In this document: positions 1 through 64,000 of the stretch, in pieces | Position numbering within the stretch: position 1 is the first letter of the stretch | How the letters are laid out: each line of letters begins with the position of its first letter | Assembly (NCBI RefSeq): GCF_030684315.1 | Contig: NC_081387.1 | Span: 18,231,309 to 18,295,308, forward strand | Direction of reading: 5' to 3' | DNA from: Stegostoma tigrinum | Lineage: Eukaryota | DNA length: 64,000 bases | Made by a program: the position numbers and the translations under genes | Notes under the pieces: model-generated | Database searches by the model: none | Seen by the model: the letters and a program-made list of their open reading frames with translations, nothing else | What the model was told of the DNA's origin: nothing

Positions 1-172
1 CTGAACATTCAGGGCAACATCCCCGCTGTGTTCAACCAGCACCTGCACAAACACTTGCATTTACGCACTGTTCCAGAGGAGATGCAGACAGGGGATGAAG
101 AATGTGGTGAAATCTCCCTATTCTCTGCTCTGTAAACTAACTCAATATTTCTTGGGCTGGTTGGGGAGGTGA
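1..172 (+). pseudogene. 3' remnant (TM7/helix 8) of a GPR139-like GPCR pseudogene, cut by the window edge
   Basis: After TGA at 2-4 the frame reads TFRATSPLCSTSTCTNTCIYALFQRRCRQGMKNVVKSPYSLLCKL. Near-identical to 61518 onward, including the premature stop. Confidence 0.85.
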
Positions 173-388
173 CAAGTGGTGTAATGATAGCGTCACTAAG
201 TCCCTAACCCAGGCCATGTCCTGAGATACAGTTTCAAATTCTCAGACAAATTTTCAAATGTCTCAGAGTGGGAGAAAAAGGCAGAGACATCAGTGGCACT
301 GCCTCTACTCCAGACGTTAGAAGTTCAAGTCCTACTCTCAGCATGGAACTCAGGATGGTGGGTTCTGAAGGTTTTCAAACAAGTTGAT

Positions 389-1190
389 CAAACTTGGCAG
401 ATGGAGTACAATGCTGATAAGTGTGAGGCCATCCATTTTGCAGCACGCTGCTGTGCAGAGGGACTTGGGAGTCCACGTGCATGAATCGCTAAAAGTAGGA
501 CTGCAGGTGCAGAAAGTCAATAAAAAGAGGCAAATGGAATTTTGTCTGTCATTGCTCTGGGGATGGAGTTTAAAAACAGGGAGGCTATGCTACAGCTGCA
601 GAGGATCCTGGTGAGGCCACACCTGGGGTACTGTGTGCAGTTTTCTTCTCCTTACTTGCGAAGGGGCAGACTCACACTGGAAGGGGAGCAGAGGAGATTC
701 ACTCGTTGATTTTAGAGTTGAGAGGGTTAGATTATGAAGAGAGCCTGAGTAGGCTGGGATTATACTCATTGGAATTCAGAAGAATGAAGTGTGATCTTCT
801 AGAAATGTTTAACATTGTGAAGAGAATAGATAAGGTGGGAGCAGGAAGGTTGTTTCCACTAGCAGGAGAAACTAGCACTTGAGGTCATAGCCTCAAAATA
901 AAGGGAAGCAGATGTAGGACTGAGGTCAGAAGGAACCTCTTCACCCAACGGGTTGTGAATCTGTGGAATTCCCTGCCAGTGAAGTGATTAAAGCTACCTC
1001 ACTGAATGTCTTTTTAAGGCAAGGCTAGATAATTTTTTGAACAGTAAGAGAATTGAGGGTGATGGTGAGTGGGCGGGTCAGTGGAGCTGAGTCTCAAAAA
1101 GATCAGCCATGATCTTATTGAATGGCAGGGCAGGATCGAGGGGCCAGATAGCCTACTGCTGCTCCTATTTCTTATGCTCTAATATTGTTA
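389..1190 (+). mobile_element. 5'-truncated CR1 LINE (RT C-terminus and 3' UTR)
   Basis: Fragments WQMEYNADKCEAIHF, LVRPHLGYCVQF, VVNLWNSLP. Flanked by TGAT. Paralogous empty site near 40728 (ggttgattgtcc). Confidence 0.85.
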
Positions 1191-2299
1191 TGATTGTCAG
1201 TCGGTACATCCTCCCAACCAATGCCACCAGCAGTTGGTCAGAGCAAGAGCTGTCCCCTCATCAGCTGAATCCTCAGCTACAACTGTCCTCCTGACAACAA
1301 CAAGCATGAGCAAGGTTCATGTTGTCACAGCTGCTCGATCTCACTGAGCAAACAGTGACATGTTGTGACATGAAACAACAAGCAGCAAGTAAGACAAGTC
1401 GCAGCTTTTCATTCTTGATGGAACTGCTTGGCAAAGGGACAGTGAGTGTCAATGCTATCTCGGTGCACTGACATCCCAGGAGCATTAGCACGAGGAGCAG
1501 GAGTTGGCCATTCATCCCCTCCTGTCCGCTCTGCCATTTTTCTGATCTCATCTCTGCCTCAACTCCACTTTTCTGCCCATTCTCTTAGCCTTTCAACCCA
1601 TCACTCATTAAAAGTCGGTTCATCTCTTTCTTATATTTACTCAATGTCCTTTTCACAGATTCATGACACTTTGAGAGAATTAGTTCTTCCTCATTTCTGT
1701 TTAAAATTTGCTACTCCCTGAACCTGAAACATTGGTCTCTTATTCTAGACTGTCGCAGCATGAGGAAACATCATCTCTCCGTCTACTTTGTCAATCCATC
1801 CTGCACTCAGATGTGCTTCACATGGATTTCCTCTCATTCTCTCTCGACTTTTTTGAGGACCGGCTGAAAGTGCTCAATATGTCGTCATAAGACGAACCTC
1901 TCATCTCTCATCTCTCAAATCAATCCAGTGAACCTCCTCTAAACTCCATCCAATGCAACTCCATCCCTCCTCCAGCCAGAGACCCAAAGCTGTACAGAAT
2001 GCTGCAGGTGGAAGCTCACAAATGTTTTGTACATTTGCCACAGAATGACACCATGTTTATGCTGCATTCCTTGAGGAGCAAATGCCAAAATTTCATTTAC
2101 TTTCTTTGTTAGAGGAAAGCGAATTGCCCTGAACAGTCCATTGTCTGCGTATCAATGTGCCCCAGTTTCAAGTCAAAGTGATTCAGCACATCCTTAGTGA
2201 CTGGCAGCCCTAAATGCCTTTCCCCTTATTCTGCAACTGTATCCATTGGAACAGCCAGGGAATACCTCCTTTCTCTTTCTATCCTTTGACTTAGCACCT

Positions 2300-2586
2300 T
2301 TACAATGTCGAAATGGACCCTTCAGCCCAACAAATCCACGCTGACTCCCACCCAGACCCAACTGTAACCAACTGAACCTACACATCCCTGAACACTGTGG
2401 GCAACTGAGCATGGCCAACCCATCATTGGACTCAGAGAGGAAACTGGAGATCTCGAAGGATACCAATGCAGACACAGGGAGAATGTGCTAACTCCATACG
2501 GACAGTCACCGAAGAGTGAAATTGAGCCTAGCTCGTGAGTTGCTGTGAGGCAGCAGTGCTAGCCACTGAACCAGCAAGCCACCCCC
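2300..2586 (-). mobile_element. HE1-like tRNA-derived SINE
   Basis: Reverse strand starts gggtggcttgctggttcagtggctagcactgctgcctcacagc, followed by cacattctccctgtgtctgc. Paralogous copies at 41545-41856 and 63815-64000. Confidence 0.7.
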
Positions 2587-3411
2587 GTTGAGCATTTTCA
2601 GAATTTCCGAAGTCACAAAGACATCACCTCTCATTCTGTGACAATTCAGAGAATACAATCCTTGTCTCCTCAATCTCTCCCCACAGGAAATTCAGACTGT
2701 CCTGAGGATCAGTCTGGGGAATCAGTTTGCATACCCTCCATGGAAATATATTTATTTCCATTGTAAGGAGACCAAAATGGCTTGACTACCTTAGAACTGT
2801 ACATTAATTATCCTCCACTCAATAACAACAGACCATTTGCTTTCCTAATTGCATGTGGCATCGACATGCGAGTTTTCATTCACCAACAAACAAAGGCACA
2901 CGGGTATCTTTGGGCCTCAGCAATTTCTAATCTTTGACCATTTAATAAATATTGTACACAATGCTTATATCGAACAAAATGGATAACCTCACAATTATCC
3001 GAATGATATTCTCTTCAAATTTCCTAACCGTTCACTCAGCCTGTGAAATTCTTGTGAACACTGTCAGCTTGACAACAAATGTTTCTGCACAGTTTTCTGT
3101 CACACACAAACTTGCAAGAAAGAGATGGATTGAGCTCATAAAGATAGTGGGATCAAGGGTTTCGGAATAAGGCAGGAACAGGATACTGATTGTGGATGAT
3201 CACCATGAAAATAATGAATGGTGGTGCTGGCTGGAAGGGCTGAATGGCCTACTCCTGCACCTATTGTCTATTGTATTCAATACATTCCTTCAAATCCAAA
3301 TCATAGATTATGAACAGCTGGGGTCCACGATGTAATCCTTGCAGTACATAACTCATCACAGCCTGCAAATCTGAGAATGGCCCTTACAGTTCCATTGTCT
3401 GAAGTGCCATT

Positions 3412-3508
3412 TTCTGAAGAAGAGTTCAGGCCCAAAACGACAGGCTTCCTGCCCCTCTGATGCTGCTTGGCCTGCTGTGTTCATCCAGCTCTACAACTTG
3501 TTATCTCA
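3412..3508 (+). mobile_element. Penelope-like 3' terminal fragment with degenerate hammerhead core
   Basis: ctgaagaagagttcaggcccaaaacg...gatgctgcttggcctgctgtgttcatccagc matches the end of the element at 34085-34213. Confidence 0.7.
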
Positions 3509-4799
3509 GTTCTGTTGTCTGTTCCCTTTTAGCAGAGCAATCCTCAATCAACCTTCTTCAACCTTGTGCTCTAAATTTGCTCTAAACTCAAATAGAATTT
3601 ATCAAAAAGCATTCTTAAAATGAAGATATACTGAACTGAGTGTTATAATTACTCCAGGATGTGGGCATGACTGTCCGGGCCAGCAGTTATTGTTTCTCCT
3701 TTAGTGTCGAGAGGGTAGTTGAGAGTCAGCCATGTCTGGAGTCACAAGTAAATCAGATCTTGAAGGACAACAAGGTGCTTCCCTGAAGGTCATCAGTAAA
3801 AAAAAATGAGCCGTTCAAACAATAGACAATGGATTTTTTGTCTTGGTTAGAAATTCCATTTCAGATATTTTTAAAACATTGAATAACATTGTCTTTGCCT
3901 CCAGATGAATGGCCCAGTGCTAGTATCACTGAACAAAGAACAAAGAACAATAAAGCACAGGAACAGGCCCCTCAGTCCCTGAAGCCAGCGCCAACACCTT
4001 TGCCCTTCCTTCACTCACGGGAGTTGTGTCTCTCTATTGCATCACTGTTCACGTATTCTTCCAGGTTCTTCTTTGAATGTGACTTTTGTGCTTGCTTCCA
4101 CTACCTACTCTGGCAGTGTGTTCCAGGCACCCACCACCATTTGTGTGAAAGATTTGCCTCACACATCTTTTTTAAACTTTCCCCCACCCTGCCCCCGCAC
4201 CTGCAACCTGCGTCCCCTCCTAAGTGACCCCTCCACCCTGGGGAAGTGCTTAATACTTTCCTCTGCCCCCATGCCATTCATAATCTTATAATCTTGCATC
4301 AAAAAACGGCCAGCTCTTCACAACCTTTCTTCGCCAATCTGCTGGGAACATCCTCAAATAGCTCAATTACTTTGTGAAAAGTGATTTCCATAGATCAATG
4401 GTGATTCAGCCCAATCATCATATTTTTTGAATTCTTGGATTTTCCTGACCACTCGTATCGGTTTAAAAATAAATGGTGTTCTGTGCTATCACTCTCCAAT
4501 CTTTTTATGCAGTGGGATCACATTTGCAACATTGCCACCTCCAATCAATTATTCTTACCCTTTACCATTCTATAGGATTCATCGTAATCACCCTGATCCA
4601 TTGTTGCAGAAAGTTCAGTTTCCTGTCTCGGTCACACTCCGTTATGGCAATCAGTTCATAATTGATTATTCTATTTGTGTCACCAATGCACCGACATGGC
4701 TGGAAATATCACACAATCTCTCACTGCTTGACATTACCTGAAGGAATTCCTATCAAGAAAGGTGACAGTTTCAGAGAGTAATACAACATGGAAACAGCA

Positions 4800-5315
4800 A
4801 GGTAGAGGTCAGTACGCCAGACTCCAACAGCACCACCCTTATCCGCAGGCTTGCTGACAACGTGAGGGTTAGATCTGAGTGCATGGAGTGCAATCAGTTC
4901 AGAGAGAGATCGGTTGGATTTGTTGAGGGGACAGTGATATGGCGGGGTCTAATGTCAATTCGACAGTTCTCAATGCAGATCGAGTGCAGGTAAATGGCTG
5001 GAGGGAGGGGTCCAGGTGGAGGGAGAATGTTGGAGTTGGGCAAAAAGGTCCGTGGGATGGGGAGTGGCCTCTTGTCCAAAGGAATGAGCACGGAGGTGTG
5101 TGTGAGCAGAAAATACTTGACTGCTCAGCCAGTCGAACAGTGCCAGTTGAGATAGAAACGAGGTCAAAATCAAAGGTGGTTGCAGAAAGACTTTCTGATG
5201 GCAGTTCAGTAATTGAGGGTGCAGTTTCAATAGTCATGTGATCATAAGGTGTGGAGCTGCATGGAGACAGCAGGCTAGGCAGCATCAAAGGAGCAGGAAA
5301 GCTGACATTTCAAAA
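4800..5315 (-). mobile_element. Degenerate Penelope-like remnant
   Basis: 5245-5312 is the reverse complement of the Penelope terminal segment. The upstream part is degraded and resembles Penelope coding sequence only weakly. Confidence 0.45.
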
Positions 5316-5324
5316 CGGTGGATG

Positions 5325-7000
5325 ATTTAAGTCCCATCTCCATCCCTCAAGAAGGAATATTCAAAAAACTAGTGGGGCTAAAGGCCCTGATCTAAAAAAA
5401 AAGAGACAGATCCAGGGATACTGGATATATTGACTGTAATTTACTAAAATCCTTGGATTGTGAAGAACTACCAGATGTTTGGAAAACCGACAATGTGACA
5501 CTGCTTTTCCAAAAACAAGTGATGCAAAACATGGGTTAGTACCTCGACTGTCGAAAATATTTTGGAATCAATTGTTAAAGATGAGATTGTGTGTCATTTG
5601 GAAAATATTAATCTCATCAAGCAGAGTCAGCCCAGGCCCATGAAAGGAAAATTGTGACTGGCTAATTTAATGGAAAATTTGAAGGAAGCCTCAACTGGAA
5701 TGGACAGAGAGAAATCAGTAGACGTGTTTTAATTAGGCTTTGAGAAGGTGTTCACAGAATGTTGAATCATCAGAGCCCATGCTGTTGGACGTAACTTATT
5801 GGTCTGGACAGAGAATTTTCCAATGGCCCGGAGACAGTCAGTATTGATAAGCTATTCATTTACAGCATAGCCATCCATGGCCTTTGAGGTTCCAAAGGGA
5901 TCAGTGCTGGGATTGCTGCTGGTTGTTATAAATATTATCAACCTGGAGAAAAGGAATAAATGTACTGGAGCCAAATTTACAAATGACACAAAACACAGGT
6001 GGAAAAGCAGATTCTGCTCCTTCGATGCTGCTTGGCCTGCTGTGTTAATCCAGCTCGACACCTTGCTATCTCTTGTGAGAAGGTACCGCGGTTTACAGAG
6101 AAATATTGAAAGATGAAGTGAAACATTGTCAAAAGTCATGTGGTTAAATGTCACATTATTCATTTTGGAAGGTAGATCAAACGAACAGTTTTACTTAAAC
6201 AGAAAACAAAGGCTGCAGAAAGCTGGAAAACAAAGGGAGTTAAGGTATTTTGTACGAAACAGAGAAAGCAAGCACAAAACTGCAGCCAGCAACCAAGAAG
6301 ACTTATGGAATGTTGGTCCATCTTTCAAGAGGGTTGGAATATCAGTTTATGGAAGTCTTATTGCAACTGTCCATGGTGATGGTAAGACCACACTTGAAGT
6401 ATTGTGTGCAGTTTTGGCCTGCTATTGAGGAAAAGAAAAAAATAATAAAATCTTGGAACACAATTCAGACAAGGAGCATCAGGATGATTGCACATTTGGA
6501 GGGACTGTCTGATGAGCAAAAATTAAACAGATTGGGACTCTACTCACTGCAGCATTGGCGAATGAGAGGTGACCTCATTGAGACATTTTGGATTCTTTTG
6601 GGGCTTGACCAGGTAATTGCTGGACCAAGATTCCCCTCATGGGTGTGCTTTGGCTGTTTCTGCTTTCACCTGAAAATGGGACCACCAGCAGTTCTAAGAG
6701 AAATTCTCCTTCCGATCATTGTAATCCTTGAAATTTCTGAAAGAAAAAGCTGTTGTGATATTTTCTTGCCTGTTCTGTTCTGAAATGTCCCAGAGAGAAT
6801 AATCATAAAGGAGTAATGAATTAATTCTGAGATCAGGAGGAATTTGTTTTCTCAGTGGGTTGTGAATGTTTGGAGCTTCTTGCCACAGACCGAGCTGTGA
6901 AGGCAGAATCCTCACTGATATTTAACACTGACGCAGACAGATTCTTGATGGCAGCTGCAGAAATTTTAGACATTTCAAAATGACAACATTTTTGACAGAC
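5325..7000 (+). mobile_element. Ancient degenerate CR1 forming the GPCR intron
   Basis: Remnants VPKGSVLG, AKFTNDTK, VRPHLKYCVQFWP, MRGDLIETF. Same block recurs at ~17050-18580, ~28600-29930 and ~48520-50260. Confidence 0.75.
6676..6739 (+). pseudogene. Intronic degenerate copy of GPCR exon 1 without splice donor
   Basis: ctttcacctgaaaATG then MGPPAVLREILLPIIVILEIS (21 codons + G, same length as true exon 1), followed by AAAG instead of GTAAG. Confidence 0.75.
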
Positions 7001-7734
7001 GTTAGCCATAGAAGAGGAGAATCGGAACATCAGAATGAAAAGCAGGAATAGGCCATTTGTCCCTTTGAACACCTCCCATCTTTCAGGAGGATCCTGGCTG
7101 ATCTGAGAGATCTCCACTGTTCTTCCTGCATTTCATCGCCCTTGAATCCCACGTGTATCCAAAATGTATTGAACTCAATTTTCGACACTCAGCTGCCACG
7201 ATGTTGAAGGGAAGAGGGTTTCATGTACTAACCACCCTCTTAGGGAATAAAAATCTCCTTATCTCTGTTTGAAATGGCAAATTGCTTGTTCCTAAACTGT
7301 GCCCTCTAGTTATAATCTTCACCTCAAGAGAACTCCAATTTATCCACTTTGTCCAGTGCCCTCAAGATCTTAAATATTTCAATGCTATGACCTCACATCC
7401 TCCTGGACTCAAATGAATTTAGGCATAACCTTTCTTCACCAAACAAGACATGATTCCCAGGGGTGAGGCAGGTAATTTTTTTCTGATCTGCTCCTAAATT
7501 CGAAAAAAAAGTGTTGTCCTAAAATATGGAATCCGTGCAGTGCAAAATCACCTTCCGATTAATTCCACAATACAGACAATGCGTTGCCAATAAGCTGGCA
7601 CTGTCTTTCATTGTCATGCAAATCTAAAATTATCAACAGCTTCCAAATGTCTTGCAATTCCTGACCTTATCCATGCACATATCTACTGAGCGTTTGGTAC
7701 ATCTCATGACTTGCCTTTTTTCTTTATTTTTCAG

Positions 7735-8642
7735 CGAACCTGATGACAGTGTTGATTCTTTCTCGAGGTAATTGCGGCCTTTCCCAAGGAATCACTTGCT
7801 ACATGAAGGCCATGGCAACGGCAAATCTGATGGTCCTTGTCTTCACTGTGCTTGTGAGCCAGATTATCAGGAATCATTTCCCAGGCTCACCGTTGAACTA
7901 CACTCCCATCTGCCAACTCAATATTTTCCTGCAAGGGCTGAGCCTCCATCTCACCATCTGGTTCACCATAACCTTCACCTTTGACCGTTTTGTAGCAATT
8001 TGCTGCCACAAATTGAAGGCGAGATATTACACTGAAAGAACGGCCAATGTGGTCATATCCACTGTGAGTGTGCTTCACATTATAATCAACATTCCCTTAC
8101 CTTTTCGCTATGAGGCTGCTTATGTTGTGAACAGTGTACAGTGGGGCTGCCGAACCATCACCAGTTACCACACTTCACCGGGCTGGGCAGCTCACCGGTG
8201 GGTCACCAACATCTCAAACTCATTTGTTCCTATTCCCCTGCTCCTGTTGATGAATTCTCTCACCACCCAGCACATCCTAGTGGCCAGCAGAGCTCGGCGA
8301 GCCCTGAAGAGCAGCAGCAGTGCTGGTGCTGTGAAGATGGGCAGTGACCCCGAGTTGAAGAGCAGGAAGACCTCCATCGTTCTACTCTTTACCATCTCTG
8401 GATGCTTTGTGATACTTTCGGCGCCCATCACTGTGATCGATATGTGTGTCGGTGTCACCCAGACATTGAGATTCCAGGATTTGAACTCACTCTATTTGGC
8501 AATCAGGGTGACATTCCTGATGACATGCACCAACTCCTGCACAAACACTTGTATTTACGCACTGACCCAGAGAAGGTTCAGAGAGGAGATGAAGAATCTG
8601 GCAAAATCTCCTTATTCTTTGCTCTCTAAGCTACACAAGTAA
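7735..8642 (+). CDS. GPR139-like rhodopsin-class GPCR, exon 2 (intact ORF; exon 1 not found in window)
   Basis: Acceptor tttttcag|CGAAC. 7TM hallmarks ILSRGNCGLS, MATANLMVL, FTFDRFVAICC, NTCIYALTQRRFREE. No internal stops. Confidence 0.85.
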
Positions 8643-8664
8643 GTTACATTTACCGGGGAGCTCC

Positions 8665-8930
8665 CGGTGGAAGAGTAACCTCACTGGACCAGCAATCCAA
8701 AATGCAAAGCTAATATCCTGGGTTACAGAGTCAATCCCACCGTACAAACAGCGAATTATCTATTCAATAAAATGCTCACCTCAGAATGACCATGTAGCCA
8801 TTATTGATTGTTAAGTTTGAAAGTTACTTGCCATCAAAGAACTAATGCCCCAAAGGAATTCTACCATCTTTCGCTGGTCTGTCCTGTATGTGACATTCGA
8901 GTTATGGCCATGCTTTGGACTCTTAAAATA
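8665..8930 (+). mobile_element. Old SINE-like repeat in the GPCR 3' UTR, contains AATAAA (8766-8771)
   Basis: Similar to a free-standing copy at ~54228-54520 and reverse copies at ~3650-3930 and ~42760-43075. A related sequence follows the stop of each GPCR copy. Confidence 0.55.
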
Positions 8931-9739
8931 CATGTGTCTCTGCATGGATGCCATCTGATACATTGCGATCGCCAGCATTTGTTGCTCACAGTACAGTTTC
9001 CAGCATCTGCTGTAATTTGTTTCAAAAATACATTTGTCCTGTGTCTATGTTAGTTTTTGTATCTCTCAATGCAACAATCTTACAGTTTAGAAGTGTCCAC
9101 TTGATTTCTGAATTCCCCACAAGACTTGAATAATTAGGGGTGGCGAGAGTTAGAAGATGTAAATGTCGTGGTACGGTCATGGTGTGCAGTGGTATTGCCC
9201 CTATCACTTATCCTAAAGGACTGGGCTCAACGTCACCTGTTTCGGAGATGTATTTTCACACAGCTGATTGGGTTGGTTCAAGCATCTGTATGTTTTGGGA
9301 CTTATGGTAAATTGGCACCAAATGATCATGAGTCTGCAGTTGCAGAATTTGATGTGGTTTTGGGAGTCACGTCAACAGGCTGGGATGAATACAGAGGGTG
9401 TAGAAGAGTTTCACTGGGAAAATACTGAATACAAATCCCTGTAACAATGAAGCAGAATCTGGCACATTGTGTTTCTTTTCATTCTTAATTCCAGCGACGA
9501 CATTGATAGAGGCAGTTAGAATGATAGAGGGTTAGCTCAGCGTGCACAGGAATAATAATCTATTGGCCTGGAAGGAGTGGACATTGATGTGGAGATGAGG
9601 TGGAAGGACATCTGGCTGACAATAGATGAAAGTAGTGACTCTTGGCTGTCTGAAACTGCGGGATAGATGGTCAGTATTATTGAGGGAAGCAACAGCCAGA
9701 CCGATATTGAGAATGAGTGAAGGCTGAGTCAAGGAGATA

Positions 9740-10050
9740 TATTGATTGGGTAACAGTGAAGGAATGACAATATCTTGCCAAGTCAGGATTGTATGGTTTG
9801 AAAGGCAGTTTGTAGCAGTGGCATTTCCTTGCATCTGCTGTCCTTGTCATTTCCAATGGCCGGCTTGGAAGATGCTGTGCTGGGAGCCTTGGAAAGTTGT
9901 TGCAGTGAATCTTGTAGATGGTGCACATTGCTGCACATGTGCCATCGTGGTAGAGGGAGTGAATGATGAAAGTTTTAGATGATGCATCAATACTTGCCAC
10001 TTAGCAGTCAAAGTTTCAATGTTGTCCAGCTCTTGCTACATATTGACATG
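9740..10050 (-). mobile_element. Degenerate 3' fragment of a second LINE family (CR1/L2 group)
   Basis: HSLYHDGTCAAMCTIYKIHCNNFPRL...RTADA. Same family as 43540-44330 and 38860-39560. Confidence 0.6.
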
Positions 10051-10830
10051 GGTTGGCATGTGGAATTTAAATTAGATAGATGCGAGGAATTACATGTAGT
10101 AAGAGAAGCCAAAGCAGGACTTTCACATTTAATTGTAGGTCCCTGGGCAGTGTCGTTGAACAGAGAGCCGTAGGGGTGCAGGTACATAGTTTCTTCAAAG
10201 TGGCATCACAGATAGATATTTCACTGAAGGCGACTTTTCTTCACTGATGAGAACATTGAGCATCTGTGATAGGATCATCTAAACTCTGAGGGCACATTAG
10301 GAATTCTGCATACAATTCTGTTTGCCCGGCAAAAGTCACATCTGCAGAAAAGAAAACATGTGCAGAAAAGTTTTACAAAGATGTTACCAAAACTGGAGGT
10401 TTCGAGTTAAGGAGAAGCTGGATAGACTCATCCATTTTTCCCTGGACTCCAGAAGGCTGTGGGGGTGACCTCATACAGGTTGAGAAAATCATGAGCAGTG
10501 TGTAACTCAGGTGAGCAGATGAGGGCTTTCCACCAGAATGTGCCAGTCCAAAACTCGACAGCATCGGTTTACGGAGTGAGGACAAAGATTTAAAGCAACC
10601 TGAGGGTAACATTTTCACACAGAGGGCAGCATGTCTATGGAACAAACTACCAGAGGAAATGGTAGAGATCAATACAACTGCAAAATTTAAAAGAGATTTG
10701 GACAGATCTATCAATGAGAATGTTTTAGATAGATATGGGCCCAATGTGGGCAAATTGAACTCGTTCACTTGAGAAAACCTGGTTGTCATCGATGATTTGG
10801 ACCTAAGGGGCTGATTCAATGCTGCATGGC
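10050..10830 (+). mobile_element. Degenerate CR1 (HER1-like) 3' fragment
   Basis: WHVEFKLDRCEELH remnant, GNIFTQRAACLWNKLP and a CR1-type 3' UTR. Paralog at 37355-38170. Confidence 0.65.
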
Positions 10831-11199
10831 TTGTTATGGGCCAGACCAGACCTCCTCAAAATATTTTAAGAAGTTATCTGGAAACCTAACTTTTTCTTGT
10901 TTTAAAGGCAGAAGTGAAGTTCCAGATGCAATGTGATTAGTCAATCTACTTAATGTTCAGCTTAACAATTGTGTTATATGCTATGTTTAAAATACAGCCA
11001 AAGAAAGAAGTTGGAATAGATTAACTCTATTGGAAATCTTAACAGAGCGATAGATACAGTATGTATTATTTATGTTCCAAAATAGTATCACCCTTTGGCT
11101 AAAAAGGCAAATTCCGAAAAAAAATAGATTATTTTCACAAGGAATGCCACAGCATAGAGAAACCCCAGCTTCCTGCTGTAATCAAGGCAGAGAAAAGTT

Positions 11200-12600
11200 C
11201 TATTTTGTCCCCCTTGGTCCAAGAACTCCATACCTACGTCCATGACACTACCTACCCCTCCAACCCCTCCAGAACTTCCAGTTCCCCAGTCTCCAGCACC
11301 TCCTCTTTCCCATGGACTTCCAGTCCCTATACACCTGCATTCCCCACACACTTGGTTTTCAGGCCTTCCGCTTCTTCCTGTCCCACAGGCCCGACCAGTC
11401 CCCCTCCACAGACACCCTCATCCACTGAGCCAAACCCATCCTCACCCTCAATAACTTCTCTTTCAATTCATCCCACTTCCGATAGACAAAAGGGGTGCCC
11501 ACGGGTACTCGAATGGGCCCAAGCTATGCCTGTCTCTTTGTAGGTTACGTGGGACAATCCCTCTTCGGCAGCAACACTGGCCCTAAACCCCACCTCTTCT
11601 TCCGTTACATTGATGACTGTATTGACGCCACCTCATGTTCCCACGAGGAGCTCGAACAGTTCATCCACTTCACCAACACCTTCCACCCCAACTTTAAGTT
11701 CACCTGGACCATCTCTAATCCCTCTCTCTCCTTTCTGGAACTCTATGTTTCCATCTCTGGCAATAATATAGATACCAATATCCATTTCAAGCACACCGAC
11801 TCCCACAGCTACTGAGAATGAACCTCCTCCAATGCAACTTCCGGCAAAAATGTCGCCTCTATTCCCAACTACTTCGTCTCTGCTCCCAGGATGAGGAATT
11901 CCACTTCTGTACAGCTCAGATGACCTCGTTTTTCAAGGACCACAACTTCCCCCATCCATGGTGGAGAAAGCCCTTGAAAGTGTCTCCTGCATTTCCTGTA
12001 AATCATTCTTCACACCCCCTCGCAACAATAACAACCAAACAGAATACCCCGCGTCCTGATATACAATCACGCCAACCTCCAGATCTAACACATCATCCAC
12101 CGACACTTCCACCATCTGCAATCCGACCCCACCACCAAAGACATTTTTCCCTCCCACCCACATATGCTTTCCAAATAGATCATTCTCTCCGTGATTCCCT
12201 TGTCCGCTCCACCTACCCCTTCAGCCCCACTACACCCGCCACTTTTCCCTTAAACTGCAGGAAGTGCTACCCCTGCCGCTGCACCACACCCCTCACCCCC
12301 ATCCATGACCCCCAGAAGGCATTCCACATCAAGCAGATGTTCACCTGCACATCTGCTGCTGTGGTTACCACATCCGCTGTTCGTACCGCATTGTGGCCTC
12401 CTCTATATTGGGAAAAGCAAGCGGAGGCTTGGGGATTGCTTTGACGAATATCTACCCTCGGTTCACTGTAAACAACTGCACCTCCCAGTCGCGAACCAGT
12501 TCAACTACCCCTCCCATTCCTCAGACGACCTGTCCATCCTGGGCCTCCTGCGCTGCCACAACGATGCCACCTGCAGGAACAGCACCTCATACTCCAATTG
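11200..12600 (+). mobile_element. Degenerate Penelope-like element (RT and GIY-YIG)
   Basis: GTRMGPSYACLFVGY, FFRYIDDCI, HCGLLYIGKSKRRLGDCFDE, with frameshifts. Confidence 0.9.
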
Positions 12601-12919
12601 AGAACCATGTGGAATCATTGATGAACATCCCCAATTCTAATTTTAAGAATGCACGAAGGTCCGTGCTGAAGCCGCTGAAAATGCTCGGGCCTCAGGCTTT
12701 ATCCTGAGAAACTCCTGCAAGCGTCTCCTGGAGCTGAGGCAACAGACCTTCAAGAACTATGATGACCTTCCTCTGTGTCTGGTATATCTCCAACTACCAG
12801 AATGTTTGCCCTCTAATACACATGGATTACATTTTTGTCATGCTCTTTGATTCCACAGTCAGACAAATGCGCCCTCGATATCAGCCTCTTTCTTCCTGAA
12901 CAAAGCGGCCGCGGGGGCG

Positions 12920-14310
12920 ACTGCACAGTTCTTTGACAGTGGAGTTCAAAGTAGACAATGTGGTAAAGAAGATGTTTGGCATGTGTTTTTTTCATTGGTC
13001 AGAACACTGAATATAACAATTGTAATGTCATGGTGTGGCTGCACTGGGTATCTGTGAGGCCACTTTTAAAATACTGCTTCTAGTTATAATCAGATGAGGG
13101 ACGTTCTAGCTATGGAGGTCGTGCAAGACATTTTACCAATCTGATTGCTGTGGTTGGTTAGGAGTGTATAAAATTCTAAAATGCATCGATAGGGTTCACG
13201 TTCAGAATCTTTTTATCAGAGTTGGAATGACTAATACTGAGGGCGTGCATTTAAGGTTGGGAGCAAGTTCAAGGGGGATATGTTGGGCACGTTTTTTTAC
13301 ACAGAGAATTGCAGGAATCTGGAATGCACTGCCAGGGGAGGTGGTCGAGATAGGTGCAATTGGGGCATTTAAGGGACTTTTAGATAAGCACACAAACAGA
13401 CTAGTGGTAGAAGGGTACAGACCAAGGGCCAGCAGAAAGGAGTGGTTTAAAATGGCATCCTGTTCATCACAACATTGTGGGCTAAAGACCCCGCTGTTGT
13501 GCTGTACAGTTCGATGTCTTATGTTCCATGTTTCTATGTTGTGTGGATGGGCAAATGCATGGTGGATTGAGATGGCAGGTGGAGCAAATTGAGGTTATCC
13601 ACTTTGATAACATGAAAAGGCAGATGGATTATTATCTGAATGGTGATACATTTGCAGTAAAGAGTTGCAAAACTTCCTGGATGTACTTGTAAACTAATTC
13701 CTGAAAGTAAGAATGCAGGCGCAGCAGTGTGTGAAGAAAGGAAATAAAATGACGTTGACACAGCGAGAATATTTGAATATTGGGACAGGGGTATCTTGCT
13801 ACAATTGTCTAAATCCTTGGTGCGACCACACCGAAACTGCTTGTGAAGTATTGGGCTCTTCATCTGGTGGATAATGTTTCAACGATGGAGGGAGTATGGA
13901 GAATTTTAATCGGCGGTTTGGATGGCAGGGCTGACCGATGTGGAGAGATTAGATCATTCAAATTTATACTCGCCAGAGCCGATTGGAAGGGCAGAGTGTG
14001 GTGTACATACATCTAAAAATTATGTAAAGCTCTAAAAAGACTGCGCTAAGCAAGCATAGGTGTAATGCTCGAAAGACCAGGGTGTCCAGAGGCTGACGTC
14101 ATAGTCTTAGAAAACAGAGTAGAGTATTCAGGTCTGAGATGATGAGAAACCTCTTCACCTAAAGAGTGGTGAGCTTCTATAATTCCCTGCAACAGGAACA
14201 GGTTGAGTTGAAAACATCGAATGTCCTCAAGTAGAAGTTAATTTTGTTCTTAGGGATACAGGGATCAAGCAGTGTGAGGGGAAAGCAAGAAAGGGATCCT
14301 GAGGTGGATG
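12920..14310 (+). mobile_element. Two tandem degenerate CR1 3' fragments
   Basis: YKILKCIDRV, FFTQRIAGIWNALP, LVRPHR, MRNLFT*RVV. Duplicated at ~44400-45810. Confidence 0.7.
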
Positions 14311-14399
14311 AAATTGTGATTCCCAGAATTTCAAAATGACGGCCATTTTAAACTGAAGAACTATCACTGAATGTGTTGTTTTGAATTACGTAGAGGTTC

Positions 14400-15900
14400 G
14401 TAAGTCAAAAGAAAGGAGTTTGCTTCATGACACAATGTGAAATGAACAATAAATCACACTTTAACAATTATTTCCTCACATCAAAACCAAATGTAATACA
14501 AATTCACTTGCAAATCACGATGTACACAGTTGTGGTTAGGCATGAAGGAACACATGCAACATTGACTTCTCCAACACATTTACTGAACAGTCCACTCACC
14601 ATTTGGAGCACAACTTTCAGAGATAATTCTGCCAAAACTCTACATTTCCTCCAGCAGAATTCTACATATTTTCTTGGAGGATTTAGCCACCAATTCACAT
14701 CTTACAACAGCCGACAAACAAACAATGCTCCACAAGCACAGTCTTCTGCAAAATGATGGGCTGCTGTGGAACCTCCTCAGTAGTCTTCATGAGAATATTC
14801 ATATTGTTGTCCCACCAGTCACCTTTATCTGATGCTTCAGTGACAGCTATGTACAATGGTCTGTTCATAATCAACATGTCGTTCCTGAAAAATAATGGAA
14901 GCAGTGCTGGGCTCCTTAGTTCTCCTCCACTTTTGTTCTTCTTCCTCCTATTGCCTGCAGCTTCCAGGTCACTCCAATCAAAACTGTGGACCACTCCTGG
15001 TCTGTGGCATTTCACATCTGATGTTTTTCTATCATTTCAGGAGCTCTTGACTTTGAAATAAGAGCTGCAAAAACTTTGATTCCTTTGATTCCTTTTATCA
15101 ATAATTGAGGAAAAAAATGTTTAACACACTTACGGGTTTCAATAACTATTTCATTTCCAGCTGCCCTCTTTTCTGAGGATTCCTTTGAAATTCCCAACAC
15201 TACAATTGGTGTCCCACTGAAACTCCAACAATTGTATTTCAAGCATCATTTCAATGGATGCATGTCAGTTTCTTGATGTCAATTTTGGTTTAGAATTTTC
15301 AGTTTTCTGAGCTTTGCATCCTTCAGTTTTCTCCCAAACACTCGTCCCATCCCCAGATATTCTGGCCCTCCTATCTACTTCTGAATTCCAACATAACCAT
15401 CAGGCAACATGTAATGACGTATGTGAGACATCATCGGCATCTGCTAAAACTACTGATATGATATTTGACACATGGCTTGATGCTTGACAAAGTAGACACA
15501 GAAACAGTGTTTTCTCATGTGTGGAAATCCAGAACAAGACTCATCATTTTCGGATAACAGGTCACAGATTGAAAACAGAGATGAAGAGACATTTTTCCCA
15601 CAAGGGTATCTAAGGAATGTGCAGTGAATGCTGATAGAGGAAATTTTCAAAAGAGTTGGACACATTTTAAAATAGTAATCGTTTGAACTGTTATGGTTTT
15701 CCTGGTGCCTAGGACAAAAAGTAAAATTCGGTGATACATTGCCATGTATTGGTTTTACCAGAACTTTATTCTAATGTTCAGTTAGGAGGTGGCTCCTTCC
15801 AGAAATTTCTTGAAGAGTGGAAAGCCACCTGAATGAAACAGGAGTGTTAGGGGGATGTTGACAGCTTGGAAGTTGTGTGGACAACCACACTTGTCATGAG
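14400..15900 (-). mobile_element. Highly degenerate coding-like repeat upstream of exon 1, possibly a Gypsy gag/pol remnant
   Basis: Related blocks at ~26200-27600, ~45920-47330 and ~58100-60450. Faint motifs (VVLAD..VSH, GTPIVV..SKESSE) recall Gypsy polyproteins. Identity unverified. Confidence 0.3.
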
Positions 15901-16639
15901 AATGAGAGGTTCTCACTGCTTATTGATGTCAGCGCATTGACTTGAGTTATTTTACCACATGATTGTGTGATGGGAATTGAAAATACAAACGCAAATAAAA
16001 GAGTAGGCCACTTTGCCCTTTCAGTCTGTCCTGCTGCTCAGTGAGATAATCGTTGATCATGATTTTGACATCACCTCGATATTCCTGAATGGCCTCGATA
16101 ATCTGTAATCAACTTGATAATCTAGAATCTACCGACCTGTAGTTGAACATAATTTAAGATTCTGCATTCACTGCTTTTTGAGGAAGGGAATCTCAAAGAC
16201 TGTCAACCCTTTGAGAGAAATCTTTTGTTGTCCTCTCTGTCTTAAATGGACAAAACCTTATATTTAAGCAATGGACCAAGTTCTGGTGTGAGGGTGAGTG
16301 TGGCTTAAGTCCAGTCAGTAATTTTGTTTAGAATACTTTCTCATTTCTCACTGGATACATCATGAAAGGCAGGAAGAGGAGGGTAAGATTGGAATGGTGC
16401 GAATGTGGGCTCATGTGGCATTGTTGTATGATTTCTCTTCCAGGCGAAAAAGGACTGGGTTATAGTATCACTTTATCCAGGGACAAATCGTAACACAGTT
16501 TGATTGAAATGTGTGAAACTCGAAGCTGTAGCCCTCCCTCCTGGATTAGCTTACTCTTCACATTCAATTAAGGTCACACCGAAGCAGGCAGCTCCCTCAT
16601 GGCCCTCTGAGAAGCCAAAGCTCATGACCCTAATTCTCT

Positions 16640-16820
16640 GGTGATCACAGTGCTGAGTGTAAATACTGCTCAAGGATGTGAGATATTAACTTGTTTCTTA
16701 AAAAATGCTGAGATTAATGAAATCTTAATGAATGAAATTCAGTGGAGGATTGTCCTGCGCATAAATTTAACGTGTTTCAATGCATTGCCTCATTGTGACT
16801 GTACCGGCTTTCACCTGAAA
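16640..16820 (+). promoter_or_regulatory. Putative core promoter of GPCR gene 2
   Basis: CATAAAT at 16760, 61 nt before the ATG. GTAAATA at 16659 lies in a block conserved in all four promoters. Confidence 0.55.
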
Positions 16821-16884
16821 ATGGCACCAGTGTCACTTCCAATAGAAATTCTCTTTCCCATTCTTGCAATCTTTGGAATTCCTG
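16821..16884 (+). CDS. GPR139-like GPCR gene 2, coding exon 1 (MAPVSLPIEILFPILAIFGIP)
   Basis: aaaATGG start, ends CCTG|GTAAGT. Joins 23566 in phase 1 to give ...FGIP-ANLMTLLIL, completing TM1. Confidence 0.88.
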
Positions 16885-18417
16885 GTAAGTCGGTAAAAGC
16901 CGCTTTGACATTATTCTTGCCTGTTCGGTTTTGAATTGAGTCTCTGCAATTTGGAGCTTCACCAATCAAGTGAATCTCCTCCTGATTATTCAGCTTGTCT
17001 GCTCTTCATTATCATCAGTTTCAGTTTGAGAGCAATTCGTCCTGCCTGGGTTGGAAGCAATTGTGCTTATCCTCAATGAAGAATACAAGTAAATGACAGA
17101 GGACTGAAACAGATATTTTGCATCATTCCTTATGATGGATGATACTTTGTGCATTTTACCATTGCTACAGAGTATGGTGCATTATTTAAGTCCTATCTCC
17201 GTTGCTGAAGAAGGAATATTTGAAAAATTATTGGAGCTAAAGAAAAATATGTTCCTGGGTCTGATCCAAAAAGAGATACTGGATGCTTTGGCTGTAATTT
17301 ACTAAAATCCTTGGGTTGTGGAGAATTACCAGAGGTTTGGAAAACTGAAAATGTGACACTGCATTCCAAAAGAAAGAATGGCAAAACATGGGTTATTCTA
17401 TCGATTGTTGAAAATACATTGGAATCAATTTGTAAAGATGAGATCGCGTACAGTTTGGAAAATATTAATCTGATCAGGCAGAGTCAGCTCAGCTCCATGA
17501 AAGCAAAATTGTGAGTGGCAAATTTATTGCAAAACGAAGCCTCATCGAGATGGAAAGAGGGAAATCAGTAGATGTGTTTTAATTGGGATTTGCGAATGTG
17601 TTCAACAGTGTCTCTCACAGAAGGAGCAGTCATAACAGCCAATGTTCTTGGAGGTAGATTATTGGTTTGTTTGGATAATGGTCCAAGAGACAGCGAGAGT
17701 TGATGATGTATTCATTTATAGTTTTGTCATCCATGATCTGTGGGATACCACAGGGATCATTGTTGAGATTGCTACTTTTTACAGTATATATTCACAACTT
17801 GGAAGAAGAAATGAATGTAGTGCAGCTAAATTTGCAGATGACATCTAAGCATAGTTGGAAAAGTAGATTGTGAGAAGATACAATGTTTTACAGAAAGATA
17901 TTGAGAGGTTAAACAAATCATTGTCAAATGGAGAGTAATGTGGAAACATGTCATGTTGTTCATTTTGGAGGGTAGAACAAAAGGACAGAGTTTTACATAA
18001 ACAGTAAAAAGCTACAGATAGCCGGAAGACAAATTGAGTTGAGGTCCTTGCGCATGAAACATTGAAAGCTAGCACAAAGGTGCAACCAGTCGCTTGGAAG
18101 GGTCACGGAATATTGGTCCATATTTCAAAAAATATCTTACATCCCTGGGGTACTGTGTGCAGTTTTCGTCCTGTTATTGAGGAAAAGAAAAAATCTTCAT
18201 CAGAAGCTATTCAGACAAGGAGCATCAGCATGATCAAGTGTGGAGGAACTGTGTTATGAGCAAAAATTAAAAGATTGGGTCTCTTCTCACAGGAATGTAG
18301 AAGTATGAGAGTTGACATTATTGAAACATATTGGATTCTTAAGGAGCTTGACCAGTAAATGCTGGAGGATCATTCCCTTCATGGGAGTTCTATGGCTGTT
18401 TCTGCATTCCCATGAAA

Positions 18418-18493
18418 ATGGGACCACAACCTGTTCTAATAGAAATTCTAATAGAAATTCTCCTTCCCATCATTGTAATCCTTGAAATTCCTG
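18418..18493 (+). pseudogene. Intronic donor-less copy of exon 1 with an internal 12-nt duplication
   Basis: ATGGGACCACAACCTGTTCTAATAGAAATTCTAATAGAAATTCTCCTTCCC...CCTG|ATTA. Confidence 0.72.
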
Positions 18494-18581
18494 ATTAAAC
18501 CCTGTTGTGATATTTTTCTTGCATGTTCAGTCACGAAGTGTCCCAGAGAGAATATTCAAATAGTTAAGGAGTGATGAATTA

Positions 18582-21500
18582 TAGAACATAGAACATAGAA
18601 CAGTACAGCACAAAACAGGCCCTTCAGCCCACAATGTTGTGCCGACCATTGATCCTCTTGTATGCACCCTCAAATTTCTGTGACCATATGCATGTCCAGC
18701 AGTCTCTTAAATGACCCCAATGACCTTGCTTCCACAAGTGCTGCTGGCAATGCATTCCATGCTCTCACAACTCTCTGTGTCAAGAACCCGCGTCTGACAT
18801 CCCTTCTATACTTTTCACCAACCAGCTTAAAACTATGACCCCTCGTGCTACCCATTTCTGCCCTGGGAGATAGTCTCTGGCTATCAACTCTATCTATGCC
18901 TCTCATTATCTTGTGTACCTCAATTAGGTCCCCTCTCCTCCTCCTTTTCTCAAATGAAAAGAGACCGAGCTCAGTCAACCTCTCTTCATAAGATAAGCCC
19001 TCCAGTCCAGGCAGCACCCTGGTAAACCTCCTCTGAACCCTCACCAAAGCATCCACATCTTTCCTATAATAGGGCGACCAGAACTGGACGCAGTATTCCA
19101 AGTGCAGTCTAACCAAAGTTTTATAGAGCTGCAACAAGATTTCATGACTCTTAAACTCAATCCCCCTGTTAATGAAAGCCAAAACACCATATGCTGTCTT
19201 AACAACCCTGTCCACTTGGGTGGCCATTTTAAGTGATCTATGTATCTGCGCACCAAGATCCCTCTGTTCCTCCACACTGCCAAGAATCCTATCCCTAATC
19301 CTGTACTCAGCTTTCAAATTCGACCTTCCAAAATGCATCACCTCGCATTTATCCAGGTTGAACTCCATCTGCCACCTCTCAGCCCACCTCTGCATCCTGT
19401 CAATGTCCCGTTGCAGCCTTCAACAGCCCTCTATACTGTCAACGACACCTCCGACCATTGTGTCGTCTGCAAACTTGCTGACCCATCCTTCAATCCCCTC
19501 GTCCAAGTCATTAATAAAAATTACAAACAGTTGAGGCCCAAGGACAGAGTCCTGTTGAACCCCACTCACCACTGACTTCCAGGCAGAATATGTTCCTTCT
19601 ACTACCACTCGCTGTCTTCTGCTGGGAAGCCAATTCTGTATCCAGACAGCTAAGTTCCCCTGTATCCCATTCCTCCTGACCTTCTGAATGAGCCTACCAT
19701 GGGGAACCTTTTCATATGCCTTGCTGAAGTCCACATACACCACATCCACAGCTCGACCCTCATCAACTTTTCTAGTCACATCCTCAAAAAACTCGATAAG
19801 TTTTGTGAGGCATGACCTACCCCTCACAAAGCCGTGTTGACTGTATTTGATCAAGCCATGCTCTTCCAGATGGTCATAAATCCTATCCCTCAGAATCCTT
19901 TCTCACACCTTGCAGACGACAAACGTGAGACTTACTGGTCTGTAATTGCCGGGGATTTCCCTATTTCCTTTCTAACAGAGAAGAATTACATTTGCCTCTC
20001 TCCAGTCCTCAGGTACGACTCCAGAGGAGAGCGAGGATGCAAAGATCTTCGCAAGTGGCGAAGCAATTGCATTTCTCTCTTCCCAAAGCAGCCGAGGACA
20101 AATCTTGTCCAGGCCTGGCGACTTGTCAATCTTAATGTTTGACAAAATTTTCAGCACATCAGCTTCCTCTATCTCTATCCATTCCAGCATGCACACCTGC
20201 TCTTCAAAGGTTTCATTCACTGCAAATTTCGTTTCTTTCATAAAGACAGCAGCAAATAACTCATTTAGGGCTTCCCCTACCTCCTCAGACTCCACGCACA
20301 AGTTCCCTATGCTATCCCTGATCGGCCCTACTCTTTCTTTGACCATTCTCTTATTCCTCACATAAGTTTAAAATGCCTTTGTGTTTTCCCTAATTCGTTC
20401 TGGCAAGCCTTTCTCGTGCCCCCTCCTGGCTCTCCTCAGACCATTTTTGAGCTCCTTCCTTGCCTGCGTGTAATCCTCTCTAGCTGAACTTGACCCTAGC
20501 TTCCTCCACCTTATGTAAGCTACCTTCTTCCTTTTCACAAGAAGCTCCACCGCTCTCGTCATCCAAGGTTCCTTTATCATACCCCGTCTTGCCTGTCTCA
20601 GAGGGACATATTTAATCATCACTCGCAACAACTGTTCCTTAAACAGTCTCCACATGTCTGTAGTTCCCTGACCATGGAACAATTGCTCCCAGCCCATGCT
20701 TCCTAACTCATGTCTAATCACGTCATAGTTTCCTCTTCCCCAATTAAATATCCTCCCATTTTGCCTAATCCTCTCCTTCTCCATAGCTTTGTAGATTGTG
20801 AGGCAGTTATGGTCACTATCACCAAAATGCTCTCCCACCACAAGATCTGATACCTGTCCCGGCTCGTTTCCGAGCACCAAGTCTAGAATGGCCTCTCCCT
20901 TCGTTGACCTGTCAACGTACTGCGTTAGGAAACCCTCCTGAACACACTTTACAAAAACAGCTCCATTCAAATCTTCTGCTCGAAGGAGGTTCCAATCAAT
21001 ATTAGGAAAGTTAAAGTCACCCATTACAACAACCCTACTGCGTCCACACTTTTCCAAAATCTGTCGACCTATGCTTTCTTCAATCTCCCTGCTGCTATTG
21101 GGGGGCCTGTAGTAAACCCCTAACGAGGTGACTACTCCCTTGCTGTTCCTAATTTCCACCCATACTGACTCAGTAGGCAGATCTTCCTCGACAAAGGAAG
21201 CTTCTGTAGCTGTGATACCCTCTCTGATTAGTCGTGCTACACCCCCTCCTCTTTATCCCCCCTCCCTATTCTTTTTAAATGTTCTAAACCCTGGAACATC
21301 CAGCAACCATTCCTGCCCCTGAGAAACTCATGTCTCCATTATGGCCAAAACATCATAGCACCAGGTACTGATCCATGCTCTAAGTTCATCACTTTTATTC
21401 CCAATACTCCTTGCATTAAAGCAAACACACTTTAACCGATCCCTTGGTTCCTTCCCACTTGCTGGTCTACCTCTTGCTACTGCCTCACCTGCATCAACTT

Positions 21501-22686
21501 TCACCTCTGGTATACAGGTCAGGTTCCCACCCCCCTGCCATACTAGTTTAAACCCTCTCAAACGACACGAGGAAACCTTCCTCCCAGGACATGGGTCCCC
21601 TTCCAGTTCAGATGCAACCCGTCCTTCTTGTACAGGTCCCACTTTCCCCAGAAGGCACCCCAATTATATACATATCCGAAGCCCTCCCTCCTACACCAGC
21701 TGCGTAGCCACGTATTAGGCTGCACCCACTCCCTGTTCCTCGCCTCGCTATCTCGTGGCATCGGTAGTAAACTAGAGAACACGACTCTGTTTGTCCTGGT
21801 CTGCAGGTTCCATCCTAACTCCCTGAAATCACTTTTTATATCCTCTATCCTATTTCTGGCTATATCATTTTTGGCCAATATGTAACACAATTTCTGGCTG
21901 TTCGCCCTCCCCTTTTAGAGCCTTATACACCCGATCAGAGATGTCCTGGACCCTGGCACCAGGGAGGCAACATTCCTGCCGGGAATCCCGATCCTGACCA
22001 CAAAATCTCCTGTCAATTCCCCTAACTATCTAGTCCCCTACCACGAGTACTTTTCTATTCTGCCCCCTGCCCTTCTTTGCCACAGTGTCAGGCTCAGTGC
22101 CAGAGAACTGACTATTATGGCTTTCCTCTGGTAGGTCAACCCCCCCAGCAGTATCCAAAACGGTATACTTATCGCTGAGGGGAATGCCCACAGGGGATCT
22201 CTGCACTGTCTGTCTGTTCCCTATCCTCCCCCGAACTGTAACCCATCTATCCATGTCCTGAGCCTTAGGAGTGACCAACTCCCGGTAACTGCTCTCAATT
22301 ACCCCCTCTGCCTCCCGAATGATCCGTAGTTCATCCAGCTCCAGCTCCATTTCCCTAACACGGTTTTCAAGGGGCTGTAGTTGGGTGCACTTCCCGCAGA
22401 TGTAGCCAGCGGAGACGTGTGCCACGTCTCCCAACTGCCACATTCTGCAGGAGGAGCAAGAAACTGCCCGCGCATCTATACCCCACTTATCTGAACACCC
22501 ACTCAGTACTAAAGTAGAAAGCTTACTTCAAGTAATAATAACTTACTTCAAGTAATAATAACAAACTAATAACAAACTAATATTCAATAGAGAAAGTTTA
22601 GAAGGAACCTTACCTTATTAACTAGGTTAGAGGAGGAGAGCGGGTGGGAAACACTACAGTTGTAGAGTCTTGGGTTGAGACACCTA
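18582..22686 (-). mobile_element. Near full-length CR1 LINE (ORF1 zinc finger + SGNH esterase; ORF2 APE + RT), disabled
   Basis: CSSC..CGKC, VLVVGD, DGLHLN, FNARSI, VVMGDFNFP, QHGFVRGRSCLT, KFADDT. (TTCTATG)n tail. AATTA TSD at 18577-18581 and 22687-22691. Empty sites at ~6819 and ~50103. Confidence 0.95.
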
Positions 22687-23565
22687 AATTAATTCTGAGA
22701 TTAGGAGGAATTTGTTCCCTCAGTGGGTTGTGTGTCTGGAACTTCTTGCCACAGACAGAGCTGTGGAGGCAGAATCCTCATTATGTTTCACACTGAGACA
22801 CACAGATTCTCGATGGCTTTGGCAGGTGTTTCAGAATTTTGAAAATGACAACATTTTTGATGGAAGTAAACCACAGAAGAGGAGAATGGGAACATATGAA
22901 GGAGAAGCTGGAATCGGCCAATTGGCGCTTTGAACTGCTTCCACCTTTCAGAGGGACCATGGTTTGAGTGATCTCCACTGTCCTGCCTGCATTCCATAGC
23001 CCGTGAATCTCTTGTGTGTCCAAAATGTATCTAACTCAGTCTTCTAGATTCGGCGACAACTATGTGTAGGGGAAGAGGATCCATATTTTAACCAACTTCT
23101 GAGAGAGTAAAAATCTCATATCTCTATTTGAAATGGGAAACTGCTTATTCCGAAACTGTGTCTTCAATTTTAATCTCCTCCCTCAAAAGAAAACCATTTC
23201 CACGTGTTCCACATTATCCAGTTCCCTCAAGATCTTAAAGGTTTCAATGAGATCACCTCACATCCTTCTGAATTCGAATGGATACAGGCATAAACTTTCT
23301 TCACAAAACAAGATCGTCATCAACTTGTGAGACAGGTAAATCTTCTCTGATCTGTTTCTGAATGAGAAAGAAAAAGTTCTCTTGAAGTTTGGAGACCAAG
23401 CAGTACAAAATCACCTTCTAATTAATCCCACAGCACAGACAATGTGTTGCTGATGGCATGATGTATATTGTTATACAAGCCTCGAGTGACCAGCAGCATC
23501 TCAGAGACTTGCAATTACAGACCCCATCTGTGCACATATCGACTGATCGTTCTTTCTGTTTTCAG

Positions 23566-24467
23566 CGAACCTCATGACACTGTTGATTCTTTCTCAAGGC
23601 AAGTGTGGCCTTTCCCAAGGAGTCACTTGCTACATGAGGGCCATGGCAACGGCAGATTTAATTGTACTTGTCTTCATTGTGATTGTGACTGAGATCGTCG
23701 TGAATCATTTCCCAGACTCACTGATTAAATACACTTCCATGTGCCAACTCAATGCTTTCCTGCAAGGGCTGAGCCTCCAGCTCTCCATCTGGTTCACCAT
23801 AGCCTTCACCTTCGACCGCTTTGTCGCAATTTGCTGCCACAGGTTGAAGGCGAGATATTGCACTGAAAGAACGGCCAATGTGGTCATATCCACTGTGAGC
23901 GTGCTTAACATTATAATCAACATTCCCTTACCTTTTCGCTGTGAGGCTGCTTATGTTGTGAACAGTGTACAGTGGGGCTGCCATACCATCACCAGTTACC
24001 ACACTTCACCGGGCTGGGCAGCTCACCAGTGGGTCACCAACATCTCAACCATGATTCTTCCTATTCCCCTGCTCCTGTTGTTGAATTCTCTCACTGCCCG
24101 GCACATACTAGGGGCCAGCAGAGCTCGCCGAGCCCTGAAGTGCAGTGGTGGTGCTGGGAAGCTGGGCAGAGACCCCGAGCTGAATAGCAGGAGGACCTCC
24201 ATCATTCTGCTCTTCACCATCTCTGGGTGCTTCGTGGTGCTGTCGATGCCCATCACTGTGATCCATATCTGTGTCGGTGTCACCCAGACAGTGGCATTTG
24301 AAGGATCAAACTCACTCTATTTGGCAATCAGGGCGACATTTCTGATGATGTGTACCAGCTCCTGCACAAACACATGTGTTTATGCATTGACCCAGAGGAG
24401 GTTCAGAGAGGAGATGAAGAAACTGGTCAAATCTCCCTGTTCTATTCTCTGTAAGCTAAATATGTAA
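23566..24467 (+). CDS. GPR139-like GPCR gene 2, exon 2 (spliced product 321 aa)
   Basis: Acceptor ttttcag|CGAAC. ILSQGKCGLS, MATADL, DRFVAICC, NTCVYALTQRRFREE. Intact to TAA. Confidence 0.9.
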
Positions 24468-24851
24468 TTTTCATTTACAGAGAAGTTGATGGTGTAATGA
24501 TGACCTCACTGAATCAACAATCCTCAGTACAAAGCTAACATTGTGGCTTCTGGGGACAAAGCCCTCCACAACAGGCTTCCATTTCATGAAAAAAAAACTC
24601 AACGAATGGTGACAACTGAGACATTACTGATTCTTAAGCTCGAAAGTTACTTGCCAGCTCAGAACTAACATCATAAAGGAATTCTAGCATCTTTTACAGG
24701 TCTGTCCCACATGCGACATCAGACCTATAGCCACGTTTTTGGCTCTAAACCGCCTTCTGGTCAATAGATGCCAATCTCATTAATGTCCAAATGAACACAA
24801 TTTATGTGTCTCTGCATGGAAGCCATTTGACAAACTGTGATCTCCAGCATC

Positions 24852-25690
24852 TGAGATAGTAGGACCTGCTGCAGCTGGAGAATCTGTGATAGTAGGGTGC
24901 AGCGCTCGATGAACACAGCAGGCCAAGCAGCATCAGAGGAGCGGTAAAGGTGAGGATTCGGGCCTGGACCCTTCTTCAGAAATGTGGGAGGGAAAGTGGT
25001 TCTGAAATAAATAAGGAGAGAGAGGGAGGTGGATATAAGATGGGTAGAGGAGGAGACAGGTGGCGAGGAGACAGACAGGTCGAAGAGGTGGGGATGGAGC
25101 CAGTAAAGGTGAGTGTAGTTGGGGAGTAATGATGGCTACAGGTCAGTCCAGGGAAGATGGACGGGTCAAAGGGGCAGGAAGTGGTACACCTGCCTCTAGA
25201 CATACCCTCACCCCCATCCCAGGGCCCAAGAAGACTTTATACATCAAGCAGATGTTGACCTGCACATCTGCAATTTTGGTATCCTGTATCCACTGTTCCC
25301 TTTGGGGCCTCCTCTACATCCCGGAAACCAAGCGGAGGCTTTGGAACTGCCATGCTCGGTTCACTCGAAACAACTGCAGTCTCAGTCCCGAACCATTTCA
25401 ACAACCCTCCCATTCCTCAAATGACATGTCCATCCTGGGCCTCCGGCAGTGCCACTACGATGCCACCCGAAGTTTGCAGGAATAGCACCTCATATTTTGC
25501 TTGGGAACTCTGCAGCCCAATGGTATCAATGTGGGTTTCATAAGCTTCAAAATCTCCAGTGCCCCACCACATCCCAAAAGCAGCCCAGCTTGTCCCTGCC
25601 TCCCTATCCTGTCCTTCTTCCTTCTTATCCCCTCCTCCCACCTCAAGCCCCACCACCATCTCCGACCTACTGGCCTCATCCCAACCGCTT
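24852..25690. mobile_element. Penelope-like fragment with inverted structure (reverse terminal part, then forward GIY-YIG part)
   Basis: 24852-25185 is the reverse complement of the terminal region. 25190-25690 encodes KKTLYIKQMLTCTSA..LYIPETKRRL. Confidence 0.8.
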
Positions 25691-28194
25691 AGAGCTGGAC
25701 CTCCTTGGGTTCTCTCATCATCAACCTTAATCTGGGTTTTAAATCATTAATTAAGCACTCAAGCTGAAGTTTAACTTCATTAGATAGCATGTCTGGTCAT
25801 TTTGCTTCAGCCACATGATTTCTCAGAAATATTTATTTGTCTATAAGCTCAATAAATGATTCTCTGACAATTTGTTTCAGCTACTCACCTTCACAGAATA
25901 GAAAACCAAAAACCCAAAATCATTTAGCTCTTCCTTCAAACTCAGTGTGCCCGGATATTAGTGATGCTTCAGCAGCATTCATCACAGGCTGATAAAAAGT
26001 CTCAATCTTGATTTGAAGCAGGAGACACTTTCGAAATAAATAACTGCATGTGCTGGAGATCAGAAACTAAAGCAGAAATCACTGCAGATACTCACCTGGC
26101 TGTATATTGAAAGAGAAAGCACAGGTAACATTTTAGGGCCAGTGACCCTTTTCCAGACAGTTCTTCTAATTTCCACATTAATGCTTGTCCTTGAAATAAT
26201 AAATCCCAAGATTTGTTCTGAATTAGTATCTAAATAGGCTGTTTGGTGTAACTCTATCAATTCAGGACCTGAATTTCTATTCGCAGTGATGAACTAAACA
26301 TGGCAGCAATTCTCTCTTTTAAATCAGCTTCTGATCTGAGTTTTTGTTTGGTGATTGTGTTAGAGAACTGAATTTCCAATTCATCTCCCTTTTCTGAAGA
26401 TTCCTCCACTTCACTTCGAATTCGATTAATCTAACGTGTAGTTGCAAAATCGTCAAGAAGCATCTCAAGTGTTCTAACTTTGACCATTTCATCCTAAGTG
26501 AGTCCAACATATTTGAAACAGCCAGGCCACTTTGAAAGATACAATCAATCAGGTTTTTGTTGCACTATTTCCAGGGTAAATTCACCATTTAATGATTCCC
26601 TCTTTAATTCGTCTCGACATAAAGACATTCGATTGAAGCTGTATGTTCAGCTCAAATTCACATTTGTTCTTCCACCACAGAGGATCAGTGGAATCATCAG
26701 TCAACCTGACCGATGATTTGCTGCTCTGTTCTTTCTTTGCTATCTTGGTTTGGGGAATTAAGAAAGTCCTCTTGTTTGGAAATAAAAATAAAATGCAAAC
26801 CAACCATTCTTCCGATTCTTTGTATCAACTGGTGAGGGAGAACATGCCCTGTGCAACACACTTGTGATTTTAATGCCCATTTCCTTCCTACATACGCAGT
26901 TTTTGGACAATCCACTGTCTGTCCCACAACTGCAATTGGTGTCCCACTTAAAAACTAACAATCAGTTTCTGTAAAACCAGCATTATTTCAACGGATCCAA
27001 TCCTTTGTATCATTTTAAGTCCGGGACTTTCAGCTTGATGACTTTTGCATCTGTCCATTTGCTCTCTAAAACTCGCTCAATTCCCAGATATTCTATACCT
27101 CCAATCTCCTTCTGATTTCCCACAAGACCAAATACCCACATCCCCTCCCTGTGAGACAACACAGGCATCTGCCAAAACTGCAGCTTTTTGGATTTTTGAA
27201 ACGTGAAATGACACTTGAGAAAGCAGGCTCAGAGGGGATATTTCCTCATGTGAGGCAATCTTGATCTATCACGGTTTTCTCGCAGAAGTGACAGCAGGAT
27301 GAAACCATGGTTGAGGAGAAATTTATTCCAGCAAGGGTCACCATTCTGTAGAGTATACAGAGGATGCTGGAGCATTGAGTCAATTTACAGAATGGGTGGA
27401 CAGACTTTTATTTCATAACGGCTTAAAGTGTTATGTTCTTCCTGGTGCCTAAGGAAAAATGCAAAGTTCGATGATATGTTGACAGTTATGGACTTTATCA
27501 GACTTTCATTCTAAATTACACCAGTGCAGTGGCTCCTTACAGAAATGTATGAAAGAAAGGAAAGAAATATTTGAATGAACATCGGAGTGGTGGAGGGATA
27601 TTTTGCTCCTTGTGCAGAGATTTCTTGGGAAAAAGACGTTTTGCTGGAGGTTCAAATTTCAGGTGTACGCTGATGAGAACAATTTTCATCGACAATGTTG
27701 GCAGCGAATATGAATTAAACTAATGTGAGATAAAATGCCCTGATTTAAACATATTTGAATAAAATGACAAACAGTTTAATTTGTATATGTATATATAATA
27801 ATCCGCATGGTGTACAGCATAGAAACCATGACAGAAAGATCTTCCTACTGGAAAATAAAAAATGCCTCTTTTAGAATGCGTTTTCATTTGTCACTAAATG
27901 TACATACTAAAGGTAGGAAGAGAAGGGCAATGTTTGAAAGAGGAAACTTTGGCTAATGTCGCACAGTTGCAGGATTTCGCTCTCTGGGCTCCAAAGCCTG
28001 GGTTGTAATTCCACTTTCTTCAGATCCATGTCGCGGCAAAGGTTGATTGAAAAGGGTGAAACGTGATTCTTTAAATCTACCTTCTGGACTACATTATGCT
28101 CCGCACCCGATGAGGGTCAGGCCAAGAAAATCGGATCTCTCGTGGCTCTCTCAGAAGCCAGATCTGTCGAGCATGAAAGACACTGGCCAGGTTC

Positions 28195-28376
28195 TTTGGG
28201 TATCACAGAGTTCATTCTAAATACTGCTCAATGCTGAGACATATTAGCTTGTTTTTTTTCAAAATGTTAAGCCTAGTGAGATCTGTTCACGCTCCGCCGA
28301 GACCATGCGCTTGTGTATAAATCGAGCTCGATTCAACATATTGCCTCATTTTGCCTGCTCTTGTTTTCAGCTGAAA
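28195..28376 (+). promoter_or_regulatory. Putative core promoter of GPCR gene 3
   Basis: TATAAAT at 28316 (61 nt before ATG), Inr-like TCATTTT ~30 nt downstream, conserved atcacag..taaatactgctcaa block. Confidence 0.55.
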
Positions 28377-29940
28377 ATGCGATCACAAGAGCTTCCAATA
28401 GAAATTCTCTATCCCATGCTTGTAATCTTTGGAATTCCTGGTAAGTAACGAGGAGAGACTGTAACATTTTTCTGACCTGTTTTATTTTGAATTTCTTCTC
28501 TTCAATTTGTCCGAACGCCCCCAAAAGGATGTCCTGCTGATTGCGGAGTTCGCCCGTTCCTCATTCCATCGGTTTTGCTCTGAGCTCAGCTAGTCCTGTC
28601 CCAGCTAACTTTGTTGGAAGAAAATATTTTTAAACTCAGTAAAAAAAAACAGAAGAATTGAACAAATATTTTGCATCACATTTTGTTACAGACGATACTT
28701 TGAACATTCCATTAATTGTAAAGAATGTAGTTGAGGAATTAAGACCTTTCACCATCACTGAGGAAAGGGTATTTGGTAAACTAGTGGGGTTAAAGTTGCT
28801 TCCTGCTGTGATGGCTTACAACCCCGGATTGTAAAACAGGTCGCTACACAGGTCGCGGATGCTATCTCTGTAATTTACAAAAGTCCTTGGATATTGGAGA
28901 AATGCCAGAGATTTGGAAAACTGACAATGTGAAACTCCTATTAAAAAAAAAGCGAGGCAAATTATCTGTGACAAACTCTATTGTTGAAAAAGGATTGGAA
29001 TTAATTAATAAGAGTAGGATAGAGAACATTGAGAAAATATTCTTCTCATCAAACAAAGTCAGTACAGCTTCATGAAGTGGAATTGTGTCTGACTAATTTA
29101 TGTGAATTCTTTGCAGAAGTCTCAACTAAAATGCATAGAAGGGAATCAATGGATGTGTTGTATTGGTTTTTGAGAAGGCGTTCAGTAAGGTACCTCACAA
29201 AAGATTGTGCCATTAGATCAAAACTCATGGTGATGGAGGTTTCTTCTTGGGACCCATGACCTGTGGGGTTCCGCTGGGATCAGTGGTGGTATTGTTACTC
29301 TCTACAATATATATTCAATGCTTGGAGGAAGGGAGTGAATGTACTGCAGCTGAATTAGCAGATGTCACCAAATACAGAGGCAAAGGTACATTGTGAGACG
29401 GATGTCAGTCGTTTACAGAGAGATATTGGCAAGTCAAGTAAGTGGTCAAAAAGTTGCTAAATGGTGTATAATTGTGGGAAAATATAAATTCATTCATTTT
29501 GGACGGTAGAACAAAAGAACAGATTTACTTAAATGGTGAAAAGCTGCAGAAAGCTGAAACACAAAGGTACGTGGAGAATGAGCACAAAAAAAAGAAAGCT
29601 AGCATACAGGTACAGCCAGTAATCAGTAAGGCACCTGGAATGTTAGCCTCTTATTTCAAGGGAGTTGAAGTGTAAAAGTAGGGAAGTCTTACTGCAAATG
29701 TATAATGGTGGGAATGAGATCACAGCTGGAGTACTGTGAGCAGTTTCGGTCTGTTATTGAAGGAAAGTAAAGTTCAGAGAAGGATCATCAGAAGGATGAT
29801 CACAGGCAGCGGGGGACTGCCGTGTGCACAGCAATTAAAGTTTGAGCCTCAACACACTGGAGTTTGGAACAGTGAGAGGAGATGTCATTTAGACGTATAG
29901 ATTTCTTAACGGGATCAACAGGATACATGCTGAGAGGACG

Positions 29941-30133
29941 AAGTGTGGAGCTGGATGGACACAGCAGTCCAAGCAGCATCTCAGGAACACAAAAGCTGAT
30001 GTTTCAGGCCGAGACCTGAGGCCCAAAACATCAGTGTTTATGATCCTGAGATGCTGCTTGGCCTGCTGTGTTCATCCAGCTCCACACTTAGTTATCTTGG
30101 GTTCTGCAGCATCTGCAGTTCCCATTATCACAA
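29941..30133. mobile_element. Fold-back Penelope-derived mini-insertion with 14-bp TSD
   Basis: TSD ATGCTGAGAGGACG at 29927-29940 and 30134-30147. 29941-30010 is an inverted copy of ~30022-30089. Confidence 0.85.
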
Positions 30134-30191
30134 ATGCTGAGAGGACGTTTCCACGAATGGGACAGCCTTTTGATTGTTTCTGCTTTGTCCT

Positions 30192-30470
30192 AGAACATAG
30201 AACATAGAACAGTACAGCACACAACAGGCCCTTCAGCCCACAATGTTGTGCCGACCATTGATCCTCATGTAAGCACCCTCAAATTTCTGTGACCATATAC
30301 ATGTCCAGCAGTCTCTTAAATGACCCCAATGGCCTTGCTTCCACAACTGCTGCTGGCAACGCATTCCATGCTCTCACAACTCTCTGCGTAAAGAACCTGC
30401 CTCTGACATCCCCTCTATACTTTCCACCAACCAGCTTAAAACTATGACCCCTCGTGCTAGCCATTTCTGC
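30192..30470 (-). mobile_element. 5'-truncated CR1, same young family as 18582-22686
   Basis: Near-identical to 18582-18862, including the (TTCTATG)n tail. CCT at both junctions. Confidence 0.9.
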
Positions 30471-30721
30471 CCTGAAGATGAGAGCACAGTGTTGTAGAGC
30501 CAGCCCCCATTACACTCACAGAAAGACAATTCTGCAAAATAACCACCTTCCGGAAGAATAGAAATGTCCTTATTTCTGAAATGAAAAGGGAAACAGTTCA
30601 TTCCTATATAGTATCTCCTTGTTTTTGCTCCCTCTCAAGAAGAAACTACTTCCTTGCGTTCCATTTTATCTCATCTCCACAAGATCTGATCTGTTTTAAT
30701 GAAACCACCTCACATTCTTCT

Positions 30722-30942
30722 GGTACAAAACCAAAGTTGTTGGAAAAGCTCAGCAGCTCTGGCAGCATATCTGAAGGGAAAAATAGAGTTCACGTTTTGG
30801 ATCCAATGGCCCTTCCTCAGAACGTCACCAGGCCTGAAACACGAACTCGTTTTTTCTTTCGCAGATGCTGCCCAGCCGGATGAACTTTTCCAGCAACTTT
30901 GTCTTTGTTCCTGATTTACAGCATCTGCAGTCCTGTCATTTT
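30722..30942. mobile_element. Second fold-back mini-insertion (different family, probably Penelope-derived) with 12-bp TSD
   Basis: TSD TCACATTCTTCT at 30710-30721 and 30943-30954. Arms caaagttgttggaaaag... and ...cttttccagcaactttg. Ends in cagcatctgcagt. Confidence 0.75.
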
Positions 30943-32587
30943 TCACATTCTTCTCAACTCGAAAGAGCTTAATCCCAGGACTCAGGCAAGTGAATCCTCA
31001 CCAGGTTGCTCCTCAGGCAATAATATTTCTTTACTGGAAATAGTGTAACCACGTGGTGCAATGTGACAAACAAGTGGATGTACTGATCATGGAATCCCAT
31101 TCTGTATCATTTCCATGGCAGAGACAAAGTGTTAGCAATGAGATTACACTGTTTCCCATCGTTGTTCAAGTCTGGAATTTCCAGCAACACCATACAGTGT
31201 TGTTATTCCTCCCTTTGGAATCCCATACTTCATCTGTCTGCGTCTCTGATGGATACTTTGATACATCTCACGATCTGATTTTTTTTTTCAGTGAACCTGA
31301 GGACAGAGTTGATTCTTTCCCAAGGGAAGTGCGGCCTTTCCAAAGGAATCACTTCCTACATTAGAGCCATGGCAATGGCAGATCTGATAGTCCTTTTCTT
31401 CAATGTGATTGTGGGTCAAATCATCAGGCATCACTTCTCAAGCTCGCTGTTGAGCTACACTCCCATCTGCCGGCTTGATGCTTTCCTGCAAGGACTGAGC
31501 CTGCAAGTCTCCATCTGGTTCACCATAGTCTTCACTTTTGAGCGCTTTGTTGCAATTTGCTGCAACAGACTGAAGACAAGGTACTGCACTAAAAGAACTG
31601 CTACAGTGGTCATATCCATTGTGAGAGCTCTTAACATTTTGGTCAACATTCCCTTGCCTTTTCTGCATCAGCCCCATTACATCGTGAATAATGTACAGTG
31701 GGGCTGCCGCACTGTTGCCGATTATCACACTTCACCAGTCTGGGCAGCTCGCCGGATGATCAACATCTCAAACTCATTTCTTCCTATTCCTCTGCTGCTG
31801 CTGTTGAATTCTCTCACCACCCAACATATTATAGTGGCCAGCAGAGCTCACTGGGCCCTGAAGAGCTGTAGCAGTGTGACTGGAGAGAAAGGGAAAGATC
31901 CCGAGCTGAAGAGTAGGAAGACCTCCATCATTCTGCTCTTTGTCATCTCCGCCTTCCTTGTGGTCCTGTCGGCTCCCATCACAATCCTTCACAGCTGTAT
32001 TGGCTTTCCCCAGGTGGTGGATTAGCAAGGTTCAACCTCACGCTATTTAGCACTCAGGGTGACGCCCTGCTGTTGTGCACCAGCACTTGCACAAACACTT
32101 GTATTTACACATTGCTCCAGAGGAGATTCAGAGAACAGATGAAGAATGCGATAAAATCTCACTACTCACTGCTCTGCAAGCGCTGATGGCCAAGGTGACT
32201 AGTGATGTAATGATAACGTTCCCGAGTCACTGATCCAGACATTGTCCTGGGATTCAAGGTGAAATTACACCATGCCAAGTGGAGAAATTTCCATTCAATA
32301 AAAACCGATCCACAGGGTGACATTTTGCCAATAGTAATTGTCAAATCTCTCCACATAATGGAAAATATGCATTCTTAATGCGCCTTTTTGAAAATAATTC
32401 TCAGCGCCACACATATTATGGTTTTAACAGACCATGCGGTTTCTGAATTTCCCAAATGATTTGAACAATTTGAAATCGGGGGAGAAAACCTGTCAGATAT
32501 AGATGTGGAGATTAGGATGATTCATTTCAGTGGCAATGAACATACCTATGATCCTGAAGGAGTGGGCTGAATACCGATTTGCTTCAC

Positions 32588-34213
32588 CTATGCCTGCCTC
32601 TTTGTAGGTTACGTGGAACAGTCCATCTTCCGCACCTACACAGGCCCCAAACCCCGCCTCTTCCTTCGGTACATTGATGACTGCATCGGCGCCGCCTCTT
32701 GCTCCCCAGAGGAGCTCGAACAGTTCATCCACTTCACCAACACCTTCCACCCCAACCTTCAGTTCACCTGGGCCATCTCCAGCACATCCCTCACCTTCCT
32801 GGACCTCTCAGTCTCCATCTCAGGCAACCAGCTTGTAACTGATGTCCATTTCAAGCCCACCGACTCCCACAGCTACCTAGAATACACCTCCTCCCACCCA
32901 CCCTCCTGCAAAAGTTCCATCCCCTATTCCCAATTCCTCCGCCTCCGCCGCATCTGCTCCCACGATAAGACATTCCACTCCCGCACATCCTAGATGTCCA
33001 AGTTCTTTAAGGACCGCAACTTTCCCCCCACGGTGATTGAGAACGCCCTTGACCGCGTCTCCCGCATTTCCCGCGACACATCCCTCACACCCCGCCCCCG
33101 CCACAACCGCCCCAAGAGGATCCCCCTCGTTCTCACACACCACCATACAAACCTCCGGATACAACGCATTATCCTCCGACACTTCCGCCATTTACAATCC
33201 GACCCCACCACCCAAGACATTTTTCCATCCCCACCCCTGTCTGCTTTCCGGAGAGACCACTCTCTCCGTGACTCCCTTGTTCGCTCCACACTGCCCTCCA
33301 ACCCCACCACACCCGGCACCTTCCCCTGCAACCGCAGGAAATGCTACACTTGTCCCCACACCTCCTCCCTCACCCCCATCCCAGGCCCCAAGATGACATT
33401 CCACATTAAGCAGAGGTTCACCTGCACATCTGCCAATGTGGTATACTGCATCCACTGTACCCGGTGTGGCTTTCTCTACATTGGGGAAACCAAGCGGAGG
33501 CTTGGGGACCGCTTTGCAGAACACCTCCGCTCAGTTCGCAACAAACAACTGCACCTCCCAGTCGCAAACCATTTCCACTCCCCCTCCCATTCTCTTGATG
33601 ACATGTCCATCATGGGCCTCCTGTACTGCCACAATGATGCCACCCGAAGGTTGCAGGAACAGCAACTCATATTCCGCCTGGGAACCCTGCAGCCATATGG
33701 TATCAATGTGGACTTCACCAGTTTCAAAATCTCCCCTTCCCCCACTGCATCCCTAAACCAGCCCAGTTCATCCCCTCCCCCCACTGCACCACACAACCAG
33801 CCCAGCTCTTCCCCCCCACCCACTGCATCCCAAAACCAGTCCAACCTGTCTCTGCCTCCCTAACCGGTTCTTCCTCTCACCCATCCCTTCCTCCCACCCC
33901 AAGCCGCACCCCCAGCTACCTACTAACCTCATCCCACCTCCTTGACCTGTCCGTCTTCCCTGGACTGACCTATCCCCTCCCTACCTCCCCACCTACACCC
34001 TCTCCACCTATCTTCTTTACTCTCCATCTTCGGTCCGCCTCCCCCTCTCTCCCTATTTATTCCAGTTCCCTCCCCCCATCCCCCTCTCTGATGAAGGGTC
34101 TAGGCCCGAAACGTCAGCTTTTGTGCTCCTGAGATGCTGCTTGGCCTGCTGTGTTCATCCAGCCTCACATTTTGTTGTCTTGGAATCTCCAGCATCTGCA
34201 GTTCCCATTATCT
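32588..34213 (+). mobile_element. Young 5'-truncated Penelope-like element (RT C-terminus, GIY-YIG endonuclease, terminal region)
   Basis: YACLFVGY, FLRYIDDCIG, VVYCIHCTRCGFLYIGETKRRLGDRFAEH. One in-frame TAG (32991-32993). TSD CCGATTTGCTTCAC at 32574-32587 and 34214-34227. Confidence 0.95.
34085..34118 (+). ncRNA. Minimal type I hammerhead ribozyme motif
   Basis: CTGATGA-AGGGTCTAGGCCC-GAAAC-GTC: intact catalytic core, stem II and palindromic ACGT stem III, as described for Penelope-like elements. Confidence 0.75.
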
Positions 34214-34899
34214 CCGATTTGCTTCACAGTTGTGTTAGAGCACATCTGCATCGATATATCATTATACATCGTTAAAGTATCGATAAATGTTCAGTCTTAG
34301 AATAAATCTGCAACAGACATTGGAGGAACCGAATTGCAGAATTTGATGTTTTCAGAAATACATTGACAGGGTGGATGTAATACTGAGTGCGTAGAAGAGA
34401 TTCAATGGAGTAATAACAGATGCAAATTCATGTCACGATAAGCAGGTCCTAACACATTTGTTCTTGAATTCAAAGAAAGCCAATTGTACAGATTTGAAAA
34501 GAATGCTCAGTTACGTTGGTTTAGAAACTGTCCTGCAGGTTGTGGCAGCAAATAAACCTTGGAAAATATTTAATGAAATAATCGACAAATCAGTGACGTG
34601 GAAATGTGAGTTGAATGTGACTCTCCACGATGTCCAGGCTCCATTTTTCTAACAGTGAAAATAAAGAACTTGAGCTAAATTTGACTTAATAGTGCTCAGG
34701 GGGGAAGCCCTCTGCTGGATGTGCATGGTACAAGTTGGTTCTGGTTTTTGGAGGTCGGTCATCTCAGCTCCAGGACTTTTCTGCAGGAAATCCTCAGTCG
34801 AGTGGTAAGATTTGTGCTACACAAATTCTAGGTAATGATTATTTGACCTTCTGATATCTAAGCAGGGGAATTGTCATGTGACCTTGTGACTCAGTAGAG

Positions 34900-36000
34900 A
34901 GGACAGGATCAGCCATCGCTGTGTTTTTATTTTGGAAAGTATCTGAAACTGAGGTAGAGGTCAGGGGAAAAATTCATGGCACAAAAAGAAATCTGTTTAT
35001 CAAGCTTCTGAGTGAAAGTCTGAAGAACTGTCAGTGGTTCGCATTTCATTATTATTTCCTGTTGAACGTATCCGATGCTGACATAGTGATTGGGAAAGTT
35101 TCGACAGAAAGGGCGGTAGATGCTGCTTGAACAGTAAGATTCAGAAGGGCAGATAAAGAGAGAGACTTGACTCCAGCGATGATGTTCTAAACATGGCAAT
35201 GTTTCAAAGAGCTTCTTCAAATGCAATGTGTTGAAATGACCCCATCTCCGTGCTCCAATTTGAAAACAAAACGTGGATGTCTACTGGAAAGTATGAAATT
35301 AAAATCCTGGATTTGAATAACCCTCAAGCAGGACCAATGTCAACATGCGGAACTTCAATTTGTTTTGCAACTTGAATTGTGGTCAGTTGGCTGGATAACA
35401 GCTGCGTGTGGCCAACCGTGTCAATTCAGTTCCCACAACCAGTTGAGACGATCTTGAAAGAGTTTTACTCATTAATCTCTGCTCGTTCCTGATTTGTGGT
35501 GATCCTCAGCTCAAACTCACGACCAAGTCTTTTTTTCTGTCTGTAACAAGAGATGGGAATATGCTGTCTTCACTACAATTTGAACTGTCACATGTCATCG
35601 TGCATTTCAGTTGATGATTATGAGTAAAAATCTTTGACAAGATGTTTCTTTTTACAGCCACAAACAAGAGACAATTTCAATCGTTTTTATTGGAAAGAAA
35701 TGAAACACTCTGAAGTTCTCAATGTGGAAAAAGTGTTGCAGTTGGTATGTGTTGCTGACTGGGAGTGTCACTGCATCTGTCCCAGCCTTTTGAGGCTAAA
35801 GTTGCAATTCCCACTCTAGGCCGTAAAGGCTAATAATGGTGAGCTCTGAAGGTGCCCAAACAGCTTGATTATCAGTCTGTTTATCCTTCTGACAAATGCC
35901 AACAGCAGTTATTCCGGTTCGGAGCTGCTCCCATATCAGCTGAAGCGTCAGCCACCCCGTCCTTTGCTGCAAACAACAACAAGCCTGGGCAAACTTATAG
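34900..36000 (+). repeat. Old local duplication of the spacer (paralog ~39780-40900; partly also 250-388/1191-1320)
   Basis: Shared tgacatagtgattgggaaagttt, caatgtttcaaagagctt, cctcagctcaaactca, ggtgagctctgaaggtg. Confidence 0.7.
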
Positions 36001-37354
36001 AACAAAGCACAAAACTTGCTGGCAATACGGGGAACTGTCCTGACCAATGGGTCACTGACTTTAAACATTGACTCTGTTTCTCTCTCTTTCTCTGCATATG
36101 CTGAGTTTCTCCAGCACTTTGTGTTTTCGTTCAGATGACAGGCACCCACAGTTCTGCGTTTTTTTATTTGATAAGTTTATGTTGTCACAGCGACTGAGAG
36201 TTCAGAGCAAACAGTGAAATATTGCGATGTGACATGAATTCCAGTCCTTAGAAACAATGTGGAGTCAGTAAAATAAATTATATTTTTCGATCCTAGATGC
36301 AACTTCATCCGTCCCCAAGTGAGAGCCTCATAATGACTCAAATCTCAGGTGCAGTCTCGTTAATGCCTTGTACAGTTGCAGCTACAATACCCTTTCTTAT
36401 ACCCCATCCCTGTCGCAGTAAATACCAATGTTTCATTTACTTTCTTTATAATATGATGGAGAGGTGCCTTGAAGAGGCTCCTGTCTGTGCACCATTGAGC
36501 TACAGTTTCATGTAAATTCAATAAAAAACCATCCACATGGTGACCATGTAGCCAAGAGTAATTGTCAAATCAGTCCGCATACCCAAATGGAAAATATACA
36601 TTTTTACTGTATTTTTTTCAACATAATTCTCAGTGCAACACAAATTACCGTTTAAAGAGAGCACTTGGTTTCTGAATTTCCCAAATGATTTGAACAATTT
36701 GAAATGGGGGGAGAAAACACATGAGATATAGATGTAGGATGATGTATACCATATACAAATTCATGTGACTATAAGCAGATCCTGACACTTATGTTCAGAA
36801 TGAAAAGAAACCCAAACAGACGAAAGTATTTGACTCAGTTTGAATGATGAAGTTTTTGGACAAAGTGGACAGGAACAATGATTTATGGGTACAGAGGGAG
36901 ACTAGACCAACATAGACATGAGATGTGAGTACTTCTGGCTGAAAAAAAAAGTATTTTGGAGATCTCTGGAAATCCAAAACAGCAGGATGATTTTTCTGAT
37001 ATTGAGCAATAGACTGAGAATGAGATCTGGTGGCTTCTTGAGCCAGTGACAATAAAGAAATAGTGACATTATTCTAAATCAGCATGGTGTGTGGTTTCAA
37101 AGGGACGTTGCAGTGGTGATATTGCCTTGTATACGCTGTCCTTGTCCTTCTAAAAGGTCAAACTCGCAGATCTGGAAGATGCTATCCTCGGAGCCTTGAA
37201 AAATTTTAGCAGCTTATCTTGTGGATGGTATATCTTGCTGCACAGGTGTTTTGGTGATGGAGAGGGTGAATTCTGAAGCTTTCCAATTCGGTTTCAATTC
37301 TTGACAGTTATGACTCCAAGCCTGACTGTGCTCCAGGTCTGATACATATGGACA

Positions 37355-38170
37355 TGGAGTGACAGATGGAGTTTAATTTAGATCGATACAAGATATTGCA
37401 TTTTGGTAAGTCAGGCCAAGGCAGGAATTATACAGTTCATAGTATGACCATGGTGAGCCTTGTCGAACAGACAGACCTATCAGTTCCAAGAAATAGTGTG
37501 TTGAAAAGGCATCACAAGTAGACAAGGTAGCAAGGAAGGCATTGTCATGCTTGCCTTCACTGGTCAGTGGACTGACTACAGGAGTTGGGACATCTCCTTG
37601 CAGCTATCCAGGACATTAATAAGGCCACATGTGGAATATTGCAAGCGATTTGGTTTGCCTTTAAATGTACGATGTTATTGAATGAATTACTAGTATGTTA
37701 CCAAGCCTGGAGGTGTTGCACTGTAAAGATAACTTGGATAGTTTTGCATTATTTCCGCTGGACTGCAGTAGGTAGAGAGGTGAACTTATAGAGCTTGAAA
37801 AATCATGAGGGACATTGCTAAAGTGAGTAGCTTTCACAATTTCCCAAGGATAAGGGAGTTCGAACCTGCACTAGATTTAATGACATGAGTCAAAAGATAA
37901 ATGAGCAGGGTAGTTTTTATCAAGATCTGAGTGTTAAACTTTTCACACTGTGGGTGTTGTGCATGTGGAACAAAATGACTGAGGTAGTGGTGGAGTTGAA
38001 TAATACCACAACCACTGAAAAGGTATGAGTGAAGTTGAATGAAAAATAAAATGTTTGCAGGGATATGGGTCAAATGTACGCACATGGGCCTAGTTCAAAT
38101 CAGGAAACCTGATCAGCATGCACTTGTTGGAGCAACGGTTCTGTTTCCATGTTCTCTGACTCTATGACTG
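37355..38170 (+). mobile_element. Degenerate CR1 3' fragment
   Basis: QMEFNLDRYKILHFG remnant and CR1 3' UTR ending ctctgactctatgact. Confidence 0.7.
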
Positions 38171-38859
38171 CTACTGACACTGAACATTGTGCACATCTCA
38201 AAGAACACGCACAGTGACCTTACAGTGTTGAGAAGGTGATTGATGAAGCAGCTTAAAATCCAGGAATAAGATTAATCACTCATTTGACCAATAAATTGGG
38301 CAGTAGATTGAAGTTAGATCAAAAATTGGAATGATTCTCTGGAAACATTCCTCACATCCTGATTGGAGACTGAATTTCTGAGTCACCTGTCGATCTAGAG
38401 GAATGGATGATGTTCCCATCTTTGGTGTTACTGAGGAACATTGCCATAAACCGTAGGAGGGCATCAACAGAATGGTCAGGTGGGCAGAATAAGCCAATGG
38501 AAGCCTACCAGAAAACTCCGAGTCAATGAACTTGTTGGGGCAGAATGGTGACAAGGGAAGGTTTTATCATGACGTTAGATACAGGGTGTATAATATAGCA
38601 ATGTAACCAGTAATCTCAAATTTAAATGATGCTTTGACTACAATACAATTGGAGTCCACATTAAGTTTGATAGATATATGACAAGTACAAAAGACCCTTG
38701 AGCTTGAATTTAAACAAGGCCAATTATACTGATCTGAGTAGAAAACTGAATGAACTTGTTTGGTGAATTAGACTAAAGTCATTGGAAGCAAGTCACCCTT
38801 GGAAATCATTTGAAGAAATTATTCAAAGCTCACTTTTCAGACATTGTCACCATATAAAA

Positions 38860-39560
38860 GCCAGAAATGATAGGAGACACTTATGTTTGCACAATGTTCA
38901 GTATTTTCCACGATGCAATCAACAAGATCTGGACAGCATCCAGCGTCGGACTGACACATTGCAATTAACAATTGTGCCTCAAATGGCAGGCTACATCCGT
39001 CTCCAGGAGAAGAAAATCTAGCCAGCATGCTTTGACATTCAACAACAAAACCATCACTGAATATCCCCAATATCTCAGGGCTTACCATTGACAGTATTTT
39101 CAACTGGGCTCACCATAAACATTCTTACATACATGCAGTGGCCACAAGTGACAGTCAGAGGTTAGAATACTGTGGTAACTACCTCACCTCCTGAATCCCC
39201 AAATCCTGGCCACCTCTTCAAGGTATAAGTCAGGAATGTGATGGAATATTGGCATTTGAAGTTCCAAAAACACTCAAGAAGCTCAAAATCATCCTGGACA
39301 AACCAGCCCCCTAATTGGCATCAAAAAAATCAAACACCCAGTCCCTCCATCACCGGCACTGAGAAGCAGAAGGGCGTACGGTCTACAAGTTGAACTGCAG
39401 AAATGTTGACATCTTGGAACTCCCTCCCTAAGAGCATTATGGATGTCCCTGCATCTTAGTGACTGCAGCAGCTCAGTGACGCAGCTCAACACCACCTTCC
39501 CCAGGGTAATTTGTGATCAGCAATACATGCTGGGCCAGGTACAAATACTCAACATTGCAT
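38860..39560 (+). mobile_element. Degenerate LINE 3' fragment (second family)
   Basis: QQDLDSIQ remnant, ctcaagaagctc...atcctggacaaa, ctccatcaccggcac. Matches the 43540-44330 family. Confidence 0.6.
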
Positions 39561-41544
39561 GATTAAATTAAAAAACAATGGAAACCCGAAGAGGATGAAA
39601 CATTTAATCTGGGAGTCAGAGGATCAGATATTCCCTCAATACTGTACGAGAGTTGAACACTTGATCAATGTGTTGAAGTCGAAACATGGGACTTGATTCG
39701 ATGACTGGTGACTCAGAAAGGAGAGGGCTTGGTCTGCTGACAATGTATTTTCTTTGCATGAAGTATCTCAAGGTGAGGGAGAGTTGAAGTGAAAATTCAG
39801 GATGAGAAACGAAATCATTTTTACCACTTTCAAACTGAAAGACAAAAGCCCATTAGGTGTACACATTTGATGGTTATTACATGTTGAATGTCTCTGATGG
39901 TGACATAGTGATTGGGAAAGTTTTAACATGAAGGGTGTTGGAATCTGATTAAATAGGAAGTTACAGTAAGGCAGATAATTGGAAAGGACAATCTTGGCTG
40001 CAGCAATGTGAGGTCACGTCAATGTTTCAAAGAGCTTCATCAGACGACGTGTTCAAATGGTCCCCTCTGTATCTGCAAATCTGTGAATTTGTACTGCAAA
40101 GTAGTGAATTAAAAATTTTGAATTTGGATAAACATGAAGCATTCCCCAGTCTGGAAGGAATAACCAAAAATGGTTTGTATCGGGTGGCTGGTGGGGAGGG
40201 GTGTGGCGTGGTGCTTGCAACTTCAACTATCTTCAGTTAGCTGGGTGACTGCTGTGTGATGCCAACAAAATGAGTTCAATTCCAAAAACAAGCCGAGGTT
40301 ACAACGAAAAACTTCTCCTCTTCAATCCCTCCCCTTGCCAAGGATATGGTGACCCTCAGCTCAAACTCAACACCAATTTGTCTCGCTGTAGTGACAACAA
40401 AGTAACTTGCTGACTTTCCAATCACTTGAACAGTTGCATTTCATTGTACAAGTATTTTGCTAGAAATGAGTTCAAACATATTTTGACAGCTGTACTCTAA
40501 TTCATGGGCTATCCCGGGACAATTTCACTCATTTTTATTGGAAAAAAAATGAAAAGTATCAAAATTCCCAAGATAATGTGGGAAAGGTTGTCATGAGGAA
40601 AATGTCTCAGAGTGGGAAAAATGGCAGAAAAGTCAATGACACGACCTCGACTCCAGGTGTTGGAGGTTCAAGTCCCACTCTCGGACCTGAAACGAGGAAG
40701 GGTGAGCTCTGAAGGTGTTCAAAAAGGTTGATTGTCCGTCTACACATCCTCCATCAAAAGACAACAACCATTGGTCAGAGAAAGAGCTGCCCCCTTATGA
40801 GCTGTATCCTCAGCTACTGCTGCCTTCCAGGGAACAACAAGCTTGAGCAAGTTCATGATGTCATCGCTTCTTGAATTCACCGAGCAACCAGTAACACGAT
40901 GCTACATGACATGATTTCTAGATCGCAGAAACAACAAGCAACCCCTCAGGACAGTTGTAGCGTTTCATCCTTGATGGAGCTTCTTGGCAACCGGAAAGTG
41001 AATCTCAACATTTACTTGGTGGGAAGTCACATCAGGGGCATGAACACTCGGAGCATGAGTAGGCCATCCAGCCCCCTTTGTCTGCTCAGCCATTGAATAG
41101 AATCTGGCTGATCTCAACTCGAACTAAAATCTATTTTCATGCCCATTTTCTTCGCCTTTCAAACCAAAACTATTTAAAAATCATTTCATCTCTTCCCTAT
41201 ACTTACTCAACGTCCATTCCACAGAGTCATGACACTTGGAGAGAAGTATTTCCTCCTCATTTCTGTTTTACATTTGCTACTCACTTATCCTGAAATATTT
41301 ATGCTCCATTCTTTGAATTGTGAATGCCCAATATTCCATTTGCTTTCTTACTTATAGGAAGGAGAACTGTGCTGAACAGCCTACTGTCTGTGTATCAATG
41401 ATCTCCAGTTACAAGGGAAAGAGTTTCAGCACCTCCTTTGTGGCTGTCAGCCCCAAATGTCCTTCCTCTTATTCTGAAATAGTAACCATTGGTTCAGCCA
41501 GGGAACAACCTCCTTTCGGTTTCTATCCTTTGACTGACAATCTC

Positions 41545-41856
41545 TCCACTGTGCAAACAGTCCTTTGGGCCCAACAAGCCCACACCGAATCTCACAGCAT
41601 CCCTCCCAGACCCAATCCCCATTGACCAACCATTCCCACTCATTCCTGACCACTGTCCGCAATTTAGTCTGGCCAATCCATATAGCCTGCACATCTTTGG
41701 AAAGAGGGAGGAAACCAGAGCACCCGGAGAAAACCCACGCAGACACAGAGAGAATGTGTAAATTCCACACAAGTAGTCACCCAAGAGTGGAATTGAACCC
41801 GGCCCGTCGGGTGTTGTGAGGCAGCAGTGTCACCCACTGAACCATCGTGCTGCCCC
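41545..41856 (-). mobile_element. HE1-like tRNA-derived SINE
   Basis: Reverse strand has A-box-like tggttcagtgg, B-box GGTTCAATTCC and central tgcgtgggttttctccgggtgctctggtttcctccc. Confidence 0.8.
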
Positions 41857-43539
41857 TATTGAGACTTTTCAGAATTTTCTTCGTTGCAGAAAGATCACCG
41901 CTCATTCATCTAAGTTTTGTTACTATCCTGTTTCAGAGTGTTCTGTGTAGCAACGAAATCATCTCGCATTTTACTAAACTTGAAAGAATACAGTCCGAGT
42001 CCCCTCAACCTCTCCTCATAGGAGAGGCACACTTTTCTGGGAATTAGTCTGGGGAATCACCTTGCATTCCCTCCATGGAAATATTTACTTTTTAACTTTG
42101 TAAAGAGACCACAATACACGAAGTGATCACACTTCTACACAGTTGAAGCTTGACTTTGTCACAAATGCATATGAATCATGCTACACTCAATAAAAATATA
42201 AATGATTCACCTTCTTAAATGCTAGTGGCATCTGCATGCTCGTTTTCATTGACTTACAAGCAAGGACACTTGGATATTTTTGGGCCTCAGCAATTTCTAA
42301 TCTTTGGCCTCTTAATAGATATTGTACACCTCGATAACTTCTGTGCATAACCTCACAATTATCAGAATTATATTCTATTCAAATGTTTTTACCAATTCAC
42401 TCAGCCTTTGAAATTCATTTGATGCCTCTCTCTGTCATCTTGACAGAACACGCTTCCAACCAGTTTTCTACATTCCGCAAACTTGTAACTATTTGATTTA
42501 TACCTCATATCCAAATCATAGATTATGAACAGCCAGGGCCAAGCAGTGTTCCTTGCAGTACCCATCTCGTCACATCCTGCGAATCTGAGTATTGCCCACA
42601 CATTTCCTTTGCCTGTTTCCTTTTAGCTGACCAATCTTCAATCCATGTTCTTCAACCATGCGTTCAAAATTTGTTTATTAACCGACTCTAATAGAATTTA
42701 TCAAAAAAAAATTCTTAAAATGAAGATGCACTGCATTGAGTGTGAAATCTACTGAAGGATGTGGGTATGACTGTCTGGGCCAGCATTTATTGTTTATCCT
42801 TTATTGCCAAGAGGGCAGGTAAGTGTCAACCATATCTGGAGTCACGTGGAAGACAGATCTTGGAGGACAATAAGATCCTTCACTGTAGGTCATCAGTGAC
42901 AAATATGGGTCCTTCTAGCGACAGACAATGGAATCGTGGTCTTGTTTAGAAACTTCATTTCAGATTTCTTTCAAAAATTCAAATATTATTCCACCATCTG
43001 ACATGACAGAGTTTGACAACAAGTCCTTAGTATATTGTCTGTGCTTCTAGACTAACAGTCCAGTGATCATACCACTGAACAAATAACAAAGAACAACACA
43101 GCACAAGATCAGGCCATTCAGCCCTCCCAGCCGACACTATTTGCCCTTCCATAATGAAATTTTCTTCCCTTTCATTATCCATATCCCTCTATTCCCTTCG
43201 CATTCATTTATTCTTCCAGATGCTTCCGGAGAACACCTTTTGTACCTGTTTCCACCACCTCCTGTGGCAGCGTATCCCAGGCACTCACCACGAATCGTGT
43301 GAAAAACATGCTCACACATCTCTTTTAAACTTTAGCCCCTGCCCCCGAGCCTGGAACCTGTGTCCACTCGTAATTTACTCCTCCTCCCTGGAAAAGAGCT
43401 TAATACTTTCCTCGGTATATATGCCATTCTTAACCTTACAAATTTCTGTCAGAAAATGGCCAGCACTTTAAAATCGTGCTTCTCCACTCTGCTTCCAATA
43501 TTCTCAACTATTTCTCTCTCTCTTTCACTCTCATTTTGT

Positions 43540-44330
43540 TTCCCTCTGCTGCCCTTGTCCTTCTCGGTGGAAGGGGCCATGGGTTTAGAAGGTGCTGTCC
43601 AAGGATCTTTGGTGATTTCTTGCAGTGTACCTTGTCCATAGTACACAATATTGCGACGGATCTTCGGTGGTGGAGGCAATGTGCGCTTGTGAATGTAGAG
43701 CCAATCAATCGAGCTGCTTTGTCCTGGATGGCTTCAAGCTTCCTGAGTGTTGTTGAGGCTGACCTCATCCGGACATGTTGGGAGTATTCCATTAACTTCC
43801 TGACTTCTGTGTGGTGGACAGGCTTTAGGGAGTCAGGAGGTGATTTATTTGCTGAAATATTCATAGACTCTGTCCCACCTTGTAACTGCAGTGTTTCTAT
43901 CGTGAATCCACCTGAGTGTCTGGTCAATCATACCCTTCCAGGATCTTGAGGATTCGGAGATGGTAACACCATAAAACATCAATTGTCACTGATTATATTG
44001 TCCCGTATTAATGATGGCCATAACCTGGTATTTATTTGTTGTGAATGACATGAGCTACAGCCTGAGGAGTTGTGAATAGTGCTGAACATTGTGGAATCAT
44101 TGCGGGACATCCCCACTTCTCATCTTAAGATTGTCAGAAGGTCATCGCTGAAGAAGCTGGATATTGTCGAGTTTCAGACTCGATCCTGAGAAACTCCTGC
44201 AGAGATCTCCTGGAGCGGAGGCTACTGACCTCCAACGACTATGATGATCTTCCTCTGTCTGGTATGTCTCCAACTACCAGAATGTTTGCGCTCTGATGCT
44301 TTTGGATTAAATTTTTCTCATGCTCTTTGA
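43540..44330 (-). mobile_element. Degenerate LINE 3' fragment (second family)
   Basis: MEYSQHVRMRSASTTLRKLEAIQDKAARLIG..LHHRRSVAILC. Confidence 0.7.
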
Positions 44331-47300
44331 TTCCACAGTGGGAGAAATGCAGCCTTGATATCAGCCTCTTTCTTCCTGAACAATGTGACCTCGGGGTGTA
44401 TCTATACAGTTATTTGACGGCGGATTTCAAAGTTGACAATGTGGTAAGGAAGATGTTTGGCATGTGTTTCTTCATTGGTCAGAGCACTGAGTATGACAAT
44501 TGTAATGCCATGTTGTGGCTACGCGGGCATCTGTGCGGCCAATTTTAAAATACTGCTTACAGTTACGATTTTTTGAGGGATGTTCTAGCTATGGAGGTTG
44601 TGCAAAACATTTTCCCAGACTGATTCCTGAGATTGTTATACTGACATATAAGGAGACAGTGGATTTGTTTGAAGTTTATAAAATTCTAAAATGCATCAAC
44701 AGGGGTCACATTCAGAATCCTTTTTTTTATCAGAGATGGAATGTTTAATGCGAAGAGATGTGCATTTAAGGTTGGTGGCAAGTTCAGAGGAGATATGATG
44801 CGGCTGTTTTTTTACACAGAGATTTGCAGGAATCTGGAAAGCACTGGCGGGGTGGTGGTCGAGAAACATACAAGAGGAGCATTTAAGGGACTCTTAGATA
44901 AGAACATGAACAGACAACCAATGGAAGGATACAGACCAATGGCCAGCAGAAAGGATGAGTTTAAAATGGCATCCTGGTCGGCACAACATTGTGGGCTGAA
45001 GAGCCCACTGCTGTGCTATCCTCACTGTCCTCACAGTTCTATGTCTTATGTTCTATGTACCAATGTTGTGTGGATGGGCAAATGCACAGTGGATTAAGAT
45101 GACAGGTGGAGCAAAGTGAGGTTATCTACTTTGATGACAGAAAAAGGTGGATGGATTATTATCGGAAAGGCAATACATTTGCATTAAGGAGTTGCAAAAC
45201 TTCCTGGATGTCCTTGTACACGAATTCGTGAAAGTAAGAATGCAGGTGCAGCATGTCGGGAAGAAAGCACATGAAATGACATCTAAACAGCGAGAATGTT
45301 TGATTTATGGGACAGGGATGTCTTGCTACAATTGTCTAAATCCTTGGTGTGACCACACTGAAACTATTTGTGAAGTTTTGGTCTTGTCATCTTGTGAATG
45401 ATGTTTTAACGATGGACGGAGTATGGAGAATTTTTACCGGGCTGCTTGGATGGGAGGGCTGACCTATGAAGACAGGCTAGATCATTAAAAAGTATGTTCG
45501 TTGAAATATATAGGAAAGATGAGGTGGGGGCTCTCAGAAGACCACACAGAGCAAGAATGGAAGCCATGCTCTGAAGACCAGGGGGTCCAGAGGCTGACGT
45601 CACAATCTAAGTAAACAGAGTAGAGTATTCAAGTCTGAGATGATGAGAAACCTCTTCACCTAAAGAGTGGCGAGCTGGTGTAATTCCCTGCAAAAGGAAG
45701 ATTTTGAGGGGAAAACATCAAATGTCCTCATGTAGAAGTTAATTTTGTTCTTAGGGGTACAGGGATCAAGCAGTATCATGGGAAAGCAAGAAAGGGATCC
45801 TGAGTTGGATGAAATTCTGATTATCAGAATTTCAAGATGACTGCAATTTTAAATGAAAGAACTATCACTGAATGTGCTGTTTTGAATTAAATAGAGGTCA
45901 GTAAGTCAAAAGAAAGGAACTTACTTAATGACACAATGTGAAATGACAAATAAATCACACTTGAACAATTAGTTTGTCACATCGAGACCAAATGTAATAC
46001 AAATTCTGTTGCAAATCGTGATGACCATAATTGTTGTTCTCCTTGAAAGAACACATCCAACATTGGCTTCTTTAATGCATTTACTGAACAGCCCACTCAG
46101 CATTTGGAGCACAAGTTTCAGCGACAATTCTGCCACAACTCTATGTTTCCTAAAGTGGAATTCTACGTATTTTCATGGAGGATTTAGACACCAATTCACA
46201 TCTTACAGCAGCCGACAAACAAACAATGCTCCACAAGCACAGTCTTCATCAAAATGATAAGCTGCTGTGGAACTTCCTCAGCAATGTTCATGAGAATATT
46301 CATATTGTTGTCCCACCAGTCACCTTTATCTGATGCTTCAGTTATATCTCTGTACAATGTCTGTTCGTAATCAACGCCTAGTTCCCAAAAAATAAATTTA
46401 GCAGTGACAGGCTCCTGAAATCTCCTCCACTTTGTTCTTCTTCCTCCTAATGCCTTCAGCTTCCAGTTCACTCCAATCAAGATTTTGGGACCACTCTTGG
46501 CCTGTGGCATTTCACATCTGATGTTTTTCTATCATTTCAGGAGCTCTTGACTTTGAAATAATAGCTGCAAAACCTTGATTCCTTTGATTCCTTTTATCAG
46601 TAAATGAGGAAAAAAGCTTAACACACTTAGGATTTCAATAACTATTCCCTTCCCATCTACCCTCTTTTCTGAGGCTTTCTTAGACATCCTCAACACAACA
46701 ATCGGTGTCCCACTGAAACTCCAACAATTGTATTTCAAGCACATTTGAACAGATGCATGTCATTTTCTTGATGCTACTCTTGTTTTAGAACTTTCAACTT
46801 TATGAGCCGTGCATCCTTCAGTTTTCTGCCAAACACTCGTCCCATCCCCAAATGTCCTGGCCTTCCAATCTACTTCTGAATTGCAACATAACCATCACGT
46901 AACATGTAATGACGCATGTGACACATCATCGGTGTCCGTTAAAACTACTGCTTCATGACTTGATACTTGACAAAGGAGACATAGAAACCATGTTTTCTCA
47001 TTGTGGAAATCCAGAACAAGACTCATCATTTGAGAATAACAGGTCACTGATTTAAAACTGCGATGAAGAGACATTCATTCCCACAAGGGTATCTATGGAA
47101 TGGGTGGCGAATGCTGAGCGAGGAACTTTTCAAAAGAATTGGACAGATTTGAAATTAGTAACAGGTTAAAGTGTTATGATTTTCCTGGTGCCTAAGACGA
47201 AAACCAAACTTCAGTGATACATGTTTTACCAGAACTTTATTCTGATGTTCAGAAAGGTGGTGGCTCCTTACAGAAATTTCTTGAAGAATGGAAAACTACT

Positions 47301-48129
47301 TGAATGAAACAGGAGTGTGAGAGGGGCGTTGACAGCTTGAAGGTTGTGCGGACAGCCACACTTGTCATGAGAATGAGAGGTTCTCACTGCTTTTTGCTGT
47401 CAGTGCATTGATTTGAGTCATTTTACCACATGATTGTGAGATGGGAATTGAAAATACAAATATAAATAAAAGAGTAGGCCACTTTGCTCTTTCAGTTTGT
47501 CCTGCTGCTCAGTGAGATAACCATTGATCATGATTTTCACATCATCTCGACATTCCTGAATATCCTCAATAATCTTTAATCCACTTTATAATCAAGAATC
47601 TATCCACCTACAGTTTAAAAATAGTTTACGATTCTGTATCCACTGCTTTTCGAGGAATGGATTCTCAATTCCTGTCAACCCTCTGAGAGAAATATTGTCT
47701 TGTCATTTCTGTCTTAAATGGGCAAAGCTTCAATTTTCAGCAATGGACCCGAGTTCCTGTGTGAGGACCAGTTTGGGTTAGGGCCAGTCAGTAATTTTGT
47801 TCAGAATGCATTCTCATTTTCACTGGACACAAAATTAAAGGGAGGAAGATGAGGCTAAGATTAGATTGGAGCGATTGTGGGCTCATGTGGCATTGTTCTA
47901 TGATTTCTCTTTCAGGTCAAGAAGGACTGGGTTATAGTATCACTTTATCCAGAGTCAAATCTCAACGCGATTTGATTAAAAATGGGTGGAACTCGATGCT
48001 GTGTCCCTCCCTCCTGGATTATCTTATGCTTCACAATCAATTAACGTCACACCGAGTTAGTCAGGTCTCTTGTGGCCCTCTGAGAAGCCAGAGCTGTGGA
48101 ACCTGAGAGATAATGACCCAAATTCTCTG

Positions 48130-48303
48130 GTGATCACAGGGCTCAGTGTAAATACTGCTCAAGGATGTGAGATGTTAACTTGTTTGTTAAAAATGCCGAG
48201 TTTAATTAAATCTGTTCAATCTTTCAGTGGAGGATTGACTAGTATAAATTGAGCATGTTTCAATGCATTGCTTCATTGTGACTGTTCCGACTTTCACCTG
48301 AAA
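48130..48303 (+). promoter_or_regulatory. Putative core promoter of GPCR gene 4
   Basis: TATAAAT at 48243 (61 nt before ATG) and GTAAATA at 48148. Confidence 0.6.
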
Positions 48304-48367
48304 ATGCCTCCAGGGTCACTTCCAATAGAAATTCTCTTTCCCATTCTTGCAATCTTTGGAATTCCTG
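48304..48367 (+). CDS. GPR139-like GPCR gene 4, coding exon 1 (MPPGSLPIEILFPILAIFGIP)
   Basis: aaaATG start, CCTG|GTAAGT donor, phase-1 join to 50988. Confidence 0.88.
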
Positions 48368-49955
48368 GTAAGTCGGTAAAAACCGCTGTGACGTTTTTCT
48401 TGCCTGTTCGGTTTTCAATTGAGTCTCTGCAATTTGGAGCTTCACCAATCAAATGAATCTCCTCCTGATTATGGAGCTTGCCTGCTCTTCATTACCATCA
48501 GTTTCAGTTTGAGAGCAGTTAGTCCTGCCTGGGTTGGAAACAATTGTGCTTATCTTAAATAAAGAATACAAGAAAATGACAGAGGACTTCAACAAATATT
48601 TTGCATCAGTCCTTCCGATGTAAGATACTTTGAGCCTCTTACCATTGCTACAGAGTATGGTGCATACTTTAATTCCCATCTGCATTGCTGAAGAATTACG
48701 CATGCTTCGAAAAATTAATGGAGCTAAAGCAAAATATGTTGCTGGGCCCGATCCAAAAAGAGAGAGCTGCAGAGATACCAGATGTGTTTGTTGTAATTTA
48801 GTAAAATCATTGGATGTGGAGATTTATCAGAGGTTTGGTAAACTGACAATGTGTCACTGTTATTCCAAAAGAGAGGAAGGCAAAACATGGGTTACTGTAC
48901 AGATTGTTGAAAATATATTGGAATCAATTAGTGAAGATGAGATAGCGTACCACTTGGAATGTATTAATCTTATCAAGCAGTCAGCACAGCGACATGAAAG
49001 GAAAATTGTGACTGACTAATTTGTTGGAAATTTTCAAGGAAATCTCATCTGGGTGGCTCTGGGGGAATCATTAGATGTGTTTTAATTAGGATTTGTGAAG
49101 GTGCTCAACAATGTTCCTCACAGAAAGTTGAGTCATAACAGCCCATGTTCTTGGAGGTAGCTTATTGGTATGTATGGAGAATTGTCCAAGAGTCAGTGCA
49201 AGTTGATGATGTATTCATTTAGTTTAGTCAAGCATGACTTGTGGGGTCAGTGTTGGGATTGCTCCTGTTTACAATACGTATTAACAACTTGGAGGAAGAA
49301 ATGAATGTACAGTAGCTAAATTTGCTGATGATATCAAACACAGATGGAAAAGCAGATTGTGCAAAGGCACAATGTGTTCCCAAAAGATATTGATAGGTTA
49401 AACGAATCATTGTCAAATGGAGAGTGATGTGAAAATATTATACGTCATTTATTTTGGAGGGTTGAACAAAAGGACAGAGTTTTATTTGAACAGAAAAAAG
49501 CTAGAAAGCAGGAACACAAAGGGATTTGAAGTACTTGCGCATGAAACATCGAAAGCTAGCACAAAAGTGCAACCAGTAACCAGGAAGGCGAGTGGAATGT
49601 TGGTCCATATTTCAAGGGGTTTGGAGTATCAGTGTCAGGAAGCCTTACTGCACTGTATATGGTGCTGGTGAGGCCACGCCTGGAGTACTGTGTACAGTTT
49701 TCAGCCTGTTATTGAGGAAAAGAAAAAAAAAAATCAGAAGCAATTCAGACAAGGAACATCAGCATGATCACAAGTGTGGATGAACTGTGTTGTGAGCCAA
49801 AATTACACAGATTGGGACTCCACTCACTGTAGCGTAGAAGAATGAGTGGTGAGCTTATTGAGACGTATTGGATTCTTAAGGAGCTTGACCAGGTAAATGC
49901 TGGAGGATCATTCCCCTCATGGGAGTTCTTTGGCTGTTTCTGCTTTCATCTGAAA

Positions 49956-50019
49956 ATTGGACTACAAGCTATTCTAATAGAAATTCTCCTTCCCATCATT
50001 GTAATCCTTGAAATTCCTG
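49956..50019 (+). pseudogene. Intronic donor-less copy of exon 1 (ATG changed to ATT)
   Basis: IGLQAILIEILLPIIVILEIP followed by CCTG|ATAA. Confidence 0.72.
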
Positions 50020-50987
50020 ATAAAACTTGTTGTGACATTTTTTCCTGCCTGTTCACTTATGAAATGTCCCAGAGAGAATATTCAAATAGTAAAGGAGTGA
50101 TCAATTAATTCTGAGATGAGGAGGAATTTGTTCCCTGAGTGGCTAGTGAGTGTTTGGAACTTCTTGCCACAGACAGAGCTGTGGAGGCAGAATCCTCACT
50201 TAATGTTTCACACTGAGATACACCGATTCCCGATGGCAGTGGCAGACATTTCTCACATTTCAAAATGTCAACTTTTTTGATGGAAGTAAACCACAGAAGA
50301 GGAGAATGGGAACATATGAATGAGAAGCTGGAATGGGCCAATTGGCGCTTTGAAATGCTTCCACCTTTCAGCAGGACCATGATTTGAGTGATCTCCACTG
50401 TCCTGCCTGCATTCCATAGCCCTTGAATCCCTTGTGTGTCCAAAATGTATCTGACTCAGTCTTCCAGATTCAGCCACAACCATGTGTCGGGGAACAGGAT
50501 TCCATATAATAACCAACGTCTGAGAGAGTAGAAATTTCCTTATCCCTATTTGAAAGGGGGAATTGCTTATTCTGAAACTGTGTCCTCAATTTTAATCTCC
50601 TCCCTCAAGAGAAAACCACTTCCAGGTGTTACCCTTTATCCAGTTTCCTCAAGTTCTTAAATGTTTCAATGAGATCACCTCACATCCTTCTGAATTTGAT
50701 TGGATACAGGCATAAACTTTCTTCACAAAACAAGATCGTAATCCACTTGTGAGGCAGGTAAATATTCTTTGATCTGTTTCTCAATGAGACAAAAAAGTTC
50801 TCCTGAAATTTAGAGACCAAATGGTGCAAAATCACCTTCTAATTAATTCCAAAACATAGACAATGCGTTGCAGGCCGCACAATGTATCATTGTTATACAA
50901 GTCTCTAATTACCAGCAGCATCCCAGAGACTTGCAATTCCTCACCTCATCTGTGCACATATCTGCTGATTGTTCTTTCTGTTTTCAG

Positions 50988-51895
50988 CGAACCTGATGAC
51001 ACTGTTGATTCTTTCTCAAGGGAAGTGTGGCCTTTCCCAAGGAATCACTTGCTACATGAGGGCCATGGCAACGGCAGATTTGATGGTACTTGTCTTCAAC
51101 GTGATTGTGAATGAGATAATCATGAATCATTTCCCAGGCTCGCCGATGAACTACACTTCCATCTGCCGACTCAATACTTTCCTGCAAGGGCTGAGCCTCC
51201 ATCTCTCCATCTGGTTCACCATAGCCTTCACCTTTGACCGCTTTGCAGTAATTTGCTGCCACAGATTGAAGGTGAGGTATTGCACTGAAAGAACGGCCAA
51301 TGTGGTCATATCCACAGTGAGCGTGCTTAACATTATAATTAACATTCCCTTACCTTTTCGCTATGAGGCTGCTTATGTTGTGAACAGTGTACAGTGGGGC
51401 TGCCGTACCATCACTAGTTATCACACTTCACCAGGCTGGGCAGCTCACCGGTGGGTCACCAACATCTCAAACATTTTGCTTCCTATTCCCCTGCTCCTGT
51501 TGTTGAATTCTCTCACTGCCCGGCACATCCTAGTGGCCAGCAGAGCTCGCCGAGCCCTGAAGAGCAGCAGCGGTGGTGGTGCTGGGAAGCTGGGCAGAGA
51601 CCCCGAGCTGAAGAGCAGGAGGACGTCCATCATTCTGCTCTTCACCATCTCTGGGTGTTTCATACTGCTGTCGCTGCCCATCACTGTGATCCATATCTGT
51701 GTCGGTGTCACCCAGACAGTGGCATTCCATGGATCAAACTCACTGTATTTGGCAATCAGGGCAACATTTCTGATGATGTGCACCAGCTCCTGCACAAACA
51801 CATGTATTTATGCACTGACCCAGAGGAGGTTCAGAGAGGAGATGAAGAAACTGGTCAAATCTCCCTGTTCTATTCTCTGTAAGCTACATATGTAA
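50988..51895 (+). CDS. GPR139-like GPCR gene 4, exon 2 (spliced product 323 aa)
   Basis: Acceptor ttttcag|CGAAC. Intact ORF with DRFAVICC and NTCIYALTQRRFREE. Confidence 0.9.
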
Positions 51896-52279
51896 TTTTC
51901 ATTTACGGAGGAGTTGATGGTGTAAGTATAACATCACTGGACCAACAATCCAAAATCCAAAAGCTAATATTTTAGGTTCTGTGGCCAAATCCCGCCATGA
52001 CAAACTTGCATTCATAAAACAAAACTCACCCAACAGTGGCTATGCAGCCATTATTGGCTCTTAATCTCGAAAGCTACTTGCTATCTGAGAACTAACATTG
52101 TAAAGGAATTCTATCTTCTTTATCTGGTCTGTTCCACATGCGACAACAGACCTACAGCCATGTTTCGGACTCTTAACTGCCCTCTGGTCAATAGATGCCA
52201 ATCTCGCTAAATCTAAATGAACAAAATTTATGTGTCTCTGCGTGGAAGCCATCTGACAAACTGTGATCTCCAGCATCTG

Positions 52280-52860
52280 AGATAGTAGAAAGTGCAGATG
52301 CTGGAGAATTTGAGATAACAAGGTGTAGAGCTGGATGAACACAGAAGGCCAAGCAACACCAGAGGAGCAGGAAAGCTGATGTTTCGGGACTAGACCCTTC
52401 TTCAAAAATGGAGGAGTGGAAGGGGTTTATGAAATAAATAGGGAGAGAGGGGGAGGCGGATATAAGATGGATAGACGAGAAGACAGATGGAGAGGAGACA
52501 GACAGGTCAAAGAGACGGGGATAAAGCCATTGAAGATGCATGTATTTGGGGAGTTATGGGGGGCGATAGGTTTGCCCAGGGGGAATGGATACATCAAGGG
52601 GGTGGGATGAGGCTAGTATGTAGGAGATGGTGATGGGGCTTGAGGTGGGAGGAGGTGATAGGTAGGAGGAAGGACAGGTAAAGGAGGCAGGAACAAGCTG
52701 ATTTTGGGATGCGGTAGGGGGAGGGGAGATTTTGAAGCTTGTGAAGTTCACGTTGATACCATTATACTGCAGATTTTCCAAGCAAAATATGTGGTGCTGT
52801 TCCTGCACACTTCGGGTGGCATTGTTGTGGCACTGTAGGAGGCCCAGAATGGACATTTGA
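52280..52860 (-). mobile_element. Penelope-like 3' fragment
   Basis: MSILGLLQCHNNATRSVQEQHHIFCLENLQYNGINVNFTSF plus terminal region with a degenerate hammerhead core. Confidence 0.85.
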
Positions 52861-54227
52861 GTTTGATAAACGAAGGTTACAGAAATCACTAGCCAGGCGT
52901 CAGTCCTGTCTTTTTTTGACAATGCCGTTGCCACCAAACAGCTGTTCAATTATCAGCTCCTTTTTGCCAGCAGTGACTGCGATATATGGACGGGCCTGCA
53001 GCAACTCATTTAGATTCATCTCGTCCATGTGGTTCAATGGAAGATCTTTTGAAGCTTTCACTCTTTCTCTGTATATTTGCCCCTGTCTTTCTCACTCTCT
53101 CTCCCCCTCTGAATGCTCCTCTGTTTCTCTTTACCTCTCTGCCTCTCTATGACCTCACCCACATCTTTGTCCCTCTCCACCATTTATTTGTTTTCCATTC
53201 TCTGTCCTGCACTCTCTGCTGTACTATTTAAACTCCCCTCAGAGTCTCGCTCTCTCCTCTACCTTCTTGAAATACAGAGGCTTCCTGACCTGATGTTTGT
53301 TTCTGATATTTTGCCAAATCTAACTAATCCGAATGTAGAAAAATCATGATTGCCTCCTGAAACATCTGCTCAATGTTTAGCACGAGGTGAACTTCTTCTT
53401 CAGGCATCTTCAGCATAATGTAAACCTGTCTATGGAATTAATTTTAACCACAGTCAAAACAACACACGAAACAAACTTTAGAATTTCTAATTTTTTCAAC
53501 TTTCCCTTCTCATGAGCTAAAGTGCATCCAAGTTAGAGCTGAATTTATGGCCTTTTCATGTTATTTTAGCTGAAAGAAATGTTCATTTTCCCACAATTTG
53601 TGTGGATATCATTTATTTTGTTAAAGAATCCAAAGTAGCTCTGAAGGGAGAGAAGCAACTTTCCAACAGATAGGTGAATGCACAATGTCATTGACGAGGT
53701 ACGGTCATGTTATTGAGAGCTTTTCCGAAGAATGTTCACAGAATAGAACGGGAGACGTGAGTGTGTCACTTTGTCATCAGCATATACGTAGGCTTTACTG
53801 AACGATAAAAAGTGGTGGCTCTTTTTCTGATAAAAATCTGGGATGTAAATGCCACACTGGAGTAATGAAACGGCAATCTAGTCTCATTAATTTCAGACTC
53901 ATCGTGAAGGTTAAAGACCCTATATTCAACTTAGCTTCCTAATGCCTTGCAAACCTGAAGAATACCATTTATCAATGTGTACACAAGAACAATCATATCA
54001 CTCTGCATCTCAGAACTCCACCAACTCATCATTTAGAAAAGATAGTATTTCTCAATCTTGTTGATAAAAGTGACAATTTCTCATGTTCTGTGTGTGTACT
54101 TTTACAATGAGGTTATTAAATAGCCCTTTCTTGATGCATGATGCAGGGTGCAAAATAACCTCACCTCTCAGATGTTTCCTCATAAACGGCTCCAAAAGTC
54201 CATCTCATGCACATTCCACAGAGGAAT

Positions 54228-54520
54228 GTGGTAATGTCACGGGAAATTCAATGAACAAATAACATAGGTTCCTATATTAATGGTCTGGGGTCAGAGATTC
54301 CAATCGCCAAATGGCAGTTGTTGTCATTTGAATTCAATAAAAATATACCCTAATTGCAAAGAGATGAGTACTTCTGACCATTAGGTTCACTGATCTCCTT
54401 TAGGTATCTGGTACAGCCTACATTTGACCCAGATTGGCAGCAATAGGGCTGACTCTAAAAATGGCCATCAAGATAGTCTGTCCATGGACAATTTGTGATA
54501 GGTAATAATTCTGGGCCAGC
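54228..54520 (+). mobile_element. Old tRNA-headed SINE-like repeat, free-standing copy
   Basis: gtggtaatgtcac...atttgaattcaataaaa...ggttcactgatctcctttagg...gactctaaaaatggcc. Confidence 0.55.
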
Positions 54521-56759
54521 CAGCATTCGACAAATGTATACAATAAAAATTCCAAGTGTTTGTCTCCATTCTGTTGGTATTCATTTGATTTACCCAGGCT
54601 GTACATAAATTATCATCAGCCAATATTGTTGCATTCCCTTAGTCAGATGTACTTCATGTTGAAATTAATTTCCTTCCGGAACTAGCGCTGCTATTTTCTG
54701 TTCCATGAGCCCTCCAAACAATTATTATTGCTCATCGTGGTTATGTAGCATTGATACTCCACATCTTTACCTTTTGTTACAAGACCTTCAGTTTCCAACT
54801 TGGTCACCCTGCAACAATGTCTCCTTTATGCCAATCAGATCACACATATTTATTCTACGTGAGCCAGCAATTTACCTGTTTTGTTGCAAATATCCTATAT
54901 ACTCTACTTCATATTACTGTATATTATGAAACTATTTAATGTTGGAATCCTCGAGAAGAAAATCAGAGGATTAGAGTTACACAGCATGGAAACAGACCCT
55001 TCAGCCCAACAGTTCCTGCGGCCTAAAATCTCAAATTAAAATAGTCCTATCTGTTTTTGATTGACCAATATCCCTGCAAATATTTCTTATTCATACACTT
55101 ATTCAAATGACTTTTAAACGTTGCAACTGCCCTCTTCACCTCTTCCTCTGTAAGTTCATGCCACATACAAGGCATTGAATGCATCTCAAAAAAACCCAAT
55201 GTACCTCTTGAAGATGAGGAAAGGCTTGGAGTTTTAGATTAAGATTAGGATTGACATTTGTTGGTGGGTCATGTCCAAGGTTTGTACAAAATAGATTTTC
55301 AACATGCGTACTTGGGAGGTCTTCGGGAAAAGTGTTTTTTGATGGGCATCATGGTGAAACGACTGTTCAGTTCTGATTCTGTCAGATCGTTTGTAATCCA
55401 GACTTACCAAAAGACTTGATGGGATATAAATAACAGAATGAAATTCAACCGTGGCAGTCTCATGACCCACTGGGAAAGTGATCTGATGATCAAACTCTGC
55501 TGACGCTGGTTTAGCCCAAAGTTTAAAGGTTTAACCAAACTAGCAAGAAGTTCTCAATTTGCTTTTCTCATAAACTCACGTTAATAGAAATCACTGAATA
55601 GATTTCTGTAGATAATAAAAAACTCCTGTTCATTGTGACGAAATCAGATCTAATCAAGAGAAACCTGAAAATAAAGCATCAATTTACCATGTATCAGTTG
55701 GAACTCTTTGCCCTCTTCTTATTGCACTACACACACATGCACAACAAACAAAGAAAGTGCGAAGGGCATTGAACCCCAATGAATTGTTGTTCACTCCCTG
55801 CTCTTACTTGACTGATAAGATCCCAAGCATTTTCCTTCTGTGAGTTTACGCACATTCATCAGACTTGTTTCTCTCCATTAGTCCCTCTCTCTCTCATCAG
55901 GGGAGACGCACAGAAGCTAAGTCTGAAAAAAGAAACTGTTACATTTTCCCAGCTCTATCTACATGGGCTGCTAATACAGCAATTTTCCCAAGTTTGATGA
56001 CCTGGTTACTGTCAAATCTGTACTTCTTCTGCTGGTACACATGTTTTCTCTTCGAGCTGGACTTCCTCGGGTTATCTCGTCATCAACCTTAATCTGGGTT
56101 TTAACTCATAAATTAAGCACACAAGCTGAAGTTTACCTTCATCAAAGAGTCATCATCTGGTCATTTTGCTTAAGTCACATGATTTCTCAGAAATGTTTCT
56201 TTGTCCATAATTTCAATAAATAATTATCTGACACTTTGTTTAAGCAAACCACCTGCACAGAATAGAAAATCAAAAACCCAAAATCGTTCAGCTTTCCTTC
56301 CAACTCAATGTGCCCAGATATTAGTGATGCTTTATCAACATTCCTGACAGGCTCATGAGAAGTCTCAATTTTGATTTGAAGCAGGGCGCACTTTCAAAAT
56401 AACTAACTGTGGGTGCTGGCGATCAGAAACTAAAGCAGAAATCACTGGAGATACTCAGTAGATCTGGCTGTACATTGGGAGAGAAAGCACAGGTAAAATT
56501 TCAGGGCCAGTGACCCTTTTCCAGACACTTCTTCAATGGTGGAACATGTCTGTCAAAGCCTTGCTTTGTCACTGCCTTTCCACGTAACAGCGATTCCATC
56601 AATCACCCAATTTGGAGGCAGAAATTATGATTTTTGAACTATCCTGCTGCAGCTCACTGAAATTCATTCTGATCAATGTGGAAAAATGAAAGATATGATG
56701 AATTTTTCACTGTCTTTCCTCTGTAACATTGACCCACTTTGCCGCTTCCTGTGTTCCCC

Positions 56760-56940
56760 TGTCATTCTTTCCTTCTTTCTCTGTGTCACTATCGTGCTCT
56801 CCCATTGCTTCACTATGCTGGATTCCACTCTCTCTGTCTCTCTCTTTCTTTCTGTCTTCCTTTCTCTCAATCTTTCTCTGCATCTCTATGTCAATATCTC
56901 TCTCTCTCTCTCACAGTGTCAACCCACTCTCTCTCTCCAT
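56760..56940. repeat. CT-rich low-complexity/microsatellite tract
   Basis: (CT)n runs. A similar tract lies at ~53060-53265. Confidence 0.8.
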
Positions 56941-58519
56941 GATGCTTCCTAACCTATTATGTATTTGTGATATTTTCTGTCGTTATTTCAGATTTTGGTC
57001 ATTTCACTTTTGTGTAAATTCAACTAATTCGAAGGCAGTAATATATTACAAATGCTTCGGAAAACACTCTTCAATGTTTCACACTGGTTGAACTTTCTTT
57101 CTTTTTTGGTCAGCTCATAGAATTTCGAAATCTGTTTTCCAAAGTGATTGTAACCACAGTCAAAACTACTCAATGAATGAATTTAAGCATTTCTCATTTT
57201 TCAACCGTCCCTCCTCAAGAGCAACTGCAAATTCTAAGTTACAAATGTGTTTAAAGTTGTTTTCAAATATTTCACGGTGAAATATTCTAATCATGAGCCA
57301 CTCTTCTTTGCATTCAAATCCCCTTGCAATAAAAGGTATTTTCCCTCCCACTGGGCCTTGCTTTCTGGGAATACCAGTATTTTCCAATTCATATGCTCCC
57401 ACACCCAAATCCCTACACATCTCAGAGCTCTGTCATCTCATTAAAAAGGATGAGATCATTCTTCATTCCTCTTGCCAACACTGACAATTTTAAAGTTTTA
57501 AATGTAATACGCTGTCTTCTATTTCTGTTGCTTGTGCTTAATTTATCTTTGTCGACTTCTTCTGTCTTAACAATAACTTCACTTTCTATCTATTTTGGTG
57601 AAGTAGCAAAAATATAAATCGTACATTTTGTCCATTTTTAAGCAAGTGATTTCGCAAATTTATGAATATTTGAGGCCTCAGAGCTTCGCCCATGATGTAC
57701 CACTTGTCATAAATTGCTACAACAAAAAGATCGATTTATATCTTCCACCTGTTTCCAATCAGCCAGATAATCTATTTGTGTGTCAATACTTTATCCACGG
57801 CACCATGAGATTTCATTTTCTGCAGCAGCCTTTGATGTAGCACCTGACCAAATATTTCCTGGCTACTGAAACACAGTATGACCATTAGGATCGCTTCATG
57901 GCTTACCTTCCTTTTGCAAAGAAGGCCACAAGTTGCTAAAACATGACTTCATTGTTCGAAGCCTGCTGGATTCCACCCGATCATTTTGAGCTTTTCAATC
58001 TGTTGAAATAAAAATGTGCATAAGAATAACTTTTTAACGTTCTCTCACATCCAAAGGTCTGTGTCTTTGTTCTCAAGGTGTTTAAGATGGCCCTAATTTC
58101 CTCATTAATGCTAGTTTTTGAAATAATGAATCCAAGGATTTGTTCTGACTTGGTATCTAAATAGGCTGTTTGGTGTAACTCTCTCAATTCAGGACCTGAA
58201 TTTCTATTAGCAAAGATGAACTAAACATGTCAGCCATTCTCTCTTTTCCATCAGCTTCTGTTCTGAGGTTTTTTTTGATGATTGCTTCAAGGAACTGAAT
58301 GTCCAATTCATCTCCCTTTTCTGAAGACTCCTCCCTTTCGTTTCTAATTCTATTAACGTAAGGTATAGTTGCAACATTGTCAAGAAGCATCCCAGGTGTT
58401 CATACTTCAACCATTTCACGCTCAGTCCATCCAATATATTTGAAACAGCCAGGCCACTTTGTAAGATACAATCAACCGGGTTTTTGTGACACTATTTCCA
58501 GGGTAAATTCACCATTTAA

Positions 58520-59608
58520 GATGGCTGTCTGAAAGAAGGCAAAGAGTTGGGATAAAAGGCTCTTTTTCGGAATGGCAACCGGTGACGAATGGTGTCCCAC
58601 AGGGTTCAGTGTTGGGTCCACAGCTGTTCACCTTATATATTAATGATCTGGATGAAGGGACTGGGGGCATTCTGGCGAATTTTGCCGATCATACGAAGAG
58701 AGTGGACAGGCAGGCGATACTGAGGAGGTGGGGAAGCTGCAGAAAGATATACACAGTTCAAGAGAGTGGTCCAGGAAATGGCTGATGAAATTCAATGTGA
58801 GTAAATGTGAAGCTTTGCACTTTGGAAAAAAGAATACAGGCATGGACTATTTTCTAAACGGTGAGAAAATTCACAAATCACAAGTACAAAAGGATCTGGG
58901 AGTGTTGGTCCAGGATTCTCTAAAGGTTAACTTGCAGGTAGAGTCCGTAATTAAGAAAGCGAATGTAATGTTGTCGTTTATCTCAAGAGGGTTGGAATAT
59001 AAAAGCAGCGATGTGCTTCTGAGGCTTTATAAGGCTCCAGTTAGGCCCCATGTAGAATACTGTGTCAATTTTGGGCCCCACACCTCAGGAAGGACATACT
59101 AGCCCTGGAGCATGTCCAGCAGTGATTCACACGGATGATCCCTGGAATGGTACGTTTAACATATGATGAACGGCTAAGGATCCTGGGATTGTATTCATTA
59201 CAGTTGAGAAGGTTGAGGGGAGATCTAATAGAAACTTACAAGATAATGTCTGGTTTAGAAGGGGTGGACGCTAGGAAGTTATTTACGTTAGGCAGGGAGA
59301 CTAGGACCCGTGGGCACAGCCTTAAAATTAGAGGGGGTAAATTTAAAACTGAAATGAGATGACATTTCTTCAGCCAGAGAGTGGTGGGCTTGTGGAATTC
59401 ATTGCTGAAGAGTGCAGTGGAGGCCGGGACGTTGGATGCCTTCAAGGCAGAGATCGACAAATTCTTGATCTCAAAAGGAAACAAGGGCTACGGGAGAGTG
59501 CAGGGAAGTGGTGTTGAAATGCCCATCAGCCATGATTAAAATGGCGGAGTGGGCATGATGGGCCGAATGGCCTTACTTTCACCCTATATCTTATGGTCTT
59601 ATGGTCTT
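58520..59608 (+). mobile_element. 5'-truncated CR1 LINE with 6-bp TSD
   Basis: GVPQGSVLGPQLFTLYINDL, WLMKFNVSKCEALHFG. (TCTTATGG)n tail. TSD ATTTAA at 58514-58519 and 59609-59614. Empty paralogous site at ~26587. Confidence 0.92.
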
Positions 59609-61079
59609 ATTTAATGATTCCCTCTTTAATTCGTCTCGACATAAAGAGATTCGATTGAAGCTGTCTGTTGAGCACCCATTCACATTTGTTCTTCCACCAG
59701 AGAGGATCAGTGGAATCATCAGTCAACATTACTGACTGATTTGATGTTCTTTTCTTTCTTCACACTCTTGGTTTGGGGAATTAAGAAAGTCCTCTTGTTT
59801 TGAAATATCAATAAAATGCAAACCCAATATTCTTCTGATTCTTTGTATCAACAGATGAGAGAGAATATGCCCTGAACAACACACTTTTGATTTTAGTGCC
59901 CATTTCCTTCCGAGATACACAGTTTTTGGACGATCCATCTGCCTTTCCCATAACTGCAATTGGTATTCCACTTAAAAACTAACAATCAGGTTCTGTAAAC
60001 CCAGCATTATTTCAATGGATCCAATCCTTTGTATCATTTTAAGTCGGGGGCTTTCAGCTTCATGAATTGAACTTGAATTGACACTTGATAAAGCTGGCTC
60101 ATAGGGGATATTTCCTCATGTGGGGCAATCGTGATCTGTCACGGTTTTCACAGAAGTGACAGCAGGATGAAAGGATGGATGAGGAGAAATTTCTTTCCAC
60201 AAGAGTCATCATTCGGTAGAATGTACAGAGGATGCTGGGGAATTGAGAAACTTTGCAGAAAGGGTGGAGAGATTTTTAATTTATAACGGCTTAAGGTGTT
60301 ATGGTCTTCCTGGTGTCTAAGGCAAAATACAAAGTTCTATGATAAGTTGACAGTCATGGACTTTATCGGACTTTCATTCTAAATTACAGCAGTGCAGAGG
60401 CCCCTTACAGAAAAGTATTAAGAAAGGAAAAAATATCAGAATGAACATAGGAATGGTCGAGGGACAGAATGCTTCTTATGCAGAGATCTCTTGGGAAAAA
60501 GACGTATTCCTGGAACTTAAAACTACAGGTGTACGCTGATGAGAACAATTTTCATCGACAATGTCAGCAGCAAATATAAATTAAACCAATGTAATATAAA
60601 ATGCCCTGACTTAAACACATTTGAATAAAATTTCCTTCTAATGACAAACATTTTAATTTGTATGTGTATGTATAATAATCCTCATGGTGTATAGCATCGA
60701 AATCATGACAGGAAGATTTTTTCTGCTGGAAAATGGAAAATGTCTCTTTAAGAATGCTTTTATCATTAGTTACTGAATGTACATATTATAGGTAGGAACA
60801 GAAGGGCAATGTTAGAAAGAAGAAACTTGGGCTAATGTTGCACAGTTGTAGGATTCCTCTCTCTGGGCTACAAAGCCTGGGTTGGAATCCCATTATCTTC
60901 AGATCCATGTCTCAGCAAAGGTTGATTGAAAAGGGTGAAACTTGATTCTTACTATCTACCTCCTGGGACACGTGATGCCCTGCACCCGACTAGGGTCAGG
61001 CTGAAAGAATCAGATCTCTCGTGGCTCTCTCAGAAGTCAGATCTCAAGAGCATGAAAGGCACTGGCCCACGTTCTTTCG

Positions 61080-61260
61080 GGATCACAGAGTTCATTGTAA
61101 ATCCTGCTCAATGCCAGGACATGTTAACTTCTGTTTTTTTTTTCAAAACATTGAGCCTCATGAGACCTGTTCACGCTCCCATGAGACCATTAGCTTCTGT
61201 ATAAATTGAGTTCTATTCAACATATAGCCTCATTTTGACTGTTTCTGTGTTCAGCCAAAA
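61080..61260 (+). promoter_or_regulatory. Putative core promoter of GPCR locus 5
   Basis: TATAAAT at 61200 (61 nt before ATG), Inr-like TCATTTT, conserved upstream block. Confidence 0.55.
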
Positions 61261-61660
61261 ATGGGATCAGAAGAGCTTCCAATAGAAATTCTCTACCCAA
61301 TTCTTGCAATCAACAGGACTCATTGGGCCCTGAAGAGCAGCAGCAGTGATGCTGGAGAAACAGGGAGAGATCCTGAACAGAAGAGCAGGAAGACCACCAC
61401 CATTCTGCTCTTTGTCATTTCCAGCTACTCCGTGGTCCAGTCGGAGCCCATCACCACCCTTCACATCTGTATTGGCTTTACCCGGGTGGTGGATTTCCAA
61501 GGTTCAAACTCGCTCTACTGAGCATTCAGGGCAACGTCCCCGCTGTGTTGAACCAGCACCTGCACAAACACTTGCATTTACGCACTGTTCCAGAGGAGAT
61601 GCAGACAGGGGATGAAGAATGTGATGAAATCTCCCTATTCTCTGCTCTGTAAACTAACTC
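61261..61660 (+). pseudogene. Internally deleted GPR139-like GPCR: exon 1 fused in frame to ICL3-TM6 (86-aa ORF), TM7 remnant after the stop
   Basis: MGSEELPIEILYPILAI|NRTHWALKSSSS..KSRKTTTILLFVISS..DFQGSNSLY*, then TCTNTCIYALFQRRCRQ. Confidence 0.88.
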
Positions 61661-61909
61661 AATATTTGAATTTCTTGGGCTTGTTGGGGAGGTGACAACC
61701 AGTGTAATGAACGCGTCACTAAGTCCCTAACCCAGGCCATGTCCTGAGATACAGTTTCAAAATCTCAGACAAATTTTCAAATGTCTCAGAGTGTGAGAAA
61801 AAAAGAGTCATCAGTGGCACTGCCTCTACGACAGGCGTTAGATGTTCAAGTCCTACTCTCAGCATGTAACTAAGGATGGTGAGTTCTGAAGGTTTTCAAA
61901 CAAGTTGAT

Positions 61910-62708
61910 CAAACTTGGCCGATGGAGTACAATGCTGGTAAGTGTGAGGTCATCCATTTTGCAGCACGCTGCTTTGCAGAGGGACTTGGGAGTCCACGTG
62001 CATGAATCGCTAAAAGGAGGACTGCAGTTGCAGCAGGTCAATAAAAAAAGGCAAATGGAATTTTGTCTGTCATTGCTCTCGGGATGGAGTTTAAAAACAG
62101 GGAGGCTATGCTACAGCTGCAGAGGATCCAGGTGAGGCCACACCTGGAGTACTGTGTGCAGTTTTGGTCTCCTTACTTGAGAAGGGACATACTCACACTG
62201 GAAGGGGAGCAGAGAAGATTCACTCGTTGATTTTAGAGTTGAGAGGGTTAGATTATGAAGATAGACTGAGTAGGCTGGGATTATACTCGTTGGAATTCAG
62301 AAGAATGAGGTGAGATCTTCAAGAAATGTTCAACATTGTCAAGAGAATAGATAAGGTGGGAGCAGGAAGGGTGTTTCCACGAGCAGGTGAAACTAGCACT
62401 TGGAGCCATAGCCTCAAAAAAAGGGAAGCAGATGGAGGACTGAGGTCAGAAGGGACCTCTTCACCCAAAGGGTTGTGATTCTGTGGAATTCCCTGCCAGT
62501 GAAGCGATTAAAGCTACCTCACTGAATGTTTTTTTAAGGCAAGGCTAGATAATTTTTGAACAGTAAGGGAATTGAGGGTGATGGTGATGGGCGGGTAAGT
62601 GGAGCTGAGTCTCAGAAAGATCAGCCATGATCTTATTGAATGGCAGGGCAGGATCGAGGGGCCAGATAGCCTACTGCTGCTCCTATTTCTTATGCTCTAA
62701 TATTGTTA
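61910..62708 (+). mobile_element. 5'-truncated CR1 LINE (duplicate of 389-1190)
   Basis: Same junctions (TGAT) and sequence. Confidence 0.85.
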
Positions 62709-63814
62709 TGATTGTCAGTCGGTACATCCTCCCAACCAATGCCAACAGCAGTTGGTCAGAGCAAGAGCTGTCCCCTTATCAGCTGAATCCTCAGCTACAA
62801 CTGTCCTCCTGACAACAACAAGCATGAGCAAGGTTCATGTTGTCACAGCTGCTCGAACTCACTGAGCAAACAGTGACATGTTGTGACATGAAACAACAAG
62901 CAGCAAGTAAGACAAGTCGCAGCTTTTCATTCTTGATGGAACTGCTTGGCAATGGGACAGTGAGTGTCAATGCTATCTCGGTGCACTGACGTCCCAGGAG
63001 CATTAGCACGAGGAGCAAGAGTTGGCCATTCAGCCCCTTCTGTCCGCTCTGCCATTTTTCTGATCTCATCTCTGCCTCAACTCCACTTTCCTGCTCATTC
63101 TCTTAGCTTTTCAACCCGTTACTCATTAAAAGTCGGTTCATCTCTTTCTTATATTTACTCAATGTCCTTATCACAGATTCATGACACTTTGAGAGAATTA
63201 TTTCCTCCTCATTTCTGTTTTAAATTTGCTACTCCCTGAACCTGAAACATTGGTCTCTTATTCTAGACTGTCGCAGCATGAGGAAACGTCATCTCTATGT
63301 CTACTTTGTCATTGCATCCTGCACTCAGATGTGCTTCACGTGGATTTCCTCTCATTCTCTCTCGACTTTTTTGAGAACGGGCTGAAAATGCTCAATATGT
63401 CATCATAAGATGAACCTCTCATGTCTCATCTCTCAAATCAATCCAGTGAACCTGCTCTAAACTCCATCCAATGCAACTCCATCCCTCCTCCAGCCAGAGA
63501 CCCAAAGCTGTACTGAATGCTGCAGTTGGAAGCTCACTAATGTTTGGGACATTTGCTGCAGAATGAACACCGTGTTTATGCTGCATTCTTTGAGGAGTAA
63601 ATGCCAAAATTTCATTTACTTTCTTTGTTAGAGGAAGGCGAATTGCCCTGAACAGTCCATTGTCTGTGTATCAGTGTGCTCCAGTTTCAAGTCACAGAGA
63701 TTCAGCACATCCTCAGTGACTGGCAGCCCTAAATGCCTTTCCCCTTATTCTGCAACTGTATCCATTGGTACAGCCAGGGAATATCTCCTTTCGGTTCTAT
63801 CCTTAGACTTAGCA

Positions 63815-64000
63815 CCCTTACAATGCCAAAATAATCCCTTCAACCCAACAAATCCACGCTGACTCTCACCCAGCCCCACCCTTCTATAACCAACTTAACC
63901 TAAATCCTCACTGAACGCTGTGGGCAAGTGAGCATGGCCAACCCACCTAGCCTGCACATCTTTGGACTGGGGTGGAAACTGGACCACCCGGAGGATACCA
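63815..64000 (-). mobile_element. HE1-like SINE, partial at window edge
   Basis: Paralog of 2300-2586. cctgcacatctttggactgggg..aaactggaccacccggagg. Confidence 0.7.

Follow-up and report, generated by a model that had tools for sequence, protein, structure and literature searches.

The 64-kb window, by which we mean the whole stretch of DNA analysed, carries six receptor loci, all on the plus strand. When the open exon 2 ORFs were used as tblastn queries, matches were found at 11-139, 7710-8639, 23547-24464, 31279-32180, 50969-51892 and 61300-61656 (all +). These represent two intact genes, one promoterless exon 2 and three pseudogenes, in agreement with the first-pass annotation, which had described six co-oriented paralogous 7TM loci. 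PF00001 (7tm_1) was the sole Pfam match in all four long ORFs scanned (E 2e-17 to 4e-13) and scored 50-64 bits against a cut-off of 30.5, which places them in class A. No match to the OR, TAAR, V1R, V2R or T2R families was found in any of the four. The loci are called E', A, B, C, D and E in order along the window, and their features are as follows.

1..2465, +, segmental duplicate; partner 61518-64000, 93% identity
2..139, +, pseudogene E' tail (TM7-helix 8), block-duplicate of E
6651..6787, +, dead internal copy of exon 1; lacks a TATA box and a GT donor; LINE 3' fragment ahead of it
7735..8642, +, locus A open exon 2, without promoter or exon 1
16760..16766, +, locus B TATA-like box CATAAAT, 61 nt 5' of ATG
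16821..16884, +, locus B coding exon 1, 64 nt, GTAAG donor
18446..18531, +, dead exon-1 copy in the intron of B
18582..22686, -, broken LINE (endonuclease and RT) inserted in the intron of B, not in D
23566..24467, +, locus B exon 2; intact gene, 321 aa
28316..28322, +, locus C TATA box, 61 nt 5' of ATG
28377..28440, +, locus C exon 1
31292..32186, +, locus C exon 2, pseudogene; stop at 32023-32025, frameshift near 32065
48243..48249, +, locus D TATA box, 61 nt 5' of ATG
48304..48367, +, locus D coding exon 1
49931..50066, +, dead exon-1 copy in the intron of D
50988..51895, +, locus D exon 2; intact gene, 323 aa
61200..61206, +, locus E TATA box, 61 nt 5' of ATG
61261..61656, +, locus E pseudogene; TM5-TM7 part of exon 2, stops from 61519
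61518..64000, +, segmental duplicate; partner 1-2465

Loci B (16821-16884 + 23566-24467) and D (48304-48367 + 50988-51895) are intact two-exon genes with the same organization: a 64-nt coding exon 1 with a GTAAG donor, a TTCAG acceptor, and a phase-1 intron that interrupts TM1. The N-termini are very short, as first reported, with only 22 residues ahead of N1.50. The compact TATA promoters claimed earlier were also found: a TATA-like hexamer lies exactly 61 nt 5' of the ATG in each of the four loci that have a promoter (TATAAAT in C, D and E; CATAAAT in B). The O/E motif typical of OR promoters was absent from all four upstream 1-kb regions, and the homeodomain motifs in these regions did not occupy positions common to the loci. 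Four sequencing runs mapped on 47500-62000 gave coverage in all 30 bins, repeats included, and behave like genomic DNA from one sample. No joint between an exon 1 and an exon 2 was among the 15 read joints listed for this region (366 more exist). Read depth over D exon 2 was higher than over its flanks, although depth here is not a measure of copy number.

The flanks of locus A align to the D region minus the block that carries D exon 1. Locus A also carries D2.50N and has lost a conserved ICL2 Cys, and it is likely a young pseudogene. Use of its internal exon-1 copy by locus A was considered and ruled out, as this copy has neither a TATA box nor a GT at the usual donor site. Together with those in the introns of B and D, this copy brings the dead exon-1 copies in the window to three, none of them recorded in the first-pass annotation. 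In locus E, a deletion near 61311 has fused the truncated exon 1 to TM5 of exon 2 with the reading frame kept. The first and sixth loci are block-duplicates of each other, a point also absent from that annotation, and the TGA at 2-4 in E' is the first stop of E. An assembly artefact was ruled out as the origin of the paired end blocks, as their 93% identity would be too low for two haplotypes. Copies arise and disappear here through duplication, both in tandem and in blocks, and through LINE insertions, deletions and decay by nonsense mutation.

Values of dN/dS between window copies ranged from 0.39 to 0.62 (0.49-0.74 with kappa 2.5). A ratio near 1 had been named at first pass as one sign against its reading; the intervals fell below 1 in 11 of the 12 comparisons of window copies. 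The ratios of non-synonymous to synonymous private changes in A (21:6) and B (15:4) were near-neutral. The ratio in D (6:6) did not differ significantly from neutrality (p=0.09), nor from the ratios in A and B (p=0.13). Locus B may be in decay, judging from its 15N:4S private changes (not significant), and locus D is the best candidate for a working gene. The birth-and-death evolution proposed earlier is borne out by tandem intact and dead copies, block duplicates, lineage-specific duplicates and purifying selection on older branches.

Many homologues were retrieved from each side of the elasmobranchs, in 21 species of sharks and rays, most of them auto-named 'probable GPR139' in RefSeq. With locus D as the query, 750 clusters were retrieved at E<=1e-3; among the best 120 of these, 119 were named elasmobranch and one fell in a skate cluster. 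Heptranchias perlo represents at least 68 distinct 90% clusters among the matches listed, by a hand count over two listings (34, then 34 more). No holocephalan was among the named matches in the homologue listings. Across 172 shark proteins the signalling motifs were nearly invariant (D3.49/R3.50 172/172, Y7.53 172/172, C3.25 171/172, ECL2 Cys 170/172), and the NPxxY motif reads NTxxY in 167. A seven-helix fold was modelled for homologue P0001 (92% to D) with a pLDDT of 85 and a TM of about 0.72 to peptide receptors. Foldseek placed GPR139 at rank 22 among near-equal peptide receptors, so that the fold search was uninformative on subfamily. We found no description of the family in the openly accessible literature that was searched, and no match to it in 13 of the 24 whale shark supplementary files. 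In these respects, a large family with no published description found, the earlier claim of an uncharacterised repertoire holds.

Among solved structures, GPR139 was the closest by sequence (E 1e-23, 87 bits; runner-up 1e-14, 57.5 bits), consistent with the affinity to the GPR139/142 group noted earlier; OR, TAAR, V1R, V2R and T2R were absent among the 31 and 60 solved-structure matches listed. The likeness to GPR139 extends to an alignable TM1-helix 8 and a short N-terminus. The shark family, however, is multi-copy where GPR139 is single-copy, and it keeps Cys3.25 and the ECL2 Cys, whereas the TM3 and ECL2 cysteines are described as missing in GPR139 (PMC5430874), as can also be seen in the profile alignment. 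GPR139 and GPR142 are orphan receptors that L-Trp and L-Phe activate. The Trp/Phe site of GPR139 consists of F109, H187, W241 and N271, plus R244; these positions, assigned by eye from the profile alignment to GPR139, are occupied by G/T/S/F and I in the window's subfamily. At least three of the four site residues were present in just 4 of 172 shark proteins, and a basic residue at 6.51 in one. The family profile scored amphibian proteins at 237 bits, coelacanth at 215, teleost at 200 and 142, amphioxus at 153 and human GPR139 at 87. Judged by the cysteine motif, the Trp/Phe-site residues and this ranking, the family does not qualify as orthologous to GPR139.

The closest bony-vertebrate relative is an amphibian and sturgeon gene also named 'probable GPR139' (for example XP_031757816.1, XP_069092602.1 and RXM35349.1), which forms the sister group. 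In trees built without GPR139 and GPR142 sequences, neither being among the 150 best representatives, sharks and this gene formed one clade with support of 100/100 (SH-aLRT 99 in the other tree), and the family joined chordate GPR139-like proteins against protostome-type receptors on a 100/100 branch. Subfamilies extended over sharks and rays with high tree support. The coelacanth and teleost relatives P0218, P0225 and P0247 fell outside the clade; they are probably counterparts of the GPR210A/B of fish and coelacanth described in PMC6504862, and the words shark, cartilag- and chondr- are absent from the main text of that paper. The sister gene was found in 20 amphibian clusters, each with a different species name, and one sturgeon, so it is apparently single-copy (about one per species). 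It has in common with the sharks the TM3-ICL2 and ICL3-TM6 motifs, the disulfide cysteines and the short N-terminus. Unlike the shark family, it has about one copy per species and an invariant GPR139-like pocket that holds three of the four Trp/Phe-site residues (F3.33, W6.48 and N7.39) plus a basic 6.51 in 20/20 amphibians. No functional characterisation of it was found in the literature searched.

The predicted ligand-binding pocket was the most variable part of the helices among shark paralogues and the most conserved among amphibian orthologues. Entropy over 38 shark representatives was 2.31 at 32 pocket sites, compared to 1.64 at 74 other outer-half sites and 0.97 at 100 inner-half sites (p=6e-5). 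The corresponding values for 20 amphibians were 0.10 versus 0.48 and 0.50 (p=8e-5). Both effects peaked at the correct register and were lost at shifts of -2, -1 and +2, with a weak trace at +1 (p=0.04). Within the window's subfamily, pocket entropy was not below that of other outer sites (0.77 vs 0.79), yet N2.57, Q3.32, G3.33, Q3.37, H5.38, I6.51 and C7.43 were present in all 12 shark and ray proteins. The polar pocket residues of this subfamily form a set peculiar to it, which hardly varies between sharks and rays. The pattern of chemoreceptors, variable among paralogues and conserved among orthologues, was therefore found, its orthologue side being supplied by the amphibians and some of the polar subfamily sites. 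Since the intracellular face is conserved while the pocket varies, the receptors look like a repertoire in which ligand input differs between copies and the signalling side stays constant. Because of the pocket hypervariability, the conserved intracellular face and the dN/dS below 1, the reading as an uncharacterised repertoire is strengthened.

Taken together, these sequence comparisons lead us to a tentative preference, nearly an even call, for an outward-facing chemosensory repertoire, with small polar molecules or short peptides that differ between copies as the predicted ligands. The GPR139/142/FMRFamide-receptor group would have supplied an ancestral sensor of aromatic amino acids or peptides, which would have multiplied in cartilaginous fishes, with the pocket tuned anew in each subfamily. 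The G-protein output would be common to the subfamilies and, by analogy to GPR139, Gq/11-like. Expression might be in the nose, taste buds or solitary chemosensory cells, this being the least certain step. That the family is a further shark and ray chemosensory family, in which each species has dozens to hundreds of genes, of independent origin from the GPR139/FMRFamide-receptor branch, is possible but somewhat doubtful. Amino-acid sensing, proposed earlier by analogy to GPR139, is not supported, as the window's subfamily has none of the four Trp/Phe residues and no basic 6.51. Nor can the short N-terminus serve as a sensory sign, for the single-copy amphibian orthologue has it as well. A catshark top-50 brain-plus-olfactory list (PMC11979771) contains no GPCR, which counts against a sensory role, but it contains no V2R either and is weak evidence for that reason.

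Counting against the sensory reading, hypervariable pockets would be expected just as much in an immune or peptide-hormone repertoire. The missing O/E motif, the homeodomain motifs at unshared positions, the subfamily's pocket entropy and the private-change ratios of A, B and D also weigh against it. Receptors of leukocytes or epithelial sentinel cells that detect microbial or damage peptides, for which formyl-peptide receptors and MRGPRs are the model, would fit the birth-and-death pattern and the pocket variability equally, and we regard such an immune or barrier repertoire as unlikely but a serious contender. Among 30 long or fused homologue models scanned, single ones carried MHC class I, integrin alpha-X-like, uromodulin D8C, hemopexin or trypsin domains, and weak Ig/TRIM domains were also seen; genes of these kinds are probably neighbours of the family, and the chimeric models with MHC class I, integrin alpha-X-like and uromodulin-like domains suggest neighbourhoods of immune type. 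With hundreds of copies, however, assorted neighbours are expected, and a sodium-channel fusion was among the same models. MAS1 and its relatives are reported as lacking in sharks in the whale shark paper (PMC8455134), and this leaves their role vacant there. The 22 residues ahead of N1.50 do not form the long acidic N-terminus of chemokine-receptor type, and the nearest characterised relatives are neural or endocrine (PMC12208981, PMC5430874); both points speak against an immune role.

Another rival reading is internal sensing of gut nutrients, metabolites or endogenous peptides, as by GPR139 and GPR142, with a few ancient subfamilies functional and the rest copy-number churn. The match to GPR139, the single-copy sister gene with its GPR139-like site and the seven pocket residues kept in 12/12 proteins all agree with this, but the near absence of GPR139 site residues and of a basic 6.51 from the 172 shark proteins does not, and dozens of deep subfamilies with differing pockets would exceed the usual need of endogenous ligands; we consider it distinctly unlikely. 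A further rival is mostly neutral amplification in duplication-prone, repeat-rich DNA, with most copies being dying passengers that have no repertoire function. Four of the six window loci are dead or promoterless, an already-dead gene was duplicated (E and E' have a stop in common) and the private changes of A and B look neutral. This explanation is already weakened, and in our judgement improbable, given the dN/dS intervals below 1, the near-invariant signalling motifs over 172 proteins, the well-supported subfamilies that extend over sharks and rays, and variability specific to the pocket register.

Whatever its function, a family of which a single shark has at least 68 distinct members under the automatic label 'probable GPR139' fits poorly with the published view of cartilaginous fishes as poor in GPCRs (PMC8455134) and in class A chemoreceptors. 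The catshark has only 5-8 genes each of OR, ORA and TAAR (PMC6368271). If the chemosensory reading is correct, the family could outnumber the known OR, TAAR, ORA and possibly V2R genes of sharks and rays, overturning the idea of a tiny smell-receptor set; an independently evolved vertebrate chemoreceptor family would be added and the puzzle of shark smell would become directly testable. If the receptors are instead immune, the oldest jawed lineage would have a repertoire for innate recognition that has so far been overlooked. As a single-copy gene, the Xenopus orthologue provides a laboratory handle on the ancestral ligand.

With OR, TAAR, ORA/V1R, V2R, T2R and invertebrate Srw receptors, the shark family has in common clustering, high turnover, a variable pocket and a constant intracellular face; unlike them, it has two-exon genes and no O/E motif. 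One of its neighbours in the ESM Atlas, at 0.96, is a mollusc 'Chemosensory receptor A'/Srw cluster, which is a lead only. Among Aplysia candidate chemoreceptors, Srw was best-scoring for 29 of 90 (PMC3963977).

The six paralogous loci in the window belong to an expansion that is real: an enlarged class A receptor repertoire of a lineage undescribed in the literature searched, subscription journals excepted. The whale shark study describes cartilaginous fishes as comparatively poor in GPCRs (PMC8455134). A search with locus D, an intact gene of the window, returned 750 clusters at E<=1e-3, and of the best 120 of the 750, 119 bear shark or ray names while the remaining one lies in a skate cluster. 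The named matches listed span at least 21 elasmobranch species and include no chimaera proteins. Heptranchias perlo alone represents at least 68 distinct 90% clusters in a hand count of the matches listed; this is a lower bound, although mis-modelled genes might make it a little too high. With a profile, 1,741 matches were obtained, some possibly not members; 140 representatives at 50% identity reach E<=1e-30. For most members the automatic name is 'probable G-protein coupled receptor 139'. RefSeq misnames others as melatonin, mu-opioid, C5a, cephalotocin, vasotocin, capa, P2Y6 or allatostatin receptor-like, and studies of those receptors in sharks can be misled by these names.

When a 35-member profile was compared with solved structures, human GPR139 was the best match (87 bits, E 1e-23; runner-up 57.5 bits). 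Relatives scoring above GPR139 by profile were found in amphibians (237 bits), coelacanth (215), teleosts (200 and 142) and amphioxus (153). In a 37-protein mixture-model tree, built without GPR139 and GPR142, the elasmobranch family and an amphibian/sturgeon gene formed a clade with support of 100/100, elasmobranch monophyly received 91/78, and the coelacanth and teleost proteins fell outside; a quick tree of 62 rows had the same shape. Those outlying proteins are probably the GPR210 subtypes described in PMC6504862. PMC5430874 reports that GPR139 lacks Cys3.25 and the ECL2 cysteine, whereas the shark family retains both (171/172 and 170/172 proteins, respectively). Judged by motif, then, the family is not GPR139.

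The amphibian query, in a word-limited search, returned 20 clusters, no two of them named for the same species of frog, salamander or caecilian, and a single protein from sturgeon. This suggests that each species has one copy. This receptor (homologue proteins P0209 and P0282-P0301) is apparently single-copy, strongly conserved and auto-named GPR139 yet distinct, with a GPR139-like pocket. D2.50N is present in 20/20 of the amphibian proteins, and a 340-aa frog member lies on a 1,110-base contig that looks like a spliced transcript.

To compare ligand pockets, helix numbering was set from motif anchors and 32 standard class A pocket positions were analysed. From 172 shark proteins 290-345 aa long, 38 representatives of <70% identity were drawn; their mean entropy was 2.31 for pocket positions, 1.64 for the other sites of the outer half and 0.97 for the intracellular half (pocket vs outer, p=6e-5). 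The corresponding values for 20 amphibian orthologues were 0.10, 0.48 and 0.50 (p=8e-5). Both effects vanished when the pocket set was shifted by -2, -1 or +2, and a shift of +1 left a weak trace. Four residues of GPR139 are required for Trp/Phe activation, according to PMC5430874. The amphibian gene shares three of the four and has a basic residue at 6.51, where GPR139 has R244; F3.33, W6.48, N7.39 and Lys 6.51 occur in 20/20 amphibian proteins. At least three of the four are retained in only 4/172 shark proteins, and the subfamily to which the window loci belong has Gly, Thr, Ser and Phe at these positions and Ile at the R244 equivalent. Within that subfamily seven pocket sites, mostly polar, are identical in 12/12 shark and ray proteins, although the pocket as a whole does not have lower entropy than other outer sites (0.77 vs 0.79).

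As read from sequence, variable pockets joined to a common signalling face are the architecture of a detector repertoire. The ancestor would have been a GPR139-like sensor, which amphibians would have retained unaltered as one gene; in elasmobranchs it may have been amplified and its pockets re-tuned, with the signalling face left common to the copies. External chemosensation is the role we tentatively favour, because of repertoire size and the pocket pattern, because the known class A chemoreceptor set of the catshark is small (PMC6368271) and because molluscs offer precedents of chemoreceptor-like expansions near the same receptor branch (PMC3963977 and PMC8514136; a mollusc neighbour in the ESM Atlas is a lead only). 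Several observations are neutral for a sensory role or count against it: no O/E promoter motif was found in 4/4 upstream 1-kb regions, the short N-terminus also occurs in the single-copy amphibian gene, and fused gene models hint that MHC class I, integrin and uromodulin-like genes lie nearby. Immune sensing is an unlikely role for the family, sensing of internal signals somewhat less likely again, and neutral amplification improbable. The sequencing runs listed for the locus included no RNA run, and those aligned to it behave like DNA.

The fused models (P0431, P0206, P0243, P0133, P0222 and P0190) join members to MHC class I (skate), integrin alpha-X-like, uromodulin D8C, hemopexin, trypsin and sodium-channel domains, and are probably annotation fusions with neighbouring genes. 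Human GPR139 itself adjoins GP2/UMOD.

The window is repeat-rich vertebrate DNA with about 43% GC, and its nearest homologues come from carpet sharks. By tblastn all six loci lie on the + strand, and 7tm_1 was the sole Pfam domain matched by four long ORFs. The two intact genes are:

16821-16884 + 23566-24467, + strand, locus B, two exons, 321 aa
48304-48367 + 50988-51895, + strand, locus D, two exons, 323 aa

In both, the splice sites are canonical and the intron, of phase 1, interrupts TM1; a Stegostoma protein matches D at 92% identity. Locus A is an open exon 2 from which the block with promoter and exon 1 is gone. Locus C carries one stop and one frameshift, and in locus E, which contains stops, a truncated exon 1 is joined in frame to TM5. 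The tail at 2-139 is a copy of E. The first-pass annotation had counted two intact loci, one orphan exon and three dead loci, and that tally was correct. A TATA-like box lies exactly 61 nt 5' of the ATG in 4/4 promoters, among which about 500 nt of upstream sequence can be aligned.

Pairwise dN/dS in exon 2 was 0.39-0.62 (0.49-0.74 when the transition bias was set to 2.5). Of 12 bootstrap intervals, 11 excluded 1. Private changes, in the region in common with C, were 21:6 (N:S) in A, 15:4 in B and 6:6 in D, a hint of relaxation in A, perhaps also in B, and of constraint on D, although these differences were not significant (p 0.09-0.13). In locus A, D2.50 and a conserved cysteine of ICL2 are both changed; its nearest Stegostoma protein (90%) also has D2.50N, in a gene model without a normal exon 1. 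The private amino-acid changes of B are grouped near the outer end of TM2, ECL1, ECL2 and TM5 pocket sites, which could reflect either relaxation or re-tuning.

Positions 1-2465 match 61518-64000 at 93% identity, and one stop codon is common to E and the copy of E, so the block was duplicated after its gene had died. Mobile elements and dead exon copies in the window are:

18582-22686, - strand, broken LINE (endonuclease and RT), near full-length, 4.1 kb, in the B intron and absent from the D intron
6651-6787, dead second exon-1 copy 5' of exon 2 of A
18446-18531, dead second exon-1 copy 5' of exon 2 of B
49931-50066, dead second exon-1 copy 5' of exon 2 of D
32571-33860, retroelement with a weak GIY-YIG match (E 8e-4, under the curated cut-off); partial copies at 11524-12609, 25174-25690 and 52596-52866

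The C intron contains, at 30191-30474, a stretch that matches the end of the LINE (18582-18865) at 95% identity. The dead exon-1 copies are fused behind a LINE 3' fragment and have neither TATA nor donor; their duplication is older than the A/B/D split. The retroelement at 32571-33860 is probably Penelope-type, and several of its copies lie just 3' of receptor exons.
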